A stretch of DNA of 64,000 nucleotides, from IMG/VR virus record IMGVR_UViG_3300050015_000702; one strand, 5' to 3'. Position numbers and translations under genes: made by a program. Source of the stretch: a virus. Under the pieces are notes generated by a model, which was not told the origin of the DNA, did no database searches, and worked only from the letters and a program-made list of their open reading frames with translations. Numbering within the stretch: position 1 is the first letter of the stretch; every line of letters starts with the position of its first letter. Positions 1 to 64,000 of the stretch are shown in pieces.

Positions 1-174
1 GAATTTCTAGGGGTGATGCTAAAATTAGTAGCTGCCGCAACAATATTACTTGGGGTTAGAAGATTATCTGGAGACTTCAATAGTAAAAATTTAGCCGATG
101 CAGACGCAACAATTACTGATACAGCAACCAAAGCAGAATCGGCTGATAATGGAAAAGAGGGACAAACAACTTAA
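1..174 (+). CDS. 3' end of a protein truncated by the window edge, with a hydrophobic segment (possible membrane protein)
   Basis: Frame 1 is open from base 1 to TAA at 172-174: EFLGVMLKLVAAATILLGVRRLSG...KEGQTT; the next ATG is at 177. Confidence 0.6.
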   Translation, partial: EFLGVMLKLVAAATILLGVRRLSGDFNSKNLADADATITDTATKAESADNGKEGQTT

Positions 175-176
175 AT

Positions 177-503
177 ATGCCATTTAATCACGATTTTTCA
201 GACATACAGAATCTTCGATCGGCTGAACTTCATGTTGAGGGATGGGTTGACCCAATTTTCGTGGAATATGGTTTAGGAATGCATCAAGGAACTCCTTCTT
301 ATTTCTGGAGAGTAAAGGGGACAAAGCACACATTTGTTATTCCAGTTTTGAGAATGAACTTTATAAGCTCGGGGGATTATGAAACACACTTTAAAGACGC
401 TCTTCGACAATTTTGTACAGACTATCTTGAATGGAAAGAAGAAGGATTTACCACAGAATGGAGTCAAGAGTATCGAACCCAATTCTCCCGCTTCATCGCT
501 TAG
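177..503 (+). CDS. hypothetical protein
   Basis: 108-aa ORF, tight packing with neighbours, protein-like composition. Confidence 0.75.
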   Translation: MPFNHDFSDIQNLRSAELHVEGWVDPIFVEYGLGMHQGTPSYFWRVKGTKHTFVIPVLRMNFISSGDYETHFKDALRQFCTDYLEWKEEGFTTEWSQEYRTQFSRFIA

Positions 504-551
504 CGTTGAGGTAAAGGAAGTTAAAATAAAAAAAATTAAAATAGAGGAATA

Positions 552-1409
552 ATGGCAGAAGGAACAAGGTACTTTCAATTTCTAGCAGGACCCCGAAGAG
601 GAGAGGTTTTAGTATTAGATAGAATCGAAAGTGAAGACGGAGATATTTACATTAAGTTTAAGGATGAGTCCCGAATTAATGAAAATCTTGTAGCACAAAT
701 TAACCAGAAAGTTGTTACAGAAAAAATGATGGCAGAAATTGACCATCCCTCAAACTGTTGGAGATTTGTTGAAAAACCAGATGAGGATTCAAAACCAAGA
801 TTGGAGAAAGATGCACAGACCGGGGAGGTTTATGAAATACCCTCAGTTGATGATTTTGTTCATGCAGACTTAACTGGCGAAACTGGTGTTGTAAACCCCA
901 GAAAAAAGAAAAGAGCTATTGAGTTAATCCCTCCAAGAACCACCCCACCAAACCATTCCGTATTTGGTCAAATAAAGTCGTCTACAGTGACTCCTTCACA
1001 TGTTATAGATAATCCTGTACAAAATACGAAAGTTCAGCAGACACAAGCTAACGCACAGCCTCAAACAAATTCAAATGATCCTGTATGGCTGATGTGTAAC
1101 AGTTCGAAAAAATTCGATACTCCTGTTAATTTAACACTTACAATTTCCTTACCAAAGAAGAGTTTTTACAATGTAGCTAAAGAATCTTTCGAAAGTGGAG
1201 GTGAAAAAGTTGTAGAATATATAATTCAGAACCTGGACAATCAAAAGATCAAAGATGCACTTAAAATTGCTCTTATGGAAGCTTATGATGATTCTCCAGC
1301 TCCAATCAAAAAAGTATTACCCGAAGGTATGTTTATTCCTGAAACTGTTGAAGAACCCGAAATTAGTGGTCCTGTTGCAGTAGAAGGAACATTTCAAGAA
1401 GTAAAATAA
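552..1409 (+). CDS. hypothetical protein
   Basis: 285-aa ORF in an operon-like run; no recognised motif. Confidence 0.8.
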   Translation: MAEGTRYFQFLAGPRRGEVLVLDRIESEDGDIYIKFKDESRINENLVAQINQKVVTEKMMAEIDHPSNCWRFVEKPDEDSKPRLEKDAQTGEVYEIPSVDDFVHADLTGETGVVNPRKKKRAIELIPPRTTPPNHSVFGQIKSSTVTPSHVIDNPVQNTKVQQTQANAQPQTNSNDPVWLMCNSSKKFDTPVNLTLTISLPKKSFYNVAKESFESGGEKVVEYIIQNLDNQKIKDALKIALMEAYDDSPAPIKKVLPEGMFIPETVEEPEISGPVAVEGTFQEVK

Positions 1410-1414
1410 TTGCT

Positions 1415-1957
1415 ATGGCAATGGAAGAAAAACAAATAGAAAAGAAAATTGTAAAACAAGGAGACTACGAAGACGTAATTGAAATCGATGGCCACTTTTA
1501 TTTACTAGATAAGAAAGATAAAATTTGTATTCTTCCTTACACTATTTCAGCTGAAGGATTACTCGATCAGATCAGAGTTATTCAGGATTGGAACTTTATT
1601 GAAGAAGAAGAGGTACTCACTCTTATAAATGGTTACATCTTTACCGATGATCCAACTGACTTGGTAGCTGCTAACCGTATTTTATTTGAAGTTACCGGAG
1701 TAAATATTACCCAGGCAACGGAATGGATGTATTTGGGTGCTGTTTATAGCAACTTAACTTCCGACTCCCCTATTAAATTATATGCTGTCGACATTACCAA
1801 TATCAAAATACAGGAAGATGTAGAGCAAACTGATAAGAGGAAAAAATTCAAAATTATGAGTTCCTCCAGTGTTATCAGAACTGACGAAGTATTATTCTTG
1901 GCAGCTTACTTCAGACTCTTCAATTATTTCTACGTAAAGAGCCTTGAGAAAAAATGA
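1415..1957 (+). CDS. Nudix-fold protein with a degenerate Nudix box
   Basis: GYIFTDDPTDLVAANRILFEVTGV resembles GX5EX7REUXEEXGU but lacks key glutamates; followed by WMYLG. Confidence 0.5.
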   Translation: MAMEEKQIEKKIVKQGDYEDVIEIDGHFYLLDKKDKICILPYTISAEGLLDQIRVIQDWNFIEEEEVLTLINGYIFTDDPTDLVAANRILFEVTGVNITQATEWMYLGAVYSNLTSDSPIKLYAVDITNIKIQEDVEQTDKRKKFKIMSSSSVIRTDEVLFLAAYFRLFNYFYVKSLEKK

Positions 1958-1971
1958 TATATAGAATAAAA
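1956..1971 (+). promoter_or_regulatory. late-promoter-like motif GATATATAGAATAAAA
   Basis: Identical 16-mer at 3526-3541; lies 5 nt before the endonuclease ATG. Confidence 0.6.
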
Positions 1972-1976
1972 TCTGT

Positions 1977-2648
1977 ATGTTATTAAGATATCCGTATAAA
2001 TACAATTTTATCTACTTAACTAAAAATCGTCTCAATGATCATTATTATGTTGGATTTCATGCTACGAATAATTTAGATGATGGCTATTTAGGGAGTGGAA
2101 TATTGCTCAACAAAAAAATAAATGAATACGGAGTTGAAAATTTCTACAAGGAAATTTTAGAGCATATTGATCCTTCAGAATGGAGAGAAAAAGAAAAATA
2201 TTGGATTGAAACTAAAAAATCACATGTTCAATTTGGAAAAGGATACAATTTAACTTTTGGAGGGGATGGTTCTTCGGGATGCCCAAAATCTGACGAAACA
2301 AAACAAAAAATTAGTAACACATTCCAGAAAAATGGATCAAAGAAAAAAGAAAAGCATCACATGTGGGGAAAACATTTAAACCCAATACATAAAAATGCTT
2401 TAATTACTTCTAGAATCGGAAAAAAAACAGTTTATTCTGAAGATTCAAAAAAACAAATGTCTACTAGTGCAAGGAATAGAAAAACCCCAGGAAATTTTAA
2501 ACCTATAAATGAGAAAGATCAAGAATACATTTTAAAAAGATATTGCAAAGAACATATAACTCATTCCAGAATATCAATTGAAATAAATATGCACAAAGAC
2601 CGAATAAAAAGATTTTTAATCAACAAAAACGTATATGGATCCAGATAA
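1977..2648 (+). CDS. GIY-YIG homing endonuclease (Seg-like, free-standing)
   Basis: FIYLTKN...[19 protein letters not shown] and NUMOD3-like [10 protein letters not shown]. Confidence 0.9.
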
Positions 2649-2934
2649 AGAATACAACAATCACTTTAGATTATTAACGGAATCGGATATTCAAGCTCTT
2701 AAAGATATTCAAGGTCTCAAAGATCCTCATATTTTTGATTTACGCACACCTAAAAATCCTGATGGAAGATCCATTGATGGGTTTCCTGTTAGATTATCAG
2801 CCTTAAAAAACATTGAAACTTATTATATTAACGAGGAAGATTTTGCTAAGTTAAAGTTTACCGTCAGACTCATCTCCAAAGAAGAGTTCGATAAATATTC
2901 AACAGATGGCAGAACATTCCCTTATCTTTGGTAA
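2635..2934 (+). CDS. hypothetical protein
   Basis: 99-aa ORF overlapping the upstream stop. Confidence 0.65.
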
Positions 2935-3229
2935 AATGGAACTATTAAAAGAAAAAACCGAAACCGAAAAAAGACTCGACACAATTGCTGATCAGCAATT
3001 AAAAGATCTTAGCGAATTTCTTCAAAAAAATAAAGATAGCAAAGCAAAGATCATTCTTGAAATCAATGGTAATCAGGTAACTTGCATCTTTGAACTTGGT
3101 CAAGTTAATGAATTAGCCGAAAAATTCAATATCGATATTTTTCCAATGATGATTAATCAGCTTCTCAGAGAACATGTACAAGGTTCAAAAGAAGCAGAAA
3201 CTATTTCAGAGAAACCTACTACAATCTAA
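2906..3229 (+). CDS. hypothetical protein (start may be ATG 2936)
   Basis: 107-aa ORF in the same run. Confidence 0.65.
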   Translation: MAEHSLIFGKMELLKEKTETEKRLDTIADQQLKDLSEFLQKNKDSKAKIILEINGNQVTCIFELGQVNELAEKFNIDIFPMMINQLLREHVQGSKEAETISEKPTTI

Positions 3230-3240
3230 AACTTAAATAC

Positions 3241-3525
3241 ATGAACAGAAGAGAAAGACGCGCAATGGAAAAGAAGTTAGGTATATCCAAATACCGTAAT
3301 TCTTTACCTCTAGGAAAAAAGATGGAAATCATTCGTGAAAACATCATCGAAGGAAAAAAAACTCAGACTAAGAAAAAAGAAGAAGTCCGCGTTGAACAAA
3401 ACAAAGCCGAAATATCGGATTTAAATAAAAAAGTTGCTGACCGAGCTATTCAATTAATGCTTGGGCCAACTGGAATTGATTTATATTCTGCAACTGAACA
3501 AGCAAAAAAAGAGTTTGGGGCCTAA
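3241..3525 (+). CDS. small basic helical hypothetical protein
   Basis: Starts MNRRERRAMEKK; K/E-rich. Confidence 0.7.
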   Translation: MNRRERRAMEKKLGISKYRNSLPLGKKMEIIRENIIEGKKTQTKKKEEVRVEQNKAEISDLNKKVADRAIQLMLGPTGIDLYSATEQAKKEFGA

Positions 3526-3541
3526 GATATATAGAATAAAA
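3526..3541 (+). promoter_or_regulatory. late-promoter-like motif GATATATAGAATAAAA
   Basis: Identical to 1956-1971; directly precedes the endonuclease ATG at 3546. Confidence 0.6.
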
Positions 3542-3545
3542 CTAT

Positions 3546-4220
3546 ATGTCAGAAAAATCTCACTATGTTTATCTAACTACAAACTTAATTACCGGTAAAC
3601 AATATGTTGGTGACCATACAATAAACCCAAAAGAAAAAAGGTATTATATTGGTAGTGGTAAACCATATTTTGAATCAGCAAAAAAGAAATATGGTACCCA
3701 TAATTTTTTTAAAGAAATTTTGGAATGGTTTCCAACCAGAGAAGAAGCATATGAAGCTCAAGAAAAATATATTATACAATTTAATACTTTAAGTCCTTCT
3801 GGATATAATATAAGTCCAAAAGGAGGATATGGGGTAAATGAATCATTTTTAGGAGAAGAAACAAAAGAAAAATTAAGGAAAATAAATACTGGCAAAAAAT
3901 GGGGTCCCATGTCTGCCGAAACAAAAAAATTAATTGGGGAAGCCAATAAAATCTCTTTAAAAGGCAGAACTTTATCGGAGGAACACAAAAAACATATGCA
4001 AAAACCAAAATCCGAAGAGGCAAAAAAAAATATGGGGGGACGAATTCCATGGAATAAAAATAAAATAACAGGGCCTCTATCAGATGATGTTAAAAAAAAT
4101 ATGAGCAATGGGAAAAAGGGATGCAAACCATGGAATACGGGGAAGACTTGGACTGAAGAACAAAAGAAAAATTTATATAATCGGGTTCCATGGAATAAGG
4201 GGTTAATTTTAACAAAATAA
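3546..4220 (+). CDS. GIY-YIG homing endonuclease with NUMOD3-like repeats
   Basis: YVYLTTNLITGKQYVG, YYIGSG, GYNISPKGG; repeated SxETKxK and PWNK motifs. Confidence 0.9.
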   Translation: MSEKSHYVYLTTNLITGKQYVGDHTINPKEKRYYIGSGKPYFESAKKKYGTHNFFKEILEWFPTREEAYEAQEKYIIQFNTLSPSGYNISPKGGYGVNESFLGEETKEKLRKINTGKKWGPMSAETKKLIGEANKISLKGRTLSEEHKKHMQKPKSEEAKKNMGGRIPWNKNKITGPLSDDVKKNMSNGKKGCKPWNTGKTWTEEQKKNLYNRVPWNKGLILTK

Positions 4221-4222
4221 AT

Positions 4223-4822
4223 ATGAAGTTCTACATAACAGTCGAAGGTGTTCAAAAACTTAAAAGGTCTTTTCTTAATCTCAACCACCTAATGAATCAT
4301 TATGTTTATTTAACGACTAATTTAGTTAATGGTAAACAATATATTGGGGATCATATTATTAATTTCCAAGAAAAAAAGTTTTATATTGGAAGTGGTAAAC
4401 CATATTTTAAAGATGCTGTAAAGAAATATGGTGAATGCAATTTTTTCAAAGAAATATTGGAATGGTTTGAAACTAAAAAAGAAGCTTTTGATGCTCAAGA
4501 AAAATACATTAGCTATTTTTGTACTTTAGTTCCAAATGGATATAATATAAGCCCCACCGGAGGATTAGGCGTCAGAGGATGCCATAGTGATGAAACAAAA
4601 GATAAAATAGGAAAATCCGGTCAAGGAGTACCTAGACCTCATTCAAAAAATCATAATCTAAAAATCGGGTTAGGTAATAAAGGAAAAACTCATACAGAAA
4701 AACAAAATGAGGATATGAGACAAAAGAGACTCGGAAAATCCTATTCGCAGCAATCTAAAGATAAAATGGGGTTATCTCATAAAGGCCTTCATTATAATAA
4801 AAAACCAAAAATAGAAATATGA
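4223..4822 (+). CDS. GIY-YIG homing endonuclease fused behind a copy of the first 20 codons of the downstream gene (own ATG at 4292)
   Basis: MNHYVYLTTNLVNGKQYIG, FYIGSG, GYNISPTGG, HSDETKDKI; N-terminus MKFYITVEGVQKLKRSFLNL matches the start of 4819..5253. Confidence 0.88.
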   Translation: MKFYITVEGVQKLKRSFLNLNHLMNHYVYLTTNLVNGKQYIGDHIINFQEKKFYIGSGKPYFKDAVKKYGECNFFKEILEWFETKKEAFDAQEKYISYFCTLVPNGYNISPTGGLGVRGCHSDETKDKIGKSGQGVPRPHSKNHNLKIGLGNKGKTHTEKQNEDMRQKRLGKSYSQQSKDKMGLSHKGLHYNKKPKIEI

Positions 4823-4878
4823 AGTTTTATATAACAGTTGAGGGTATTCAAAAACTTAAAAGGTCTTTTCTCAATTTA
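4223..4878 (+). repeat. 60-bp imperfect direct repeat (4223-4282 and 4819-4878) flanking the endonuclease
   Basis: 52/60 identical; 7 differences are synonymous and one is V/I. Confidence 0.9.
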
Positions 4879-5253
4879 AAGTTATATTCAGTAATAAACG
4901 TACCAGAAATTTTATCGGATCTTGGATATACTTATTCCACTATCGATGACTATGGTGCTTTTATTGTTAATCAGAGAATAATGAGCTTGATAACCAATTA
5001 TGTGAAGTCCAAAAGGATTAGGGGGATTATTTATTCTAATCCTAACCTTAGCGGTGCAATTATAGGTAATCTTTTTGATGAATTAGAAGATGTAGAAAAA
5101 ATTTCAGATATTGTTGTACTGGATGACTACAATATTCCTAAACTTCAACGATATTATCCCTATTTTAGAGAGATCATTTTCTTCCCGTCAGTCAAGAAAA
5201 TACGATTAATAGAATGTAAACCCATTATTAAAGAAATAAATTGGAAAGTCTAG
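4819..5253 (+). CDS. hypothetical protein
   Basis: 144-aa ORF, ATGA overlap with the upstream stop, followed by a terminator. Confidence 0.8.
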   Translation: MKFYITVEGIQKLKRSFLNLKLYSVINVPEILSDLGYTYSTIDDYGAFIVNQRIMSLITNYVKSKRIRGIIYSNPNLSGAIIGNLFDELEDVEKISDIVVLDDYNIPKLQRYYPYFREIIFFPSVKKIRLIECKPIIKEINWKV

Positions 5254-5274
5254 CCTTTAGGTTAGACTTTTTTT
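5245..5274 (+). terminator. rho-independent terminator
   Basis: aaagtctagcc-ttta-ggttagacttt hairpin running into a T tract. Confidence 0.75.
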
Positions 5275-5280
5275 ATGGGT

Positions 5281-5297
5281 GAATATATAAAATAAAA
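5281..5297 (+). promoter_or_regulatory. late-promoter-like motif GAATATATAAAATAAAA heading the baseplate genes
   Basis: Identical 17-mer at 54235-54251; lies right after a terminator and 7 nt before the ATG. Confidence 0.65.
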
Positions 5298-5304
5298 GTA
5301 TCTC

Positions 5305-7695
5305 ATGGCTGACAATATAAGCAGTGCTAACAATCTTGACCAGAAAATTTCGGCAGCTCTTGACCAAATTACTTCTTCACCAAGCGCAATATTAAATTAT
5401 TGTGTTCTTTTGCCAGATTATAATGCAAAAATCATCGGAATCTATAATTCCATAGTTCCCCTGGGTTCGACTATTGGTACCAGTACTGGTCTAATTAGTT
5501 TTGAGACTGCTGCAAGAGTTTGGAAAGGAGCATTGGATGAAGCTAAAGTTGCTTTGGAGGATTCTTTGAGAAAGGACGATGTTCTTGCTGCTCAATCTCA
5601 GGCCACAAAAAATGTTACTTTAACTTCTAATGATGGAACTAATGATCAGGGAGCAGGTTCTGTAGCTCCTTTTGATAGAAGAATGCAAAGAATCTATCAG
5701 GGTTCTGATGGAAAAGATAGCGTCATAACTCCTTATGATACTCGTTTTGCCTCGGTAGCAACAACAGGATATTTAGTATCTGATAAAAAAGTAGAAGAGT
5801 CCAGTGTCGAAAACAAAAACGATATATTGGATAATCTGAAGAAAAAAAGAAATGAAATGTCGAAAGATGTTTTCTTTATGGGGGTTCCCTCCCTTATCAA
5901 TACTTATGCTATGACCCGTCTTTATGGAACGGATGGCGGGGATTATCTTATAAATGCAAAAGGAAGAAGGAAATGGTATGAAGTCGATCAAACTTCTAAT
6001 GATCAGCTAGGATTCACTTTAACACCTACAACAACTTCTCTTATATCTTGGGGAAATGGAGATCCTTATGGACGAACCCCTTATCATTTTACGGATTTTG
6101 TATTCTCAAAATTCTGGAATAGAGTTCCAAATAACCGTCTTATTACATTAAGAAGATTTGCTGCTCCTATCTTAGATAACATGAAATTCCCAGGAATGGA
6201 TGGAAACATTGCTACTGGGGATGCTACTACAAAAGCTCCTTCATCAGGGGGAACTGGATCTACTGCTACAAGTTTAGATACAGAAGCTACAGATAATGGT
6301 TCAGGTAAAAGAGTATCTTTTCCACCAATGGCTACAGCAGTTACGTACTTTGGAGATGAAACTGATAATAAATTAAGTGAGATTCTAAAATTCAGCGCAG
6401 GTTTAAACTGGGGTGAAGTTCAGGCAAACGTTTATGAAGTAAACACTCAGTCAAATCCCGATGTTGAACATGGTCCAGCAGGTATGTTTGGTTCATTAAC
6501 TTCACTATCTAAGATGTTAAACGTAGCAACGGGGAACTTTAATAACAGTGCTATTTTAAATCAGGGTAACCTACCACCAGACCCATATGCAAATGGTCCT
6601 TATGAAAATAGAGTTATCGGTCCTGTAAACAGAATCGATACTGTTAAGAAAAGAGAGGCTGGTCTAAAATTTGAAAACCCAATAGAGATAACTTTTGAAT
6701 ATGTGGCTAGACCAATTGGCGGGGTGAATACTAAAGCAGTTCTGTTAGACATATTATCTAACTTCCTTGTAATTGGAACAGCGTCAGCTATGTTCTGGGG
6801 AGGTCAACATAGATTTATGGCTCAACCACAACGTTATCCATTTATTGGAGGAAATAAAGGTATTCAACAATGGTATAGCGGTCAACCCCTAGAATGGGCT
6901 AAAACTTCAGTAACCGAATTTGCTGGTAATTTAACCTCTGCTGGAAAAGGAATTGGGGATTTTGCTAAAAACTTCTTCAATACTTTACTCGGAAAGGGAG
7001 GTGGTGCAAGTGGCTTTGGAGGAATTATGGATCTTTTAAGCGGTAATAATGTTGCTGGTAATTCTATTAAAGCTATTGCAGCTGAGAAATCAAAAGATCA
7101 AATCCCCTACCTAACAGGACTTCGTTCTCTTTTAATTGGTGAGCCTGTTGGAGAATGGCATGTTACAATAGGAAATCCTCTTAACCCAATTGCAATGATT
7201 GGGAACCTTATTTGTACCAAGATAGAAGTTGAGTTTGGCGATGAATTAGGCCCTGATGACTTTCCCCTTGATATTAAAGTTAAAGTTTCACTTGATCATG
7301 GAATGCCAAGAGATAGAGACGCAATCGAATCCATCTTTAACCGAGGTATGGGTAGAATTTATGATCTTTCAGATGATATGACTGGTAGCGCTGACTTTGA
7401 AACTCGAGTTGATAAAGTTACCGGTAACCAAAGTAAAACCGGAACTCAACCATATTTTGCAGGGGGAACAAATATTGCTACTTCTGGCCAAACTGGCGGA
7501 AATGTTGGGAAATCGGCTGTTTCCACTAATAAATTAGGAGGAGCCGTTAGTGTTTGGAATAGAGAAAAATTTGCATCAGTTTCTACAACACAGAACTTAG
7601 ATTTTATTTCTAAGGATCCTAATGGAAACCAAGCAATACTAAATAGGAGTGCCTTCAGAGCTGCTGAATGGATTTCACTAAAATCACTTAAGTAA
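5305..7695 (+). CDS. putative baseplate/tail-tube cap structural protein
   Basis: 796 aa, immediately upstream of the gp53-like gene; C-terminal WHVTIGNPLNPIAMIGNL...DDFP block with tube-like beta pattern; function inferred from context. Confidence 0.45.
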   Translation: MADNISSANNLDQKISAALDQITSSPSAILNYCVLLPDYNAKIIGIYNSIVPLGSTIGTSTGLISFETAARVWKGALDEAKVALEDSLRKDDVLAAQSQATKNVTLTSNDGTNDQGAGSVAPFDRRMQRIYQGSDGKDSVITPYDTRFASVATTGYLVSDKKVEESSVENKNDILDNLKKKRNEMSKDVFFMGVPSLINTYAMTRLYGTDGGDYLINAKGRRKWYEVDQTSNDQLGFTLTPTTTSLISWGNGDPYGRTPYHFTDFVFSKFWNRVPNNRLITLRRFAAPILDNMKFPGMDGNIATGDATTKAPSSGGTGSTATSLDTEATDNGSGKRVSFPPMATAVTYFGDETDNKLSEILKFSAGLNWGEVQANVYEVNTQSNPDVEHGPAGMFGSLTSLSKMLNVATGNFNNSAILNQGNLPPDPYANGPYENRVIGPVNRIDTVKKREAGLKFENPIEITFEYVARPIGGVNTKAVLLDILSNFLVIGTASAMFWGGQHRFMAQPQRYPFIGGNKGIQQWYSGQPLEWAKTSVTEFAGNLTSAGKGIGDFAKNFFNTLLGKGGGASGFGGIMDLLSGNNVAGNSIKAIAAEKSKDQIPYLTGLRSLLIGEPVGEWHVTIGNPLNPIAMIGNLICTKIEVEFGDELGPDDFPLDIKVKVSLDHGMPRDRDAIESIFNRGMGRIYDLSDDMTGSADFETRVDKVTGNQSKTGTQPYFAGGTNIATSGQTGGNVGKSAVSTNKLGGAVSVWNREKFASVSTTQNLDFISKDPNGNQAILNRSAFRAAEWISLKSLK

Positions 7696-7696
7696 A

Positions 7697-8341
7697 ATGT
7701 TTTTAAATAGCTTAGATAGAAAACCCCTTTTCCAAAAGGATGATGGTAATATAATCAGAGACTTAAGTCAATCTATGTTTGATTTTAAGACATCTAATTA
7801 TCTTTCATATCAAGCATATAGAGTTCCCATGGAATATCAGATGCGATGCGATTTAATCTCGCAGGCGGTTTATAACAATACGATTTATGCAGAATATATT
7901 CTGAAGTTTAATGGCATCTCGAATCCTTTCACCATCTCAAATGGAGATATAATTCTTGTACCTGACTTAAACTCTGCTAAACAAAATGTAAAACAAGAAC
8001 AAGAAGCTGCTGGAGATACAGCAGAAAGTAAGATTAGAAAATCCTACAAATATATTGACCCCACTAAAGCTCCAACTGCAGATCCAACTGCTATTAAATT
8101 TGATGCAAGAAATTTACAAAATAACCCTGGCGGAACTGCGGCAGCAAATGGCCAGGGATTAAACGAATTATCATTTGAAGAAGCCTTGCCACCTAATATT
8201 GCACCAGAAGGTCAGAATCAGGTAACTTATCGAAATGGAAGAGTTTACTTTGGAGAAGGAATTGGTCAAAGTGCTTGTTTACAAAATGGAATGTCTTCCG
8301 GAGAATTTTTAACTGCCATCATCAAAAGCAGAAATGTTTAA
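7697..8341 (+). CDS. baseplate wedge protein, T4 gp53-like (LysM-like)
   Basis: MRCDLISQAVYNNTIYAEYILKFNGISNPFTISNGDIILVP is a typical gp53/LysM pattern. Confidence 0.8.
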   Translation: MFLNSLDRKPLFQKDDGNIIRDLSQSMFDFKTSNYLSYQAYRVPMEYQMRCDLISQAVYNNTIYAEYILKFNGISNPFTISNGDIILVPDLNSAKQNVKQEQEAAGDTAESKIRKSYKYIDPTKAPTADPTAIKFDARNLQNNPGGTAAANGQGLNELSFEEALPPNIAPEGQNQVTYRNGRVYFGEGIGQSACLQNGMSSGEFLTAIIKSRNV

Positions 8342-9118
8342 AATATTTTGAAGTTTATCATAATTTTTATCAATAACTAATATGTAGTTAAAGCCATTAG
8401 CGATAGTGGCTTTTTCTTTTTCTTTTATTTTTTCTATATCTCTTTGATAAAGATATGAATTTTTTATTTCTATTATCAAATTAAGAGAAGGAATTAGAAA
8501 ATCCGGATAATAAATTTTGTTTTTTCCTTTATATTGATACCTAATTGTTGGGCCATTAATTATGTTTGGAAATATTTTCTGATATTTTTCAAGAAAATCC
8601 AATTCATAAGAACCCCTATAATTTATGCCTTTATATTCTTTAGACCAAAATGCTTTTTTCTGTGCAGATTCAAATAGCTGCTTATTTTGCATAGGATATT
8701 CGCATCCTAAATTTTTTAAAATAGTATTTCTTACTTTTTTATTAATGTCTCTATTATATAAAGTGCAGGTACACCCCCATATATCTAAATTTGTTTTTTT
8801 AGCTTTTTCAGGATTAACGTAATTTTCATCCCCGTATTTTTCTATCTTAGTATTTTTCTTAATTTTGGTTAATTTTTTATTATTGGCTGCACATTTGGTA
8901 CTACAAAATATCCGATATTCTCCTTTATGAAAATCTGTTTCATTTCCGCAGGTCTGACAAATCCCATCCCCGGCTTCCTTTCTCCATTTATCACAATATT
9001 CTTTTATGCTCTGATGATTTTTATTTATATGTCTCACCAAATTTTCTTTTTGAACAAAAAGCTGATTACACTCTTCACAAATGAAAAGCCCCTCTTGATT
9101 TTTTCTAAAATGTTTCAT
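8309..9118 (-). CDS. Zn-finger + PD-(D/E)xK homing-type endonuclease
   Basis: C2H2 finger CEEC...HINKNH, CQTC...FCSTKC, KYG-type repeats, C-terminal YYPDFLIPSLNLIIEIK. Confidence 0.8.
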   Translation of the reverse strand: MKHFRKNQEGLFICEECNQLFVQKENLVRHINKNHQSIKEYCDKWRKEAGDGICQTCGNETDFHKGEYRIFCSTKCAANNKKLTKIKKNTKIEKYGDENYVNPEKAKKTNLDIWGCTCTLYNRDINKKVRNTILKNLGCEYPMQNKQLFESAQKKAFWSKEYKGINYRGSYELDFLEKYQKIFPNIINGPTIRYQYKGKNKIYYPDFLIPSLNLIIEIKNSYLYQRDIEKIKEKEKATIANGFNYILVIDKNYDKLQNILNISAFDDGS

Positions 9119-9141
9119 ATTTTAACCTTTTTATTTTAAGG

Positions 9142-9224
9142 GAATATATAATAAAAGTGGGACAGTTAGTTTAACCTTCTAATTGCTTTACGCCAATAAA
9201 GCTAACCACTTTAAATATATATTC
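9142..9224. promoter_or_regulatory. face-to-face pair of late-promoter-like motifs enclosing a nested stem-loop
   Basis: GAATATATA 9142-9150 / TATATATTC 9216-9224; AAAGTGG 9154-9160 / CCACTTT 9206-9212; GCTTTA 9185-9190 / TAAAGC 9197-9202. Confidence 0.55.
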
Positions 9225-9234
9225 ATTTTTAATT

Positions 9235-10863
9235 ATGGCAGATTATACATTTGTACCACCTAATAAAACTACTCCACCAGCATCAACAAATCCAAATTCT
9301 TCTGGAGAGACATATAGAATTAGACAAACAATTAAGCCCACAATTGTATTGGATGAATTGTCTCTAAAGAAAAGAGAAGATCCAGATAGTAAACAAACTC
9401 GTCAGCTTGAAGATTTTACTTCAATGGAGTTCCCACTAATCAAGATTAACGATTACATGGTAGGGGTAGAAGAAATTGATTATTTTAAAATCGATACAAA
9501 TGATTCGCTTCCAAGAATTACATTAACTCTTAGCTTTCAAAATGATTTATTCATGACAAAGAATCTTCCAAAAGATGGAGATATGATTTCTATTGCTATC
9601 ATGAATAAAAGTAATTTGTTAAACCCGATAAGAAATGATTATATTATTACGGGGGTATCTCCTCTTAAGAAAAGTACGACCATAAAACATGCTCTTACAG
9701 TAACTTTCTTTGGAGATTTATTTATACCCGGATTTAATAACTATAAAGGAAACGTAGCTTTCAATATGACTTCAATGGAAGCATTAAAATCCATTGCTAG
9801 AGAACTTGGTCTTGGATTCTCCTCAAATGAAGAATTTACAGACGACCATCAAATTTGGATTATTACTACAGCTTTTGATAAGACTATTGAAGAAATAGTT
9901 TCAAGGTCATGGAAAGATGAAAATAGCTTCTTTGATTGGTGGATTGATATTTACTACACTCTTAACTTTGTAAATGTTCAGAAACAATTACTATCCCAGG
10001 AGAATGAAGTGGATTCTGCTGCTCTTTTAAATAATAGCAATACAGAATATGTATGGGGGAGTAACAAAAGCACCACAGTTGAAACGCCAAAGGTATTTTC
10101 AAATTATGCGGGATATAGAAATACCAGTTTCTATATTACCGATTGGAGACCTATTAATAAATCTTCTCAAATTACTTTTGACTACGGAACTTCTATTCAA
10201 GCGACCTTCTTTGAATCTAATGACGTTCTTTATAGAGATCCGAATAAAACAAAATATTGGAGTTTTAAAGTAGAACCCGCTTATGATCCTCAGAAAATAA
10301 ATTCGCACATACTCTTACGAGGTCGTGCGAAATGGGATCCTTCCATTAACTCAAATGAACCGGCAAAAGCTAATTATGATTTCTTGCAACTTTACAATGT
10401 TTCTCCTTGGCTTGGAATTCAATATACAATTTCTAATCCAAATGAAGATAATAGCAAATGGACAGGAAATCATCACAGAAATTATTTAAGAGCTCAAGTT
10501 CAAAATATTTTGAACCTAGTAGAATTGGATAAGCTAAATGTGGAAATAAATGTACAGGGAACTAACCTCAACATTATAAAAGGAGATAAATTGCCAATTG
10601 TTTTAGTTCAAAAAGATAGAGTAGAGAATCTTATTGTTGATCCTAGTTTTCAATTAAGCGAAGCTTTGGAATTTTTCTATACGGGATGGTTCTATGTGAA
10701 AGGATTTACCCTTTCGTGGATTAGAGGCATGTCCCCATTATTCTCTAACTTCTCTCAAAGCTTTTTACTTACGAGAAGAGAATGGCCTGCTCCCGTTCCT
10801 GTAGACCCTGTTAAACCTACCCCAAACGTTCCACCCCCACCTGAAAATAACATCATAATATAA
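9235..10863 (+). CDS. putative baseplate hub protein (gp27-like by position)
   Basis: 542 aa between gp53-like and gp5-like genes; C-terminal FYTGWFYVKG...LTRREW resembles hub-protein ends. Confidence 0.5.
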   Translation: MADYTFVPPNKTTPPASTNPNSSGETYRIRQTIKPTIVLDELSLKKREDPDSKQTRQLEDFTSMEFPLIKINDYMVGVEEIDYFKIDTNDSLPRITLTLSFQNDLFMTKNLPKDGDMISIAIMNKSNLLNPIRNDYIITGVSPLKKSTTIKHALTVTFFGDLFIPGFNNYKGNVAFNMTSMEALKSIARELGLGFSSNEEFTDDHQIWIITTAFDKTIEEIVSRSWKDENSFFDWWIDIYYTLNFVNVQKQLLSQENEVDSAALLNNSNTEYVWGSNKSTTVETPKVFSNYAGYRNTSFYITDWRPINKSSQITFDYGTSIQATFFESNDVLYRDPNKTKYWSFKVEPAYDPQKINSHILLRGRAKWDPSINSNEPAKANYDFLQLYNVSPWLGIQYTISNPNEDNSKWTGNHHRNYLRAQVQNILNLVELDKLNVEINVQGTNLNIIKGDKLPIVLVQKDRVENLIVDPSFQLSEALEFFYTGWFYVKGFTLSWIRGMSPLFSNFSQSFLLTRREWPAPVPVDPVKPTPNVPPPPENNIII

Positions 10864-12707
10864 TGGCAAATATTTTTAAAGATTTTAAAGTACCTGGTCA
10901 CATATTAAATGTCCCTGGTATATTTCTAGATCCTACAAAAGGGATTACGAAAACATTTGATGAGCCAACCTATCTAACTTTTAGAGTGGAGTTTCTTCCT
11001 ATGAATACAAATATGGAATCCACAAACTATGATAGGATGCCAATGCCATTATTTAGTTTATCAGATGAAGATATTGATGTTCGTAACAATTATTCTGCTA
11101 TAAGTTATTTAAAAGATTCAAACGAAGTTGGCCGTGCTCAAATGATGGCTAGTTTTATCAATGGCTGGAATATAGTTCAAAATAATTTTCAGTGGTATTT
11201 TCAGGGAATTTCTAATTTAAATGATTTATTTGCTGTAGATCCTAAGAGAGGCATTCGTATAAGCACAGAGGGAAAAGTTACCATGTCAATGCTTGAAGGT
11301 CTTGACTGGAGAATTACTCACTTACTTAATCTTTACAGAAAAATTGCTTGGGACGATGTTTATCAAAGATGGATGCTTCCTGATATGATGAGATATTTTG
11401 CAATGAATATTTACATCACAGAATTCCGTTCATTCCATCAATCTTCATATACCGAACAGGCAGCTTTAGGTTCCGGCCCTGAATTAAGCGGTGAAATGGT
11501 TTTAAAAGTCATGGGAGATGTAATGCCTACTTGGGTTTTACATTGTGAAAGATGCGAATTTGATATTACTTCTCTAAACTCCTGGATTACTGATTTGAAA
11601 GTTAACGAAGAAACTATGACTGAAGTTACTTTCGATATTAAAGTTGGCCAGTTAACTGATGAGTATGTAAACCCTATTTTGGACTATTGGTATTGGGATC
11701 AGGATTTAAATGGTCAGAACAGAACAGCTGATGATCCATCCGGAGTTCTTAGAACTTCATATAAAAATAGACAAATTCAATTTTTAAATCAGGAAACAGT
11801 AGCTGGCGGGCCTCATACAGAAAATCATCCATTTATCGAAACTGGTGGTTCTGGAGCTTCAAATATATCAAATGCTCAAAAAGCTATGCAGGGTCCTTCA
11901 GCAGATCTTAATCCAGTAGATCCTGTTGGTTCTGGAGCTTCAAATATATCAAATGCTCAAAAAGCTATGCAGGGTCCTTCAGCAGATCTTAATCCAGTAG
12001 ATCCTGTTCAACCATCTACTTGGTTAGGAAATACTTTGACATTAGGAAAAGCATTAGTTAAAAACTTGGTGAATACTCAGGTTAATAAAGCCCAGGTTAC
12101 CAAGATTCCTGGATTAGGATTCTCATTTAATGAAGCTTTATCTGCAATTCAGAGTAAAAACATATTTGCAGTCTTTGCTCTTGCAAGGGAAGCAATTACT
12201 CAATCAGTTGCTAAAACAACTCCTTCGCAGGAACTTGATCATAAAATTATAGAACAAGGATTAAAAGCATTTCTTAGGGGAATTGCTCATTCACAAGCTA
12301 CGACTCCTCCAACTCAAGAACTTGTTAAAGCTGCAGAACAGATTCTCAATGATCGAGGTCAATGGCAAAAACTTATGGATTACTCATTAGCTACCGATTT
12401 GGTTTCAAGAGAAACAGGGGAAGTAAATATAACAAATGCTCTAAAGAATCCTAATACTGAGAGGGATATTGCCAAAATTGAAACAGGAGGATTTCTATCC
12501 TTTGCAACCGATGCAAATGGAAACACATTAGTTGGGAGTCCTATAATTGAAGCTATTCCTTCTAGTTTAGCAACATCAGGTCATATTAATGTTGGACCAA
12601 AACCATCTGTGGTACCAAGTGAAGCAACAGTAGGGGCATTACAAGGAAATACTCATCTATCATCTGCACCAAAAAGTGAAGCAACAATAGGAACTATACA
12701 AAAATGA
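10863..12707 (+). CDS. putative baseplate/tail-tube-related structural protein
   Basis: 614 aa, translationally coupled (TAATG) within the baseplate cluster. Confidence 0.45.
   Translation: MANIFKDFKVPGHILNVPGIFLDPTKGITKTFDEPTYLTFRVEFLPMNTNMESTNYDRMPMPLFSLSDEDIDVRNNYSAISYLKDSNEVGRAQMMASFINGWNIVQNNFQWYFQGISNLNDLFAVDPKRGIRISTEGKVTMSMLEGLDWRITHLLNLYRKIAWDDVYQRWMLPDMMRYFAMNIYITEFRSFHQSSYTEQAALGSGPELSGEMVLKVMGDVMPTWVLHCERCEFDITSLNSWITDLKVNEETMTEVTFDIKVGQLTDEYVNPILDYWYWDQDLNGQNRTADDPSGVLRTSYKNRQIQFLNQETVAGGPHTENHPFIETGGSGASNISNAQKAMQGPSADLNPVDPVGSGASNISNAQKAMQGPSADLNPVDPVQPSTWLGNTLTLGKALVKNLVNTQVNKAQVTKIPGLGFSFNEALSAIQSKNIFAVFALAREAITQSVAKTTPSQELDHKIIEQGLKAFLRGIAHSQATTPPTQELVKAAEQILNDRGQWQKLMDYSLATDLVSRETGEVNITNALKNPNTERDIAKIETGGFLSFATDANGNTLVGSPIIEAIPSSLATSGHINVGPKPSVVPSEATVGALQGNTHLSSAPKSEATIGTIQK
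11847..12008 (+). repeat. perfect 81-bp tandem duplication (GSGASNISNAQKAMQGPSADLNPVDPV x2)
   Basis: 11847-11927 is identical to 11928-12008, in frame. Confidence 0.95.
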
Positions 12708-13015
12708 GAGCCGAATTCATATTTGAAAAAGTAAATTTTGAACGAGGAAACGAATACGATCCTCTTCGAACTCTTAATATTGGTCATAAGAAAACTGAGA
12801 AAGAGCTAGAAGCAATGTATAAAAAAGTTTTACACTTTAATCTTGGCGTTGAAAGAAAAAGTTTCTCCAATGAAATTAGTGCTGCCATTCCAGAAAGATT
12901 ATTAGCAAGCTGTGGTTGGGGAAATGCTTTTAAATGCTTTGAGGAAATGTGGCCAGAAGAAATAGATAAATTCGATAGAATTCTTACAAAATATTACAAC
13001 AAATTTAAAGAGTAA
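12704..13015 (+). CDS. FER-tag cargo protein (1 tag)
   Basis: N-terminal IFEKVNFERGNEYDPLRTLNIG. Confidence 0.75.
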   Translation: MRAEFIFEKVNFERGNEYDPLRTLNIGHKKTEKELEAMYKKVLHFNLGVERKSFSNEISAAIPERLLASCGWGNAFKCFEEMWPEEIDKFDRILTKYYNKFKE

Positions 13016-13785
13016 TGGAAAGTCTACACTTACAAATGAAAGATCTACATGATAATGACTGGTTAGGCATTATCGAAAACAATGTGGATACACTTTTTTC
13101 AGGACGAGCACAAGTAAGAGTATTTAGGTTATTTGATAACTTAAATTCTAAGGATCTTCCATGGGCTGTTCCAATTAACTCCACTATATTTGCTGGAGAT
13201 GGAGCAGGGTCAATTTCGACTCCAAAAATTGGTCAGATTGTAAGGGTTCAGTTTAATAACGGGGACTTATATTCTCCAGAATACACAACTATTCAAAATA
13301 TTGATACTCAGCTTATAGATGAGATCAAAAATGATTACGATGGAACCCACGTTCTACTTTATGACCCCGATGAAGAATTAAACGTTATTTATCAGCGTCA
13401 AAGAGGATTTCAAATGTTTTATCGTGGCAGTTTTATTCAGATCTCTCCAGATAATATGATTACGATTCAGCATGCTAATCATGAATCCCTAATCCAGCTA
13501 AACGGAGATAAGATGAGTATTGTTACCAAGAATGAAATTGCTATCTCTGCCGCAGCTAAAGTAGAAGTTACAGCTGATGAAGTAAAGGCAGCAGGTAACC
13601 AAGTAACTAAGCTAGGACCTGGGCCTTATAACCATGCTGTAATGGCAGAAATATTATTTCCTTTGTTACAAACTATGGCAACAGCAATTGATGCTAAAAT
13701 GCCTCAAACACCAGGAGTCAATGTTGGCTTAGTAAAAGCAGCTCAACAAGCAGCTACCTCAACTAACGTATTAATTTCGCAGTAA
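13015..13785 (+). CDS. baseplate central spike, gp5/VgrG-like OB-fold, without a lysozyme domain
   Basis: WLGIIENNVD...GRAQVRV...LPWAVP...STPKIGQIVRVQFNNGD.YSPEY followed by a short beta-helix-like region. Confidence 0.85.
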   Translation: MESLHLQMKDLHDNDWLGIIENNVDTLFSGRAQVRVFRLFDNLNSKDLPWAVPINSTIFAGDGAGSISTPKIGQIVRVQFNNGDLYSPEYTTIQNIDTQLIDEIKNDYDGTHVLLYDPDEELNVIYQRQRGFQMFYRGSFIQISPDNMITIQHANHESLIQLNGDKMSIVTKNEIAISAAAKVEVTADEVKAAGNQVTKLGPGPYNHAVMAEILFPLLQTMATAIDAKMPQTPGVNVGLVKAAQQAATSTNVLISQ

Positions 13786-14912
13786 TGAAAATAGTTAGAG
13801 AATCTCTAGATTTTGAAAGAAGTCAGAACCCGATAGACGCTTTGAATATTGGCATAAAAAAGAAGATCTATAGCCAATTAAGATCTTTTGTGGATAATGA
13901 AATGATTGGGGGAACAGGATTAGGGGATCCAAGATTTATGTATAGTTTTTATCCATCAGGTGAGGATTCTTTTTGTTTTTATGGCGAGGGAGGAAAAAAC
14001 TATATTAATGGCTTGATTAAAAAATATGGTTTGGATCAGTATTTCGATGGTAAAGGCCAAATTGAGGAAAAAACCTCTAATAGATACACGATTAGATTTA
14101 AAGTAAAAAAAGAATTACAACATATATTTGAAGAAATCCCTACCTCTTTTCATTTTATAAAAATGGAAGAGAGTTTGGACTTCGAAAGACACAAAGAACC
14201 ATTTGATGCATTGAGTCTTGGAATATACGACAAAGTTAAAAAAGGATTAAATTGTCTTAGATTATCCCCAGGAATTGGTTCAATTAGTATCATGAGTAAC
14301 AAAGATGAAGTCTGGTTGAGTATCGATGACTATAATGGCAACGGAAGATTCACGGATTATCTTTACCAATGTCTTAGCCCAAATTATTTTGAAGGTGAAG
14401 TAGAACATAGGGATATTATGAAAAGAGGGGGAAGTTGGAGAAGTAAATTCATAGTCTATGTTAGTTCACCGTATTGGGATGCTTTCAAAGCAGCTTTTGA
14501 TCCAAATGGAGGTATAAGGGAATCTGTTAATTTTGAACGTACAGGAGAACCTCTTAAAAAACTTGGAATAGGAAGATCTACTCCAGGTGTTGGACAATTT
14601 GCTCCTGCTTATTTAGAAGGAAGAGGACTTTGCAATGTATTAAAAGTTGAAAAGTATAAAGATCTTACCCCCGAAGAAAAAGATTCTTTAGCCATTTGGT
14701 ATGGCTCTTCCTTGATGCGAAATGAAAAAGACAAAACGAATCCAAATCAATTATGGGTAGAAATTATGCCAGAATTAAAACGTAAAAGTGTAACTGAAGT
14801 TGAAGAAGAGTGGATGGATGTTGATCGATTTGAAATATTGAAGAAAAAAGGCAGATGGATGGATCCGCAATGGAGGAAATCATACAAGAATCCTTATGAG
14901 CCTAAAAAGTAA
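13785..14912 (+). CDS. FER-tag polyprotein (3 tags)
   Basis: VRESLDFERSQNPIDALNIG; MEESLDFERHKEPFDALSLG; IRESVNFERTGEPLKKLGIG. Confidence 0.8.
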   Translation: MKIVRESLDFERSQNPIDALNIGIKKKIYSQLRSFVDNEMIGGTGLGDPRFMYSFYPSGEDSFCFYGEGGKNYINGLIKKYGLDQYFDGKGQIEEKTSNRYTIRFKVKKELQHIFEEIPTSFHFIKMEESLDFERHKEPFDALSLGIYDKVKKGLNCLRLSPGIGSISIMSNKDEVWLSIDDYNGNGRFTDYLYQCLSPNYFEGEVEHRDIMKRGGSWRSKFIVYVSSPYWDAFKAAFDPNGGIRESVNFERTGEPLKKLGIGRSTPGVGQFAPAYLEGRGLCNVLKVEKYKDLTPEEKDSLAIWYGSSLMRNEKDKTNPNQLWVEIMPELKRKSVTEVEEEWMDVDRFEILKKKGRWMDPQWRKSYKNPYEPKK

Positions 14913-17900
14913 ATTAATAGCTGCTGCACTGGGCGTACTCAATGCAGAGATAACGAAATTCAAAAACCTTTTAAAAAAGCCGAATCTTCTTATCGCTCTT
15001 AAGCTTGCGGCTTTAGCTGCCGTAACTCCATTACTCATATATCTTCAGAAATTACTTCAGAAAAAAATTCAGGGGCTTTTAAGTAAAAGTTCTGATCCTG
15101 CACTTGCTTATATCCAAGACCCCAATAATATTACCGATGATGATGTAAATAACTATGTTCAGCATAGTCCAGATCTACAGCAATTCATTCATTATGTTGA
15201 TCAGGACTTTGGTAATTCTCTAACTTCGGATATTCTATTACAATGTGAAGACCCAAGTGCATACGATAATCAAGCAAATGCTCTTATGGCCTTACTCGGA
15301 GATCAGAATCTTACTGAGGACGATTTTATGAGAGTTGCAGATGAGCAAAGTGATTTGGATCTTAAAGTCGAAACATCCAGAATTGCTACAGATCTAGCAG
15401 GCCTTATTTCTAAAATAAATGGTATTCTTCCATGGGCATTTATGGCGTATATGATTATTCTAAAAGTTAAAGAATTTTTAACTCAGAATGATTACCCGTC
15501 ACCATATCGAGGAAAATATATCCAGCGTCTCATTAGAACGCTGACTGCCGTTCTTAAGGCAAGAATTCGTCAAGAAGGTCAAGCAGCAAGTAAAATCATT
15601 CCGGGAGCAGTAGGTTTAGCAAAGGATGAATTGAATCAAATCAATACAATGCTAAATACCCTCAAAAAACTGGACACAATAATTGTTGGATCCTTACTGG
15701 CAACATTTGTGTATCTTCGTAACCGACATATTCTTCAACAAGCAGCCTTGAAATCATTTGCAGAAACAGCTGGGGCTCAATCCTGTATTCCAACACCAAG
15801 AATGTTAACTGATGCTGAAACAACTCCGGATCCAAGTGCATATACACAAACAACACCAACTCTAGCTCAATTAGAAACCTGTCTTACAAGTCCGGACACA
15901 AATATTGTGCCGCATACTCCTATTGAAGATAAGCTACTTAATTTATCTTGTGAAGTTGTATTGAATCCAGATGTTAGCATTAACCAGGTATCTGGAGAAG
16001 ATACTGCGACAAAAGCTTTATTTGAAAATAAGACATTAAAGCCATTCAAAATATTGGTAAGCGCCAACGATACTTTGGATGTTCATAAACCATTTGCCGT
16101 ATTTGATGGCAACAACATCTATCCGCCACTCAATGGAGTTGTTGAGAAAATTGATGTGAATAAAATATACACTATGGATATTGTTGAACCAGCAAATAAT
16201 GATATTGGTGAAAAAATATCCAAACTTCAAGACAAATATGCGGAACAAGTAGATATTAAAGGATTTATTAGAGAATTTTATATTCCAAGCTTCTATCCTG
16301 TTATGCTTAAAGATGCACCAGGCATAGATCCTAGTATAAATGCCGAACAATTAAAAAAGGTCATTTATAAAACAGGAGGAGTAATTACCCGCTGGAATGG
16401 AATAATGACTTCATATAAAGCTCAAATAAAAGATTGGCAAAAAAGAACTAATACGATAGCAGGCAAGGATAATGTGAAAACTAAATGTGACCAGGAAAAT
16501 GTTGAGGGGATCAAAACAGAATTGGATAATAGTGATGATACGTTATTTAGTAATTTGAATAGTGATGCAGGAAATGGAATTGCCCAGGCTAGAGTAACAG
16601 CAGCAGATCCTAAAGAACTTGTAATGATTGAATTTTATTTCACATTATTACAGGATTTGATTGCATATTATGACCAGACAAGTCAAACTGTGGTTACTTT
16701 TATAAAACAAATACAGGATTTTTTAACCAATAGATATTTCTTAGATCAATATAGCTTACAAAAGATTAAAGATAAAGTAAATTCATATTGCAAGGAGTTA
16801 GCACAGGGGATGAACTTCACAACGAAAAACACGCCAGACTTCTATGCAGTAATGAAAACAAAATATGATGCAGCGACTAATTCTCAACCGAATCAAAAAT
16901 CCCAGGCTGCAAAAGACTATTTGACTTCTCTAACTACCAAGAATACAAAATTATCTTCTACCCAAATAGATGCCGAGATTAATCTTATTCTATTTTTGTT
17001 TAATTTCTCGTTAACTATTCAGGATCTTTTAAAAACAGGGTTTGCTCCAAAGATAACAAGACTACAGGAAACTCAGAATGAAGGTATTTGGATTGAAGGA
17101 TATTTCAATAATTTATGGAAGAGATATAAAGCTTTACCGGGTGAAATAGATCAAGCTACAGCTGATTTAGATGCCCTTAACCAAGTTTTCGAATCATATT
17201 CGATCATCAACATTGACAATGAGGAATATCGTTGGTACACACTTGATACAGATCCGTGCGAAGCTCCTGATGAATCAGATCCATATTTAAGTCCTAAAAC
17301 TAAAATGAGATATAGCGATAAGAAGTATTGGCTTAGATATTGTGCTTTTGCTACCCTTGCAAGCGTTGTAAATCCTGCAACAGCTTGGTCAACAGGATTT
17401 CCGCCACCAATTGGACCTATTCCTTTCCCGACTGTTTATATTCCCATTAAAGCATTCCAAGCTAAATGGGGGATGATTGTATTGGGTTTAACTATTACAG
17501 GAATATATCCATTCCCTTGGATTCTATTTGTAAACTGGTCAACTCAGAATCATATTCCTCTTGCTGATCCAGTAACACTTATTCAGAATGAAGTTGATGT
17601 TTTGAAGAAAGAAATTACAAAACAAATTCAAAACTTCAAAAAGATTACACTAAAGAATTATCTAAAGAAGCTTAAAGTAGACGTAGATAATGCGAAAGCT
17701 GTAGTAGACGAATTAGTAATTGAAAAAAGAAATCACAAAGCAGCAAAACCTAAAAGAGACCGAACTGTTAAACCGTACATTGATATTCCACGTTATACAG
17801 ATGCATTAGCAAAATGGAATACGAATGGTGCTGCTATAGATGAGAGAACTTTGGATGCCAAAAGGAAACAAATGGTTGCTGAAACCAAATATAAAATCGT

Positions 17901-18426
17901 ACAGGATGCTATCAGTGGTGCTCCAGTTAAAGATCATCCAGATCCTACTATTAAATCCATGGAGAAAGCAGAACAAACGATTAATAGTCAGTTCGACAAA
18001 TTAGACGTTATAATTCAGAAAGTAGATGACGTTTTGGCACCTTTACCCATAAATACTAAGCCAGAAACAGCGAACTTTGCTTTTACAATTAAGAATCCAA
18101 AGCCAGTTATTAACTTTGCCAAAGATATTGATCAAACTATTGCTCAAGGCCCCTTAGATAAAATCATTGCCAATTTTGAATTGAACAATGCAGACTTTAT
18201 GAATACGAATTATGGCAGTGTATTAAGTAAGAGCGTAGTCAATTACAAATCTTATAAAGCTACCTTATCTGCTTCCATGACAACATTAATTCAAAAAGAT
18301 CCATTCCCAAAATATGAGAACTTAAAACCGACTAATTTACCATACATGGCATTCTTACTTAAATCATGGGCACCGAAAGGAGCGCAGACGTATGGTTTTC
18401 CTGGCGGGAATCCACTACCTCTTTAG
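14896..18426 (+). CDS. large helical/coiled-coil protein with a Pro-rich hydrophobic block, probably virion-associated
   Basis: 1176 aa; WSTGFPPPIGPIPFPTVYIPI...GLTITGIYPFPWILFVN followed by a long coiled coil; lies downstream of gp5. Confidence 0.5.
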   Translation: MSLKSKLIAAALGVLNAEITKFKNLLKKPNLLIALKLAALAAVTPLLIYLQKLLQKKIQGLLSKSSDPALAYIQDPNNITDDDVNNYVQHSPDLQQFIHYVDQDFGNSLTSDILLQCEDPSAYDNQANALMALLGDQNLTEDDFMRVADEQSDLDLKVETSRIATDLAGLISKINGILPWAFMAYMIILKVKEFLTQNDYPSPYRGKYIQRLIRTLTAVLKARIRQEGQAASKIIPGAVGLAKDELNQINTMLNTLKKLDTIIVGSLLATFVYLRNRHILQQAALKSFAETAGAQSCIPTPRMLTDAETTPDPSAYTQTTPTLAQLETCLTSPDTNIVPHTPIEDKLLNLSCEVVLNPDVSINQVSGEDTATKALFENKTLKPFKILVSANDTLDVHKPFAVFDGNNIYPPLNGVVEKIDVNKIYTMDIVEPANNDIGEKISKLQDKYAEQVDIKGFIREFYIPSFYPVMLKDAPGIDPSINAEQLKKVIYKTGGVITRWNGIMTSYKAQIKDWQKRTNTIAGKDNVKTKCDQENVEGIKTELDNSDDTLFSNLNSDAGNGIAQARVTAADPKELVMIEFYFTLLQDLIAYYDQTSQTVVTFIKQIQDFLTNRYFLDQYSLQKIKDKVNSYCKELAQGMNFTTKNTPDFYAVMKTKYDAATNSQPNQKSQAAKDYLTSLTTKNTKLSSTQIDAEINLILFLFNFSLTIQDLLKTGFAPKITRLQETQNEGIWIEGYFNNLWKRYKALPGEIDQATADLDALNQVFESYSIINIDNEEYRWYTLDTDPCEAPDESDPYLSPKTKMRYSDKKYWLRYCAFATLASVVNPATAWSTGFPPPIGPIPFPTVYIPIKAFQAKWGMIVLGLTITGIYPFPWILFVNWSTQNHIPLADPVTLIQNEVDVLKKEITKQIQNFKKITLKNYLKKLKVDVDNAKAVVDELVIEKRNHKAAKPKRDRTVKPYIDIPRYTDALAKWNTNGAAIDERTLDAKRKQMVAETKYKIVQDAISGAPVKDHPDPTIKSMEKAEQTINSQFDKLDVIIQKVDDVLAPLPINTKPETANFAFTIKNPKPVINFAKDIDQTIAQGPLDKIIANFELNNADFMNTNYGSVLSKSVVNYKSYKATLSASMTTLIQKDPFPKYENLKPTNLPYMAFLLKSWAPKGAQTYGFPGGNPLPL

Positions 18427-19216
18427 CTTTTTTCTCTGCCCAGTATTTTCGTATTCCATTTATTAGATTTTGTTTCACATCTGGACGCTGCATAGCATTT
18501 CGAGTTAGAATTTTTATGTTATCTCTTTCATTCTGATTCTCAAATCTTTTTTGAAGTTTCTTTTTAATTTTTTCTTTTGTCTCTAAGCTTTTTTCGCCAA
18601 GTCCTTTTCCCCTTCTATTTTCAGATATTTTATTTTTTATTATTATAGCTTCTTTTTCTCCATGCCTTTCTTCGAAAGTCTTATCTAAATATAAATCTTT
18701 TAAAAACTCCTTATTTTCTAAAGTCATTTTTTTACCAAATCTAGGATGTAATTCTCCTTCTTTTCCATACATTGGATTATTCTCTCCGATATTAGCTAAT
18801 CGGTAATTTTCTCTAGATTCTAAAGATTTGGGTTTTCCTTTTAATTTTTTTCGAATTATTTCTTTTGTAGCTTCCGTATGATGATAAAATTTAACACCTT
18901 GACCCCCTTCCGTCATATTATACCCAAATTCTTTTCCAAATTTGCTTATGCATGTTTTGTTTGTTTCAATCCAATATATTTCTCTTTCATTTAATTTATT
19001 AATTAAATCAATTCTTTCTGCAAATTCATAAGCTTCCACAGTCTCCCATAAAATCTGATCCTTATATTTTTTTAAAGCATTATGAAAAATAGTATTATCG
19101 TTCGAACTTCTAGAAGAATAATGTCTTTTAACCCTTTTTTCTAAACTACCGATAGATTGCCCATAATATTTTTTATTTGATGGACTTGTTGCACAATAAA
19201 TAATCCCCTTATACAT
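18359..19216 (-). CDS. GIY-YIG homing endonuclease with NUMOD3-like repeats
   Basis: GIIYCATSPSNKKYYGQS, LNEREIYWI, GYNMTEGG, HTEATKEII, GENNPMYGK. Confidence 0.9.
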   Translation of the reverse strand: MYKGIIYCATSPSNKKYYGQSIGSLEKRVKRHYSSRSSNDNTIFHNALKKYKDQILWETVEAYEFAERIDLINKLNEREIYWIETNKTCISKFGKEFGYNMTEGGQGVKFYHHTEATKEIIRKKLKGKPKSLESRENYRLANIGENNPMYGKEGELHPRFGKKMTLENKEFLKDLYLDKTFEERHGEKEAIIIKNKISENRRGKGLGEKSLETKEKIKKKLQKRFENQNERDNIKILTRNAMQRPDVKQNLINGIRKYWAEKKAKEVVDSRQENHTSALLSVPMI

Positions 19217-19221
19217 AATTT

Positions 19222-19237
19222 ATTTATTTTATATATC
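19222..19237 (-). promoter_or_regulatory. late-promoter-like motif GATATATAAAATAAAT
   Basis: Minus strand, 5 nt upstream of the endonuclease ATG at 19216. Confidence 0.55.
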
Positions 19238-19308
19238 AAAAACATCTTTTGGATTTTCAGCTTTTCCCCCTCCTTCAGAATTTCCGGGATTTACGCCATT
19301 ACCCGTCG

Positions 19309-19323
19309 GATAAATAAATAAAA
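19309..19323 (+). promoter_or_regulatory. late-promoter-like motif GATAAATAAATAAAA
   Basis: Contains TAAATA as in the T4 late promoter; 9 nt before ATG 19333. Confidence 0.55.
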
Positions 19324-19332
19324 CTTCCAACT

Positions 19333-20073
19333 ATGATGAATTTCCATTTTTACCCAGAAAAACTTGTTTGCGAATCTCTTGAAGAATTATACGGAGAAAA
19401 CGAAATAGAATATTCGAGTGGCGAACAAGCTGCTATATCAAGAGGCAATGATGTTATAACCAAGCCACAATTAGCTGCCATGTATTTAGCTGCGAAAGAT
19501 GCTATGGGAAGGTCGGAAGATACTCAAGGAAGAGGAGATAGCGGGTTGACACGTAATGCACTAAAAATGGGCAAAGAAACTATCACAGACTGGCAAAAAC
19601 TATCTGCTCCAAGACTAGGAGATGTATTAGATCTTAAACCTCGTACAGTTAGCTACACATTGTCGAAATTCAGACTTTTATTACAAAATAATCGTGAAGG
19701 AGTCTTTGGTAATGATTTATATGATAAGATAATTAATGCGTTTGATGAATTTGAAAAAATGTCGCCAGCAGATGTATATTCATTAGCTTCGGAAGCTGTA
19801 AACTTGGATGCAACTACTGAAAGATCCGACAAATGGGCTGAGGATACATCCGATCAAGGTAGAAAAACAAGAGAAAAAATACAGAAAAGAAATGCTAAAA
19901 TTATTCAAGCTACCTATGATTTATACAATCAGCTTAGGGGAGTTTTGGGTGAAAAAGCACCAAAAGCAGTTGTTAATAAACTTTCAACAGAATATAAAAT
20001 ATTCCCGGAAGATCTTCGCACGATAATTAAGCAGGGTCTAAAGAATGATCAGAATTTAGCCAGAAAATTCTAA
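19333..20073 (+). CDS. helical protein with a KLVCESL leader and a possible HTH
   Basis: EKLVCESLEE leader shared with 33576..34814 and 36236..37792; LSAPRLGDVLDLKPRTVSYTLSKF is HTH-like. Confidence 0.55.
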   Translation: MMNFHFYPEKLVCESLEELYGENEIEYSSGEQAAISRGNDVITKPQLAAMYLAAKDAMGRSEDTQGRGDSGLTRNALKMGKETITDWQKLSAPRLGDVLDLKPRTVSYTLSKFRLLLQNNREGVFGNDLYDKIINAFDEFEKMSPADVYSLASEAVNLDATTERSDKWAEDTSDQGRKTREKIQKRNAKIIQATYDLYNQLRGVLGEKAPKAVVNKLSTEYKIFPEDLRTIIKQGLKNDQNLARKF

Positions 20074-20079
20074 GTAAGC

Positions 20080-23000
20080 ATGAAAGCCCTTACAATATCA
20101 GAGAAGTTGAACTTCGAACGAACCGGTGCCCCCATTAAAAAAATGGGTATCGGCACACAAGTCGAAGATCAAAAGATTCTGGACGAAACCGATTGGGCTA
20201 TTGATCTAGAAAAACATGCTTTTCTATACGATATTGTTGTCTTGATAAGAGATTATAGAGGATACCCCATTCTTGTTTTAAAGAATAAGAGTCAGGGATC
20301 ATGGCAATTTCGTGCCATTTCAAGAGTTGGGGTTTTTGGGGATTATCAGCCAACACCAGAACAAGCTTTAATTAATCTGAAAAGAAGTATTGATAAAGAA
20401 ATACAAAAGGAAAATGATTCATGGAAAGAGTGGGAAAAGAATAAAGACAAAATGCGAGGAAAACCGCTAAAAGAAGATATAAATTTTGAACGAGGAGGAG
20501 AATCTCTAGACAAACTAAGAATTGGTAAGAAATATCAATGGGATATGACTAGCGAAGAACTAGCTATCCATATCATAGAAGACATTGAAGAAAAAGTAAA
20601 ACCCGTTATGGCTAAAATAGAATTAGCTGTAAAAAAAGCTGGATTTCGTTCTTTATCTGAATATAATAATTATGTTTTGGATCAATATGATAAGACGGAT
20701 TCGACTCCATCCACAATTCATGCATCTAAAGAAATAGATATTGCTGAAAAGGAACTTGAAGATCTTATTAAAATAGAAGTAGCAAAATATCCATTTAAAG
20801 AAGGTATTAATAATATTGGATTTGTTATAGGGGATTTGTTCAGTCTAATGCTTGAAGGCGGAGCTTTTATGACTCATGTTGATATAATTAAAGGATATTT
20901 GGACAAAACATATCTTAAAGAATCTCAAAACTTTGAAAGAGGCCAAGAACCTATTAAATCTCTTCAAATTGGTCAAATGGCTCTACGAATAAACAAATTT
21001 AAACAATTGGAAAAAGCACTAGAGGAACAATTTCCTGGATTTCTGAGAGAGCCTATAGTGGACGATGATAATTATATTAGAAAAAGTATACAAGTATCTC
21101 CGTATGTTCAAGGAGGTAGTGCCAAAGGAATAGTTAATCAGTGGTTGAGAAAGAATTTGCCCGAATTCCGAATTTCCAGATTGCAGGATGTTGGATACAT
21201 TAAACACGATGTTTATTCTATGGAGATTGAATGGAAATATGACAATCTTGAGGAATCTATTAACTTTGAAAGAGGGCAAGAACCCATTAAATCAATGGGG
21301 ATTGGTCAAACTTATTTAGATAAAAAACTTATACAAGAAATTGATTGGGGCTTGGCAGATAATTTTATGGAGGTTTATCGTCTAGGAACTTTTATAAGAA
21401 ATTATAAGGGATTTCCAATTTTAATTATTATTTCGGACGCTGTTGGCGGTATTATGGCCGTTACTTCAGATCCTGGCTTAAGAAGCGATTGGAAAAAAGC
21501 TGAAACAGAAGCTCTTCAAAGTATTAAAGGAAAAATAAATGCTCGTGATCAAAGAGAAAAAAGATTGATTAAACATAATACAATGAAGGAATCCGTTAAC
21601 TTTGAAAGAGGCGGGGATCCTATACGTTCTATGGATATTGGAATGTTCCATTTTGACGTTGAATTCTCGGGGGATATTGAGAATATGGAAGATGATGAAA
21701 GAGCTATAGCCAAGAGATGGAATTACAATGGAGTTAAAATTACTCACATTGAAGGTGAAGCCGATGAAGATAGTTCAGAATTGTATATCAATTTATCAGA
21801 CGGAGATTACATTGAATTTACACAGAAATCATGGACAGGTCCTTCTCATGATCCAAATAAAACAAATTATGCTAAAATATCTGTCAAAAATTCAGGTGTT
21901 AAAGATTTAAATGTATTTGATGAATGGTTAGAAGAACTTTCAGCTGGCTCAATTATTAGAGCTACCATGAGAATGTATGAAGATATTAAGGATGGCAAAA
22001 TGAAGACCCAAAACGAGTCTTTAGATTTTGAACGTCACGAAGATCCTTTTAAAGCTCTAAAGATTGGTAGAGAAGCTCAAGCTGAAAGTTTTAAAAAATT
22101 TATTGAAGACTATTTAAAATGGAATGGGGCTGAAATCATCATAAATGAAGATGGAAGCTTTACTTATTATTGTTATCCTGGCCAATCTGTAAGAAGAGAG
22201 ATTTTAGAAGCTATTCATGAATATGGGGAAGCCGGAAAATACAAAGTTAAAGCTATAGATCTTACATCTAGAGGAGATCCAGATGGAGAAGAACGTCACG
22301 AATATCTTATTAGTCCTAAAGCATCCAAAGCTAGAAAAGTAAACGAAAACGTTTATTTTCAGAGGGAAGGGGATCCATTGGATACTTTGCAAATTGGAGA
22401 TATTAAAGGAAGAAAAATTCAGCATGACAAAGAATTACTTTTCTCAACACTTCATGACATGGCGGATAAATTCGGGACAGGGATAGTTGAGGTTGTAACA
22501 AATAAAAAATCTACACAACTAGCTCCCGATGCTCAAATACTTCAAGCACAGTTCAAATCAAATAGTAAAATTACTTATGGTGCTTTTCTAGTATTTGAAG
22601 CTGGATTAGAAATTCCTCATTATGTGTATTATTTTAGAGAGGGAGAAGATGAAATAAAAACCTGGTGCAAAGATATAACAGCGGTCATTAATGAACTAGA
22701 AATGAAAGTAATCAGATTGGAATCTGTTACTGAAGCCGCTAATTTTACTCGAGTAGGAACCCCGCAAAAACAAATGTCAGTGGGTCAAACAGCAATTGAT
22801 AAAAACATCATAGACAATACTCCCTGGAATATCAATGAACTTGTTCCTAACTGGAGAGACGAATATCGTATTATAGAAGTTATTAGGGATTATAAAGGAG
22901 AGCCTATTTTGGTTTTGGAAAATCACAAGGCCGGAAATTTTTTGGCTATAGCTATAAGTCGTAGGTCTTTTCATCACGGGGACCCAAAAACAGCTTTAGC

Positions 23001-23397
23001 TGAACTAAAAGAATTCATTGATGAAGATCAAGAAGAGAATCTATTCGAAGCAGTACATTTTAATCGTGAAGGAACCCCACTTGAAAAAATGGATATCGGT
23101 AGTGAGGATCAAAGAGAAATTTCTAAGATGGATCGTTTTGCAAAAGAATTTAGCTTTGAAAAATCCGGTTTATCTGGAACAGAATATACTCCCGAAGATG
23201 GATACATTCCTATTCAAAAATGGATTGGTCCAAAAGGTCAATGGATTGTACTTGAAAAACAATTAGACGATAAACATACTCTTAAATATTGGGTAGCTTG
23301 GAAAGGATGGGAATGGGGAAAAGACAATGGTCTAGCAAGAAGTTTTACAGATAGTAGCAAGAATTGGGAATTTTATTTTAATTATCCTTTAGCCTAA
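20080..23397 (+). CDS. FER-tag polyprotein (9 tagged units of about 105-149 aa)
   Basis: Tag Glu codons at 20101, 20473, 20920, 21253, 21589, 22015, 22345, 22732, 23047. Confidence 0.85.
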   Translation: MKALTISEKLNFERTGAPIKKMGIGTQVEDQKILDETDWAIDLEKHAFLYDIVVLIRDYRGYPILVLKNKSQGSWQFRAISRVGVFGDYQPTPEQALINLKRSIDKEIQKENDSWKEWEKNKDKMRGKPLKEDINFERGGESLDKLRIGKKYQWDMTSEELAIHIIEDIEEKVKPVMAKIELAVKKAGFRSLSEYNNYVLDQYDKTDSTPSTIHASKEIDIAEKELEDLIKIEVAKYPFKEGINNIGFVIGDLFSLMLEGGAFMTHVDIIKGYLDKTYLKESQNFERGQEPIKSLQIGQMALRINKFKQLEKALEEQFPGFLREPIVDDDNYIRKSIQVSPYVQGGSAKGIVNQWLRKNLPEFRISRLQDVGYIKHDVYSMEIEWKYDNLEESINFERGQEPIKSMGIGQTYLDKKLIQEIDWGLADNFMEVYRLGTFIRNYKGFPILIIISDAVGGIMAVTSDPGLRSDWKKAETEALQSIKGKINARDQREKRLIKHNTMKESVNFERGGDPIRSMDIGMFHFDVEFSGDIENMEDDERAIAKRWNYNGVKITHIEGEADEDSSELYINLSDGDYIEFTQKSWTGPSHDPNKTNYAKISVKNSGVKDLNVFDEWLEELSAGSIIRATMRMYEDIKDGKMKTQNESLDFERHEDPFKALKIGREAQAESFKKFIEDYLKWNGAEIIINEDGSFTYYCYPGQSVRREILEAIHEYGEAGKYKVKAIDLTSRGDPDGEERHEYLISPKASKARKVNENVYFQREGDPLDTLQIGDIKGRKIQHDKELLFSTLHDMADKFGTGIVEVVTNKKSTQLAPDAQILQAQFKSNSKITYGAFLVFEAGLEIPHYVYYFREGEDEIKTWCKDITAVINELEMKVIRLESVTEAANFTRVGTPQKQMSVGQTAIDKNIIDNTPWNINELVPNWRDEYRIIEVIRDYKGEPILVLENHKAGNFLAIAISRRSFHHGDPKTALAELKEFIDEDQEENLFEAVHFNREGTPLEKMDIGSEDQREISKMDRFAKEFSFEKSGLSGTEYTPEDGYIPIQKWIGPKGQWIVLEKQLDDKHTLKYWVAWKGWEWGKDNGLARSFTDSSKNWEFYFNYPLA

Positions 23398-23727
23398 CCA
23401 ATCTAGCAATGGCATTCTTTTCCATTTTTGAACCTGCGGAACCCAAACATATAAATAATTTTCATCTACAGACAGATGCGTCCTCGAATCAATTGGAAGA
23501 CTTTCTGGACTCAAGTCCGGAACTAAATCCTGACCCGAATATTTTACTGCTGTAACATTTCTTTTTGCAGCATCTTCATCAAGTTTTAATTGAATCTCGT
23601 TACCCAATCTTTCAACAGTAATGACGTATGGTTTTCTCCAGTCGACACTATCTACCTGTATAACAGTATTTCCAACTGAAATTGTGGGGCAACCCTTATC
23701 TTCTCTAAAAAAACGTTCAAGTGACAT
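23389..23727 (-). CDS. small tail-associated protein
   Basis: C-terminal DENYLYVWVPQVQKWKRMPL resembles the end of 50176..52650 (DSSYLYVCTSTNKWGRVLL). Confidence 0.6.
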   Translation of the reverse strand: MSLERFFREDKGCPTISVGNTVIQVDSVDWRKPYVITVERLGNEIQLKLDEDAAKRNVTAVKYSGQDLVPDLSPESLPIDSRTHLSVDENYLYVWVPQVQKWKRMPLLDWLG

Positions 23728-23729
23728 GA

Positions 23730-25250
23730 TTAATTTGTTGCAACTGAAATAGATCTAGCTAAAAGAGCAGTTTTGGCAGTTAAGCCATCTCCAGTTGGAG
23801 CGGCATTACCAGTACCTGTAAGATTAATATTTCCATATTGAGGCCAGGAGGATACATTGGTACTTATATCAATTAAAAGTTGATTCACAACAGATTCTGT
23901 AAGTAAATTACTATCTAGATATAAAGCTCGTAATCTATACCACTCTGGGTGATACGTAAATGAAGTAAGTTTATTATTTGAGAGCTGAATTTGATAAATC
24001 ATTGTATTCTCCGGTTTTAATGGGGATGAAGTTATAAGATTATTAACAGCTATTAAATATTGCAAATTTGTAAGTTCAGCAGGAATATCCAAAGAAGTTA
24101 AACTATTCTCCGAAATAGTCAAATAGTATAATGGAGTCCATTCTGGCTTAACTGTAAAAGAGGATAAAGAAGCATCGTTTAATCCCAAATACGATAAATG
24201 GGTATACGCAGCAGGAACATCTACCATTCCTAGTTTATTGCTACCAAGATCCAAATTACTCATATTTGTCCATTCCGAGCGTAATTCCACAGATGTTAAA
24301 AAATTAGATGCTAAATACAATACGGTTAAATTTACCCATTCTGGATAAGAATTAAAAGAAGTTAGTGAGTTATAATATAAATACAGCTGAGTTAAATTTG
24401 CCCACGTTGAAGGGCAGGGAATCGTGTTTAATGTAGTATAATATATTTGAAGTGTATTCATTTGGATCCATTCTGGAGGGAGATAAAGTGTAGATATATC
24501 ATTAGAACCCAATGATAAATTTAGCATCTTTGATAATTCTGGTTTTCCAATAAAAGAATGTAACCCACATCCATCTAAAGCTAAATATTGTAAATTTACC
24601 CATTCTGGAAGAGTAGGATCAGTTCCGATAGGAGAATAATATAATTCCAGAGTATTTAGATTTATCCACTCTGGTTTTAATACAGGAGCAGTTAACTCAT
24701 AATTATATCCTAACCCCAAATAAGCTAAATTAGTCCATTCAGATTTTCCATCAAAAGAAGTTAAGTGGCAGCCATCCAAATTAAGATGAGATAAAGGCCA
24801 TTCGCTTTTAGTTGGAAAAGAGGTCAAAGGGCTCCAAGTAATATCCACATATTGCAAATTAGTAAATCCGTCTCCAATATCAATTGATTCCACTTGGGCA
24901 CTATTAAAAGCAATTTGGTTTAAATTAGTTCCATTTCGAAGGATTGCATATCTCATAGGATAGCCAGCGTTATCTAAATATGTTATTTGAGATATATCTT
25001 GAATAGTCCACTTATCCGGAGGCGTTCCTGAATAATCATGATACGGATAAGAAGAAGGTGCTACATTTTCAATAGTTCCATCTCCCCAGTTTACGTTTAA
25101 ATTTGAAGACCCAACAAAATTGAATCCAGCACTGGAATATCCATTTACCGTTCCAAATTCATTTGGCCAAGAAATAGGCGCAGGACCTCCATGATGAACA
25201 AAACTATGTCCTCGTTTCACAAATTGGTCTGTACGTTTTACAATTGACAT
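23730..25250 (-). CDS. leucine-rich-repeat protein with a PKD-like N-terminal domain (putative adhesin/receptor-binding protein)
   Basis: VNWGDGT; many ~22-aa repeats xPEWxNLxYLxLxxNxLTSF; start placed at the TAATG-coupled ATG 25250. Confidence 0.8.
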   Translation of the reverse strand: MSIVKRTDQFVKRGHSFVHHGGPAPISWPNEFGTVNGYSSAGFNFVGSSNLNVNWGDGTIENVAPSSYPYHDYSGTPPDKWTIQDISQITYLDNAGYPMRYAILRNGTNLNQIAFNSAQVESIDIGDGFTNLQYVDITWSPLTSFPTKSEWPLSHLNLDGCHLTSFDGKSEWTNLAYLGLGYNYELTAPVLKPEWINLNTLELYYSPIGTDPTLPEWVNLQYLALDGCGLHSFIGKPELSKMLNLSLGSNDISTLYLPPEWIQMNTLQIYYTTLNTIPCPSTWANLTQLYLYYNSLTSFNSYPEWVNLTVLYLASNFLTSVELRSEWTNMSNLDLGSNKLGMVDVPAAYTHLSYLGLNDASLSSFTVKPEWTPLYYLTISENSLTSLDIPAELTNLQYLIAVNNLITSSPLKPENTMIYQIQLSNNKLTSFTYHPEWYRLRALYLDSNLLTESVVNQLLIDISTNVSSWPQYGNINLTGTGNAAPTGDGLTAKTALLARSISVATN

Positions 25251-28200
25251 TATTGAACAGTTAAAAGTCCTTCCCAAACCTGGGATTTTATATTGCCGTA
25301 TTTATCATAAGCCTCAAGCTGAACATCAAAGACCCCAGCTTTATTAAAGATGAATGGAACTACTTTATTATAAACTTTGAAAATCATTCTCTTATCATCT
25401 GTATTTCTAACCGTCCAAATATTTCTCTGTTCAAGCATATAATCTGAAGGATCATACATCGAGCTAAAGATAACTAGCGTGCTGATGTCGACACTTATTG
25501 CTTGGGTGAATGGATAATAAGGTTTAGTAAGTAAGTTATCCGTAGACGGATCGTACCACTGTGCTATCGCGTAATCTTGATCAAACAATAGGTTTACAAA
25601 AACAAATGTGTTGTCTAAGTAGTATTCTGTGTGATGAGGATCATTCATGTAAAGATCGAAATTGTTATCGACCTCAGATGCTGTGGAAATATCTATCTGA
25701 AAATCCGCAAATGAAGAGAATGCATGTTTAGCAGATAAAGTGTATCTTGGATTTCCAATAACGAATTGTGGCAGGTTTCCTTGGAAAGTATGACGATAAG
25801 CACTAACATCTATAACTCTAAATGAACTTCCCCATCGGTATCCTGTTGAAAGATCATCAATAATAACCCCCACTAATTGATGGTCACTTCCATCAAGGAA
25901 TTCAGCAGCTGTAAATTGATAAGCTGAAATATCCAATGACATGGATTTTGTAGCAATATTATTAGAAGCATTGCTACAGAATCTTTCTGTATCATTTAAG
26001 ATATAAACTTCGGTGGAAGCTTCTTGTCCGATAAAATTAGGGGGAATCTGGTTTAAGGTTACAAATATTTCGCCAAACATTCCAAGAGAAGAAGGATCAG
26101 TAGTAATTAAAGCACTAACTTCTTGTAAGAATGAAAGAGAATGTTTGTCCCATTGAACCAATACGACGTTATCTCCATTATAGAATTTCTCAAAGTTCTG
26201 ATTAATAACTAAAGTAGAACCATCCAAGTTATAGCATTGCTCTGTTAAGTTATAAAAACGAGTAATATCCCCTGTATTTGGAACATCAATAAAATAAGAT
26301 AAAGAAGGAACGCTAATATATGGTATTCCTTGTAAATCATATTCTAAAGATAATCCTTCAAGAGGAATTTGACGATCAAATAATGGATAAAGGTTTTGAC
26401 TAATTAAAGTGCTCGCTTCATCTGGAGTTATAAAAGTACTTACATTCTGAATGGTTAAGAAATTATTCGTTGACATATCCAAATAGGAAAGTATTGTTGG
26501 AAATTTTTGCCAAACAGAATATGGTGTTTTTATATTATTGTTGAACAGGTTGTTTTGACTATCCCATCCATAAATCTCAATAGTATATGGTCCTGTGTGA
26601 TGAACATCAAGTTGGTAAACTCCATTATCAATTACCTTAGAAGAAGGTTCTTGATTCTTCATGGAATTCCAATAATATGCTGAAGGATCATAAATAGCTA
26701 AAGACATTCTAGGAGAATGATAAACAACATTATAAACTATCTGCTGCTCATTTAAGGATGTATCATAATTAAAGTTAATATAGTTTTCAATATCAATTAC
26801 TTCTCCCTTACTTCCCAGCATGCTAGAATCCATTGCAATTTTTCCATCAAGAATATCTAGAAAGTATTTCTTCGGAAAGTGAATAACATCGGAAGAAGCA
26901 TCGGTAAATTTATAGTTCTCCATTATTAAAAGAGGAACTTTATAAAATTTATCTACAGCATAAACTAGTTGAGAACTAACATCGGGAACAAAGGTCAAAT
27001 AGTCGTATGATTTCCACATGTGAACACCAGCCGAGTTATCCATCCAGTATCCTCCAATACATGGGTCGGAATAAATGCGGTATTCAATTGATTCAGTCCA
27101 GACATCGCTTTCGGTACTTCTTAAATAAGCTTTTTCTAGAATAATATCTAGCTTGGTTGAAACATCATAAAATATGGACGAAGAATCTAATATATTCAAA
27201 TAACGAATTTCATTTTCGATAATTAGAAGAGGATTCGTAACTAGATTATTTTGAATAGCTCCAGCATCAGTTTTAGAAACAGAAGCTTTCCATTGAATAT
27301 CATAAAGATCTTTTAAAGGAGTATTTGCAGAGTTGCCTACAAATATAGTCGATGGATCGTAATAAGATAACTTTGAAGCATCTGCAGGAGAGTAAGCTCC
27401 ATTGGAAGGATCCCAGTAATAAGAAACAAGATCCTGAAAACGAAGTGGCAAATTTTTGGGCGCTGTAATATGCAATTCTTTAAGAGTTAATAGCATACTA
27501 GCATCCCCGTAAACTAATTCGGAATCAGGATTGACTGTCATAGGACTTAAAGACTGAGTAAAATTAGCTACAGTTCCGTAGTTTTGGGTTGAATAAACTA
27601 TGCTTTTATATCTTTCAAAATAAACTCCTTCTCCGGTTATGTCAGTAATTCTGGCATTAACTCCGATGACCCATCTTTCGAGCCATTGTTTAAGCGAGTA
27701 TAATTTTACGAATATTTCATCGAGGTTATACGTGTAACAATTCTCGGTAATCGGTGTTCCATAATCATCGACTTGACCCGTCTCTCGTGTAATACAATAA
27801 ACCAGCGATAATTGATTTAACTTTTTAAGGTTTCTTCTTTCATCTGGAGTAAAGTACATGATAGTTTTTGTTCTATCGGCAGCTTCATAAGGAACAGTTA
27901 AAGATAATTTTGTGCCATCTTTAACATTGCTGAACCATTCTTTCACTTTAATATCTTCATATCCTAACCATTTGATCGCATTGATAAGAGCTTTATATGT
28001 GCCTATAAACGGCATAATCTTATCATGTTCAAGAATGATATGTTTTCCTTTTTGATTTAGTAATTGCCAATCCGGGAGATCTTCATTTATATCAGCTTCC
28101 TTAAATAATCTATGATTAGCTTTTGGTGAGGGTAGACCAAAATCTGTTATAAGCGTATCAAAACGTTCATCAGGTCCAATTGATTCGGCATTGCAAAGTA

Positions 28201-28933
28201 TTTCATAAAGTAGATAACGTTGTTCCCCTACTAAATGATAAACTCTTAGTTTTCTTTCAAAAACTCCTTCATCTTCAGCACGAAACCCAATATTAGCTAT
28301 TAATGGAAAATTTTCTAAATAAACGCTCACATCAACAACCACTTCGTCAGACCACTGAACAAGTTGAGTGGTCTCATCTACGGTAAATAGTTTTATTTCG
28401 GGGTCTCCGGCAGGATCCATAGAAAATATAAGAGTGGGATTTACAGTATCGTATGGACGAATCCATTTACTTCCATCTTTTTGTAAAAAGGATAAGTGTT
28501 CTGTTTCTACTAAACCCTGCGAAACAGGATCTAAAAATATAGCTGAAGTAAAAGTTACTGAAGGATATGTAAAAGCAGTACTAATATCCAAATTAGCTCC
28601 ACCTATAGCCAAAGAATTATGGCAAGATGGATTGCAAACATAAACGTATGTAAAATTAATAGAAGCTTCCTGTGAAGTTAAAATCCCCGGATCTGTTCCA
28701 AATGTATAGGATAGACTTACCTGAGTAGCAGCATCATATTCCCAGCCTGAATTCGTAATTTTAACTCCATCAGAACCATAAATAATCAAAGAACTAGGAT
28801 CGGTTATAGCATATCCTGAAGCTCCAATAGCATTCTGAGCTGTAGAAACAAATTGAAGATTTAAATATGAGTCAGCAAATAGGTTTAATGAGCTTCCTTT
28901 TTTATCGTAAACTTTCCAATTTTGGGTCTTCAT
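25250..28933 (-). CDS. large baseplate wedge protein (gp7-like core) with D-x-S-rich extensions
   Basis: FIGTYKALINAIKWLGYEDIKVKEW matches the gp7/P2-gpI-like GTxxAL motif; downstream of gp6; PKD-like C-terminus. Confidence 0.6.
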   Translation of the reverse strand: MKTQNWKVYDKKGSSLNLFADSYLNLQFVSTAQNAIGASGYAITDPSSLIIYGSDGVKITNSGWEYDAATQVSLSYTFGTDPGILTSQEASINFTYVYVCNPSCHNSLAIGGANLDISTAFTYPSVTFTSAIFLDPVSQGLVETEHLSFLQKDGSKWIRPYDTVNPTLIFSMDPAGDPEIKLFTVDETTQLVQWSDEVVVDVSVYLENFPLIANIGFRAEDEGVFERKLRVYHLVGEQRYLLYEILCNAESIGPDERFDTLITDFGLPSPKANHRLFKEADINEDLPDWQLLNQKGKHIILEHDKIMPFIGTYKALINAIKWLGYEDIKVKEWFSNVKDGTKLSLTVPYEAADRTKTIMYFTPDERRNLKKLNQLSLVYCITRETGQVDDYGTPITENCYTYNLDEIFVKLYSLKQWLERWVIGVNARITDITGEGVYFERYKSIVYSTQNYGTVANFTQSLSPMTVNPDSELVYGDASMLLTLKELHITAPKNLPLRFQDLVSYYWDPSNGAYSPADASKLSYYDPSTIFVGNSANTPLKDLYDIQWKASVSKTDAGAIQNNLVTNPLLIIENEIRYLNILDSSSIFYDVSTKLDIILEKAYLRSTESDVWTESIEYRIYSDPCIGGYWMDNSAGVHMWKSYDYLTFVPDVSSQLVYAVDKFYKVPLLIMENYKFTDASSDVIHFPKKYFLDILDGKIAMDSSMLGSKGEVIDIENYINFNYDTSLNEQQIVYNVVYHSPRMSLAIYDPSAYYWNSMKNQEPSSKVIDNGVYQLDVHHTGPYTIEIYGWDSQNNLFNNNIKTPYSVWQKFPTILSYLDMSTNNFLTIQNVSTFITPDEASTLISQNLYPLFDRQIPLEGLSLEYDLQGIPYISVPSLSYFIDVPNTGDITRFYNLTEQCYNLDGSTLVINQNFEKFYNGDNVVLVQWDKHSLSFLQEVSALITTDPSSLGMFGEIFVTLNQIPPNFIGQEASTEVYILNDTERFCSNASNNIATKSMSLDISAYQFTAAEFLDGSDHQLVGVIIDDLSTGYRWGSSFRVIDVSAYRHTFQGNLPQFVIGNPRYTLSAKHAFSSFADFQIDISTASEVDNNFDLYMNDPHHTEYYLDNTFVFVNLLFDQDYAIAQWYDPSTDNLLTKPYYPFTQAISVDISTLVIFSSMYDPSDYMLEQRNIWTVRNTDDKRMIFKVYNKVVPFIFNKAGVFDVQLEAYDKYGNIKSQVWEGLLTVQ

Positions 28934-28939
28934 ATTTAG

Positions 28940-29236
28940 TTAATTAATGTTCGTAGTATTTTTATCATGAGCAATGCTGAATGTCTTTTTGATAGACTTG
29001 ACGTTTTCCAATATAAAGTTTATCATAGCTTCAATTTGTGCTAATAAAGGCTGCTGAAGCGGGTTAGCCCATAATTCGGCTGAAGTCATTCTCTTTAGTA
29101 TTTTTCCTCGATAATCATATCCCAGATTTAAATAGCTGTCATTTAAATGACGAGCTGAATCCAAATATGATGGACGAACTAAATGTTTCTGAGAATTGCT
29201 ACTAATAGCGTTCTGTTTTTGTATTGCGTTTGCCAT
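28940..29236 (-). CDS. small baseplate-cluster hypothetical protein
   Basis: 98-aa ORF between the gp6-like and gp7-like genes. Confidence 0.7.
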   Translation of the reverse strand: MANAIQKQNAISSNSQKHLVRPSYLDSARHLNDSYLNLGYDYRGKILKRMTSAELWANPLQQPLLAQIEAMINFILENVKSIKKTFSIAHDKNTTNIN

Positions 29237-29244
29237 TGGTCAAA

Positions 29245-31143
29245 TTATATTGAACTTACTATGGTTTTGTTACTGTTTGAATTGAAATCAACTGGGGTAA
29301 TTCCTCTAAGCTGTATATTTACCGATGATAAACGGTCTTTTACAATGGAGTCATCATAGTAAATTCCATTTGAACTTTCAAATCCGCCACGAATGAGTGG
29401 ATACAGATCGCTTACAGGAACCTGATTACCAAATGCATCATTTACATATCTTACTAGGATAATATCCCCATAATCGTCAATTCCATAACCATTTCCATAA
29501 ATTGAGAAATTATCTTTAGAAGCATCAAACCAAACTGTTACAGAGTCAACACCATCAATAAGTTCTATAATTCTAACTAGATCTGATTGAGGAATTCTAT
29601 CCCTTCTAGTATTTTTTAAGAAGTAATCCGAAGTTTTGGAAACAATAGTTTCTCTGATATTGTTTAAATCGAATCCCTCATAGATGATAAGGGAAACATT
29701 TATAACAAATCTTGGGTATTTTATCTGCATGATAGCATTGTCGACCGTAATAATTCTTTGTCCACTTTCTTCTATAAGGTCCAATATTCCCAATTTTTCG
29801 TTATCTGTTAAAATAAAGGAGTCCAAACTACAGGTATAATAATTCTGATTTGCTGGGATACGTTTGTTTACATCTGGAACTAAATAGAGATATACTGTGT
29901 TGTCATCCTTCTTTTGTTCGGTAATAGCAGCTTGCCAAAAATAAACTTGTTGTTGAGCTGCATCAACTTGCGGTTTTAAAGCTATTGCTTGAGCCGATCC
30001 GGTTCCAACAGTAGATGCCAAATTTCTATATTGTTCACTTAAATTTTCATATGTTGTCTGAGCCTGATTGTATTTGTCAGCAGCATATCTGTCTTCAAAT
30101 GTAGCAAATCCAGGTACAGCATCCACAATAGTAAACATATTAAGCTTACGTAGGAAATAAATGTAATTAGTTGAATTTGCTAAAACAAAACTTCTTGAAG
30201 TGTGGGGTGCTAATAATCTTGTAAGGTAAAGGGGTTCTTCTTGAGTTCCAAATAAAACATCTTTCTGAATAACGACCTTTAGAATTTTATTGAGATCGAT
30301 CTCTTGACTATTTAAAGCATAACCTCGAGTTTCAAATTTCCAGTTTGTAAGTTGTTTTGCCTCGGCAGTTCTAATGTTACCAGTTTCCCCATCAGTTAAA
30401 AGGTATTCAACCAAAATGGTAGATCCTAAACGAGGAACTGCACCATTATATCCATTACCAAAGAAAATATCAATACCTCCAGTTTGACCTGTTTTAACCA
30501 TAACAGCTTGTTCATCAATAATCATGTCGAGAATACTGTCTCTGGTGGTCCATTTAACTCCATCAACATAAATATTCACAAAATAGTTATCGATGATAGA
30601 TCCTTTTTTAGCTTGGAAGTTAAAACTTTGTAAAGCATCTCCAGTACCAGAAGCTTGCTGATATTCAAGTTTACCTTGAACAATATTTACATCAACAAAG
30701 TTACTAATTGAAGTTAGGTCCAGCCTAACTTCTTGCCCCGGAAGAATAATGGTATAAGTTAAACCATTAATTGTAGAAGTTACTCTAGTATAATTTGGAA
30801 TAACTACTGTGTTGCCGTAAATATCAATTTTAGTTCCATTATAGATTAGACGAAGAGTTCCTCGTGCGGCCACTCCCCTAGAAGGATTATGCCCTGTAAG
30901 ACTCGCCAGACCCTTTACACTGTTGGGCCTTGTTGCAGTATTAATGTTAAGTTCCGTAATAGAATCCTCAACATAGTAAAGAATCATACGACCCAAACTT
31001 AAAACAACCTGAAGAATCTGCCCCATTGGAGAAGCCATCGTAAACGCCTGGCCTACATCATCATAAGATTGTTTTACAAAGTTAATCGCATCTTGAAATA
31101 ATTCAGTTAACCTAATTCTTGAAGTAGTTATGATGTCTGCCAT
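29245..31143 (-). CDS. baseplate wedge protein, T4 gp6-like
   Basis: NINTATRPNSVKGLASLTGHNPSRGVAA; DIFFGNGYNGAVP...ILVEYLLTDGETGN; follows the gp25-like gene. Confidence 0.85.
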   Translation of the reverse strand: MADIITTSRIRLTELFQDAINFVKQSYDDVGQAFTMASPMGQILQVVLSLGRMILYYVEDSITELNINTATRPNSVKGLASLTGHNPSRGVAARGTLRLIYNGTKIDIYGNTVVIPNYTRVTSTINGLTYTIILPGQEVRLDLTSISNFVDVNIVQGKLEYQQASGTGDALQSFNFQAKKGSIIDNYFVNIYVDGVKWTTRDSILDMIIDEQAVMVKTGQTGGIDIFFGNGYNGAVPRLGSTILVEYLLTDGETGNIRTAEAKQLTNWKFETRGYALNSQEIDLNKILKVVIQKDVLFGTQEEPLYLTRLLAPHTSRSFVLANSTNYIYFLRKLNMFTIVDAVPGFATFEDRYAADKYNQAQTTYENLSEQYRNLASTVGTGSAQAIALKPQVDAAQQQVYFWQAAITEQKKDDNTVYLYLVPDVNKRIPANQNYYTCSLDSFILTDNEKLGILDLIEESGQRIITVDNAIMQIKYPRFVINVSLIIYEGFDLNNIRETIVSKTSDYFLKNTRRDRIPQSDLVRIIELIDGVDSVTVWFDASKDNFSIYGNGYGIDDYGDIILVRYVNDAFGNQVPVSDLYPLIRGGFESSNGIYYDDSIVKDRLSSVNIQLRGITPVDFNSNSNKTIVSSI

Positions 31144-31793
31144 TGGATTGTTTTTATTTTATTACGTTCTAGAGCTTTTTTTCGAATAGCTTCTTTGGAT
31201 TCTTCGGAATGATGTCTATTAATCCACGGATGGGAAGTATCCACCCATCTTTGTTTCATTTTTTCTGGATCCTGGGTTTTGCCAAACATACTATTTTTGT
31301 CTCCAGTCATTTGTTGTCCATTCAAAGAAATAATTTTTCTAACTTCCTTTGTTTTTTCCGAATCGGAGGACCAAAATGCTAATAAGGAGTTGCTGATTCT
31401 ATCTTTTTTTTCTTGAGCCATTTTTTCTCCTTTATTAGTTGGGCTTTTTCCTAATCTAGCATTTCTCATTTTCATTTTGGTTTCTTCAGAGCAACATCCG
31501 ATAACACCGATTCCCCCTTTGGGGCTTAGATTATATCCATTAGGAGCTAGAGTATTAAATTGTATAATATATTTTTCTTGAGCCTCATATGCTTCTTTTC
31601 TTGTTGGAAACCACTCTAAAATTTCCTTGAAAAAATTTTGAACTCCATATTTTTTTCGAGAAAAACAAAAATATTTGCCGCTTCCGATATAATATCTTTT
31701 TTCTTTCGGATTTATCATGTGATCACCGACATACTGTTTACCATTAATTAAATTAGTGGTTAAATAAACATAATATTTCATATTTGTTTCCAT
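31128..31793 (-). CDS. GIY-YIG homing endonuclease inserted between gp25 and gp6
   Basis: YVYLTTNLINGKQYVGDH...YYIGSG...GYNLSPKGG; close paralogue of 3546..4220. Confidence 0.9.
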   Translation of the reverse strand: METNMKYYVYLTTNLINGKQYVGDHMINPKEKRYYIGSGKYFCFSRKKYGVQNFFKEILEWFPTRKEAYEAQEKYIIQFNTLAPNGYNLSPKGGIGVIGCCSEETKMKMRNARLGKSPTNKGEKMAQEKKDRISNSLLAFWSSDSEKTKEVRKIISLNGQQMTGDKNSMFGKTQDPEKMKQRWVDTSHPWINRHHSEESKEAIRKKALERNKIKTIQWQTS

Positions 31794-31795
31794 AA

Positions 31796-32158
31796 TTAAC
31801 GAACGAGCACCCCAATTACTTTTTGGTCGTCAATGTAAATATCAATGACACAATAGTCGAATCCATCCGCATGACCAAAGGATACGGTAGGTTTAATTTT
31901 ATATTGACTTGCTTCTGCAATATATTGGGTAATCTGTTTGGAAATTTTTTCTTCAAGATCAATATTGTTGATCCTTGTTTCAAAAATCATATCCTCAATT
32001 CCTACACCAAAGTTTAAGTCGCCAAGAACTTGACCCTGAGTAGTTCCTAGAATCATTCTTATCTTTGCAATAATGCTTTCAATAGGATCAGAATGCGAAT
32101 AAATTCCATAAATAAAATTCGGATCTCGTGGGCTTCTAATGTAAATGTCCTGAATCAT
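31796..32158 (-). CDS. baseplate wedge protein, T4 gp25-like
   Basis: IRMILGTTQGQVLGDLNFGVGIEDMIFE is the gp25/GPW pattern. Confidence 0.85.
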   Translation of the reverse strand: MIQDIYIRSPRDPNFIYGIYSHSDPIESIIAKIRMILGTTQGQVLGDLNFGVGIEDMIFETRINNIDLEEKISKQITQYIAEASQYKIKPTVSFGHADGFDYCVIDIYIDDQKVIGVLVR

Positions 32159-32163
32159 TCGAC

Positions 32164-32222
32164 TTTTATTTTATATATCTCTGTTTAAATGGAACCTCCC
32201 CCAAAAAGATATATAAAGAAAA
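32164..32222. promoter_or_regulatory. divergent late-promoter-like pair
   Basis: Minus GATATATAAAATAAAA at 32164-32179 (to gp25) and plus GATATATAAAGAAAA at 32208-32222 (to the lysozyme). Confidence 0.6.
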
Positions 32223-32230
32223 CCCATGGC

Positions 32231-33028
32231 ATGCTAGTAAACGAATCTGTGTATTCCTTCCTAAATGAAGAATTTATAGCTCAGGAAACACTCAATGAAA
32301 AATTCGACATCAATACCATCAAGGATAAAGCTAAAAAAATTGCTATCCTTGCCACAATGTTTTTGATGACAGCCAGTAATAAGGGATTTAAAGACCTTCC
32401 TTCAAAGAAGGAACTCATGAATAATCCAACATTTGGGGTTCTTGCTAGCCAAAGAATTCTTACACCTAAAGAAATACAGCAAAAATTTGAAAATCTTTTT
32501 GATCTTTATTTTGAAGATGGTCCAAAAATAAATTATGATATTTTGCAGGATCCAATGACTTTAAAAACAAGTCCGGAAGGAATGGTTTTCATTAAAGACC
32601 ATGAAAAACTTAGATTAGATGCTTATACGATTGGGGATGGGATGATTACAGTAGGATGGGGTCATGCAGAACCTCAAGAATCATCTCAATGGAAAGAAGG
32701 TCAAACAATTTCTGAAGCACAAGCTGCAAAATTATTCGGAGAAGATATAAAAACTATTGAAATTGGAATTAGGGATCTATTCAGACTATGGAAGAGCAGA
32801 GGATTAGATATAAAAATATCTCAGAATATGTGGGATTCTATGGTTTCCATGGCATTTAATATGGGGGTAGACGGTCTAAGGGGATCTGAAATGATTTTAT
32901 CTTTACGAGATAAAGATTATTTGCAGGCTGCGGATAGCATTTTAACTGCTAATGTAGATCCTAAGTTTCCGGGATTAGAACCCAGAAGAGAAGAAGAAAG
33001 AGAATTATTTTTAAAGGGTCTTATTTAA
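32231..33028 (+). CDS. GH24 phage lysozyme with an N-terminal extension
   Basis: IKDHEKLRLDAYTIGDGMITVGWGH, SMAFNMG, GLEPRREEERELF; start moved to ATG 32231 (MLVNES) because the promoter motif lies inside the longer ORF. Confidence 0.85.
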   Translation: MLVNESVYSFLNEEFIAQETLNEKFDINTIKDKAKKIAILATMFLMTASNKGFKDLPSKKELMNNPTFGVLASQRILTPKEIQQKFENLFDLYFEDGPKINYDILQDPMTLKTSPEGMVFIKDHEKLRLDAYTIGDGMITVGWGHAEPQESSQWKEGQTISEAQAAKLFGEDIKTIEIGIRDLFRLWKSRGLDIKISQNMWDSMVSMAFNMGVDGLRGSEMILSLRDKDYLQAADSILTANVDPKFPGLEPRREEERELFLKGLI

Positions 33029-33524
33029 TTTCCTTTTTATAATATTTCATGAGCATATTTTTGGTTTCTTTATTCTTAGCATTTGAAACAAAGACTCCAA
33101 AATTTGTAGCTCTCATAGCTCTTTTGCCATCACTATCGTGAACACTTATATTTCTTGTTGAAAATTCACCTTTTAACTCAGAAGTCCCCTGATCAAGTTT
33201 AAGTATTTCTTCTCTAAAAAGATTGGGAATTGTAAGAACTGCTTTAACTGCTTGCATATTCCCATCCTGTATAGAAATCCAAAGCAATTCGTTATTGTTA
33301 TCAGAAGCATCTATTATATCTCCATTGACCCACTTCTTTCCATTCATGCCAACAATATATGGAAATACGAAGTCTTTCTTCTTTTTTAAAGCCCATTCCC
33401 ATACTTGATAAAAGTTTTCATAATCAAACACACTATCCTCAGCTTCCATCATTGTTTTAATCTTGGGCCCAAGACCAATCCCCAGTGCTTGTTTGGGGTC
33501 CATATCCCTTTGAAAGTGATTCAT
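33021..33524 (-). CDS. FER-tag protein lacking the Glu leader, with an ankyrin-like repeat
   Basis: MNHFQRDMDPKQALGIG; NNELLWISIQDGNMQAVKAVL. Confidence 0.65.
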   Translation of the reverse strand: MNHFQRDMDPKQALGIGLGPKIKTMMEAEDSVFDYENFYQVWEWALKKKKDFVFPYIVGMNGKKWVNGDIIDASDNNNELLWISIQDGNMQAVKAVLTIPNLFREEILKLDQGTSELKGEFSTRNISVHDSDGKRAMRATNFGVFVSNAKNKETKNMLMKYYKKEIK

Positions 33525-33528
33525 ACAG

Positions 33529-33536
33529 CAAATGTA
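33529..33536 (-). promoter_or_regulatory. Bacteroidota-type -7 element TACATTTG
   Basis: Matches TAnnTTTG, 4 nt upstream of ATG 33524; no perfect -33 TTTG at canonical spacing. Confidence 0.4.
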
Positions 33537-33575
33537 CAAAATACTTCCCAAGTAAAAAAATGTTTTGCAAATTAT

Positions 33576-34814
33576 TTATGCTCCAGAACCTTTGGATTTG
33601 AATTCTTCATATTCGGTGGCATTAAGAGTTCCCCTGGCGACAACTCTTACTTGTTCGAGAACCCACTCAAATTGCGAATTTACCTTTTTGGCTTTTAATA
33701 AGTAAGGTTCGAATAATTTTAAAATTTTGGCTCTGCCTTCGGGGTCTTGTTTAGGTTTCGGAAGAGTATATGACTCCCCAATACCAAATTTATCCTTTCC
33801 CCATATTCTTTGAAGGGTAATAAAGTCATAATCGTTAAAAGCGTCAACATCTTCCCATCCACCTGTATTTCCGGTTATTACTCCAACAGATTTAAGAGCA
33901 TTGATTATTGTTTGATGAATTGGTCCTTCCTGAGAGAAAGCAAGATATAAATCTCCATTGTTCATCACAACTCCTCTAACCCCTTTATCAAATCCTTCTA
34001 GGGTCTTAGGATTTTTATAAATTGGAACGTTTTTAACCTTTGTAATCGGTTTACCATATTTTTGAATAAAGTATTGTTTATCAAATTCTTCGTCTGGATC
34101 AGCTATTCCAAAATGCTGGGTCATATACTTATCTGCCACCCCTTCACTAGTAAGAGAAGCCATATTCCAAGCTCTCCTTTCCTGATATTTAGGATGTGTT
34201 GAACCCCATCCCTGGGGTACTTTCTTTTTCTTTAACATTGGAGATTTGGCATGTTCTTTACCCAATTCTTCTTCTGATCTGGTTCCCCCAAATTGATAAT
34301 CTTTAATTGGTATAAGTTTAGATTGAAATTGACCCTGATGTCTCCAAGGGCCGGAAAGCATAATACCATTATCATCTGTAACAATATCCGAATTGCCCGG
34401 TATAATTTCAACTTGCCATTCTGGATCATTTATAATTCGGTAATCATCATTTGGGTAATAATACTTGAGTTCATCGCCCATTTTCTTAACCATATCAAAG
34501 AATTCTTCTTTGTCAGGATATTCCCAGAAACTCATAATTTTATGATAAAACCATAGTCGGCCCGGAAACATGCCATCTTTTCTAGATACTCCATAAGGGT
34601 GTGTAGATTTTGCAGGACCAAATTGAAATTTTCCTTCTCCGTCTATCCAAAATGGATGAGCATCTTCGCTTTCATAGTCCAATTCAAAATTATCCCCCTC
34701 AACATCTTTGCCAGCATCAGAAGGATAACCATCTGGGTCATACTTTCCATTAAGAGATAGCCAGTCTGGACTCTCAAATAATTGGTCTAGCGATTCGCAA
34801 ACTAGTTTTTTCAT
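33576..34814 (-). CDS. hypothetical protein with a KLVCESL leader
   Basis: MKKLVCESLDQLFESPD; possible internal boundary at LTSEGVADKY. Confidence 0.75.
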   Translation of the reverse strand: MKKLVCESLDQLFESPDWLSLNGKYDPDGYPSDAGKDVEGDNFELDYESEDAHPFWIDGEGKFQFGPAKSTHPYGVSRKDGMFPGRLWFYHKIMSFWEYPDKEEFFDMVKKMGDELKYYYPNDDYRIINDPEWQVEIIPGNSDIVTDDNGIMLSGPWRHQGQFQSKLIPIKDYQFGGTRSEEELGKEHAKSPMLKKKKVPQGWGSTHPKYQERRAWNMASLTSEGVADKYMTQHFGIADPDEEFDKQYFIQKYGKPITKVKNVPIYKNPKTLEGFDKGVRGVVMNNGDLYLAFSQEGPIHQTIINALKSVGVITGNTGGWEDVDAFNDYDFITLQRIWGKDKFGIGESYTLPKPKQDPEGRAKILKLFEPYLLKAKKVNSQFEWVLEQVRVVARGTLNATEYEEFKSKGSGA

Positions 34815-35776
34815 TATTCTATATCTCCCATAGCATTGTACAATGCATCATTTATAACATCTGGTTCCCAGTCTCCCATCCATGCACTACCAGAAGGCAC
34901 AGTCCATTTTATTTTTTCATCACCAGTAGCAATACAATATGATAGAAGTTTTAATCCTTTTTTAGAAATTTCTCCTACGAGAATTTCTTTCTCATTATAT
35001 TCAGGTTTTTGAGTAAAATCAAAATGTTTCATAATAGCACTTTGAAGACTTTTTAGACATGCATCTTCATCTGCTACTGACTGTGTTTCTGAAAATGCTC
35101 GCTGAACAGCTTCTTTTAAAGTTTCCAGCTCTTCATTATCATTTATCTAGTTTAATAAATCGTCTAAGCTCGTAACATTTTCTGGGGATGCCCCCATTTC
35201 TATAGCAGTTGTCTTTAAATCTTCAAGAGCTGGGACATTTCCTTTTTCTACGGTTTTGCTTAAATACCAGCCGGATTGAGTAATATCTTCATACTCTTCC
35301 ATATCTCTTTCAAAATGTTCGTAAGAATCTTCCCCGCATAAAACATCTCCTATAAATTCTAAACTAACATCTCTACTCTGCGAATCAAAAAGATCTCTGA
35401 AATCAAGCCAAGCACCAAAATGAAGATAATATTTGTCCCCTTCTACTGTATAGCCAAAATCATTACCCATAATAGGAAGGTAAGGAATCCATTCGATATT
35501 ATTTTGCTTCAAGACATAATAAAGATTTTCATCAGCCTCTGTAGCATATTTTTTAGGCATGGTAATTAGAAATTGAGCCCACTTTTTACGAGTCTCTGTA
35601 TCTAATTCTAAATTTGAATTATCCAAAATATCATAAACCCAGGATCCCGGCTGTTCACCAGAATGTTCCTCCATAAACTCATTAATGGTTGCTTCAAGGC
35701 CAATTCCAAGAGTTTCTTTACTCATAGGTCCCCGTTCAAAATTTTGAACCTCTAATATTGATTCAGGAACTAGCAT
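34814..35776 (-). pseudogene. FER-tag protein interrupted by one in-frame TAG (35149-35147): nonsense allele or read-through
   Basis: MLVPESILEVQNFERGPMSKETLGIG...DDLLN*INDNEELETLKEAVQRAF...; 38 sense codons join the TAG in frame to the 34814..35032 ORF. Confidence 0.75.
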
Positions 35777-36219
35777 ATAATCATTTCTCCAACCTGACAA
35801 AGTTTTTGTATTTGTTCTTTAGTAAATTTGGTAGTATTTCTTTTGATGAAAAAGTTTCCATCAACACGTTTTGGACAGCCTTCCAGATCCTCGATTTTAT
35901 TACCATCAACCATAAAATCCCCATGAATAAAATACGGGCATCCTTTCATAGTTTTAAGATATTGGTCTCTGATTAAAAAATCTCCAAAACATTCATTGAA
36001 CTGAATAAATTCAGGTAACTCATACATAATGTTTGAACTCTTTGGCATAATAAAATCTCTTTTAAGATCCACAGTCCAGTCTGAATTGATTGTGTAAGAT
36101 ACAGAAGGGAGATGCTGTCTTAACCATGCATCCAATTCTTTTTTCTTACCCAATTTCAAAACATCAGAGGGGTTTTGGCCCCTCTGAAATTCCAATATTC
36201 TTTCTCGAACAATATTCAT
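35770..36219 (-). CDS. FER-tag protein with a short LRR-like domain
   Basis: MNIVRERILEFQRGQNPSDVLKLG; ELPEFIQFN..LKTMKGCP..IEDLEGCP. Confidence 0.8.
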   Translation of the reverse strand: MNIVRERILEFQRGQNPSDVLKLGKKKELDAWLRQHLPSVSYTINSDWTVDLKRDFIMPKSSNIMYELPEFIQFNECFGDFLIRDQYLKTMKGCPYFIHGDFMVDGNKIEDLEGCPKRVDGNFFIKRNTTKFTKEQIQKLCQVGEMIIC

Positions 36220-36235
36220 TTATCTAGATTATTTT

Positions 36236-37792
36236 CTAGAAGATCTCTTTGTACTTAGCGATAAATGCGTCGATACCTTTTTTGAATTTGTCTCTTCCCT
36301 CAACTTCACCTAACTCTTCGTGAATGTATGGGTGAATTTCGATCATCATCTTTAAACCACGGGTTGCAAGTGAAGCATTATCAAGTCTGATTAGGTACTC
36401 AACATAGTTTTCAAATTCCTTGGGAGTTAGGTCTCTTCCTCTTGTTGCTGTACAAACTAATGAAATAAGAGCATTTGCTTCTGACTGATCATATCCTGAA
36501 CCAGCTTTCTTAGGCATACGTGCTTTTCCTGGGTTAGTTAAAACTTCCTGTATGTCTTCTTTCTTAAATGTTTCAAGGAGTTTTAAGAATGTTGCAAATT
36601 CAGTTGCAATATCAACACCAACATCAGAACCAACTACGCCTGTAATATCTTTAATTGTAGGTCTGTAACCTTCATCTTTCGCATCTTGCATTAAAGCTGC
36701 AATGTTCTTTGAAGCTGCTTCCCATGAACGTGGGGATGCAAAGATACTCTTTTCTGGATCATCATCAAGTGTATAGAAATATTCCTGGTTGAATTCTAGG
36801 AAGTCAAGGATACGTGGGTCAACTTTATCAATAGCCCATTCTTTCCAACCTTTGAAATCAGGTATGTAGTTAACCTGGGAGAATCTGTTACCAAGAGCGG
36901 TAGAGAAGTTCTGAACACCTTCTGGATCGTCACCGGCTCTGTTAGAAGCTGATACGATTGCCCATTTGTCTCCAAGTTGTGCATCCCCAATAATTCTTTC
37001 ATCGATAAGTTTTAAACAAGTATTCTGAACTGAACCAGATGCTCTTGAGAGCTCATCTAAGAATAAGATTCCACCTGCACCAGCATTACATATTTCATTT
37101 CTACGTTTGTTTTCTTCTGGGTCATTGCTTTTTATAAAAACAGGTAACCAAGCTTTAGGAATATCTCTTGCTTTAATTTCTTCTGCAACAACGTAAGTTG
37201 CTGGTAATGACCAGTCATCTGGAGCCATTTTAGAGGTCTGAACATCAATTAGTCTCCCCTTTGAATTAGCTGATAGAACTGCCTTAACAATAGCGGTTTT
37301 ACCAATACCAGGTGCTCCCCAAATCATAAGAGGTTTAGAGGTTGGGTTTTTGATAGCCATTCTAATTCTTCTATAAAGATCTTTCTTGTCAACATTAAGA
37401 ACGTTCTTATCGGGGTGATCTAGAGTTATTCGAGCTTCATTAAGATTTTCATTAGTTTTATTAGTCTTATTGCCCGAATCCTCCCCACCTCTTTTTGACA
37501 TAATCTGTGCTTCAGTAAGAGAACTTAGTCCTGGTTCAAGATCTTTATCGGCTTGAGAAGGAAGATAGGAAACACCTTTATATAAGGATCCTGCCTTGGT
37601 TAAAATACCAACGTTTACCGGAGCTATAGCTTCTGTAACGGGTTTACCATTAAACATAAAGAAAAAGAACTTACCAAGTTTCTGGAAGAATTTCTTTACA
37701 GCTCCTATTGCTTTGCTAAATATAGCTTCGTTTAGATCCCCTTTTTTGATTTGATAATCTTGTAGGGTTTCGCATACTAATTGTTTCTTCAT
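36236..37792 (-). CDS. MoxR-like AAA+ ATPase with an N-terminal extension
   Basis: Walker A GAPGIGKT, Walker B ILFLDE, SASNR, ALGNRF, SPRSWE. Confidence 0.9.
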   Translation of the reverse strand: MKKQLVCETLQDYQIKKGDLNEAIFSKAIGAVKKFFQKLGKFFFFMFNGKPVTEAIAPVNVGILTKAGSLYKGVSYLPSQADKDLEPGLSSLTEAQIMSKRGGEDSGNKTNKTNENLNEARITLDHPDKNVLNVDKKDLYRRIRMAIKNPTSKPLMIWGAPGIGKTAIVKAVLSANSKGRLIDVQTSKMAPDDWSLPATYVVAEEIKARDIPKAWLPVFIKSNDPEENKRRNEICNAGAGGILFLDELSRASGSVQNTCLKLIDERIIGDAQLGDKWAIVSASNRAGDDPEGVQNFSTALGNRFSQVNYIPDFKGWKEWAIDKVDPRILDFLEFNQEYFYTLDDDPEKSIFASPRSWEAASKNIAALMQDAKDEGYRPTIKDITGVVGSDVGVDIATEFATFLKLLETFKKEDIQEVLTNPGKARMPKKAGSGYDQSEANALISLVCTATRGRDLTPKEFENYVEYLIRLDNASLATRGLKMMIEIHPYIHEELGEVEGRDKFKKGIDAFIAKYKEIF

Positions 37793-37800
37793 CGTTGTCG

Positions 37801-37818
37801 TTATTTTTTATATTTATC
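37801..37818 (-). promoter_or_regulatory. late-promoter-like motif GATAAATATAAAAAATAA
   Basis: 8 nt upstream of the ATPase ATG. Confidence 0.45.
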
Positions 37819-38536
37819 ATTTGTTTTCATCTATTGATTTCTGAATTGATGCTCTTCTTGCCGAACTTATTTCTGTTCTTGGATTATTAAGAAGTAATTC
37901 GACCATTGGAATCCAGTTTGGGGCTTTAACCCCTACTTTATTCAATTTAGATACTGCACCTATTAAAGCTTGCGATGGGTTAACTCTAGGATCTTTTAAA
38001 AGTTCTTGAACGATTGCAAGATTATTTTCCAAAGCAGCTATTTTAATAATGTAATTAGGTACCTGCGTTTCATTAAACTGATTGTCTAATACCATTTTAG
38101 AATCGGCTGGATTAACTCTTGAGTCAGCTAATAAAACTTTAACAGCTTCTAAGTGATTTTTTTCGACGGCATTAGCTAAAGCTATGTTATGATGATCAGC
38201 TGGGTTAACTCTTGGATCCGATAAAAGTATTTGAATTATTTCAGCATTTCCTTCTTTAGAAGCAATATCTAAAAAATGATTTCTTCTTGCTGATGGATCC
38301 ACAGAAGGATCAGTAACTAAAAGTTTAACAATATCAGGTCTGCCAGCTTTGATAGCAGATTCCAATATCCAGGGCTTGTCTTCCATGGTTAGTTTCTTCG
38401 AAAAAGTATTCATTGTAGATTTTTTATTGTATTCTTCAATAAAATCTCCAATCAATTTTTCTCGACCAATTCCCATGGCAGCTTTAGGATCGCCACCACG
38501 AACAAAATGAGCAATATTTTCTTCTACTAGTTTCAT
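37817..38536 (-). CDS. FER-tag ankyrin-repeat protein
   Basis: MKLVEENIAHFVRGGDPKAAMGIG; repeats A..G..EI+..LL.DPRVNP. Confidence 0.85.
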   Translation of the reverse strand: MKLVEENIAHFVRGGDPKAAMGIGREKLIGDFIEEYNKKSTMNTFSKKLTMEDKPWILESAIKAGRPDIVKLLVTDPSVDPSARRNHFLDIASKEGNAEIIQILLSDPRVNPADHHNIALANAVEKNHLEAVKVLLADSRVNPADSKMVLDNQFNETQVPNYIIKIAALENNLAIVQELLKDPRVNPSQALIGAVSKLNKVGVKAPNWIPMVELLLNNPRTEISSARRASIQKSIDENK

Positions 38537-39477
38537 ACTTGACCAGATCTCCTTAGTTCATCGAATCTTTTTATATCAACGGGTTTCATATAATTTATTT
38601 TATCTCTTACCCTTTGATCTCTTACTAAAACTTTGCAAACTTCGATATGATGATTTGCTACTGCTTGAGCCAAAGCCCAATTATTTCTATATGATGGATC
38701 CACTCGTTTGTCTTTCATAAGAAGTTCTACAACTAAAGGAAATCCTTCTTTTGCAGCCTGTCTTACACAATATTGACGTTCATCATTTTTATATCGTTTA
38801 CCATCTATAGTAGTATCTGCTGGGTCCACTTCAGGATGGGTTAAAAGTAATCTTACTAATTCAAGCTGGCCTCTTCTAGAAGCTTGTTGAATAGCTTCAT
38901 TTGATCTTGTGTTTGCATTTGTACATCCATTCTCTAAAGCCCATTTTTGTAGTTTTGGAGAACCATACTCTGTGGATAAAACCATGCATCTATTAACTGT
39001 GAGCTGCTCTTTTGCTTTTTCAACTAAGGTATCTTCATCCATTTGACGCAATTCTATCCAAGTGTGTTCATTAATCCAAGTCTTTGGAGCATTCCATATT
39101 TCATCCATTCTATTAAATGTGAAAAATACTCTAACCCACCCGGCAGCATTGTGTTCTAATTTATTGGGATTCATTGAGGGGACTTTGTCCATGATTTTAG
39201 TCATCAAATCATACTTGACTGAATCTTTTGGAGTATTTCCATATTCATAAATGAATTTCCTCGTATCAATGATATACATCTTGTCTTGAGTAACTTCACC
39301 CATATTTGTTGGAAACATCGAAAAATCCCCCTTCTTTACCAATGAATCATATGCTATCTCTTTCAGCAGTTCCTGAAATACTGCAATTCTTCCAACTCCA
39401 ATTTGTTCAACTGGTGTTCCCTCACGAGTAAACCCCTGAGCTTCATTAAACCCTATCAAACTTTCCCTAACGATCAT
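38533..39477 (-). CDS. FER-tag ankyrin-repeat protein
   Basis: MIVRES...FNEAQGFTREGTPVEQIGVG; ASRRGQLELVRLLL, AAKEGFPLVVELLMKDKRVDP. Confidence 0.85.
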   Translation of the reverse strand: MIVRESLIGFNEAQGFTREGTPVEQIGVGRIAVFQELLKEIAYDSLVKKGDFSMFPTNMGEVTQDKMYIIDTRKFIYEYGNTPKDSVKYDLMTKIMDKVPSMNPNKLEHNAAGWVRVFFTFNRMDEIWNAPKTWINEHTWIELRQMDEDTLVEKAKEQLTVNRCMVLSTEYGSPKLQKWALENGCTNANTRSNEAIQQASRRGQLELVRLLLTHPEVDPADTTIDGKRYKNDERQYCVRQAAKEGFPLVVELLMKDKRVDPSYRNNWALAQAVANHHIEVCKVLVRDQRVRDKINYMKPVDIKRFDELRRSGQV

Positions 39478-41087
39478 TAATTTACACTAATTTGCTTACC
39501 AAATGGTTGTTTGAATTGTGGATTGTCATAGATAACCCAAATGAATTTATTCCAGAATGGTGGTTTCTTAGGCATTGGAGCGAATCCATCTGTAAAATAA
39601 ATGCAGAGGGAAACCCTATCTTTTAAGTGTTCATGAATCCAATCAAGTGGTTTTTGGAATGATGTACCACCACCGCCAGAAACATTCTTAGGAATATAAG
39701 GTTTTCCCATTCTTTTAATAGTCTGAACACTCTTATCATCAACTCCATCATCAAAGAAAGCAACGGTAATTTTGTTGATCTTTTTAGAGAAAATGATTTG
39801 ATTGATTTCATTAAGAATCTTTTCAAGAGCTTCTTTACCCATTGAACCAGATACGTCCACCATTACAACAATATTTTCGATAGCATCCATTTTATGTTTT
39901 TCCCCATAACGAAGAAATTCTTTTCCTAAATGCTTTTTGTTTCCCAATCTTTGGTAAACTTCTGGAGATAATGCTGTAGCAACATATCTTCTGAATAGAT
40001 TTTGCCAGTTTACGTCTCCCTTATGTAAACGATATAATGCTTTGATTAAAGCGCTTCCTTTTCCTTGGCCTGCTTTCCCTGAAGATTTCTCAGCACGTTC
40101 GAGCATCTTAGCACCTTCAACTCTCCATTTATCCGTAGCATTTTCATCTGGACCCGATTCATCTTCACCATAACCGGATTTTTTAGCAAGTTTTTTACCT
40201 TGATCCTCTGTCATAACCCCACCTGTACCAGCTGGATCTTCATCCTCCATCTGTTTGTAGATTTCATCTTCGCCTGATTCACCAGCTCCACCTATAGGTT
40301 TTTCTCCTGGTTTACCGGGTTTTCCTTTACCTTTTCCTGGTTTTCCTGGCTGACCATCGCCTTCTCCTTCTCCTCCTTCTCCTTCGCCTTCTCCTTCCCC
40401 GCCTTCACCTGGATCTCCTTGATCTGGAGGACCGCCTTCACCCTTACTTGACCCCTGATTACCTTTACTATTTGGATTCTGAGGTGGTTTTTGAAATTTA
40501 GGATCCTTTTTAATTTGTTCGTAAATTGTTTCAACTGGCAAATTAAGAAATTGGGGATCATAAAGTCCGCCAAGAGCTTTAAGGAATGCTTCATTGAAGT
40601 CACTTAAAGTATCTATAATGATTGCGTTAATTTCATAGTCACCAGCATAATTGAAGATCTTTGGATTTCTTCCTTTGATCCTCTGCATGTGAAGAAGTAC
40701 ACAGTGCATAATTTCATGAATGATGACAAAGATTTTTTGTTCCCATGTTAATTTATTGGCAAACATTGGGTTAACAAATAAACGGGTACCATCTGTAGCC
40801 ATCGTAGGAACAAGCCAAGTATAAATTGGAGTAAATCTATGAACATAGGGAGCAAATAGAGGGGATTGAGAAACAATAGCTGTTTTAGCACTTTCCATTT
40901 CTCTTTTCAAGTGGCCCATATCTATTTTAGTACCATCTTTGGCATAAACATAAGCATAGTCCTCAATCTTATTAGATCTTGGTGTTGCTTCACCTTGCGG
41001 TCTTATCTGCGCAAATTTGTCTTCTGCAGTTGGAGCAGGACCTGCTTCATTTAAAAAATCCTCAAATTGTGGATAAAATCTTTCCAT
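39477..41087 (-). CDS. DUF2201-type metallopeptidase-like + vWA domain protein (MoxR partner)
   Basis: TMATDG, HEIMH, G/E/K-rich linker, MIDAS DVSGSM, GGGTSF, YFTDG. Confidence 0.9.
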   Translation of the reverse strand: MERFYPQFEDFLNEAGPAPTAEDKFAQIRPQGEATPRSNKIEDYAYVYAKDGTKIDMGHLKREMESAKTAIVSQSPLFAPYVHRFTPIYTWLVPTMATDGTRLFVNPMFANKLTWEQKIFVIIHEIMHCVLLHMQRIKGRNPKIFNYAGDYEINAIIIDTLSDFNEAFLKALGGLYDPQFLNLPVETIYEQIKKDPKFQKPPQNPNSKGNQGSSKGEGGPPDQGDPGEGGEGEGEGEGGEGEGDGQPGKPGKGKGKPGKPGEKPIGGAGESGEDEIYKQMEDEDPAGTGGVMTEDQGKKLAKKSGYGEDESGPDENATDKWRVEGAKMLERAEKSSGKAGQGKGSALIKALYRLHKGDVNWQNLFRRYVATALSPEVYQRLGNKKHLGKEFLRYGEKHKMDAIENIVVMVDVSGSMGKEALEKILNEINQIIFSKKINKITVAFFDDGVDDKSVQTIKRMGKPYIPKNVSGGGGTSFQKPLDWIHEHLKDRVSLCIYFTDGFAPMPKKPPFWNKFIWVIYDNPQFKQPFGKQISVN

Positions 41088-41100
41088 TTGTTATATTTTT

Positions 41101-42273
41101 TTAATTATATAGATTACCTAAAACTTTGATTGTAGCTCTAATTTGCCAATCCTTCCATTTCTTTGGACCTCCGTAAATTGAAAAATCCCCGCGAACTTCT
41201 TTAGGAAATCCTCTTAAAGATTCAAAGCTATTATTTGCAGCATAAAAACCTCCTTTGACCAAATTAAAATTGATAAATTCGGGCAATTCAGATAATCCTT
41301 TTCCCACTATATTTATATCGTCAAAAGCATCGATAGTTTCATCAGGGTTAATCTTATATTCCGTTTCAGGTATTCCCATAGATTTAAACCAGCTTTTAAT
41401 CTGGTAATGTTCTCCAACTTCAAGTTTTTCAAGCGGTTCTGCATCTCTTTCAAAATTTACACCTTCATTTGTCTTTTTAGTATCTACCCAAATCGTTTTA
41501 GATAATACTTTGCAAACTTTTGTAACATCTCCTCTAGTAAAGTTACCGGGATTTTTATAAGCAATAAAATTTCCTTCAATAAGTTTTGGAGCATGTTCTA
41601 ATGTCATAAGTTCATTATCAAAACACTTAAAATTACCTTTATAATTAGCTGTTCCTTTAACTTTTATTGGACATCCTCGAAGAGTTGTAAGACGGTTTTT
41701 AGAAATATTAAATCCGCCCCAAACAACATTAAACTGAATATATGAGGGTAATTCGCCACCTTCAACTTTACCTTCTAGATTTACAACCGCACCATTCTTT
41801 TTATCCGAATAGTCAATAGTTAGATCTTCATTTAAATTATAAAAATAGAGTTCTTTTTCATGCAACCATTTTTCTATAAGAACTTTTTTGCCAATTCCTA
41901 GTGATGCTTTAGGATCTTCGTAACGTGTAAAATTTTGAGATTCATTAGTTTTAGCACGAACATTTAAATATCCGATTAACCCCCCAAGCGCATCTTTAGC
42001 ATTATCATAATAATCTGTTCGATAATCTGTCGTCACAGCAACCCATCTTTTTCCATCCCCATCTCCATCACTTTTTGATTTCAAAATTAATACTGGTTGT
42101 GATAAATCTCGTAAAATGCTAACAATATCGAAATTTTGTTCAATAATATCCAAAGGCAAATCCCATTCGGTTTCTTCCACTATTTTTTTGTCTAGAATTT
42201 TCTTCCCAATTCCCATAGAAGCTAAAGGTTCTTGACCACGTTCAAAATTAATATTTTCTTTCACGATTATCAT
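41101..42273 (-). CDS. FER-tag polyprotein (3 tags; two LRR-like cargos)
   Basis: VKENINFERGQEPLASMGIG; TNESQNFTRYEDPKASLGIG; TNEGVNFERDAEPLEKLEVG. Confidence 0.8.
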   Translation of the reverse strand: MIIVKENINFERGQEPLASMGIGKKILDKKIVEETEWDLPLDIIEQNFDIVSILRDLSQPVLILKSKSDGDGDGKRWVAVTTDYRTDYYDNAKDALGGLIGYLNVRAKTNESQNFTRYEDPKASLGIGKKVLIEKWLHEKELYFYNLNEDLTIDYSDKKNGAVVNLEGKVEGGELPSYIQFNVVWGGFNISKNRLTTLRGCPIKVKGTANYKGNFKCFDNELMTLEHAPKLIEGNFIAYKNPGNFTRGDVTKVCKVLSKTIWVDTKKTNEGVNFERDAEPLEKLEVGEHYQIKSWFKSMGIPETEYKINPDETIDAFDDINIVGKGLSELPEFINFNLVKGGFYAANNSFESLRGFPKEVRGDFSIYGGPKKWKDWQIRATIKVLGNLYN

Positions 42274-42276
42274 CTT

Positions 42277-42687
42277 TTATTCGTTTAATTCTTCTACTAT
42301 AACATATCCGCCAACTTCGCATACTTTTCTAATATCCTCTGCAGGGGGAGGGGGTAAGTTTACAACGCCGGGATAATATACGGTCAACTCTCTGCCAACA
42401 TAACTCGGAAATCCTTTTAATGCTAGTGGGGATCTAACGAAACATTTGAAGTCCATACGTATAGTTCCAAATTTAATATACTCTGGAAACGTATTGAATA
42501 AAGTTTCGCTCAAGTCTATATCTTCTGCATCTATCTTTAAATTTTTTGTAAGAATAGGCCCTATAATGTTATTAAATTGCCTCATTTCTGCAATCCATTT
42601 TAAGATAAGCGGTTTTCGACCAATCCCCATTGAAACTACCGGTTCCTGACCGCGTTCAAAATTATGTATGCTTTCTCGAACTATCAT
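42277..42687 (-). CDS. FER-tag protein with an LRR-like cargo
   Basis: MIVRESIHNFERGQEPVVSMGIG; FPEYIKFG...LKGFP. Confidence 0.8.
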   Translation of the reverse strand: MIVRESIHNFERGQEPVVSMGIGRKPLILKWIAEMRQFNNIIGPILTKNLKIDAEDIDLSETLFNTFPEYIKFGTIRMDFKCFVRSPLALKGFPSYVGRELTVYYPGVVNLPPPPAEDIRKVCEVGGYVIVEELNE

Positions 42688-43493
42688 TTTCTTTTAAATC
42701 TGTCAGGATCATAGACCCCCTTATTTCTTAATATCTTTAAAATTTTAATAAAACTATATTTGTTATCAAATGCTTTTTCAATCTTTCTAGACCCCATTCT
42801 TTTATTTACATACAAATCAACAATTAAATCTTCGTCTTCTTTCGAAACATCCTTGTATGCGGTATTATCTTTTCCATATCTTGGCGGACCAAAGTTTTGA
42901 GCAAAATGTTTACCCTGCAAAGATTTAGATATATTTTGTTTTCTTTCTTCTGTGTGTTTTACATCTAAAAGAGAATTTCGAATTTTGTCTTTTGTCTCTT
43001 GTTTTCTTGTTTTACCAGTATTAGATTTTGCACGTTTATTTTTTTCTTCTTCAGATTGTATTCTACCAATACCAATTCCCCTTCTCCCTATACTTTGTTT
43101 TTTCTTTATTTCTTTTGCTTTTTCTTCACCAAAGATTTCTTCAAATGTTTTTCCCTTTCGTATTCCTAAATTAGAAATAGTATAATTTCCCCCGCCTTTT
43201 GTCAAATTATATCCATCCGGTCTAATAGTATTATCTCGATCTATATAGAAAATTTCTCTTTCATTTAGAATTTGTATTAATTTTTCACTATTTTCATTTT
43301 TTCTTTCTTCTATAATTTCCCATTTAATATTGGATTCGCCATACTTTCTTATAGCATTATGAAAATATAAATTTGACCCACTTCTAACAGCAGCATAATG
43401 ACTATATTTTCTTTTTTTTAATCCTTGAATGGTTCTTCCATAATATTTTTTTCCTTCTGGAGAAGTAGCACAATAGATTATTCCTTTTATCAT
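42684..43493 (-). CDS. GIY-YIG homing endonuclease with NUMOD3-like repeats
   Basis: MIKGIIYCATSPEGKKYYGRT, LNEREIFYI, GYNLTKGG; paralogue of 18359..19216; promoter-like GATATATATAATAAA at 43501-43515 places the start at ATG 43493. Confidence 0.9.
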   Translation of the reverse strand: MIKGIIYCATSPEGKKYYGRTIQGLKKRKYSHYAAVRSGSNLYFHNAIRKYGESNIKWEIIEERKNENSEKLIQILNEREIFYIDRDNTIRPDGYNLTKGGGNYTISNLGIRKGKTFEEIFGEEKAKEIKKKQSIGRRGIGIGRIQSEEEKNKRAKSNTGKTRKQETKDKIRNSLLDVKHTEERKQNISKSLQGKHFAQNFGPPRYGKDNTAYKDVSKEDEDLIVDLYVNKRMGSRKIEKAFDNKYSFIKILKILRNKGVYDPDRFKRK

Positions 43494-43526
43494 AGATAAG
43501 TTTATTATATATATCACAAGGGGTAC

Positions 43527-44261
43527 CTACGAAAAGAGCGCGAACCAGTCTGGAGGATTATCCCCTTTGATCTTTTCTTTCAATGCTTCAATTTCTGTGG
43601 TTCCTTCTGTACGGATTTGTTCAAAATTTATAGTTACGTTTCCAATAAGCTGGAAATTAAAGGTTCCAAGTATACGAGCAAGAGATAGCTTTGCTTTTGC
43701 AATCATCCAATCAAGAACGATAGTATCTTCGTAAGCATCTTCTAGAGGAATATGATCTAAAGCTAATACCATTAAACTGCTAACAGGTGTACGACCTGTA
43801 ATAATCAATCTGTGAGTATTTGGGTTAAAATCGTGATTTATATCTTTAAGGTTAAATGCCCTTGCCAAATCCCAAAAACTCCACTGAATTGTACGATAAG
43901 TAATCTGGTCTGAAGATAATGGGGTAAGATAAAGATCTGAAGCCATTAATCTATCGAAGTTTAAGTCTGGGTCATTGATACCAAATACCCTATCACCGCC
44001 AGTCATTTCCACAACTTTTTTAATACCTTCTGTGCAAGGATTCATTTGGAATGTTCTGGTTGCTCTCCATTCGGGGGTCTGATAATATTGTTTATTGATA
44101 ATATAGATTTTATCCTGAATCAATTCACGATACTCCCTGAAAAGAAATCTCATCTCTTTATCAATGATACGGTCTATTTCCGCTGTTGGAATAGTATAGG
44201 GAATAGATGCTGATGCAGTTATTTCCCCTACAATTCTTTGAATAAATTCGGCTTTAGTCAT
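43527..44261 (-). CDS. neck/head-tail adaptor protein, T4 gp13-like
   Basis: MTKAEFIQRI...; AKAKLSLARILGTFNFQLIGNVTINFEQIRTEG..EIEALKEKI...PPDWF. Confidence 0.75.
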   Translation of the reverse strand: MTKAEFIQRIVGEITASASIPYTIPTAEIDRIIDKEMRFLFREYRELIQDKIYIINKQYYQTPEWRATRTFQMNPCTEGIKKVVEMTGGDRVFGINDPDLNFDRLMASDLYLTPLSSDQITYRTIQWSFWDLARAFNLKDINHDFNPNTHRLIITGRTPVSSLMVLALDHIPLEDAYEDTIVLDWMIAKAKLSLARILGTFNFQLIGNVTINFEQIRTEGTTEIEALKEKIKGDNPPDWFALFS

Positions 44262-44267
44262 TATATT

Positions 44268-45701
44268 TTACCATTTAATTTTAAATTCATTTGCATATCC
44301 CTTGTCCTTCTTATTTGGAATAAGGTTTTTGAGCCAGTTATAATCTCTGATCTCTTTTACTGCGATTGCATCGTTTTTTTCAGGTTTGTTCTCTCTAGGG
44401 TTAACAACTAAACAATGTTCATCTAGTTTAGCTTCTTTACCTATTCCTGCGTTCTGTACGACACTTTCAAAAACTTTACAATTGATTATCTCACCAGAAT
44501 TAAAGATTGTGCTAGTGTGTATCTCATTGCCCCTATCCGCACGTGAGCGTAATAAATAACAATCGGCGATTTTATTTCCTTCTATAATTGTTGAATTTCG
44601 AATCTGAGAATTTTTAACAGTGCATTTCCAAAGTGCGCATTTTTCTACAATGCCTTGAACTTCCGAATTTACTATTTGTAAATTAGAAACTTTTATACCA
44701 GATAACTTAGCATCTTTTATTTGGAAGAGACCCTGTTCTGTATCCAAATTGAATTTTCCTTTTTTGAATCCACTCTCAAGCATTACCTTTGTAAGTGGCC
44801 CGCGAATTTTTTCCCAATAAGTCTTAATAATTTGATCTCCAGTTTTGAGGTCAACGCCAATTTGAATATCTTTGTATTCTTTAAGGAAGAATTCGGGATC
44901 GTAATAAGCTCTACGAATGGTTGAATATCCTTCAATAATTTTAGCCATCTCAGCTTCCATTACTGCAGAATAGCCAGGAACGTTTAGAACCTGATAAGTG
45001 GATATGATAAAGTAATTGAGAGCCTCATTTATTTCTTTTGCTTTGGCTTCATATCCCTTTCCCCCAATATAATTAAATTTAAGAATGCCATAAGTTTGAT
45101 CCGTAAAGTCAATTCCATAATAAGCAGCCATCGGCATTGCGAAAGAATTGTTTATATTTCTGAATGGATTGCTAATGTTCAAAAATTCATTCATCGGAAT
45201 AAGATGCTTAACACTCATGGAAAACGGAGAATCTCTTCTCTCTGGGAATTTTTTCCAGATATAATTCTCGTCCATTTTAAGAACCATCTTAGCAACATCC
45301 ATATTAGATATTGTCTGAGCAGTCTGAAGTTCCCTATTGTTAAAGGATAGGGAAACAGTCATACCAGTTGTTCTATCGGTTTTAGAAGTATTTTTTATCC
45401 ACTCAAGAACTCCATTAAGCATTGGACCCGTACTAAGATAATCTTGCGGACTTAATTTAAAGCTATAACGCGAATTTTTTCCTGCATATTCTCTTAAAAG
45501 AACAGGCGCAGTCCAAGTTGGAATCATTCTTGGGTCATTTGTAAGAGCCACACTTTTTGCTGTTGTGTTTGAAAGTTCTTCAACAATGAATTCTGCCTCT
45601 TTTGTTGAAAAGAATTCAAAGGTATATCCTACTTGAGCATTGTTGAAAACTTCTTGCACAGAATAGTCACGAAGGTGGTTGTATAAAGATACATTATCCA
45701 T
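44268..45701 (-). CDS. degenerate amidoligase-2-like protein with C-terminal beta-helix-like repeats
   Basis: VGYTFEFF, TDRTTGMTVSLSF, YYGIDF, ILKFNYIGG are spaced like GxExE / CGxHV / KYxxxN / xEFR; C-terminal I.NS.I repeats. Confidence 0.45.
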   Translation of the reverse strand: MDNVSLYNHLRDYSVQEVFNNAQVGYTFEFFSTKEAEFIVEELSNTTAKSVALTNDPRMIPTWTAPVLLREYAGKNSRYSFKLSPQDYLSTGPMLNGVLEWIKNTSKTDRTTGMTVSLSFNNRELQTAQTISNMDVAKMVLKMDENYIWKKFPERRDSPFSMSVKHLIPMNEFLNISNPFRNINNSFAMPMAAYYGIDFTDQTYGILKFNYIGGKGYEAKAKEINEALNYFIISTYQVLNVPGYSAVMEAEMAKIIEGYSTIRRAYYDPEFFLKEYKDIQIGVDLKTGDQIIKTYWEKIRGPLTKVMLESGFKKGKFNLDTEQGLFQIKDAKLSGIKVSNLQIVNSEVQGIVEKCALWKCTVKNSQIRNSTIIEGNKIADCYLLRSRADRGNEIHTSTIFNSGEIINCKVFESVVQNAGIGKEAKLDEHCLVVNPRENKPEKNDAIAVKEIRDYNWLKNLIPNKKDKGYANEFKIKW

Positions 45702-45710
45702 TTAACGGGT

Positions 45711-45726
45711 TTTTCTTTATTTATTC
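45711..45726 (-). promoter_or_regulatory. late-promoter-like motif GAATAAATAAAGAAAA
   Basis: Lies between a terminator and ATG 45701. Confidence 0.5.
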
Positions 45727-45728
45727 AC

Positions 45729-45756
45729 AAAAAAGGAGCAGTTAATTCTGCTCCTT
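45729..45756 (-). terminator. rho-independent terminator downstream of the S1 gene
   Basis: aaggagcag-ttaatt-ctgctcctt hairpin with an A-run on the left (U-tract on the minus strand). Confidence 0.75.
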
Positions 45757-45841
45757 CCTATTTCTATAATTAGATACCTTCTTCTCTTTCTCTCTGGACA
45801 CTCTTTTTATGAGTCCTACGAGGAAAGTTTTGATTTTTACG

Positions 45842-47080
45842 TTAATTTCTGGTTAATTCTTGAGGAATTGGTGAGTCCAACCCAAAAGTTAACTTATCAT
45901 CTTTGATTGATTGAAACTTAACTGTAATCTGATCTTTGTAAACTAAGTTCCTGGTCGAAATCTTTCGACTACGGAATTCTTTACTAGGAACAACCCCCGT
46001 TATGTCTCCGATATTAACGATGACCCCAAAATTCATAACTGCTGCAACTTCTGCTACAACGGCTTTGTCTTTATTGGCTTCAATAAAATCTTCGATTTTT
46101 TTCTTCTTTTCTGCTGGGCTTTCCTCGGTTAATATAATCCTATTGTCTTTAGCAACTTCGCTAATATAGAATTGTATTGGATCTCCTGGCTTGTATTCTC
46201 TTGCTCTGAATTTCAATAGAGTAGATTCTTTCATTTTGGAGTTATGAAGAAGGCCTGTAAAGATGTCTCCAAACTCAACGAATATTCCGTACTTGGAAGA
46301 ACCGGTAATAGATCCATGATATTCTACATTTAAATCTAACTCGGCAATTTTCTTTGGAAGAACGTGTTCAATATATTTCTTATGAGATACAATGAATGAG
46401 TTCATTTCCTGAAGGAAGTCTTCTACCATTACGATAACTTCTTTGCCTACAAGTGTTTGAAAGTCCATAATCTTATTTGGAGCAGCAAGAGATCCTGGCA
46501 TAAATGCTTCAACACCAGATACTTCAACGAAATATCCACCACGATTACAATTAAGAACTTTTGCAACGTAAGCTTTTGATGGTGACTGAACTTCTTTCAT
46601 GAATTCTTCTTTGGTCTTTTTGATGTGACCCTGCCAAAGAGATATTTTGAGGGATGGGCTGGATTCTATAACGTAAGCATAGAGACCCTGGGCGATGAAT
46701 TGTTTTCTTATTTCAGGATTTGAAAGTACTTCGCAGAAAGTTGCTGGACTATCATATCCATAAATTTGAATAAATCTTTTTTCTCGGTTAAGATCTATTT
46801 CCACTGCTAATCCACCTAACAATTCAATTGTCATTAAGTTCTTGTCAATCTTAGGTATGTCCACAATAGTAACACAATCGCCTTTGACGAGGTCCTTTTT
46901 AACTGTCTTCTGATCTGATTGATTGTATAGGTTAAACAATTCTTGAGCGTAAGGCTCGTGGGAAAATACCCTGGTTTTTAGATCTAATCCTCTAATCTGT
47001 TCGTTGGGAATAAGTCTTCGGCCACCTAAGTAACCTTTTTCGTATAATTCCCAGTTGAAGTCTTCTAAATTTTCAAACAT
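45842..47080 (-). CDS. multi-S1-domain RNA-binding protein (ribosomal protein S1-like)
   Basis: At least three S1 repeats: NRGGYFVEVSGVEAFMPGS, KYGIFVEFGDIFTGLLHNSKM, NFGVIVNIGDITGVVPSKE. Confidence 0.85.
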   Translation of the reverse strand: MFENLEDFNWELYEKGYLGGRRLIPNEQIRGLDLKTRVFSHEPYAQELFNLYNQSDQKTVKKDLVKGDCVTIVDIPKIDKNLMTIELLGGLAVEIDLNREKRFIQIYGYDSPATFCEVLSNPEIRKQFIAQGLYAYVIESSPSLKISLWQGHIKKTKEEFMKEVQSPSKAYVAKVLNCNRGGYFVEVSGVEAFMPGSLAAPNKIMDFQTLVGKEVIVMVEDFLQEMNSFIVSHKKYIEHVLPKKIAELDLNVEYHGSITGSSKYGIFVEFGDIFTGLLHNSKMKESTLLKFRAREYKPGDPIQFYISEVAKDNRIILTEESPAEKKKKIEDFIEANKDKAVVAEVAAVMNFGVIVNIGDITGVVPSKEFRSRKISTRNLVYKDQITVKFQSIKDDKLTFGLDSPIPQELTRN

Positions 47081-47154
47081 TTATTTTAGGTTTTAGTGCG
47101 TTTAACATATAGGTTATATATTATTCCTTTTTCCAGCTCTTTTTAATCTTAGCG

Positions 47155-47170
47155 GATATATAAAATAAAA
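47155..47170 (+). promoter_or_regulatory. late-promoter-like motif GATATATAAAATAAAA
   Basis: Heads the + strand tail gene run. Confidence 0.6.
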
Positions 47171-47182
47171 TATACACTTACT

Positions 47183-47578
47183 ATGTCTATACTTACATAC
47201 ACCGGAAAAATAGTTACGGCAAATGGGAAAATTGTTTTACATGTTGTCCCTCCCCCACCACCACAGAGTACAGTTTTTCTAAGTTATCTAGATCTTGCGA
47301 ATGATGTCGGATTAATAAAATCCCTTGACAGCGGAGTAAGTTTTAGCTATACCGATGCTTCAGCTTATCACTCTGGATACCCAATTGCCACCATAGTTCA
47401 CGATCCGAGTGGAGATGTTCTATTATGCGGAACTGTTGATGGCTGGTTATATACTTATAAAAATGGGGTATTTGATTCTAGTACTCACCTAATTCCTAAT
47501 GGATTTGGGGATATACAAGTAAGAGGAAATATAAGGGTTTGTTCTAATGGATATACAGGTGCTATAGTACCTTTTTAA
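47183..47578 (+). CDS. Asp-box/beta-propeller fragment protein
   Basis: KSLDSGVSF Asp-box; N-terminal leader plus poly-Pro linker. Confidence 0.6.
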   Translation: MSILTYTGKIVTANGKIVLHVVPPPPPQSTVFLSYLDLANDVGLIKSLDSGVSFSYTDASAYHSGYPIATIVHDPSGDVLLCGTVDGWLYTYKNGVFDSSTHLIPNGFGDIQVRGNIRVCSNGYTGAIVPF

Positions 47579-47607
47579 ATAAAAACTAAAATTAAAAATA
47601 AAATATT

Positions 47608-48156
47608 ATGGGAATTTCAACATCTGTAAAAATATTCATCTACCCAGACGAAACAAAATTATTGTTGCTCAAAACTACAGGTTTATATCGTTCAAATCCC
47701 GATGGGAGTGGTCAAAGCTTCATTCACTCAGGGAATTATTATGTAAATTATGTGTATGATGAAGTTTCTGGCTTTATATATTTTATAAATCAGACTACCG
47801 GTAATGTATGGCGCAACACAACAGCTTTTGACTTTACAGCATTCACTGATTTAGGAAATTTCTTTCCTTCTTCTGCTATATCTACAGGGACCTTAATAAA
47901 AGTTAATAATGGGAGAATCATTTTTGGAGGGGGAAATTATCTTAAATATACAGACAATTTATTTGTATCTACTACTGATATATCTGGAATTATTACAAAT
48001 TTGGCATTTCTACTTTATGAAGGAGGCGATAATGTATTAGGAGTTTCCAATGTTGCGAATTATAATTATTATAGATCCACTGATAATGGGCTAACTTGGC
48101 CTTTAATATCTATCCCTTTAGGAAGGTACACAGTTTATGCAGGATATAAAGTTTAA
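47608..48156 (+). CDS. Asp-box/beta-propeller fragment protein
   Basis: YRSTDNGLTW Asp-box; blade-like beta repeats. Confidence 0.6.
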   Translation: MGISTSVKIFIYPDETKLLLLKTTGLYRSNPDGSGQSFIHSGNYYVNYVYDEVSGFIYFINQTTGNVWRNTTAFDFTAFTDLGNFFPSSAISTGTLIKVNNGRIIFGGGNYLKYTDNLFVSTTDISGIITNLAFLLYEGGDNVLGVSNVANYNYYRSTDNGLTWPLISIPLGRYTVYAGYKV

Positions 48157-48409
48157 AATACCAGGATTTTGCAAAGGATGTGGAAAATGTTGCATGCTAG
48201 TATTGAAAAGGGAAACCCCCATTTATGAATTTCATACAGGGGATTCGAATTTGGAAATTTTAAATATCATTTATGGAAAATGCGAATATTTGGACGATAA
48301 AAATGAATGCATGATAAATGATAAAAAACCACAATGCTGCAAAGACTTAACAAGGGAAAGTATGCAATGTTTGGATTTTTTAAGAATGTACGAAGAAAAT
48401 AAATTATAA
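48137..48409 (+). CDS. YkgJ-family CxxCxxCC cysteine-cluster protein
   Basis: CKGCGKCC ... CEYLDDKNECMINDKKPQCC. Confidence 0.8.
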   Translation: MQDIKFKIPGFCKGCGKCCMLVLKRETPIYEFHTGDSNLEILNIIYGKCEYLDDKNECMINDKKPQCCKDLTRESMQCLDFLRMYEENKL

Positions 48410-48425
48410 AATAAAAAATATCAAT

Positions 48426-50156
48426 ATGAATTTTGACATATTTTATGGGGATACCTTTATTCCCGAAATGCCTAAAATGCTAAATAAGAACTTTTCAGTA
48501 GTTCAAAAAGGCATGGATGTTTTCTATGATGCAAGTACAGGGGTTCTTTTAAAACCTCTTACAACCACTGGAAAAGTTCAGGGAGCAAATGGGCAATTTG
48601 TAACAATGGTAGTTGATAATCTTGTAGTTAAAAACCAGTTTACAAATCTCTATGACAATAATACTTCGGCAGATTATAATTTCTATAAGACCTTTATCTC
48701 TGCTAATTTTATTCCAAGAGATCCTTGTACAGCAGCAACTAACTGGCCTTATGAAGCATCTACTTATAAATTCATTGATGTAAATCAGCCATATTATAAA
48801 ATTGATAATCAAAATACAATTGTTTTAAACAATAATAACCTTTCTCAAGTGGTAGGAATTATATTTCCTCATCTTGATGCTAGTTATGGAACTGCTCCAT
48901 TTAGAATTGTACAAAATCCCAGCACAAATTCGGGCATCCCAAGTTTCTTTCAAATAGACTCTTCCATAGCACCAGATGCTTCGACTTATTTTTATATGGA
49001 ATTTATTATGACTGCTTTTGATCCATCATGGGGTCCAACTTGGTCACAATATAAATATGGCGCATCTGCTACTGGTGGAAGCGGTGGCGGTGGTGGCGGT
49101 GGTGGAACCGGATTCGTTGGGCCAGGAACTCCCCCTCATCTTGCGATGTTTGTTAGCGGAAATCAAGTTCAGGATTCCTCTGTTTATATGGTAGGAAGTA
49201 CTCTTACAACTTTTGATCTAAACGCTGATGGTTCAATTAGTCAAAACGGTCATGAAGTAACTAGATTCCTTCCAAACGTAGATCCTGGTTTAACTATGGG
49301 TTCTACTATTGGAGGTTTACCAGCGGGAACTCCTGCTTCGTCTTTACTTGGAAAAACCTATGAAGATATTTTAAATGCTATGCTATTTCCATTAGTAGCT
49401 CCTTATATTCCTACAATGAATTCATTATCTTTTACCGGATTCGCTCCTCAAACTGTAGAAGTAGGATCTGTTGTACCTAGTCCAGCAAATGTTTTAGCTA
49501 GTTTTAATCCGGGATTAATTAAGAATGGAAATAATTCCAATGGGCCAAATTTAGTTGGGGACCCAATTTTATATACATTTAGACGACCTGGAGGAATAAT
49601 CGATGGAACTGTTCCGGGGCCAACATATTCAGCAAACTGGACTTATACAACAATAAATGCTAGTTTAGGTGCAAATGTTTGGAATTCTTCCGTGACCTAT
49701 AATGCTGGTAGTGGTACCTATTATGATAATAAAGGAAACCCATCTACAAACTTAGATGCTTCAAGAATTGCAGGAACATCATTTGCAAATTCTGCTACTA
49801 TTACTGGGCTTTATTATGCTTGGAGATATTTAGGAAATCAATCAACTTCTCCTTCAACTTCGTCTGGTGTTAGAGCTTTACTTATTAAGAGTTTCTTAAG
49901 TGTTGCAAATACAGGAGCTTTTTCTATAAGCATTCCTGCATTTACTCAAGAAGTTTCATTCTATGTTCCTGCTGGAAAAATTATTAAAGTAAATTTTGTT
50001 GAATCCGCAAATGCTGATGTTACCAGATCATTCATAATGACCCCAATGACAGTTAACGATGCAGCAGGAAGCCCAGTTAATTATGAAAAATGGACAAGCT
50101 TTATTGGACTTGGGGGCTATCCTTCAATTGCCACTTATAATATTTCTATTACTTAA
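48426..50156 (+). CDS. tail-associated structural protein
   Basis: 576 aa, S/T/G/N-rich beta protein with a poly-Gly linker, in the tail cluster. Confidence 0.55.
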   Translation: MNFDIFYGDTFIPEMPKMLNKNFSVVQKGMDVFYDASTGVLLKPLTTTGKVQGANGQFVTMVVDNLVVKNQFTNLYDNNTSADYNFYKTFISANFIPRDPCTAATNWPYEASTYKFIDVNQPYYKIDNQNTIVLNNNNLSQVVGIIFPHLDASYGTAPFRIVQNPSTNSGIPSFFQIDSSIAPDASTYFYMEFIMTAFDPSWGPTWSQYKYGASATGGSGGGGGGGGTGFVGPGTPPHLAMFVSGNQVQDSSVYMVGSTLTTFDLNADGSISQNGHEVTRFLPNVDPGLTMGSTIGGLPAGTPASSLLGKTYEDILNAMLFPLVAPYIPTMNSLSFTGFAPQTVEVGSVVPSPANVLASFNPGLIKNGNNSNGPNLVGDPILYTFRRPGGIIDGTVPGPTYSANWTYTTINASLGANVWNSSVTYNAGSGTYYDNKGNPSTNLDASRIAGTSFANSATITGLYYAWRYLGNQSTSPSTSSGVRALLIKSFLSVANTGAFSISIPAFTQEVSFYVPAGKIIKVNFVESANADVTRSFIMTPMTVNDAAGSPVNYEKWTSFIGLGGYPSIATYNISIT

Positions 50157-50175
50157 AAAATAAAATTATAAAAAT

Positions 50176-52650
50176 ATGCCAGGTTATTTCAATTTACCAT
50201 TCAGCGTAAGAATATCTAACAGCGATCCTATTGATGGAGATCGATATATTTCATCTGATGCATCTGCTAGAGATGCTTTAATTACTATTGGAAGGGCTCA
50301 CGTAGGACTTCAGTCATATGTTTTAAATGAATCCAAGCTTTACATACTTGACTCTTTAACTCCTCCCGTTTGGAAATTCTTACCAGATTCCTCTGATTTG
50401 AATCAAAGGGATGTTTCCATTGCTTGGTTACTTAATAACAAAGTAAACCGTGCTGGAGATACCATGACAGGAAATCTTACAATTAATGATGGGGGATTAG
50501 TAGTTACTGGGGATGTTTCTATCATAGGTGGGGATGCCGATTTTGCTCAGCATGTTCACGTTCATGGAAACTTAGAAGTAGATGGATCCATTATTTACAC
50601 AAATATAGATGCGATTGAAGTTTCAACAGCATTTATTTTACTTAATACAGGTTTAGTTGGTCCTCCTTCGGGAACTCTACAATCAGGCATAGTTGTAGAA
50701 AGAGGGTCATCAGATCCCTATGTATTTGTATATGATGAGGATGAACAGAATTTTAGAATAGGAATATCTCATTTAGATACTTCTTTCCATTATTCGGATA
50801 CATCTACCCAAGCTGTATCAACAAGGGAGGATTCCCCATTTTCATGGGCAATTCCTTTTTGGAATCCCAATGCTTTTAGATTCGATACTTCAGCAGGATT
50901 AGCATTTACAAACGGGGGAGGATTACTTTTGCCGATGGCTAACAATCAGCCACTAGAATTTAAAGCTCTTATGTGGAATGGAACTACTGTAGGTTCAAGA
51001 GATTTAAGTACTATGGCATTTGAAACATCAACAAATTATTATAGCAAACCTGAAGTGGATGCTATTATAGTTCCAATTAATGCTTCGATAGTTTTGTTAA
51101 GAGCAGAGGATTCTTCATTGGATGCTTCAATCGGATTTCTTTATAATTGGGATCTTTCTCAAGATGCTTCAATAGTAGCTCTTAGAGCCAAAGATGGTTC
51201 TCTGGATGCATCTTTGGGGTATTTAAATTCTCAAATACTTCAATTAAATGCTTCTACAGTTATTATAAATGCTTCCATAAATAAATTAAATTCTCAAGTA
51301 CTTCAATTAAATTCTTCAATAGTAAGAATTGATGCTTCCCTTAATGATACTGTTGACGGATATTCCATATTTTTTCCAAATGCTTCAATTGGGGCAGGAT
51401 TAGTTTGGGGTCCAACTCATTATTTAGATGTTTCAATTGTTTTAACAAATGTTTCTGGAAGTACAAACTTTATTCCCAAATTTAATGTATCTGGAAACAA
51501 TATCATAAATTCCAGTTTATATGCTGTTGGGAGTACTCTTTCGAATATTGGAGGAACTTTTACTCTTTCATCATCTGGGGATATTGTTTTGAAATCTACA
51601 AGAATGGATTCCGCCGGCAATGTTATCCTTTTACCATCTAATGCTGGTAACCCAAGCTTTGATGGTCAGATTTATATGGGGGATGATACATTTAGCTCTT
51701 ATGCCATTGATTTACAAGCTCGTTCATCTAATCCTAATATCGAATTAAGAATTTGGCAGAAAGGGGTTTCTCAATTAACTCTTGGAAATGCAGCAGGCCC
51801 AGTTTTATTAGACTCCCCAAATGTTTACCTAGCCAATACTTTAGCAGTAAATTATGGAAAAATCTATATGTATGGACTGGATTCTTCAGCTAGAACTAAG
51901 ATTTTAACTTTTAATCCTGATACCAGTACCGTTGGATTTGGAACTCCGGGAATTACTGTAAATGGATCAATAGGGGCTTTTACCATATTTGATGGAACAG
52001 GAAACAACATCCAGAATTCATTCTTTAAACAAAGTTCAAATCAATTCACAGTTGCCGATAATGTAAGTAATTTAGTAATAACTTCAGGAGCTAGCCAGGG
52101 AAATTTAATCTTAAAAACTACTAATAACGGATATTCCGACTTTATTCTTGATCCCCGAAATGGATATATCATGATAGGACAAAGTCAAACAACCGCTGAT
52201 ATTCGACTTACCGCTGGAGGGACTTTATCTGATGTAAATTTCAATATTCAGCCTGCGGGTGCCGGAAGAACTAAACTCTATGGTGGATTAGATTTTCCTT
52301 CAATTGCAGAAGTTTCTGCAAACAAAATTTTATATTACGATTCTTCTACTTATCATGTTACCTTTGGAAATGCTCCATTGGCGGTAACTACTCTTTCCGC
52401 TTTAACCGATGTTTCGATCTCAGGTTTAGCAGATCAAAATTTATTACAATATGATGTTGCTTCTGGAAAATGGAAAAATATTGCACCTCTTGATGCATCA
52501 GCTTATTTCCAGAAAAAAGTAGTTTATAATTCTATTCCTGGAAGTGTTACTACAGGATCGGCCGGAGACGTGGTTTATGATTCTTCATACTTATACGTAT
52601 GTACGAGTACAAATAAATGGGGAAGAGTATTACTAGATTACGCATTTTAA
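50176..52650 (+). CDS. tail fibre-like protein
   Basis: KVNRAGDTMTGNL fibre motif, coiled-coil segment with LDAS/INAS heptads, LSALTDV...LLQYD...KWKN repeat motif. Confidence 0.7.
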   Translation: MPGYFNLPFSVRISNSDPIDGDRYISSDASARDALITIGRAHVGLQSYVLNESKLYILDSLTPPVWKFLPDSSDLNQRDVSIAWLLNNKVNRAGDTMTGNLTINDGGLVVTGDVSIIGGDADFAQHVHVHGNLEVDGSIIYTNIDAIEVSTAFILLNTGLVGPPSGTLQSGIVVERGSSDPYVFVYDEDEQNFRIGISHLDTSFHYSDTSTQAVSTREDSPFSWAIPFWNPNAFRFDTSAGLAFTNGGGLLLPMANNQPLEFKALMWNGTTVGSRDLSTMAFETSTNYYSKPEVDAIIVPINASIVLLRAEDSSLDASIGFLYNWDLSQDASIVALRAKDGSLDASLGYLNSQILQLNASTVIINASINKLNSQVLQLNSSIVRIDASLNDTVDGYSIFFPNASIGAGLVWGPTHYLDVSIVLTNVSGSTNFIPKFNVSGNNIINSSLYAVGSTLSNIGGTFTLSSSGDIVLKSTRMDSAGNVILLPSNAGNPSFDGQIYMGDDTFSSYAIDLQARSSNPNIELRIWQKGVSQLTLGNAAGPVLLDSPNVYLANTLAVNYGKIYMYGLDSSARTKILTFNPDTSTVGFGTPGITVNGSIGAFTIFDGTGNNIQNSFFKQSSNQFTVADNVSNLVITSGASQGNLILKTTNNGYSDFILDPRNGYIMIGQSQTTADIRLTAGGTLSDVNFNIQPAGAGRTKLYGGLDFPSIAEVSANKILYYDSSTYHVTFGNAPLAVTTLSALTDVSISGLADQNLLQYDVASGKWKNIAPLDASAYFQKKVVYNSIPGSVTTGSAGDVVYDSSYLYVCTSTNKWGRVLLDYAF

Positions 52651-52667
52651 AAAATAAAATATAAGAT

Positions 52668-54212
52668 ATGCCTTCAAAGATACTATCTTGGAATAATATA
52701 CCAATTACCTATAATCATTTTCCAGTTCAATTTTCTATTCCTCGTATTGACGATATTTTAAGTAAATTTGATACGTGGTATAGTTCTTCTGCTCCGGTAG
52801 GAAACTTATCTATACATTTGCAAGGATTAAATAATTCATGGCCAACCAGCGGATATTATAATCCAAATATTCAAAATCTTTATGTTACATTTGGATTAGC
52901 AGGACAAGATGTATCCATAATTATTAATCTTCAACCTGTTAAATTTAATATTATTATTGATACTTCAATGTGGGTTAATTTAGGGGATTCCTCTATTGCT
53001 TATACAGGAGCATTTACTCCAGCTGATTTAACTTGGGGATTCTGGCCGGGAACAGCAAGATCTACTCCGGTTTATAATGGCAAATCTTATTGGTCCTGGG
53101 ACGGCGGAATTTATGCAAGTCCAACTGGAACTATGATCATTGATCTATCAACCCACAATGCTGAATTTTTAGCTAATGGATACAAAGTTATCAATGGGGA
53201 TTACTATGATGCAAATATCAACTGTATGTCAATGAATATTTCCGATCATGGATTCTTCTCTTCAATCTGCAGTATTGGAAGTTTAAGATCTTTCTGGAAA
53301 TATGATATTAGCACTAATACTGGACAAAATTTCAACAAATCCTATCCTTATATAGGTTACCCAATTGGAGATGACTATGCTCCTTATCCTGATGGGGTAA
53401 CTTTGGAACAAGGATGGTATCATGAAGGTGGAAATACTATGTATGTTTTATCATTCTTTAATGATTATCCTTCAGAAACAGCTTTACTTCAATACCATTA
53501 TGATTCAAGTACAATGTATCGATTCGATGAACTTGGATTCAGAAATGCTAGTACTGGTGTTCCAGTTCAGATAAATGGTATCCCATTACCAGCAGGAACT
53601 CCAGAAACCATCTTAAATGAAACACACGGAGGAAGACTATTTTTAACTTTTAACTCGAGTATCTGGATGTATAACATATCTTCAAGTACTGGATATTTTA
53701 TGAGTGAAACAGGTTTATTCGATGGTACTTCAACTATTAATTATGATTCTAGTTCTTTAATTCCTAATTTTTTATCTTCGAATTTATTAAGAAGTCATGA
53801 CCAATATCTTATTTTCGGAAGCGCAATTGGTAATGAAATTTGGAAATATGACGTTTCAAACAATAAATTTATTGAGAAAATAACAATAGGAGAAATTGTA
53901 AATGAAGCCAGCATAGCTCATAATTTTTCTGGGGATCCAATTGTAGGGGTTTTAAATGATTTCGAATATGACGTAATAAATCACAAATTATTCCTTACTA
54001 CGGATTCTTCTTGGAGAAGCTTCTATATGTTTAATCTTGATGAATGGACAATAACCCAAATCGATGCGTCTCATATAAGTAATGGAAATAGTGTAGACTT
54101 AATTGCAAATACAGCTCCAATGAGTTTGGATACTATAAATAAGAAAATGGTATTTAGTGCAGGGGGAAATACGGATCTATCAGATAAGAGCTTATATGAA
54201 ATTGCTTATTAA
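52668..54212 (+). CDS. beta-rich (propeller-like) tail-associated protein
   Basis: Repeated WKYDIS/WMYNIS/WKYDVS blade-like motifs. Confidence 0.5.
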   Translation: MPSKILSWNNIPITYNHFPVQFSIPRIDDILSKFDTWYSSSAPVGNLSIHLQGLNNSWPTSGYYNPNIQNLYVTFGLAGQDVSIIINLQPVKFNIIIDTSMWVNLGDSSIAYTGAFTPADLTWGFWPGTARSTPVYNGKSYWSWDGGIYASPTGTMIIDLSTHNAEFLANGYKVINGDYYDANINCMSMNISDHGFFSSICSIGSLRSFWKYDISTNTGQNFNKSYPYIGYPIGDDYAPYPDGVTLEQGWYHEGGNTMYVLSFFNDYPSETALLQYHYDSSTMYRFDELGFRNASTGVPVQINGIPLPAGTPETILNETHGGRLFLTFNSSIWMYNISSSTGYFMSETGLFDGTSTINYDSSSLIPNFLSSNLLRSHDQYLIFGSAIGNEIWKYDVSNNKFIEKITIGEIVNEASIAHNFSGDPIVGVLNDFEYDVINHKLFLTTDSSWRSFYMFNLDEWTITQIDASHISNGNSVDLIANTAPMSLDTINKKMVFSAGGNTDLSDKSLYEIAY

Positions 54213-54234
54213 AATCAACACTCTAATTAATTTG

Positions 54235-54251
54235 GAATATATAAAATAAAA
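54235..54251 (+). promoter_or_regulatory. late-promoter-like motif GAATATATAAAATAAAA
   Basis: Identical to 5281-5297. Confidence 0.6.
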
Positions 54252-54261
54252 CTATAAAAAT

Positions 54262-56160
54262 ATGTCAAGAGTAACACCCTTTGTCAAAAGAATGCGAACC
54301 AATGGGGGAACTATTTATACTTTTAACTCTGCTGTTGAAGACATTGGTCTTAACATTAATGAGAGAAATAACGTTGTAAAAATTTCCAATTTTGCGCTCT
54401 TAAATATTCCTCGAATTGACTATCCGGAAATCCAGGATCAAAATGGAATTCTCGAGAATAGATTCAATCTTAAAGCTATTCCAGGGTCTCTTGAATATTG
54501 GAACTACCCAGGTATAAAAGATGGCCGAGTTCTTATTGCAGAAAGTTTTCAGAACTATGCTTTAAACTTAGAAGCTAATCTTCTGGATTCATCAACTTAT
54601 GATCAGTCACTTCAGAAAACCGTTGCTGAAAGGGTATTTTGGAAATGGTTAAAAGAAACTGGAGCTATTCGTTGGTCCCCAGATGGTTCAGGTAACTGGA
54701 TCGAAGAAACCGAAACTCAAGTAGATAGTTCTGTAGGGTATCAATCAGTTGTAAAATATGTTGGTCAAGTTACTGCAGGTAACGTTAGATCAGATTCCTT
54801 TGGAACTTACAATGAAACTTATATCCTAGTTCCTACGTCTCATGGCGAAGTCGAGGCACACTTTGAACAAGTTGAGGATACAAACTATGCTCATGGAATG
54901 GAAATCGGTAACTTAACCGAAAATATTCTTGGAAGAGAGGGATATACGAAGCCTCATCCCGATGGACTTTCTTATTTAGGATATTATGACTTTATAGAAG
55001 ATCCTTCCACAATTGTTCAAAACAATTATGCTTCTCCCTATCCTGTTTATAATCTTACATATAAGTATAATATTAATGACCCATCATCAGCATGGTATCC
55101 AGGATCATGGTTCACAGCCGAAGGAACAACTCCTATGTCAGCTAAAAACGCTTACTTGATCGATACTTCTGCTTACATTACAAATGGAAAATATAAAACA
55201 CAGTTAAGATATTCTGAAGCTCCTTCAGGATTAGATCCAATTGAATTTCAACGTTCAAACGTGGATTGTATACAGCTTATCTGGGATTTAAACAAACTAA
55301 AAATCATCTATAATGATCCAACTTTAACCTTTGATAAATTAGCTCAGCAAGGTCCAAGCGGATATAGCATTAATGATGCTTTTGAATTTAATGCAGCTTT
55401 AATTTATTACACAATTTATAACTCAGTTCAGGATACAGTTTTAGCTGTTAACCTATTAGGAATTTTATTTTTAGATGCTCCTTCAGGAAATAGCGCAAAT
55501 ATTGGTCTTGGTGCAGGAATAATTATTCCATCTCTTGAGAAGATTCAGAGTAATGCGGCCGGATTTGGAACTTCATATTCATTACGTTTAAACATCAGGA
55601 CCGATAATATGACCGATGATACTCAAGCGATTATTTATGATGAGTCAACTTCGAGCCAACTATATGCAGAAGATTGGAATGAAGCTTTCTTCCAGCTAGG
55701 ACAAGCAGTAAATATCCTTACACAAAATAACAGTACAATTAATTATATTTCAAATCAATACAATGAACTAGCAAATGCTCAGACTCAAATGGGTAATAGC
55801 TTAACAGCTTTGCAGCAACAAGTAAATACCATTAGTAGAGATATAATCGGAACTACAGGTGCAATAGCCATGTATACTGACGGAGCGGATCCAATTGGGG
55901 ATTCCTCAATATTCCAGATAAATGGAAATATTGGGATGTTTACAACGAATCCAACCTGGCCAGTTCAAATTGATGCAAGTCTTAAAACCAAAGACATCTA
56001 TGTTGAAAATTCAGTTAGAGATGTTTCCGGAAATATTTTAATTGGACAAGGATCGCCATTCCAAATGGGTGGTTGGGTTTTTGAACCATCCGGAAACAAT
56101 CTGATGCTTAAATTTGGAACAACTACATTTACATTCACTACTGATGGCAGCATAATTTAA
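54262..56160 (+). CDS. putative virion structural protein
   Basis: 632 aa behind a late-type promoter; C-terminal coiled coil and fibre-like GNIG...P motif. Confidence 0.5.
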   Translation: MSRVTPFVKRMRTNGGTIYTFNSAVEDIGLNINERNNVVKISNFALLNIPRIDYPEIQDQNGILENRFNLKAIPGSLEYWNYPGIKDGRVLIAESFQNYALNLEANLLDSSTYDQSLQKTVAERVFWKWLKETGAIRWSPDGSGNWIEETETQVDSSVGYQSVVKYVGQVTAGNVRSDSFGTYNETYILVPTSHGEVEAHFEQVEDTNYAHGMEIGNLTENILGREGYTKPHPDGLSYLGYYDFIEDPSTIVQNNYASPYPVYNLTYKYNINDPSSAWYPGSWFTAEGTTPMSAKNAYLIDTSAYITNGKYKTQLRYSEAPSGLDPIEFQRSNVDCIQLIWDLNKLKIIYNDPTLTFDKLAQQGPSGYSINDAFEFNAALIYYTIYNSVQDTVLAVNLLGILFLDAPSGNSANIGLGAGIIIPSLEKIQSNAAGFGTSYSLRLNIRTDNMTDDTQAIIYDESTSSQLYAEDWNEAFFQLGQAVNILTQNNSTINYISNQYNELANAQTQMGNSLTALQQQVNTISRDIIGTTGAIAMYTDGADPIGDSSIFQINGNIGMFTTNPTWPVQIDASLKTKDIYVENSVRDVSGNILIGQGSPFQMGGWVFEPSGNNLMLKFGTTTFTFTTDGSII

Positions 56161-56165
56161 ATAAT

Positions 56166-56801
56166 ATGAATTTCTACGTTTATTTAATTCAAAATAACAT
56201 TACCAAGAAAAAATATATTGGTAGTAGAATGGCATATAAAGGGGAAGATCCTTTAAATGATAAGTATATGGGGTCTTCTAAACATTTAAATGAAGACTAC
56301 AAAGTATATGGTATTGAAAATTTCTCAAAAGAAATCTTACAGTCAAACTATACAGATAAAATTGAGATGATAAAAGGCGAATCCTTTTATATGAGACAAT
56401 ATAATACTTTTGAACCAAATGGATATAATAGATACGATCCAGCCGACAGAATAGGATTTCATGTGGGTGGATGTAAAAAAAGCGAACAATCAAAGGAAAA
56501 ACAAAGCAAATCCTCCGCAGGAAATTCTCCATGGAACAAAGGAAAAAAAGGTTTGCAACATCATTCCGAAAAAACTAAAGAACAAATATCTACTAATACT
56601 AAAGGAGAAAATAATCACAATTTTGGAAAAACTTTTGCACCAGAGAAAAATCCGATGTTTGGAAAAACTGGTGAAAATCATCCTTGTTTTGGAACAAAAA
56701 GAAAACGAGTAATCTGTGAATATTGTAAAAAAGAAATTCCAACAAATATATATTCTTTATGTCACGGAGACAAATGTAAATCTAAAAAAATCGCAATATA
56801 A
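56166..56801 (+). CDS. GIY-YIG homing endonuclease
   Basis: FYVYLIQNNITKKKYIGSR, YMGSS, PNGYN, HHSEKTKEQI, C-terminal CEYC...HGDKC. Confidence 0.9.
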   Translation: MNFYVYLIQNNITKKKYIGSRMAYKGEDPLNDKYMGSSKHLNEDYKVYGIENFSKEILQSNYTDKIEMIKGESFYMRQYNTFEPNGYNRYDPADRIGFHVGGCKKSEQSKEKQSKSSAGNSPWNKGKKGLQHHSEKTKEQISTNTKGENNHNFGKTFAPEKNPMFGKTGENHPCFGTKRKRVICEYCKKEIPTNIYSLCHGDKCKSKKIAI

Positions 56802-59116
56802 TGGCTCAAAACGTAAATTCATTCACCGAAACTGTAAAAACGCTTACCCAAAATGTAAACGTTGCTTTACAATCCATGGTTCAGATGAATAATTCAATGA
56901 CTACGCAATCGGATTTTGTAGTTATATCAGTGGTGGGAACCGACCCGATAACTGGCGACGCATCCACTTTTACCTATCATATTCCATCTTTCAATTCTCT
57001 ACTCACTCAAATGAATAGAGTAGTTAATACGGTGGACACTTTTGTATCTGGTAATGGAGTCGTTTTATTAAAGGATGGAACTTATCGCCAGGTAACTACA
57101 ATACCCGTAGCAAAATCTCCTGTAGCTATTACAACATTGGCTGCTCCAACAACATTCCAAACTCGTACAAACTGGTTTTTTGAGAATATGATGTTTCCCG
57201 AACTTATTGTTGAATTTGATCTTAAAGGATTAATCGATGATAGGTCAGATAGAGTTACAGTTAGAAGGGTTCTTTTTGATAACCCGGATGCCGAAGCTAC
57301 CCAATGGTTTAAAGATAATTTTCTTGGGGTTACTCGCGATTATCAGGAAACAATAGATTTCTTAAACGTAAATGCAAAAACCTATTTTATTGATGATGAA
57401 GTCTTAAATCTTCCTCTAAATCCAACACAGTATACCGGTAGCTTCTTAATTACAAATAGACAAGTTATAAATAACGTTGAATGGTTTTATCTTGATACAC
57501 TTAACTATGGTTTAACCTCAGATGGTACCGTTGTAAAGAATATCCAATTAAAAATTAACGATCAGCTTCGTTACGCTGATAGTTTATATGTAGTTAATTC
57601 TATTGATGTTACAGAAAAAAGGGTTCAGCTTACAGCCACAGTTGGTTTTGGAAAGCCTTCTATCAATGGTTCTTTCAATATTTACTCAACTCCATTTGCA
57701 ACTAAGCTAGTTGATATTCCAGTTGGATACGATGAATGCGATATTATTTTCTTCAAAGGAGTTAATGATGACTTTAATATTATCGCCGATGATTGGGGAA
57801 ATTCGGTAAACTTCTATACAAATGATTTAGTCCTGGTTGACAGCACAGTTACATTCCAGCAATACTATAATTCATTTGTTCAGGACTTTGGAAGACAGCT
57901 TGAAGGACAAGCTAGAGAAGGATTTATTCCAGCATTCTTTGGAGTTAATCCAGACGCTCCTGTTTTTGCAGCTACAAACTTCAATGTAACTCAGATCAAT
58001 ACTCAACTTAATGCAGCGATAGATGTTGCATCAGTTAAGCAGACACAAGCTCAGATTGAATCTTTAAAAACCATTATCAATAGTTTAAAGAATACAATCA
58101 GCAACCAGAAATCAGAATTGGTTCAATTAACCTCTTCTTCCGAACGTGCTGACTTACAATCAAAGATCAATAGCAACATTATATCTCTTTCTAATAATAC
58201 GGTTCAATATCAGTCATTAGTAAGATCTTTAGCAACTATAGCTTATGAAAATAATTCTGTTGCAGTTAGCCCTAAATATAGAATTCGCGGATTCTTTGAT
58301 ATTCCTTCCCCAAAACCAATCGAGTTAGGAAATAGTCCGCAGACTCAGCAAATTATACAATTTGAAACTGCTTATAGATATTTAAGACTGGATAATACAG
58401 GAAATCCTCTAAATACTATTACTTATGCTGATCCTTCAACTGGTCAGAATATTTCAGGAGTATTTTCAGATTGGACACTTAATCTTGGACCAGTTCTTCA
58501 GAAAACATTTGACACTAGTACAAACAAATACATCTGGAAACCGGAGACAATTGCTAATGGTGATGTAGTAAATATTAACCAGCTAGATGTTCCAATTCAA
58601 AAGGGAGAAAACGTTCAAATTAAAATCCGTTCTATCTCTGAAGCAGGATGGCCTTTGAACCCGCTTAAATCCGATTGGTCTCAGCCAGTTACTGTTACTT
58701 TCCCAGCAAATCTTTCAGGAACGGATCAGGTAGCTAATATTCTTACTGAAGCTGCTTCTGAAGAAGCTGCAATTCAATTGGATCAGACTTTAAGTTCTGC
58801 AGGTATTTATACCCACATGGACGACAGCATTCCTAACCCAGCTTCTGGCAGTGGATCTTATTTTAAACACCAAGCACAATTTTTAGAGTATACTGTTTCA
58901 ACAAAAGATCAAACAGGAAAAATTACTAAACAAAATTCTGTAGATATTCAGAGTACAATAGATAATCTACCAAATAATGCTTATGTTACTCTTACAAAAC
59001 CCACCGGAGCTACTTCCCCGCAACCTAATATTACGGGGACTTTACAATTATTTTTCCAGGCAATTGTAAATATGGATCCATCCATTTATGATGAATTTGA
59101 TACATTAATCGTATAA
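56801..59116 (+). CDS. putative virion structural protein with a central coiled coil
   Basis: 771 aa; coiled coil followed by FN3-like VQIKIRSISEAGWP...SDWS. Confidence 0.5.
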   Translation: MAQNVNSFTETVKTLTQNVNVALQSMVQMNNSMTTQSDFVVISVVGTDPITGDASTFTYHIPSFNSLLTQMNRVVNTVDTFVSGNGVVLLKDGTYRQVTTIPVAKSPVAITTLAAPTTFQTRTNWFFENMMFPELIVEFDLKGLIDDRSDRVTVRRVLFDNPDAEATQWFKDNFLGVTRDYQETIDFLNVNAKTYFIDDEVLNLPLNPTQYTGSFLITNRQVINNVEWFYLDTLNYGLTSDGTVVKNIQLKINDQLRYADSLYVVNSIDVTEKRVQLTATVGFGKPSINGSFNIYSTPFATKLVDIPVGYDECDIIFFKGVNDDFNIIADDWGNSVNFYTNDLVLVDSTVTFQQYYNSFVQDFGRQLEGQAREGFIPAFFGVNPDAPVFAATNFNVTQINTQLNAAIDVASVKQTQAQIESLKTIINSLKNTISNQKSELVQLTSSSERADLQSKINSNIISLSNNTVQYQSLVRSLATIAYENNSVAVSPKYRIRGFFDIPSPKPIELGNSPQTQQIIQFETAYRYLRLDNTGNPLNTITYADPSTGQNISGVFSDWTLNLGPVLQKTFDTSTNKYIWKPETIANGDVVNINQLDVPIQKGENVQIKIRSISEAGWPLNPLKSDWSQPVTVTFPANLSGTDQVANILTEAASEEAAIQLDQTLSSAGIYTHMDDSIPNPASGSGSYFKHQAQFLEYTVSTKDQTGKITKQNSVDIQSTIDNLPNNAYVTLTKPTGATSPQPNITGTLQLFFQAIVNMDPSIYDEFDTLIV

Positions 59117-59121
59117 TTAAG

Positions 59122-62100
59122 ATGATAAAACAGTTTACTGAAAACGCGATACTAACAACCCAGAACCCCGAATGCTTTTTAAATTTTGCTTATGAAGCAC
59201 CAGATCCAAGTTTATGGATTGTTCCAGAAGTTGTTACGGGATTAGGAAAATATCTCGTAAATGGGATTGATGTACAAAGTGCAAGTGTTGGATATGCTCT
59301 TCACTTAAGTGACCAAGATTTTAGAGCATCTTTTCTGATCTACACTTCTCATCTTGAAGACTTTGATTCAAGCTTGCATTTCAGAATTTATAACAATGCC
59401 GCTTGTACCACATTAGTTGACGTTAAATCAGTAAATATTTACAACCGTCAATTTCAAATTACTTCTGACCAAATTAATTCCTTGGTTAACCAGAATATTT
59501 TAATTGATGACGAAGCATCCTATCTTGTTTTAAGAACTAACCCAAAATTTTCAGGAAACATCAAGCTTATAGTTGATGTTAGTGAGAATCTTTTCCTTGA
59601 TACATTCCAAATTTCAGATATTCTAAATAATAAGAAATACAGGAAACAGCAAGTATCCGGAAATAGCGTTTACTCAGGGGATGTTCGTAATGTATTTAGC
59701 AGTCTTCCCAAAGGAGAACTTTATAGAGTATCTGTCAATGATGCTTTAAATATAGCTGTACCAAAAACAGATTTATTCAATCAGTATGATACAACATACA
59801 ATTATGGTGCTAGACTTCTTATGGATGATCTTTATACCGAAGATAATGGGGTACTTGCTCCCCTTTGGATAAATCAAACTCTACCAGATTTCTTTGCTTT
59901 ATTTAGATTGCCGGGAACTTTTAACCCTGAAACTTATGCAGTTACCCCCGATTTAACTAATCTTGCTTTCAAATATTTAGAAGAGTCGGAATTAATTAAA
60001 AGCTGGTCTTTAAAGAAGGGTTCTACTTTAGGAACTTATTTGGATCATCACTTAAGCGATATAACGAGTAATCCGGCCCCTGTATTCCTATCTCTACCAG
60101 ATACTTCAATTTTATTCGGAGATAGCGACCCAAATACATGGTATGGTGTTGCTATTGATAAGGGCATTGTTACAGGAAGATCCGAAACCCAATATTTCTT
60201 TGAACAAAACCAGCAAAATTTTGCACAGCTTAACCAATTCATATCCAGTGGATTTGAAAGAAATAATTTAGTATGTTCTAATCTTATAAATCTTCAATAC
60301 ATTTTTGATGACAATGATGTTAGTTTATATTCAATGAGCCGATATTTTGGATTCTACTTAACAGAGAACCCATTATACAAGTTTGCTTATTACATGGATA
60401 CATCTACGTCTGATCTTATGTTTCTTTCATTAGATGGAAAAGATAGCAGCTTATTTATAGATTCTAGCATTCTTTGGGATGCATCAGGAAATGTGACTGC
60501 CGAATTCAGCAATAGAATTTTCACCTTAAATGGAGGAGATAGTCTTATCAGAATTAAGAATATAAATCCTTTTATAACTGATGATGAAACTATTCAGGAT
60601 TTTATTAATAAGCCAGGAGTCAATTTATTCGACGTGGCTGTTAAAAAAGAAAAGATAAATCCTTTTGCTACAATTAAACTTAATACCCAACTACACGGTG
60701 GGGATCACATAAGAGTTCTCAATAAAACTACTGGAAAAATATGGGAAGCTTATGGAGCTCCAACAGATCCTTATAAATATGTTGCAAAACATACAACTCC
60801 CGAATACCCAATACTTTATCAAACTAGTTTTAATACAGCTTTGGATATAGAAGGTCAGATTCATTCATTATACGATGCATTTGATTTGTTCTCAAGTTAT
60901 CCAGATTGCCCATTCCATGTAGAAACCAGAGGTTCAGATTGGTTTTCAATTATTTTAAATGATGATGCAAGTTTTGGAGATGATTGGAAAATACAGAGAA
61001 TTACATCTCAGACTAGACAGCAGCCAAATGATGAGAACTCAGTATTTAATACTTCCGCATCTCCATCAGATGTAAATTTCTTTAGATTTTTTACTCCAGA
61101 TGCAAGCGATTTTTTAACTATTTCTTATGATGCTTCATATGGCCCCATTACATTTGAACTTTATGGAGATCGTAGATCAATTGAAGTAAATTTTGTCAAC
61201 TCAAGCGATAATATTCTTTGGTCTTTTGTAAGTGATGATAAAATCTTACAAAAATTTCAAAATTATATGCTTTATCAAGAAACTAATGGAAGATACCGAT
61301 TAATAAAAAAATTCGATATAAATTCTCATGAGTTTAATCTAGTCAGAGATCCTCTTACCCCCGATGATAGAGTTTTAATAATGACTCCGAGCGACATAGC
61401 TTTATTTCATGGAAATTGGAACGCCTATGCAGCTTTCCCAATGTATTTTTCACTTATGGGTATAAATCCTGTAAAAGATATTGATTACACCGTTTATGAT
61501 TCAAGTCTTGGAGCAGTAAGTGAATATGTTTATAAAAGAGAAGGAGATGCAAGCACATGGTTTGTAAATCTTGCTCCTAAAGAGACACATACAATCGACT
61601 TTAGAGGATCCTTTGAAGTTCTCAGCGGGGATGGATCCATTTTAACTAATGGACTTTTCATTCCTTATAATGCTTCAACTAAATTTAATACTTTCAATAA
61701 TGATAGAACGATTATTGCAAACAATCCAACAGTCCTTGGCTTCACAACTGTTCTTGACGGTTCGACAGTATTTACTTCATATGATCCATCTGTCAAAGAA
61801 GAAAACTTGGAAGACTACTACGTCAATAATAAATTACTCAAATATCCACTTACCACCCCAATAATTTCATCTTGGGTAGGATTGGGAACAGATTGCAGAA
61901 ATAATTTACTTAGATTTATTCTGGACGCTTCCATATTTGCACCGGATCCATCCGGAGTATCTAATTTTCTCCCAACAGTTAATAACTACATAGATGAAAT
62001 CTCATATCCTGTTTATAAATATTTAACCCCAGGAACTAGAAACTGGCAGGATTATGTATTCTATGATATTAATGATGCTGTGTTATCTCAAGACGGGTCA

Positions 62101-63816
62101 ACATATATCACCGTTAAGCAATTGATGTTTAATGAACCCTACTTAGATGTATTTTCCAAGTTGGTTTATTCAAATGATAATGTGGACGATACAAAAGTTC
62201 GTTCGACCATTCTTTATTACAACCAATACAAGAATAGCGTTGATACTATTTTCTTAGGATTAAATCTTTCGCTTAAGGTTAGAGATACCGCAAGAAACTC
62301 TCTTAATATCAAGAACTATGATAAATACAGGTTTTCATTTATCTCTACTGCTTCTAAAAACAGAGATAACAGTCGCCCAGTAGAAGTTATCATTAATGAA
62401 AATACCCAAACCATTTTAATGATTTGGTACCAGGGAAACGACATATTGAATTACTCGTATAGAAATTCCTCTATTCTTCCCGGAAAAGCTCTTTTAAATG
62501 ATTCTTCTGCAAATATCGATATGAAAGCATTTATGACGGGTAAAGATGTTTCCACCTATTCATTTGTAAAAACCCCTTTTATTGTTAATAATGCTGCTAC
62601 TAGTTTAGCTATCTTAAACTTATACAATCAGCATCCAGTAGGTGATTATCCTGCTAGCATGGCTAATCCGTATTCTCAGTTTAATTATAGCCCAACAATA
62701 TTTAGTACTGTTTGGAATGCATTTACAGATGGAAATACGATTTTATTTGATGTAATGTCAGTTCCAAGATCCTACAATACTTTTAATCAAGTAGTTAGCT
62801 ATGATTATGCCAGAAATGCTTTAACTTATGGTGAACATGTTATGAATTATGGCTATAAATATAACACAAATGAAAATTTCTACAGAAACGGAACTTGTAC
62901 ATACGAGGATTTAGTTTATTTCTTATCGGCAAATCACGATAAGGTATTCTACTATATTATTTCTGGGGATACAGTTCTGAACAATTATGACTTTAGAGTT
63001 CCTCCATTTACCGTTTTAATCAATGATCCTAGAAATTATAAGGGTCTTAAAACTTTCAATGGTTGGTTTAAACCAAAATTTGATAATATTCTTGGATTTA
63101 CAGTTGATGAACACAAGGATCTTATGGATATTGTTAAGACAGACTTCATGATGTGTAACACAAATCTTAGGGTTTCTAATAATATTGATCAACTATGGTA
63201 TAATAAAGTAGTTACTTCGGTTACCGACGCAGATGTTGTCAACGGAAATGCTATTCAGTTTAAGCCATCATTCAATACTTTTGAATCTCTTTGGGACGCA
63301 GGATATTATACTCTAGGCGATTCAACCCCTATTGATGGTTATAATTCAGGAACAGAACTTCCTTCATTCTTTGGATCGAAGCTAATTAAACTTCCGAATG
63401 AATTTCCAATCGATAGTTGGGATCCAACGGTAGCTTCATATACAGAAACAGATACAGAAATAAATTTTTCATTTAATCTAACTGTAGCTCTTCAGAATAT
63501 GTTCAAAGTTAATTATGATTTCATTCAGAATTGGAGTGCATTTTCAAATGCAGATGATGCTATCAATTCTTATGTGAAAAATATTATCTTGCAGTATTAC
63601 AATATTGGAATTGGAAAACTTGATACAACTTTGTATTCCAAACCATTTGATGGAACACTTTTACACTATACTAACAACGGAGATTTTACTCCTGATGAAG
63701 CTATAAATGTAGATGCTGTCATGTCAGTAGAGAATAATGAATACATTTATAACATTACAGTTAAGAAAACGGGAAATCTTTCCTACTATGCAAAATTTAT
63801 CCTTACGGAAAAGTAA
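59122..63816 (+). CDS. very large putative virion structural protein
   Basis: 1564-aa ORF, D-x-S rich, in the late cluster. Confidence 0.55.
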   Translation: MIKQFTENAILTTQNPECFLNFAYEAPDPSLWIVPEVVTGLGKYLVNGIDVQSASVGYALHLSDQDFRASFLIYTSHLEDFDSSLHFRIYNNAACTTLVDVKSVNIYNRQFQITSDQINSLVNQNILIDDEASYLVLRTNPKFSGNIKLIVDVSENLFLDTFQISDILNNKKYRKQQVSGNSVYSGDVRNVFSSLPKGELYRVSVNDALNIAVPKTDLFNQYDTTYNYGARLLMDDLYTEDNGVLAPLWINQTLPDFFALFRLPGTFNPETYAVTPDLTNLAFKYLEESELIKSWSLKKGSTLGTYLDHHLSDITSNPAPVFLSLPDTSILFGDSDPNTWYGVAIDKGIVTGRSETQYFFEQNQQNFAQLNQFISSGFERNNLVCSNLINLQYIFDDNDVSLYSMSRYFGFYLTENPLYKFAYYMDTSTSDLMFLSLDGKDSSLFIDSSILWDASGNVTAEFSNRIFTLNGGDSLIRIKNINPFITDDETIQDFINKPGVNLFDVAVKKEKINPFATIKLNTQLHGGDHIRVLNKTTGKIWEAYGAPTDPYKYVAKHTTPEYPILYQTSFNTALDIEGQIHSLYDAFDLFSSYPDCPFHVETRGSDWFSIILNDDASFGDDWKIQRITSQTRQQPNDENSVFNTSASPSDVNFFRFFTPDASDFLTISYDASYGPITFELYGDRRSIEVNFVNSSDNILWSFVSDDKILQKFQNYMLYQETNGRYRLIKKFDINSHEFNLVRDPLTPDDRVLIMTPSDIALFHGNWNAYAAFPMYFSLMGINPVKDIDYTVYDSSLGAVSEYVYKREGDASTWFVNLAPKETHTIDFRGSFEVLSGDGSILTNGLFIPYNASTKFNTFNNDRTIIANNPTVLGFTTVLDGSTVFTSYDPSVKEENLEDYYVNNKLLKYPLTTPIISSWVGLGTDCRNNLLRFILDASIFAPDPSGVSNFLPTVNNYIDEISYPVYKYLTPGTRNWQDYVFYDINDAVLSQDGSTYITVKQLMFNEPYLDVFSKLVYSNDNVDDTKVRSTILYYNQYKNSVDTIFLGLNLSLKVRDTARNSLNIKNYDKYRFSFISTASKNRDNSRPVEVIINENTQTILMIWYQGNDILNYSYRNSSILPGKALLNDSSANIDMKAFMTGKDVSTYSFVKTPFIVNNAATSLAILNLYNQHPVGDYPASMANPYSQFNYSPTIFSTVWNAFTDGNTILFDVMSVPRSYNTFNQVVSYDYARNALTYGEHVMNYGYKYNTNENFYRNGTCTYEDLVYFLSANHDKVFYYIISGDTVLNNYDFRVPPFTVLINDPRNYKGLKTFNGWFKPKFDNILGFTVDEHKDLMDIVKTDFMMCNTNLRVSNNIDQLWYNKVVTSVTDADVVNGNAIQFKPSFNTFESLWDAGYYTLGDSTPIDGYNSGTELPSFFGSKLIKLPNEFPIDSWDPTVASYTETDTEINFSFNLTVALQNMFKVNYDFIQNWSAFSNADDAINSYVKNIILQYYNIGIGKLDTTLYSKPFDGTLLHYTNNGDFTPDEAINVDAVMSVENNEYIYNITVKKTGNLSYYAKFILTEK

Positions 63817-63840
63817 TAATATATAAAGAAACACGGTTAT

Positions 63841-64000
63841 ATGGACAATTTTAAATACGCACCCGGTCAATCGGGATATGGAACTACAGGCGTTGATGGA
63901 TCTTCTGGTCTATCTGGACTTGCTGTTTATTTTACTACTTATGACGGCGATGGAACAGACACAACTACGATAAAAAATAAGATCGACAATAACCTTATTC
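63841..64000 (+). CDS. 5' part of a probable structural protein, truncated by the window edge
   Basis: MDNFKYAPGQSGYGTTGVDGSSGLSGL... open to the edge; motif AATATATAAAGAAA at 63818-63831. Confidence 0.65.
   Translation, partial: MDNFKYAPGQSGYGTTGVDGSSGLSGLAVYFTTYDGDGTDTTTIKNKIDNNLI

Follow-up and report, generated by a model that had tools for sequence, protein, structure and literature searches.

A portable peptide tag on unrelated protein modules of uncultured huge T4-like phages probably marks them for cutting and for loading into the phage head

Why should one peptide of about 20 residues recur at the head of many unrelated small proteins of a phage? The question is raised by a 64-kb window of viral DNA (the whole stretch that was analysed), in which such a tag precedes ankyrin repeats, short leucine-rich-like repeats, and several other domains. 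Our analysis, which is one of sequences and structure models, suggests that the tag probably serves as a "cut-and-load" label on proteins that travel in the phage head. The interpretation offered in an earlier note on this DNA, in which a prohead protease cuts after a Glu and the rest of the tag stays on packaged and injected cargo, is partly supported.

A profile made from 19 pattern-matched copies and applied to the six-frame translation of the window reveals 22 copies of the tag in 10 ORFs and no credible copy elsewhere in it: nine copies in the ORF at 20080; three each in those at 13785 and 41101; and one each in those at 12704, 33021, 35147, 35770, 37817, 38533, and 42277. These are the same 22 copies and the same 10 ORFs as the earlier note had named. 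Taken literally as a regular expression, the motif proposed there captures no more than 12 of them, because several copies have an insertion of one residue or a substitution; the profile recovers all 22 and was used in its place. A looser pattern yields 19 matches; after shuffling, the figure is 0.045 for DNA and 0.015 for ORF proteins. Refinement leads to the consensus [VIL]-x-E-S-[VLI]-N-F-E-R-G-x-D-P-K-x-[AS]-M-x-I-G, in which F, R, and G are invariant and E and P occur in 90% or more of the copies. The tag always stands at the start of an ORF or of an internal unit, as claimed, with internal units of 100–307 aa rather than the 100–150 aa given before.

The tagged genes lie in same-strand runs with baseplate and neck genes. 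On the plus strand, a single-unit ORF of 103 aa (12704..13015), directly upstream of a baseplate hub gene, has a weak variant of the tag (12713-12814) with a two-residue insertion, comprising the leader MRAEFIFE followed by KVNFERG; its ortholog in a syntenic relative, G001, is at 99557-99868. Directly downstream of the hub gene is a three-unit ORF of 375 aa (13785..14912; tags at 13788-13889, 14157-14258, and 14508-14609), the counterpart of which in G001 has four units. A nine-unit, polyprotein-like ORF of 1105 aa follows on the same strand (20080..23397), with tags of 102 nt each at 20089, 20461, 20908, 21241, 21577, 22003, 22333, 22720, and 23035; its units 1, 4, and 8 share one cargo, type A, and its unit 5 has its ortholog in another array of G001, as unit 1.

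The other tagged ORFs are on the minus strand. The single-unit ORF at 33021..33551 (tag 33438-33539) likely has its true start at the Met of M-N-H-F-Q-R-D and thus a leaderless tag. The single-unit ORF at 35147..35800 has the other weak variant, ILE↓VQNFERGPMSKETLGIG (tag 35663-35764; arrows mark candidate cuts), in which Pro is lost, while its G001 ortholog has a canonical tag, VRESLDFERGLTPKQSLGIG. The single-unit ORF at 35770..36219 (tag 36112-36213) joins the tag to a short LRR-like domain, cargo type B, as does one of 136 aa at 42277..42687 (tag 42586-42687). Two ORFs have ankyrin repeats: one of 239 aa (37817..38536; tag 38432-38533), with the repeats following the tag, and one of 314 aa (38533..39477; tag 39355-39456), with a region of unknown type between tag and repeats and an N-terminus, MIVRES..FNE↓AQGFTREG, that offers two candidate sites. 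A three-unit ORF of 390 aa (41101..42273; tags 42169-42270, 41854-41955, and 41377-41478) carries cargo types A, B, and B and corresponds to units 3–5 of a five-unit ORF in G001. One and the same unit may occur free or fused, and units move between arrays as shuffled cassettes.

The tag is separable from the folds that it precedes. Tagged cargos comprise ankyrin repeats, a short LRR-like repeat, a small alpha/beta domain, an occasional enzyme (GNAT), and many unknowns; 683 units fall into 220 BLAST clusters. The ankyrin cargo noticed earlier is confirmed in the ORFs at 37817 and 38533, and the short LRR cargo is supported by the LRR-like fold of the model for 35770, the alignment for which included 42277 and units 2 and 3 of 41101. 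AlphaFold models of type A (unit 4 of the nine-unit ORF) and type B assign a pLDDT of <50 to tag residues 1–18 and 1–12, respectively, and of ~80–97 to the cargo blocks in both. The two cargo domains differ from each other and are both folded with confidence, and from the N-terminus of each the tag extends with low confidence. The earlier note had asked whether the motif might be a structural repeat integral to one fold; it is carried instead by ankyrin, LRR-like, and alpha/beta domains and by more than 200 other sequence clusters. Fold searches with cargo type A yielded no convincing match (best Z 5.2, a weak HicB-N or dsRBD-like resemblance), and the ESM Atlas returned only "viral hypothetical". 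The units are mostly acidic but mixed (median pI 5.6), and cargo charge is uninformative.

The tag is restricted to one clade of uncultured huge T4-like phages. A profile search retrieved 1,187 protein clusters (50% identity), mostly without a known domain and with up to 12 tags per protein; all traceable matches are from metagenomes, and all carriers are uncultured phages. Among related IMG/VR loci, which were located by a degenerate DNA pattern, fragments of ~400-kb phages have 20–37 tags each; the 41101 protein used as a query for related loci found none. The profile had no match in Lak-A1, LR756500, LR756501, PAU, MaF61, or a Vibrio phage, and neither tblastn of the nine-unit protein nor megablast of 21 kb had a match in deposited phages. 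Across 596 Gb of prokaryote genomes, scanning with a pattern gave two matches: a chance one, in a Polaribacter MAG, and a real one, on a 2.9-kb contig of a digester MAG. The earlier statement that the tag belongs to no described family holds: no Pfam, PHROGs, or NCBIfam family covers it, and 0 PDB sequences match at E<=1. Matches of tagged proteins to curated families involve only the ankyrin and LRR parts of the cargo. A literature search on the motif and on huge-phage polyproteins found nothing relevant, and the paper on the Jug phage makes no mention of one.

The hydrophobic-x-Glu context noted earlier in front of the tag is real and lies within the conserved block. Specifically, in 522 internal tags from other metagenomes, Glu is conserved in 97%, the residue two positions before it is L, I, or V in 74% (81% including M), the residue after it is Ser in 77%, and conservation extends no farther upstream. 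In the IMG/VR loci, 198 of 244 distinct tags have the Glu, with V, I, L, or M two residues before it in 92%; 26 Glu-less tags are protein starts of the form M-N-F-E-R-G, and few or none of the clearly internal tags lack it. This near-confinement of Glu-less tags to protein starts is the pattern that would be expected for a cleavage site. The leaders of ORF-initial tags comprise only 5–8 aa (MIV[KR]E or M[RK]A[KQ]x[VI]xE), and the long conserved block follows the candidate cut. A second class of leader is present on two untagged proteins of the window: in the protein encoded at 19333..20073 on the plus strand (start of the G001 ortholog, MKKLVCESLEEL) it reads K-L-V-C-E-S-L, with the start [LI]-V-x-E-S-L in common with the tag, and it also heads the protein encoded at 33576..34814 on the minus strand (start, MKKLVCESLDQLFE). 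A phage lysozyme (32189..33028, plus strand) has three [LIV]-N-E sites within its first 40 residues and is a candidate substrate of the same protease.

Two other modes of cleavage were considered and rejected: self-cleavage at Asp-Pro, since Asp is only 71% conserved and is replaced by Glu, Thr, Asn, or Ala in most window copies; and an adenain-type site at M-G-I-G, for which the register does not fit. We note that [LIV]-x-E is a short motif and that L, I, and E abound by nature in coiled-coil scaffolds.

A protease of a family with matching specificity is encoded in G001, which is syntenic with the window over 0.2–47 kb, most untagged genes having 45–85% identity. In G001, and not in the 64-kb window, an 844-aa ORF (60768-63302) joins an N-terminal S77 prohead protease domain of the T4 type to a scaffold-like tail (PF03420, 55.5 bits, E 3e-16, above the cut-off). 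S77 is the family of proteases that cut after Glu in L/I-x-E (PMC9026906), and its T4 member, gp21, follows this rule and cuts a Glu-Ala bond in gp22 (PMC9026906; PMC5694885); the [VIL]-x-E context of the tag matches the rule at the level of sequence. The protease-scaffold fusion contains nine [LIVM]-N-E, versus 0.9 expected (P 5e-7), and the adjoining gp23-like capsid gene encodes LNE↓A at residues 4–6 and 41–43. The scaffold-like tail and the capsid protein both abound in sites of the form [LIV]-N-E↓A/S. Enrichment of [LIVM]-x-E, and not of [AGS]-x-E, is also seen in the protease ORFs of Lak-A1, LR756500, and LR756501. The S77 family is also present in relatives without the tag, and the protease therefore does not by itself explain the tag.

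We give a probability of about one half to the reading in which the tag is a portable linear peptide with two functions, its Glu being cut by the S77 protease and its remainder being kept on modules packaged in the head. In this cut-and-load reading, the first three residues, [VIL]-x-E, would be the cutting site for the phage's own T4-type prohead protease, and S-[VLI]-N-F-E-R-G-x-D-P-K-x-[AS]-M-x-I-G would be kept as the new N-terminus of each of many unrelated small proteins. Multi-unit ORFs (three and nine units in the window; up to 12 elsewhere) would be polyproteins, built into the prohead and then cut to modules of ~12–16 kDa that would stay in the capsid and probably be ejected into the host. 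The retained part could dock to scaffold, capsid, or protease, or could serve as an ejection signal. We know of no precedent for a conserved targeting block after the cut rather than before it.

The alternative that survives best, although we think it unlikely, is that the whole 20-residue block is a processing cassette only, with the post-Glu residues forming a protease recognition surface on the leaving side, so that modules are released cleanly and the block has no later role in docking or ejection. The flexibility of the tag in the models would suit such a role, the confinement of Glu-less tags to protein starts is compatible with any cleavage model, and a further leader that is conserved and frequent on ORF-initial copies, M-[RK]-A-[KQ]-x-[VI]-x-E, could be a real removed targeting peptide, as in T4. 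However, leaderless M-N-F-E-R-G proteins keep the full downstream block though there is nothing to cut off, and known S77 proteases require only a three-residue motif (PMC9026906).

Next in order, and improbable in our judgement, is an uncut tag that acts as a docking strand or linker and anchors modules, individually or strung together, to part of the virion, for example the baseplate hub, tail lumen, or capsid surface. The N-terminal markers on T6SS cargo effectors would be a parallel; ankyrin and LRR domains, both present among the cargos, typically serve in binding, and the tagged genes at 12704 and 13785 flank a gene for a gp5-like hub OB-fold in one overlapping gene run. Most tagged genes, however, are not beside hub genes, recognised tail and baseplate proteins lack such leaders, and an uncut strand leaves unexplained why tags lose [VIL]-x-E only at protein starts and retain it in nearly every case in which polypeptide lies ahead of them.

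It is also improbable, and we place it after the docking strand, that the tagged proteins are unpackaged host-takeover or anti-defence factors that act inside the cell, the tag being a handle for a host protease or for a partner such as a MoxR AAA+ and vWA-zincin pair. In the window, and in the relatives G001 and G003, genes of this pair are found amid tagged genes: a MoxR-type AAA+ ATPase (36236..37792, minus strand) and a DUF2201 zincin-vWA protein (39477..41087, minus strand) with an intact HExxH, HEIMH. This adjacency reflects shared synteny rather than independent recurrence, and the pair is also present in three of five relatives without the tag, so that neither it nor the protease is specific to the tag. 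Moreover, both proteins have leaders of the LNE↓A type themselves, like the capsid protein: the ATPase in an N-terminal extension of ~120 aa that contains LVCE↓T as well as two LNE↓A sites and is preserved in G001, and the zincin-vWA protein in an N-terminus reading ...FLNE↓AGP.

A process at the level of DNA (a site of recombination or gene conversion, an RNA element, or tandem duplication in the recent past), to which the shuffling of units at tag boundaries might point, is very improbable, because third-codon-position identity across tags is only 41%, all synonymous codons are used (five for the invariant Arg, from both families, and all four for Pro and Gly), the cargos between tags are unrelated, and the motif persists in 1,187 clusters defined at 50% identity. 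The tag is conserved and selected as a peptide.

A more specific version of the cut-and-load reading can be put forward only tentatively, at less than even odds: each genome in a clade of ~400-kb phages would encode unrelated effector modules by the dozen, often joined in polyproteins with as many as 12 units, which the prohead protease would cut after Glu so that every module retains a 17-residue handle for capsid docking and/or ejection. With the same reserve, such a cargo system would be undescribed so far, with natural plug-and-play cassettes and a retained addressing tag that is the reverse of the removed T4 capsid-targeting sequence (CTS). If it exists, it would, to our knowledge, be without a described precedent both as a polyprotein strategy of tailed phages and as a capsid-addressing tag left on its cargo; a large, fast-evolving arsenal of phage-delivered proteins would be readable from sequence alone, and candidate host-takeover and anti-defence effectors of unculturable huge phages could be listed directly. 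Parts of this kind have already proved useful, in work on the T4 CTS, for getting foreign proteins into capsids, and a short portable tag with a three-residue cut site would be one of them. Should the packaging idea fail, a peptide of 20 residues that is kept on hundreds of unrelated domains would still need a shared partner, one worth finding.

Among known systems, the T4 internal proteins IPI, IPII, IPIII, and Alt, with their CTS and gp21 (MEROPS S77), are alike in having a short shared N-terminal peptide on unrelated small proteins. The CTS ends in hydrophobic-x-Glu (gp21 rule, L/I-x-E), which the tag has as [VIL]-x-E; G001 has both a protease of the gp21 family and a capsid protein of the gp23 family; module sizes are similar (12–16 kDa here versus 8–20 kDa for T4 internal proteins); and GNAT cargo parallels Alt. 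The tag, however, has no sequence similarity to the CTS. In T4, ten residues precede the cut and are removed, whereas here 17 conserved residues follow the candidate cut and would stay; the tag is also found repeatedly within an ORF, in arrays that reach 12; a genome fragment has tens of tags, compared with about four such proteins in T4; and tagged cargos are mostly acidic, whereas T4 internal proteins are basic.

The inner-body and ejection proteins of the giant phages phiKZ, 201phi2-1, and SPN3US, with gp21-like proteases (gp175, gp245), likewise involve cutting at Glu. These phages have many head-internal proteins, among them families of paralogues that share an identical N-terminus, and the proteins are cut several times, invariably after a Glu (PMC5694885). 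They differ in having the motif A/S/G-x-E and propeptides often >100 aa, and in lacking a shared 20-residue tag or tandem arrays of unrelated modules. The tag profile also has no match in deposited phage genomes of the nearest lineages.

ASFV pp220/pp62 and RNA-virus polyproteins, cut by virion proteases, are alike in yielding several mature proteins per ORF from a repeated short site between them, but here the site belongs to a much longer conserved tag. We know of no described tailed phage with polyproteins of unrelated modules.

Encapsulins are cellular nanocompartments without portal or tail, and their cargo-loading peptides are usually C-terminal and not tied to proteolysis; the tag, in contrast, is N-terminal or internal and occurs in a tailed-phage context, with baseplate, neck, and gp23-like capsid genes, and has no sequence relation to them. 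In encapsulins, one short linear peptide sends many unrelated cargos inside an HK97-fold shell and stays on the cargo, and the concept is the same as that proposed here for the tag.

A profile of the tag run on the six-frame translation of the window reveals 22 copies in ten ORFs (named by left coordinate: 12704, 13785, 20080, 33021, 35147, 35770, 37817, 38533, 41101, and 42277) and nowhere else in the window, in agreement with the count and ORFs claimed in the earlier note. The tag is a real and striking observation. A loose pattern matches 19 times, whereas shuffling yields 0.045 matches for the DNA and 0.015 for the ORF products (residues shuffled). All window copies keep F, R, and G, and those in 12704 and 35147 are degenerate; the true start of 33021 is most likely the Met of M-N-H-F-Q-R-D. 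A consensus computed over 522 internal tags comprises Glu (97%), with [LIV] two residues before it (74%; 81% with M) and a variable residue between (N 26%, K 20%); S (77%), [VLI], and N (47%; D 17%) just after it; a core of F (100%), E (81%), R (100%), G (83%), and x; and a later part of D (71%), P (93%), K (66%), x, [AS], [ML], x, I (73%), and G (97%). Upstream of the first hydrophobic residue, these internal tags show no conservation and are K/G/S/P/N/D-rich and linker-like. ORF-initial tags have two kinds of short leader, M-I-V-[KR]-E and M-[RK]-A-[KQ]-x-[VI]-x-E.

What is conserved in the tag is the peptide, not the DNA, because its synonymous codons vary (CGT, AGA, AGG, CGA, and CGC for the invariant Arg of the window tags; all four codons each for Pro and Gly) and pairwise identity among window tags is 41% at third codon positions versus 69% at second positions; this codon diversity and third-position identity rule out a DNA-level repeat, a site of recombination, or a recent duplication as its cause. 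Nor is the tag part of one fold, the alternative raised in the earlier note: it has low pLDDT on two modelled folds, and its cargo forms 220 BLAST clusters. Specifically, two cargo classes were modelled from alignments of window and IMG/VR units. The model of type A, a small alpha/beta domain (21241–21576), has a mean pLDDT of 84, with residues 1–18 mostly below 50 and 10-residue blocks from about residue 30 on mostly above 90. The model of type B, a short LRR-like domain (35770–36216), has a mean pLDDT of 86, with residues 1–12 below 50 and blocks from residue 21 on at 82–97. In both models, a predicted helix begins at the conserved Pro and continues into the first helix of the cargo. A structure search with type B gave only weak matches, every one an LRR domain, and its 22-residue repeat occurs tagless in a Vibrio phage protein; a search for structural relatives of type A gave none that was convincing. 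Pfam places ankyrin repeats, one of the cargo types listed in the earlier note, after the tag in 37817 and 38533. The tag itself has no match in Pfam, PHROGs, NCBIfam, or PDB sequences, and no description of it was found in these or in searchable literature; the earlier note had not recognised it as a described family, and indeed no family in the four databases covers it.

The earlier note proposed a search of other large phage genomes. When a 34-column tag profile is searched against 1.84 billion representative proteins, 1,187 pass E ≤ 1e-3 and 393 pass E ≤ 1e-10; the largest number of tags in a single protein is 12. A degenerate DNA pattern identifies 78 IMG/VR loci. The tag is absent from each of Lak-A1, LR756500, LR756501, PAU, and MaF61. 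The best 154 of the 1,187 proteins contain 661 tags at a median spacing of 117 aa, the first being N-terminal in about 137. After tag removal, 683 units fall into the 220 clusters, 132 of them singletons. Among 81 multi-tag proteins searched with Pfam, domains found were ankyrin (9), ExoX-like_C (2), GNAT (1), and LRR (1), and most of the proteins had no Pfam match; the tagged proteins checked all come from metagenome sources and have uninformative names. Four large IMG/VR records carry 20–37 tags each, and their CheckV completeness of 16–34% implies genomes of about 400 kb. In 596 Gb of prokaryote genomes there is one real pattern match, on a 2.9-kb contig (MWBV01000048.1) assigned to the MAG of a Diapherotrites archaeon in an anaerobic digester. 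This contig, probably a mis-binned phage fragment, carries real tags and degenerate variants (E-S-x-x-F-x-R-G, then different sequence).

The window comes from a large, uncultured phage of myovirus type (33–36% G+C) and has genes for a gp5-like hub OB domain (13015–13785), a gp6-like wedge subunit (29245–31143), and a neck-adaptor-like protein (43527–44261). No deposited phage matches it at the DNA level. The nearest protein relatives are Lak megaphages (37.8% identity across the 771-aa product of 56801–59116), followed by huge metagenomic phages LR7565xx, then PAU, PTm1/PTm5, pT24, MA9V, and MaF61. At least seven GIY-YIG/NUMOD3 homing endonuclease genes (1977–2648, 3546–4220, 4223–4822, 18359–19216, 31128–31793, 42684–43517, and 56166–56801) break up the structural gene runs in these 64 kb; kin copies occur in the tag-bearing IMG/VR records G001 and G002, and the window and G002 have almost only homing endonucleases in common. 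A 515-aa LRR protein (23730–25277; LRR_4, E 3e-19) that has neither tag nor Glu leader is encoded between ORF 20080, with its nine units, and baseplate genes, and a 412-aa protein in the structural region (45842–47080) has three S1 RNA-binding domain stretches and is followed by a hairpin terminator (45733–45756). The exact 14-mer ATATATAAAATAAA, likely a phage (late-type) promoter, occurs at 5283–5296, 19223–19236 (−), 32165–32178 (−), 47156–47169, and 54237–54250, 8–15 nt upstream of gene starts 5305, 18359, 31796, 47183, and 54262; copies with one mismatch precede the GIY-YIG genes at 1977, 3546, and 42684. A second motif, GAATAAATAAA, precedes 19333 and 44268, the first genes of runs holding most tagged genes.

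Record G001 (132.8 kb) shows synteny to window 0.2–47 kb, with identities of 45–85% for most untagged genes and 30–56% for tagged genes. Units differ in number, array, and fusion between the two and thus act as cassettes independent of one another, whether free or fused. In particular, units 1–3 of 41101 correspond to units 3–5 of a five-unit G001 ORF, whose unit 1 is in turn orthologous, at 52% identity, to unit 5 of the window nine-unit ORF, 20 kb away; several shorter G001 ORFs occupy the slot of that nine-unit ORF; and 13785 has three units versus four in G001.

An 844-aa protein is encoded in G001 (60768–63302) upstream of the region shared with the window. Its N-terminus scores above the curated cut-off for Peptidase_S77 (T4 gp21), its tail of about 680 aa is scaffold-like and [LIV]-N-E-rich, and the gene after it encodes a gp23-family capsid protein. 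S77 proteases cleave after Glu: the T4 enzyme at L/I-x-E (PMC9026906), those of phiKZ and SPN3US at A/S/G-x-E (PMC5694885). The protease of this phage lineage very likely has T4-like specificity, because [LIVM]-N-E occurs nine times in the G001 protease-scaffold versus 0.9 expected (P 5e-7; top enrichment of 210 ORFs), the capsid protein contains candidate sites MKQLNE↓AQ and HALNE↓AEMGG, and, in protease ORFs of Lak-A1, LR756500, and LR756501, [LIVM]-x-E is enriched about two-fold and [AGS]-x-E is not. The S77 domains of these three phages likewise lie within long open frames (595–811 aa).

The tag starts with a T4-like site, [VIL]-x-E, then a small residue. The most telling comparison is among 244 distinct tags from IMG/VR loci. 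The Glu is present in 198, of which 92% have V/I/L/M two positions ahead of it, and is shifted by one residue in seven. All 26 tags lacking Glu have Met 1–3 residues before Phe and look like protein starts without a leader (M-N-F-E-R-G in most cases), and several come immediately after a stop codon; most of the other 13 are register errors, more leaderless starts, or have Glu elsewhere, and three have neither Glu nor nearby Met in the context listed. Because the Glu-less tags read as protein starts, [VIL]-x-E is retained in nearly every case where other polypeptide lies ahead of the tag and can be lost when the tag is itself N-terminal. This pattern fits a putative cleavage site yielding a near-terminal F-E-R-G; it would not be expected of a binding motif in which this part was simply optional. 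At 105.5–108 kb of G002, four consecutive small ORFs begin directly with M-N-F-E-R-G.

Similar N-terminal sites occur on untagged proteins. A second leader, M-K-K-L-V-C-E-S-[LI], heads 19333–20073 and 33576–34814 and, as LVCE-T, the MoxR AAA+ ATPase (36236–37792); it is conserved in G001 orthologs and has the [LI]-V-x-E-S-L start in common with the tag. The lysozyme (32189–33028) has an N-terminal extension of about 130 aa with three [LIV]-N-E in its first 40 residues, two kept in G001, and may be head-packaged and protease-processed. The DUF2201 zincin (HEIMH)-vWA protein (39477–41087) has an N-terminal [LIV]-N-E site; it and the MoxR ATPase, both with LNE↓A-type N-terminal sites, flank two tagged ankyrin genes. 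The recognised tail and baseplate proteins start with M-A-D or M-A-N, without such Glu leaders. The S77 protease is not tag-specific either: it is found in four of five relatives lacking the tag, so the tag is an innovation added to an older head-maturation system. DUF2201 is found in three of the five, so the adjacency of MoxR/vWA to tagged genes reflects shared synteny; the pair is present in the tagless Lak-A1, LR756500, and LR756501.

The best-supported reading, to which we assign a probability of roughly one half, is that the tag combines a cut site with a retained handle on head-packaged cargo, polyproteins included; the predicted cut is better supported than the predicted packaging or ejection. 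The tag would then be a variant of the principle of T4 internal proteins, whose capsid targeting sequence (CTS) is removed by gp21. Unlike the CTS, however, the tag has its conserved information on the opposite side of the candidate cut and also occurs in tandem arrays.
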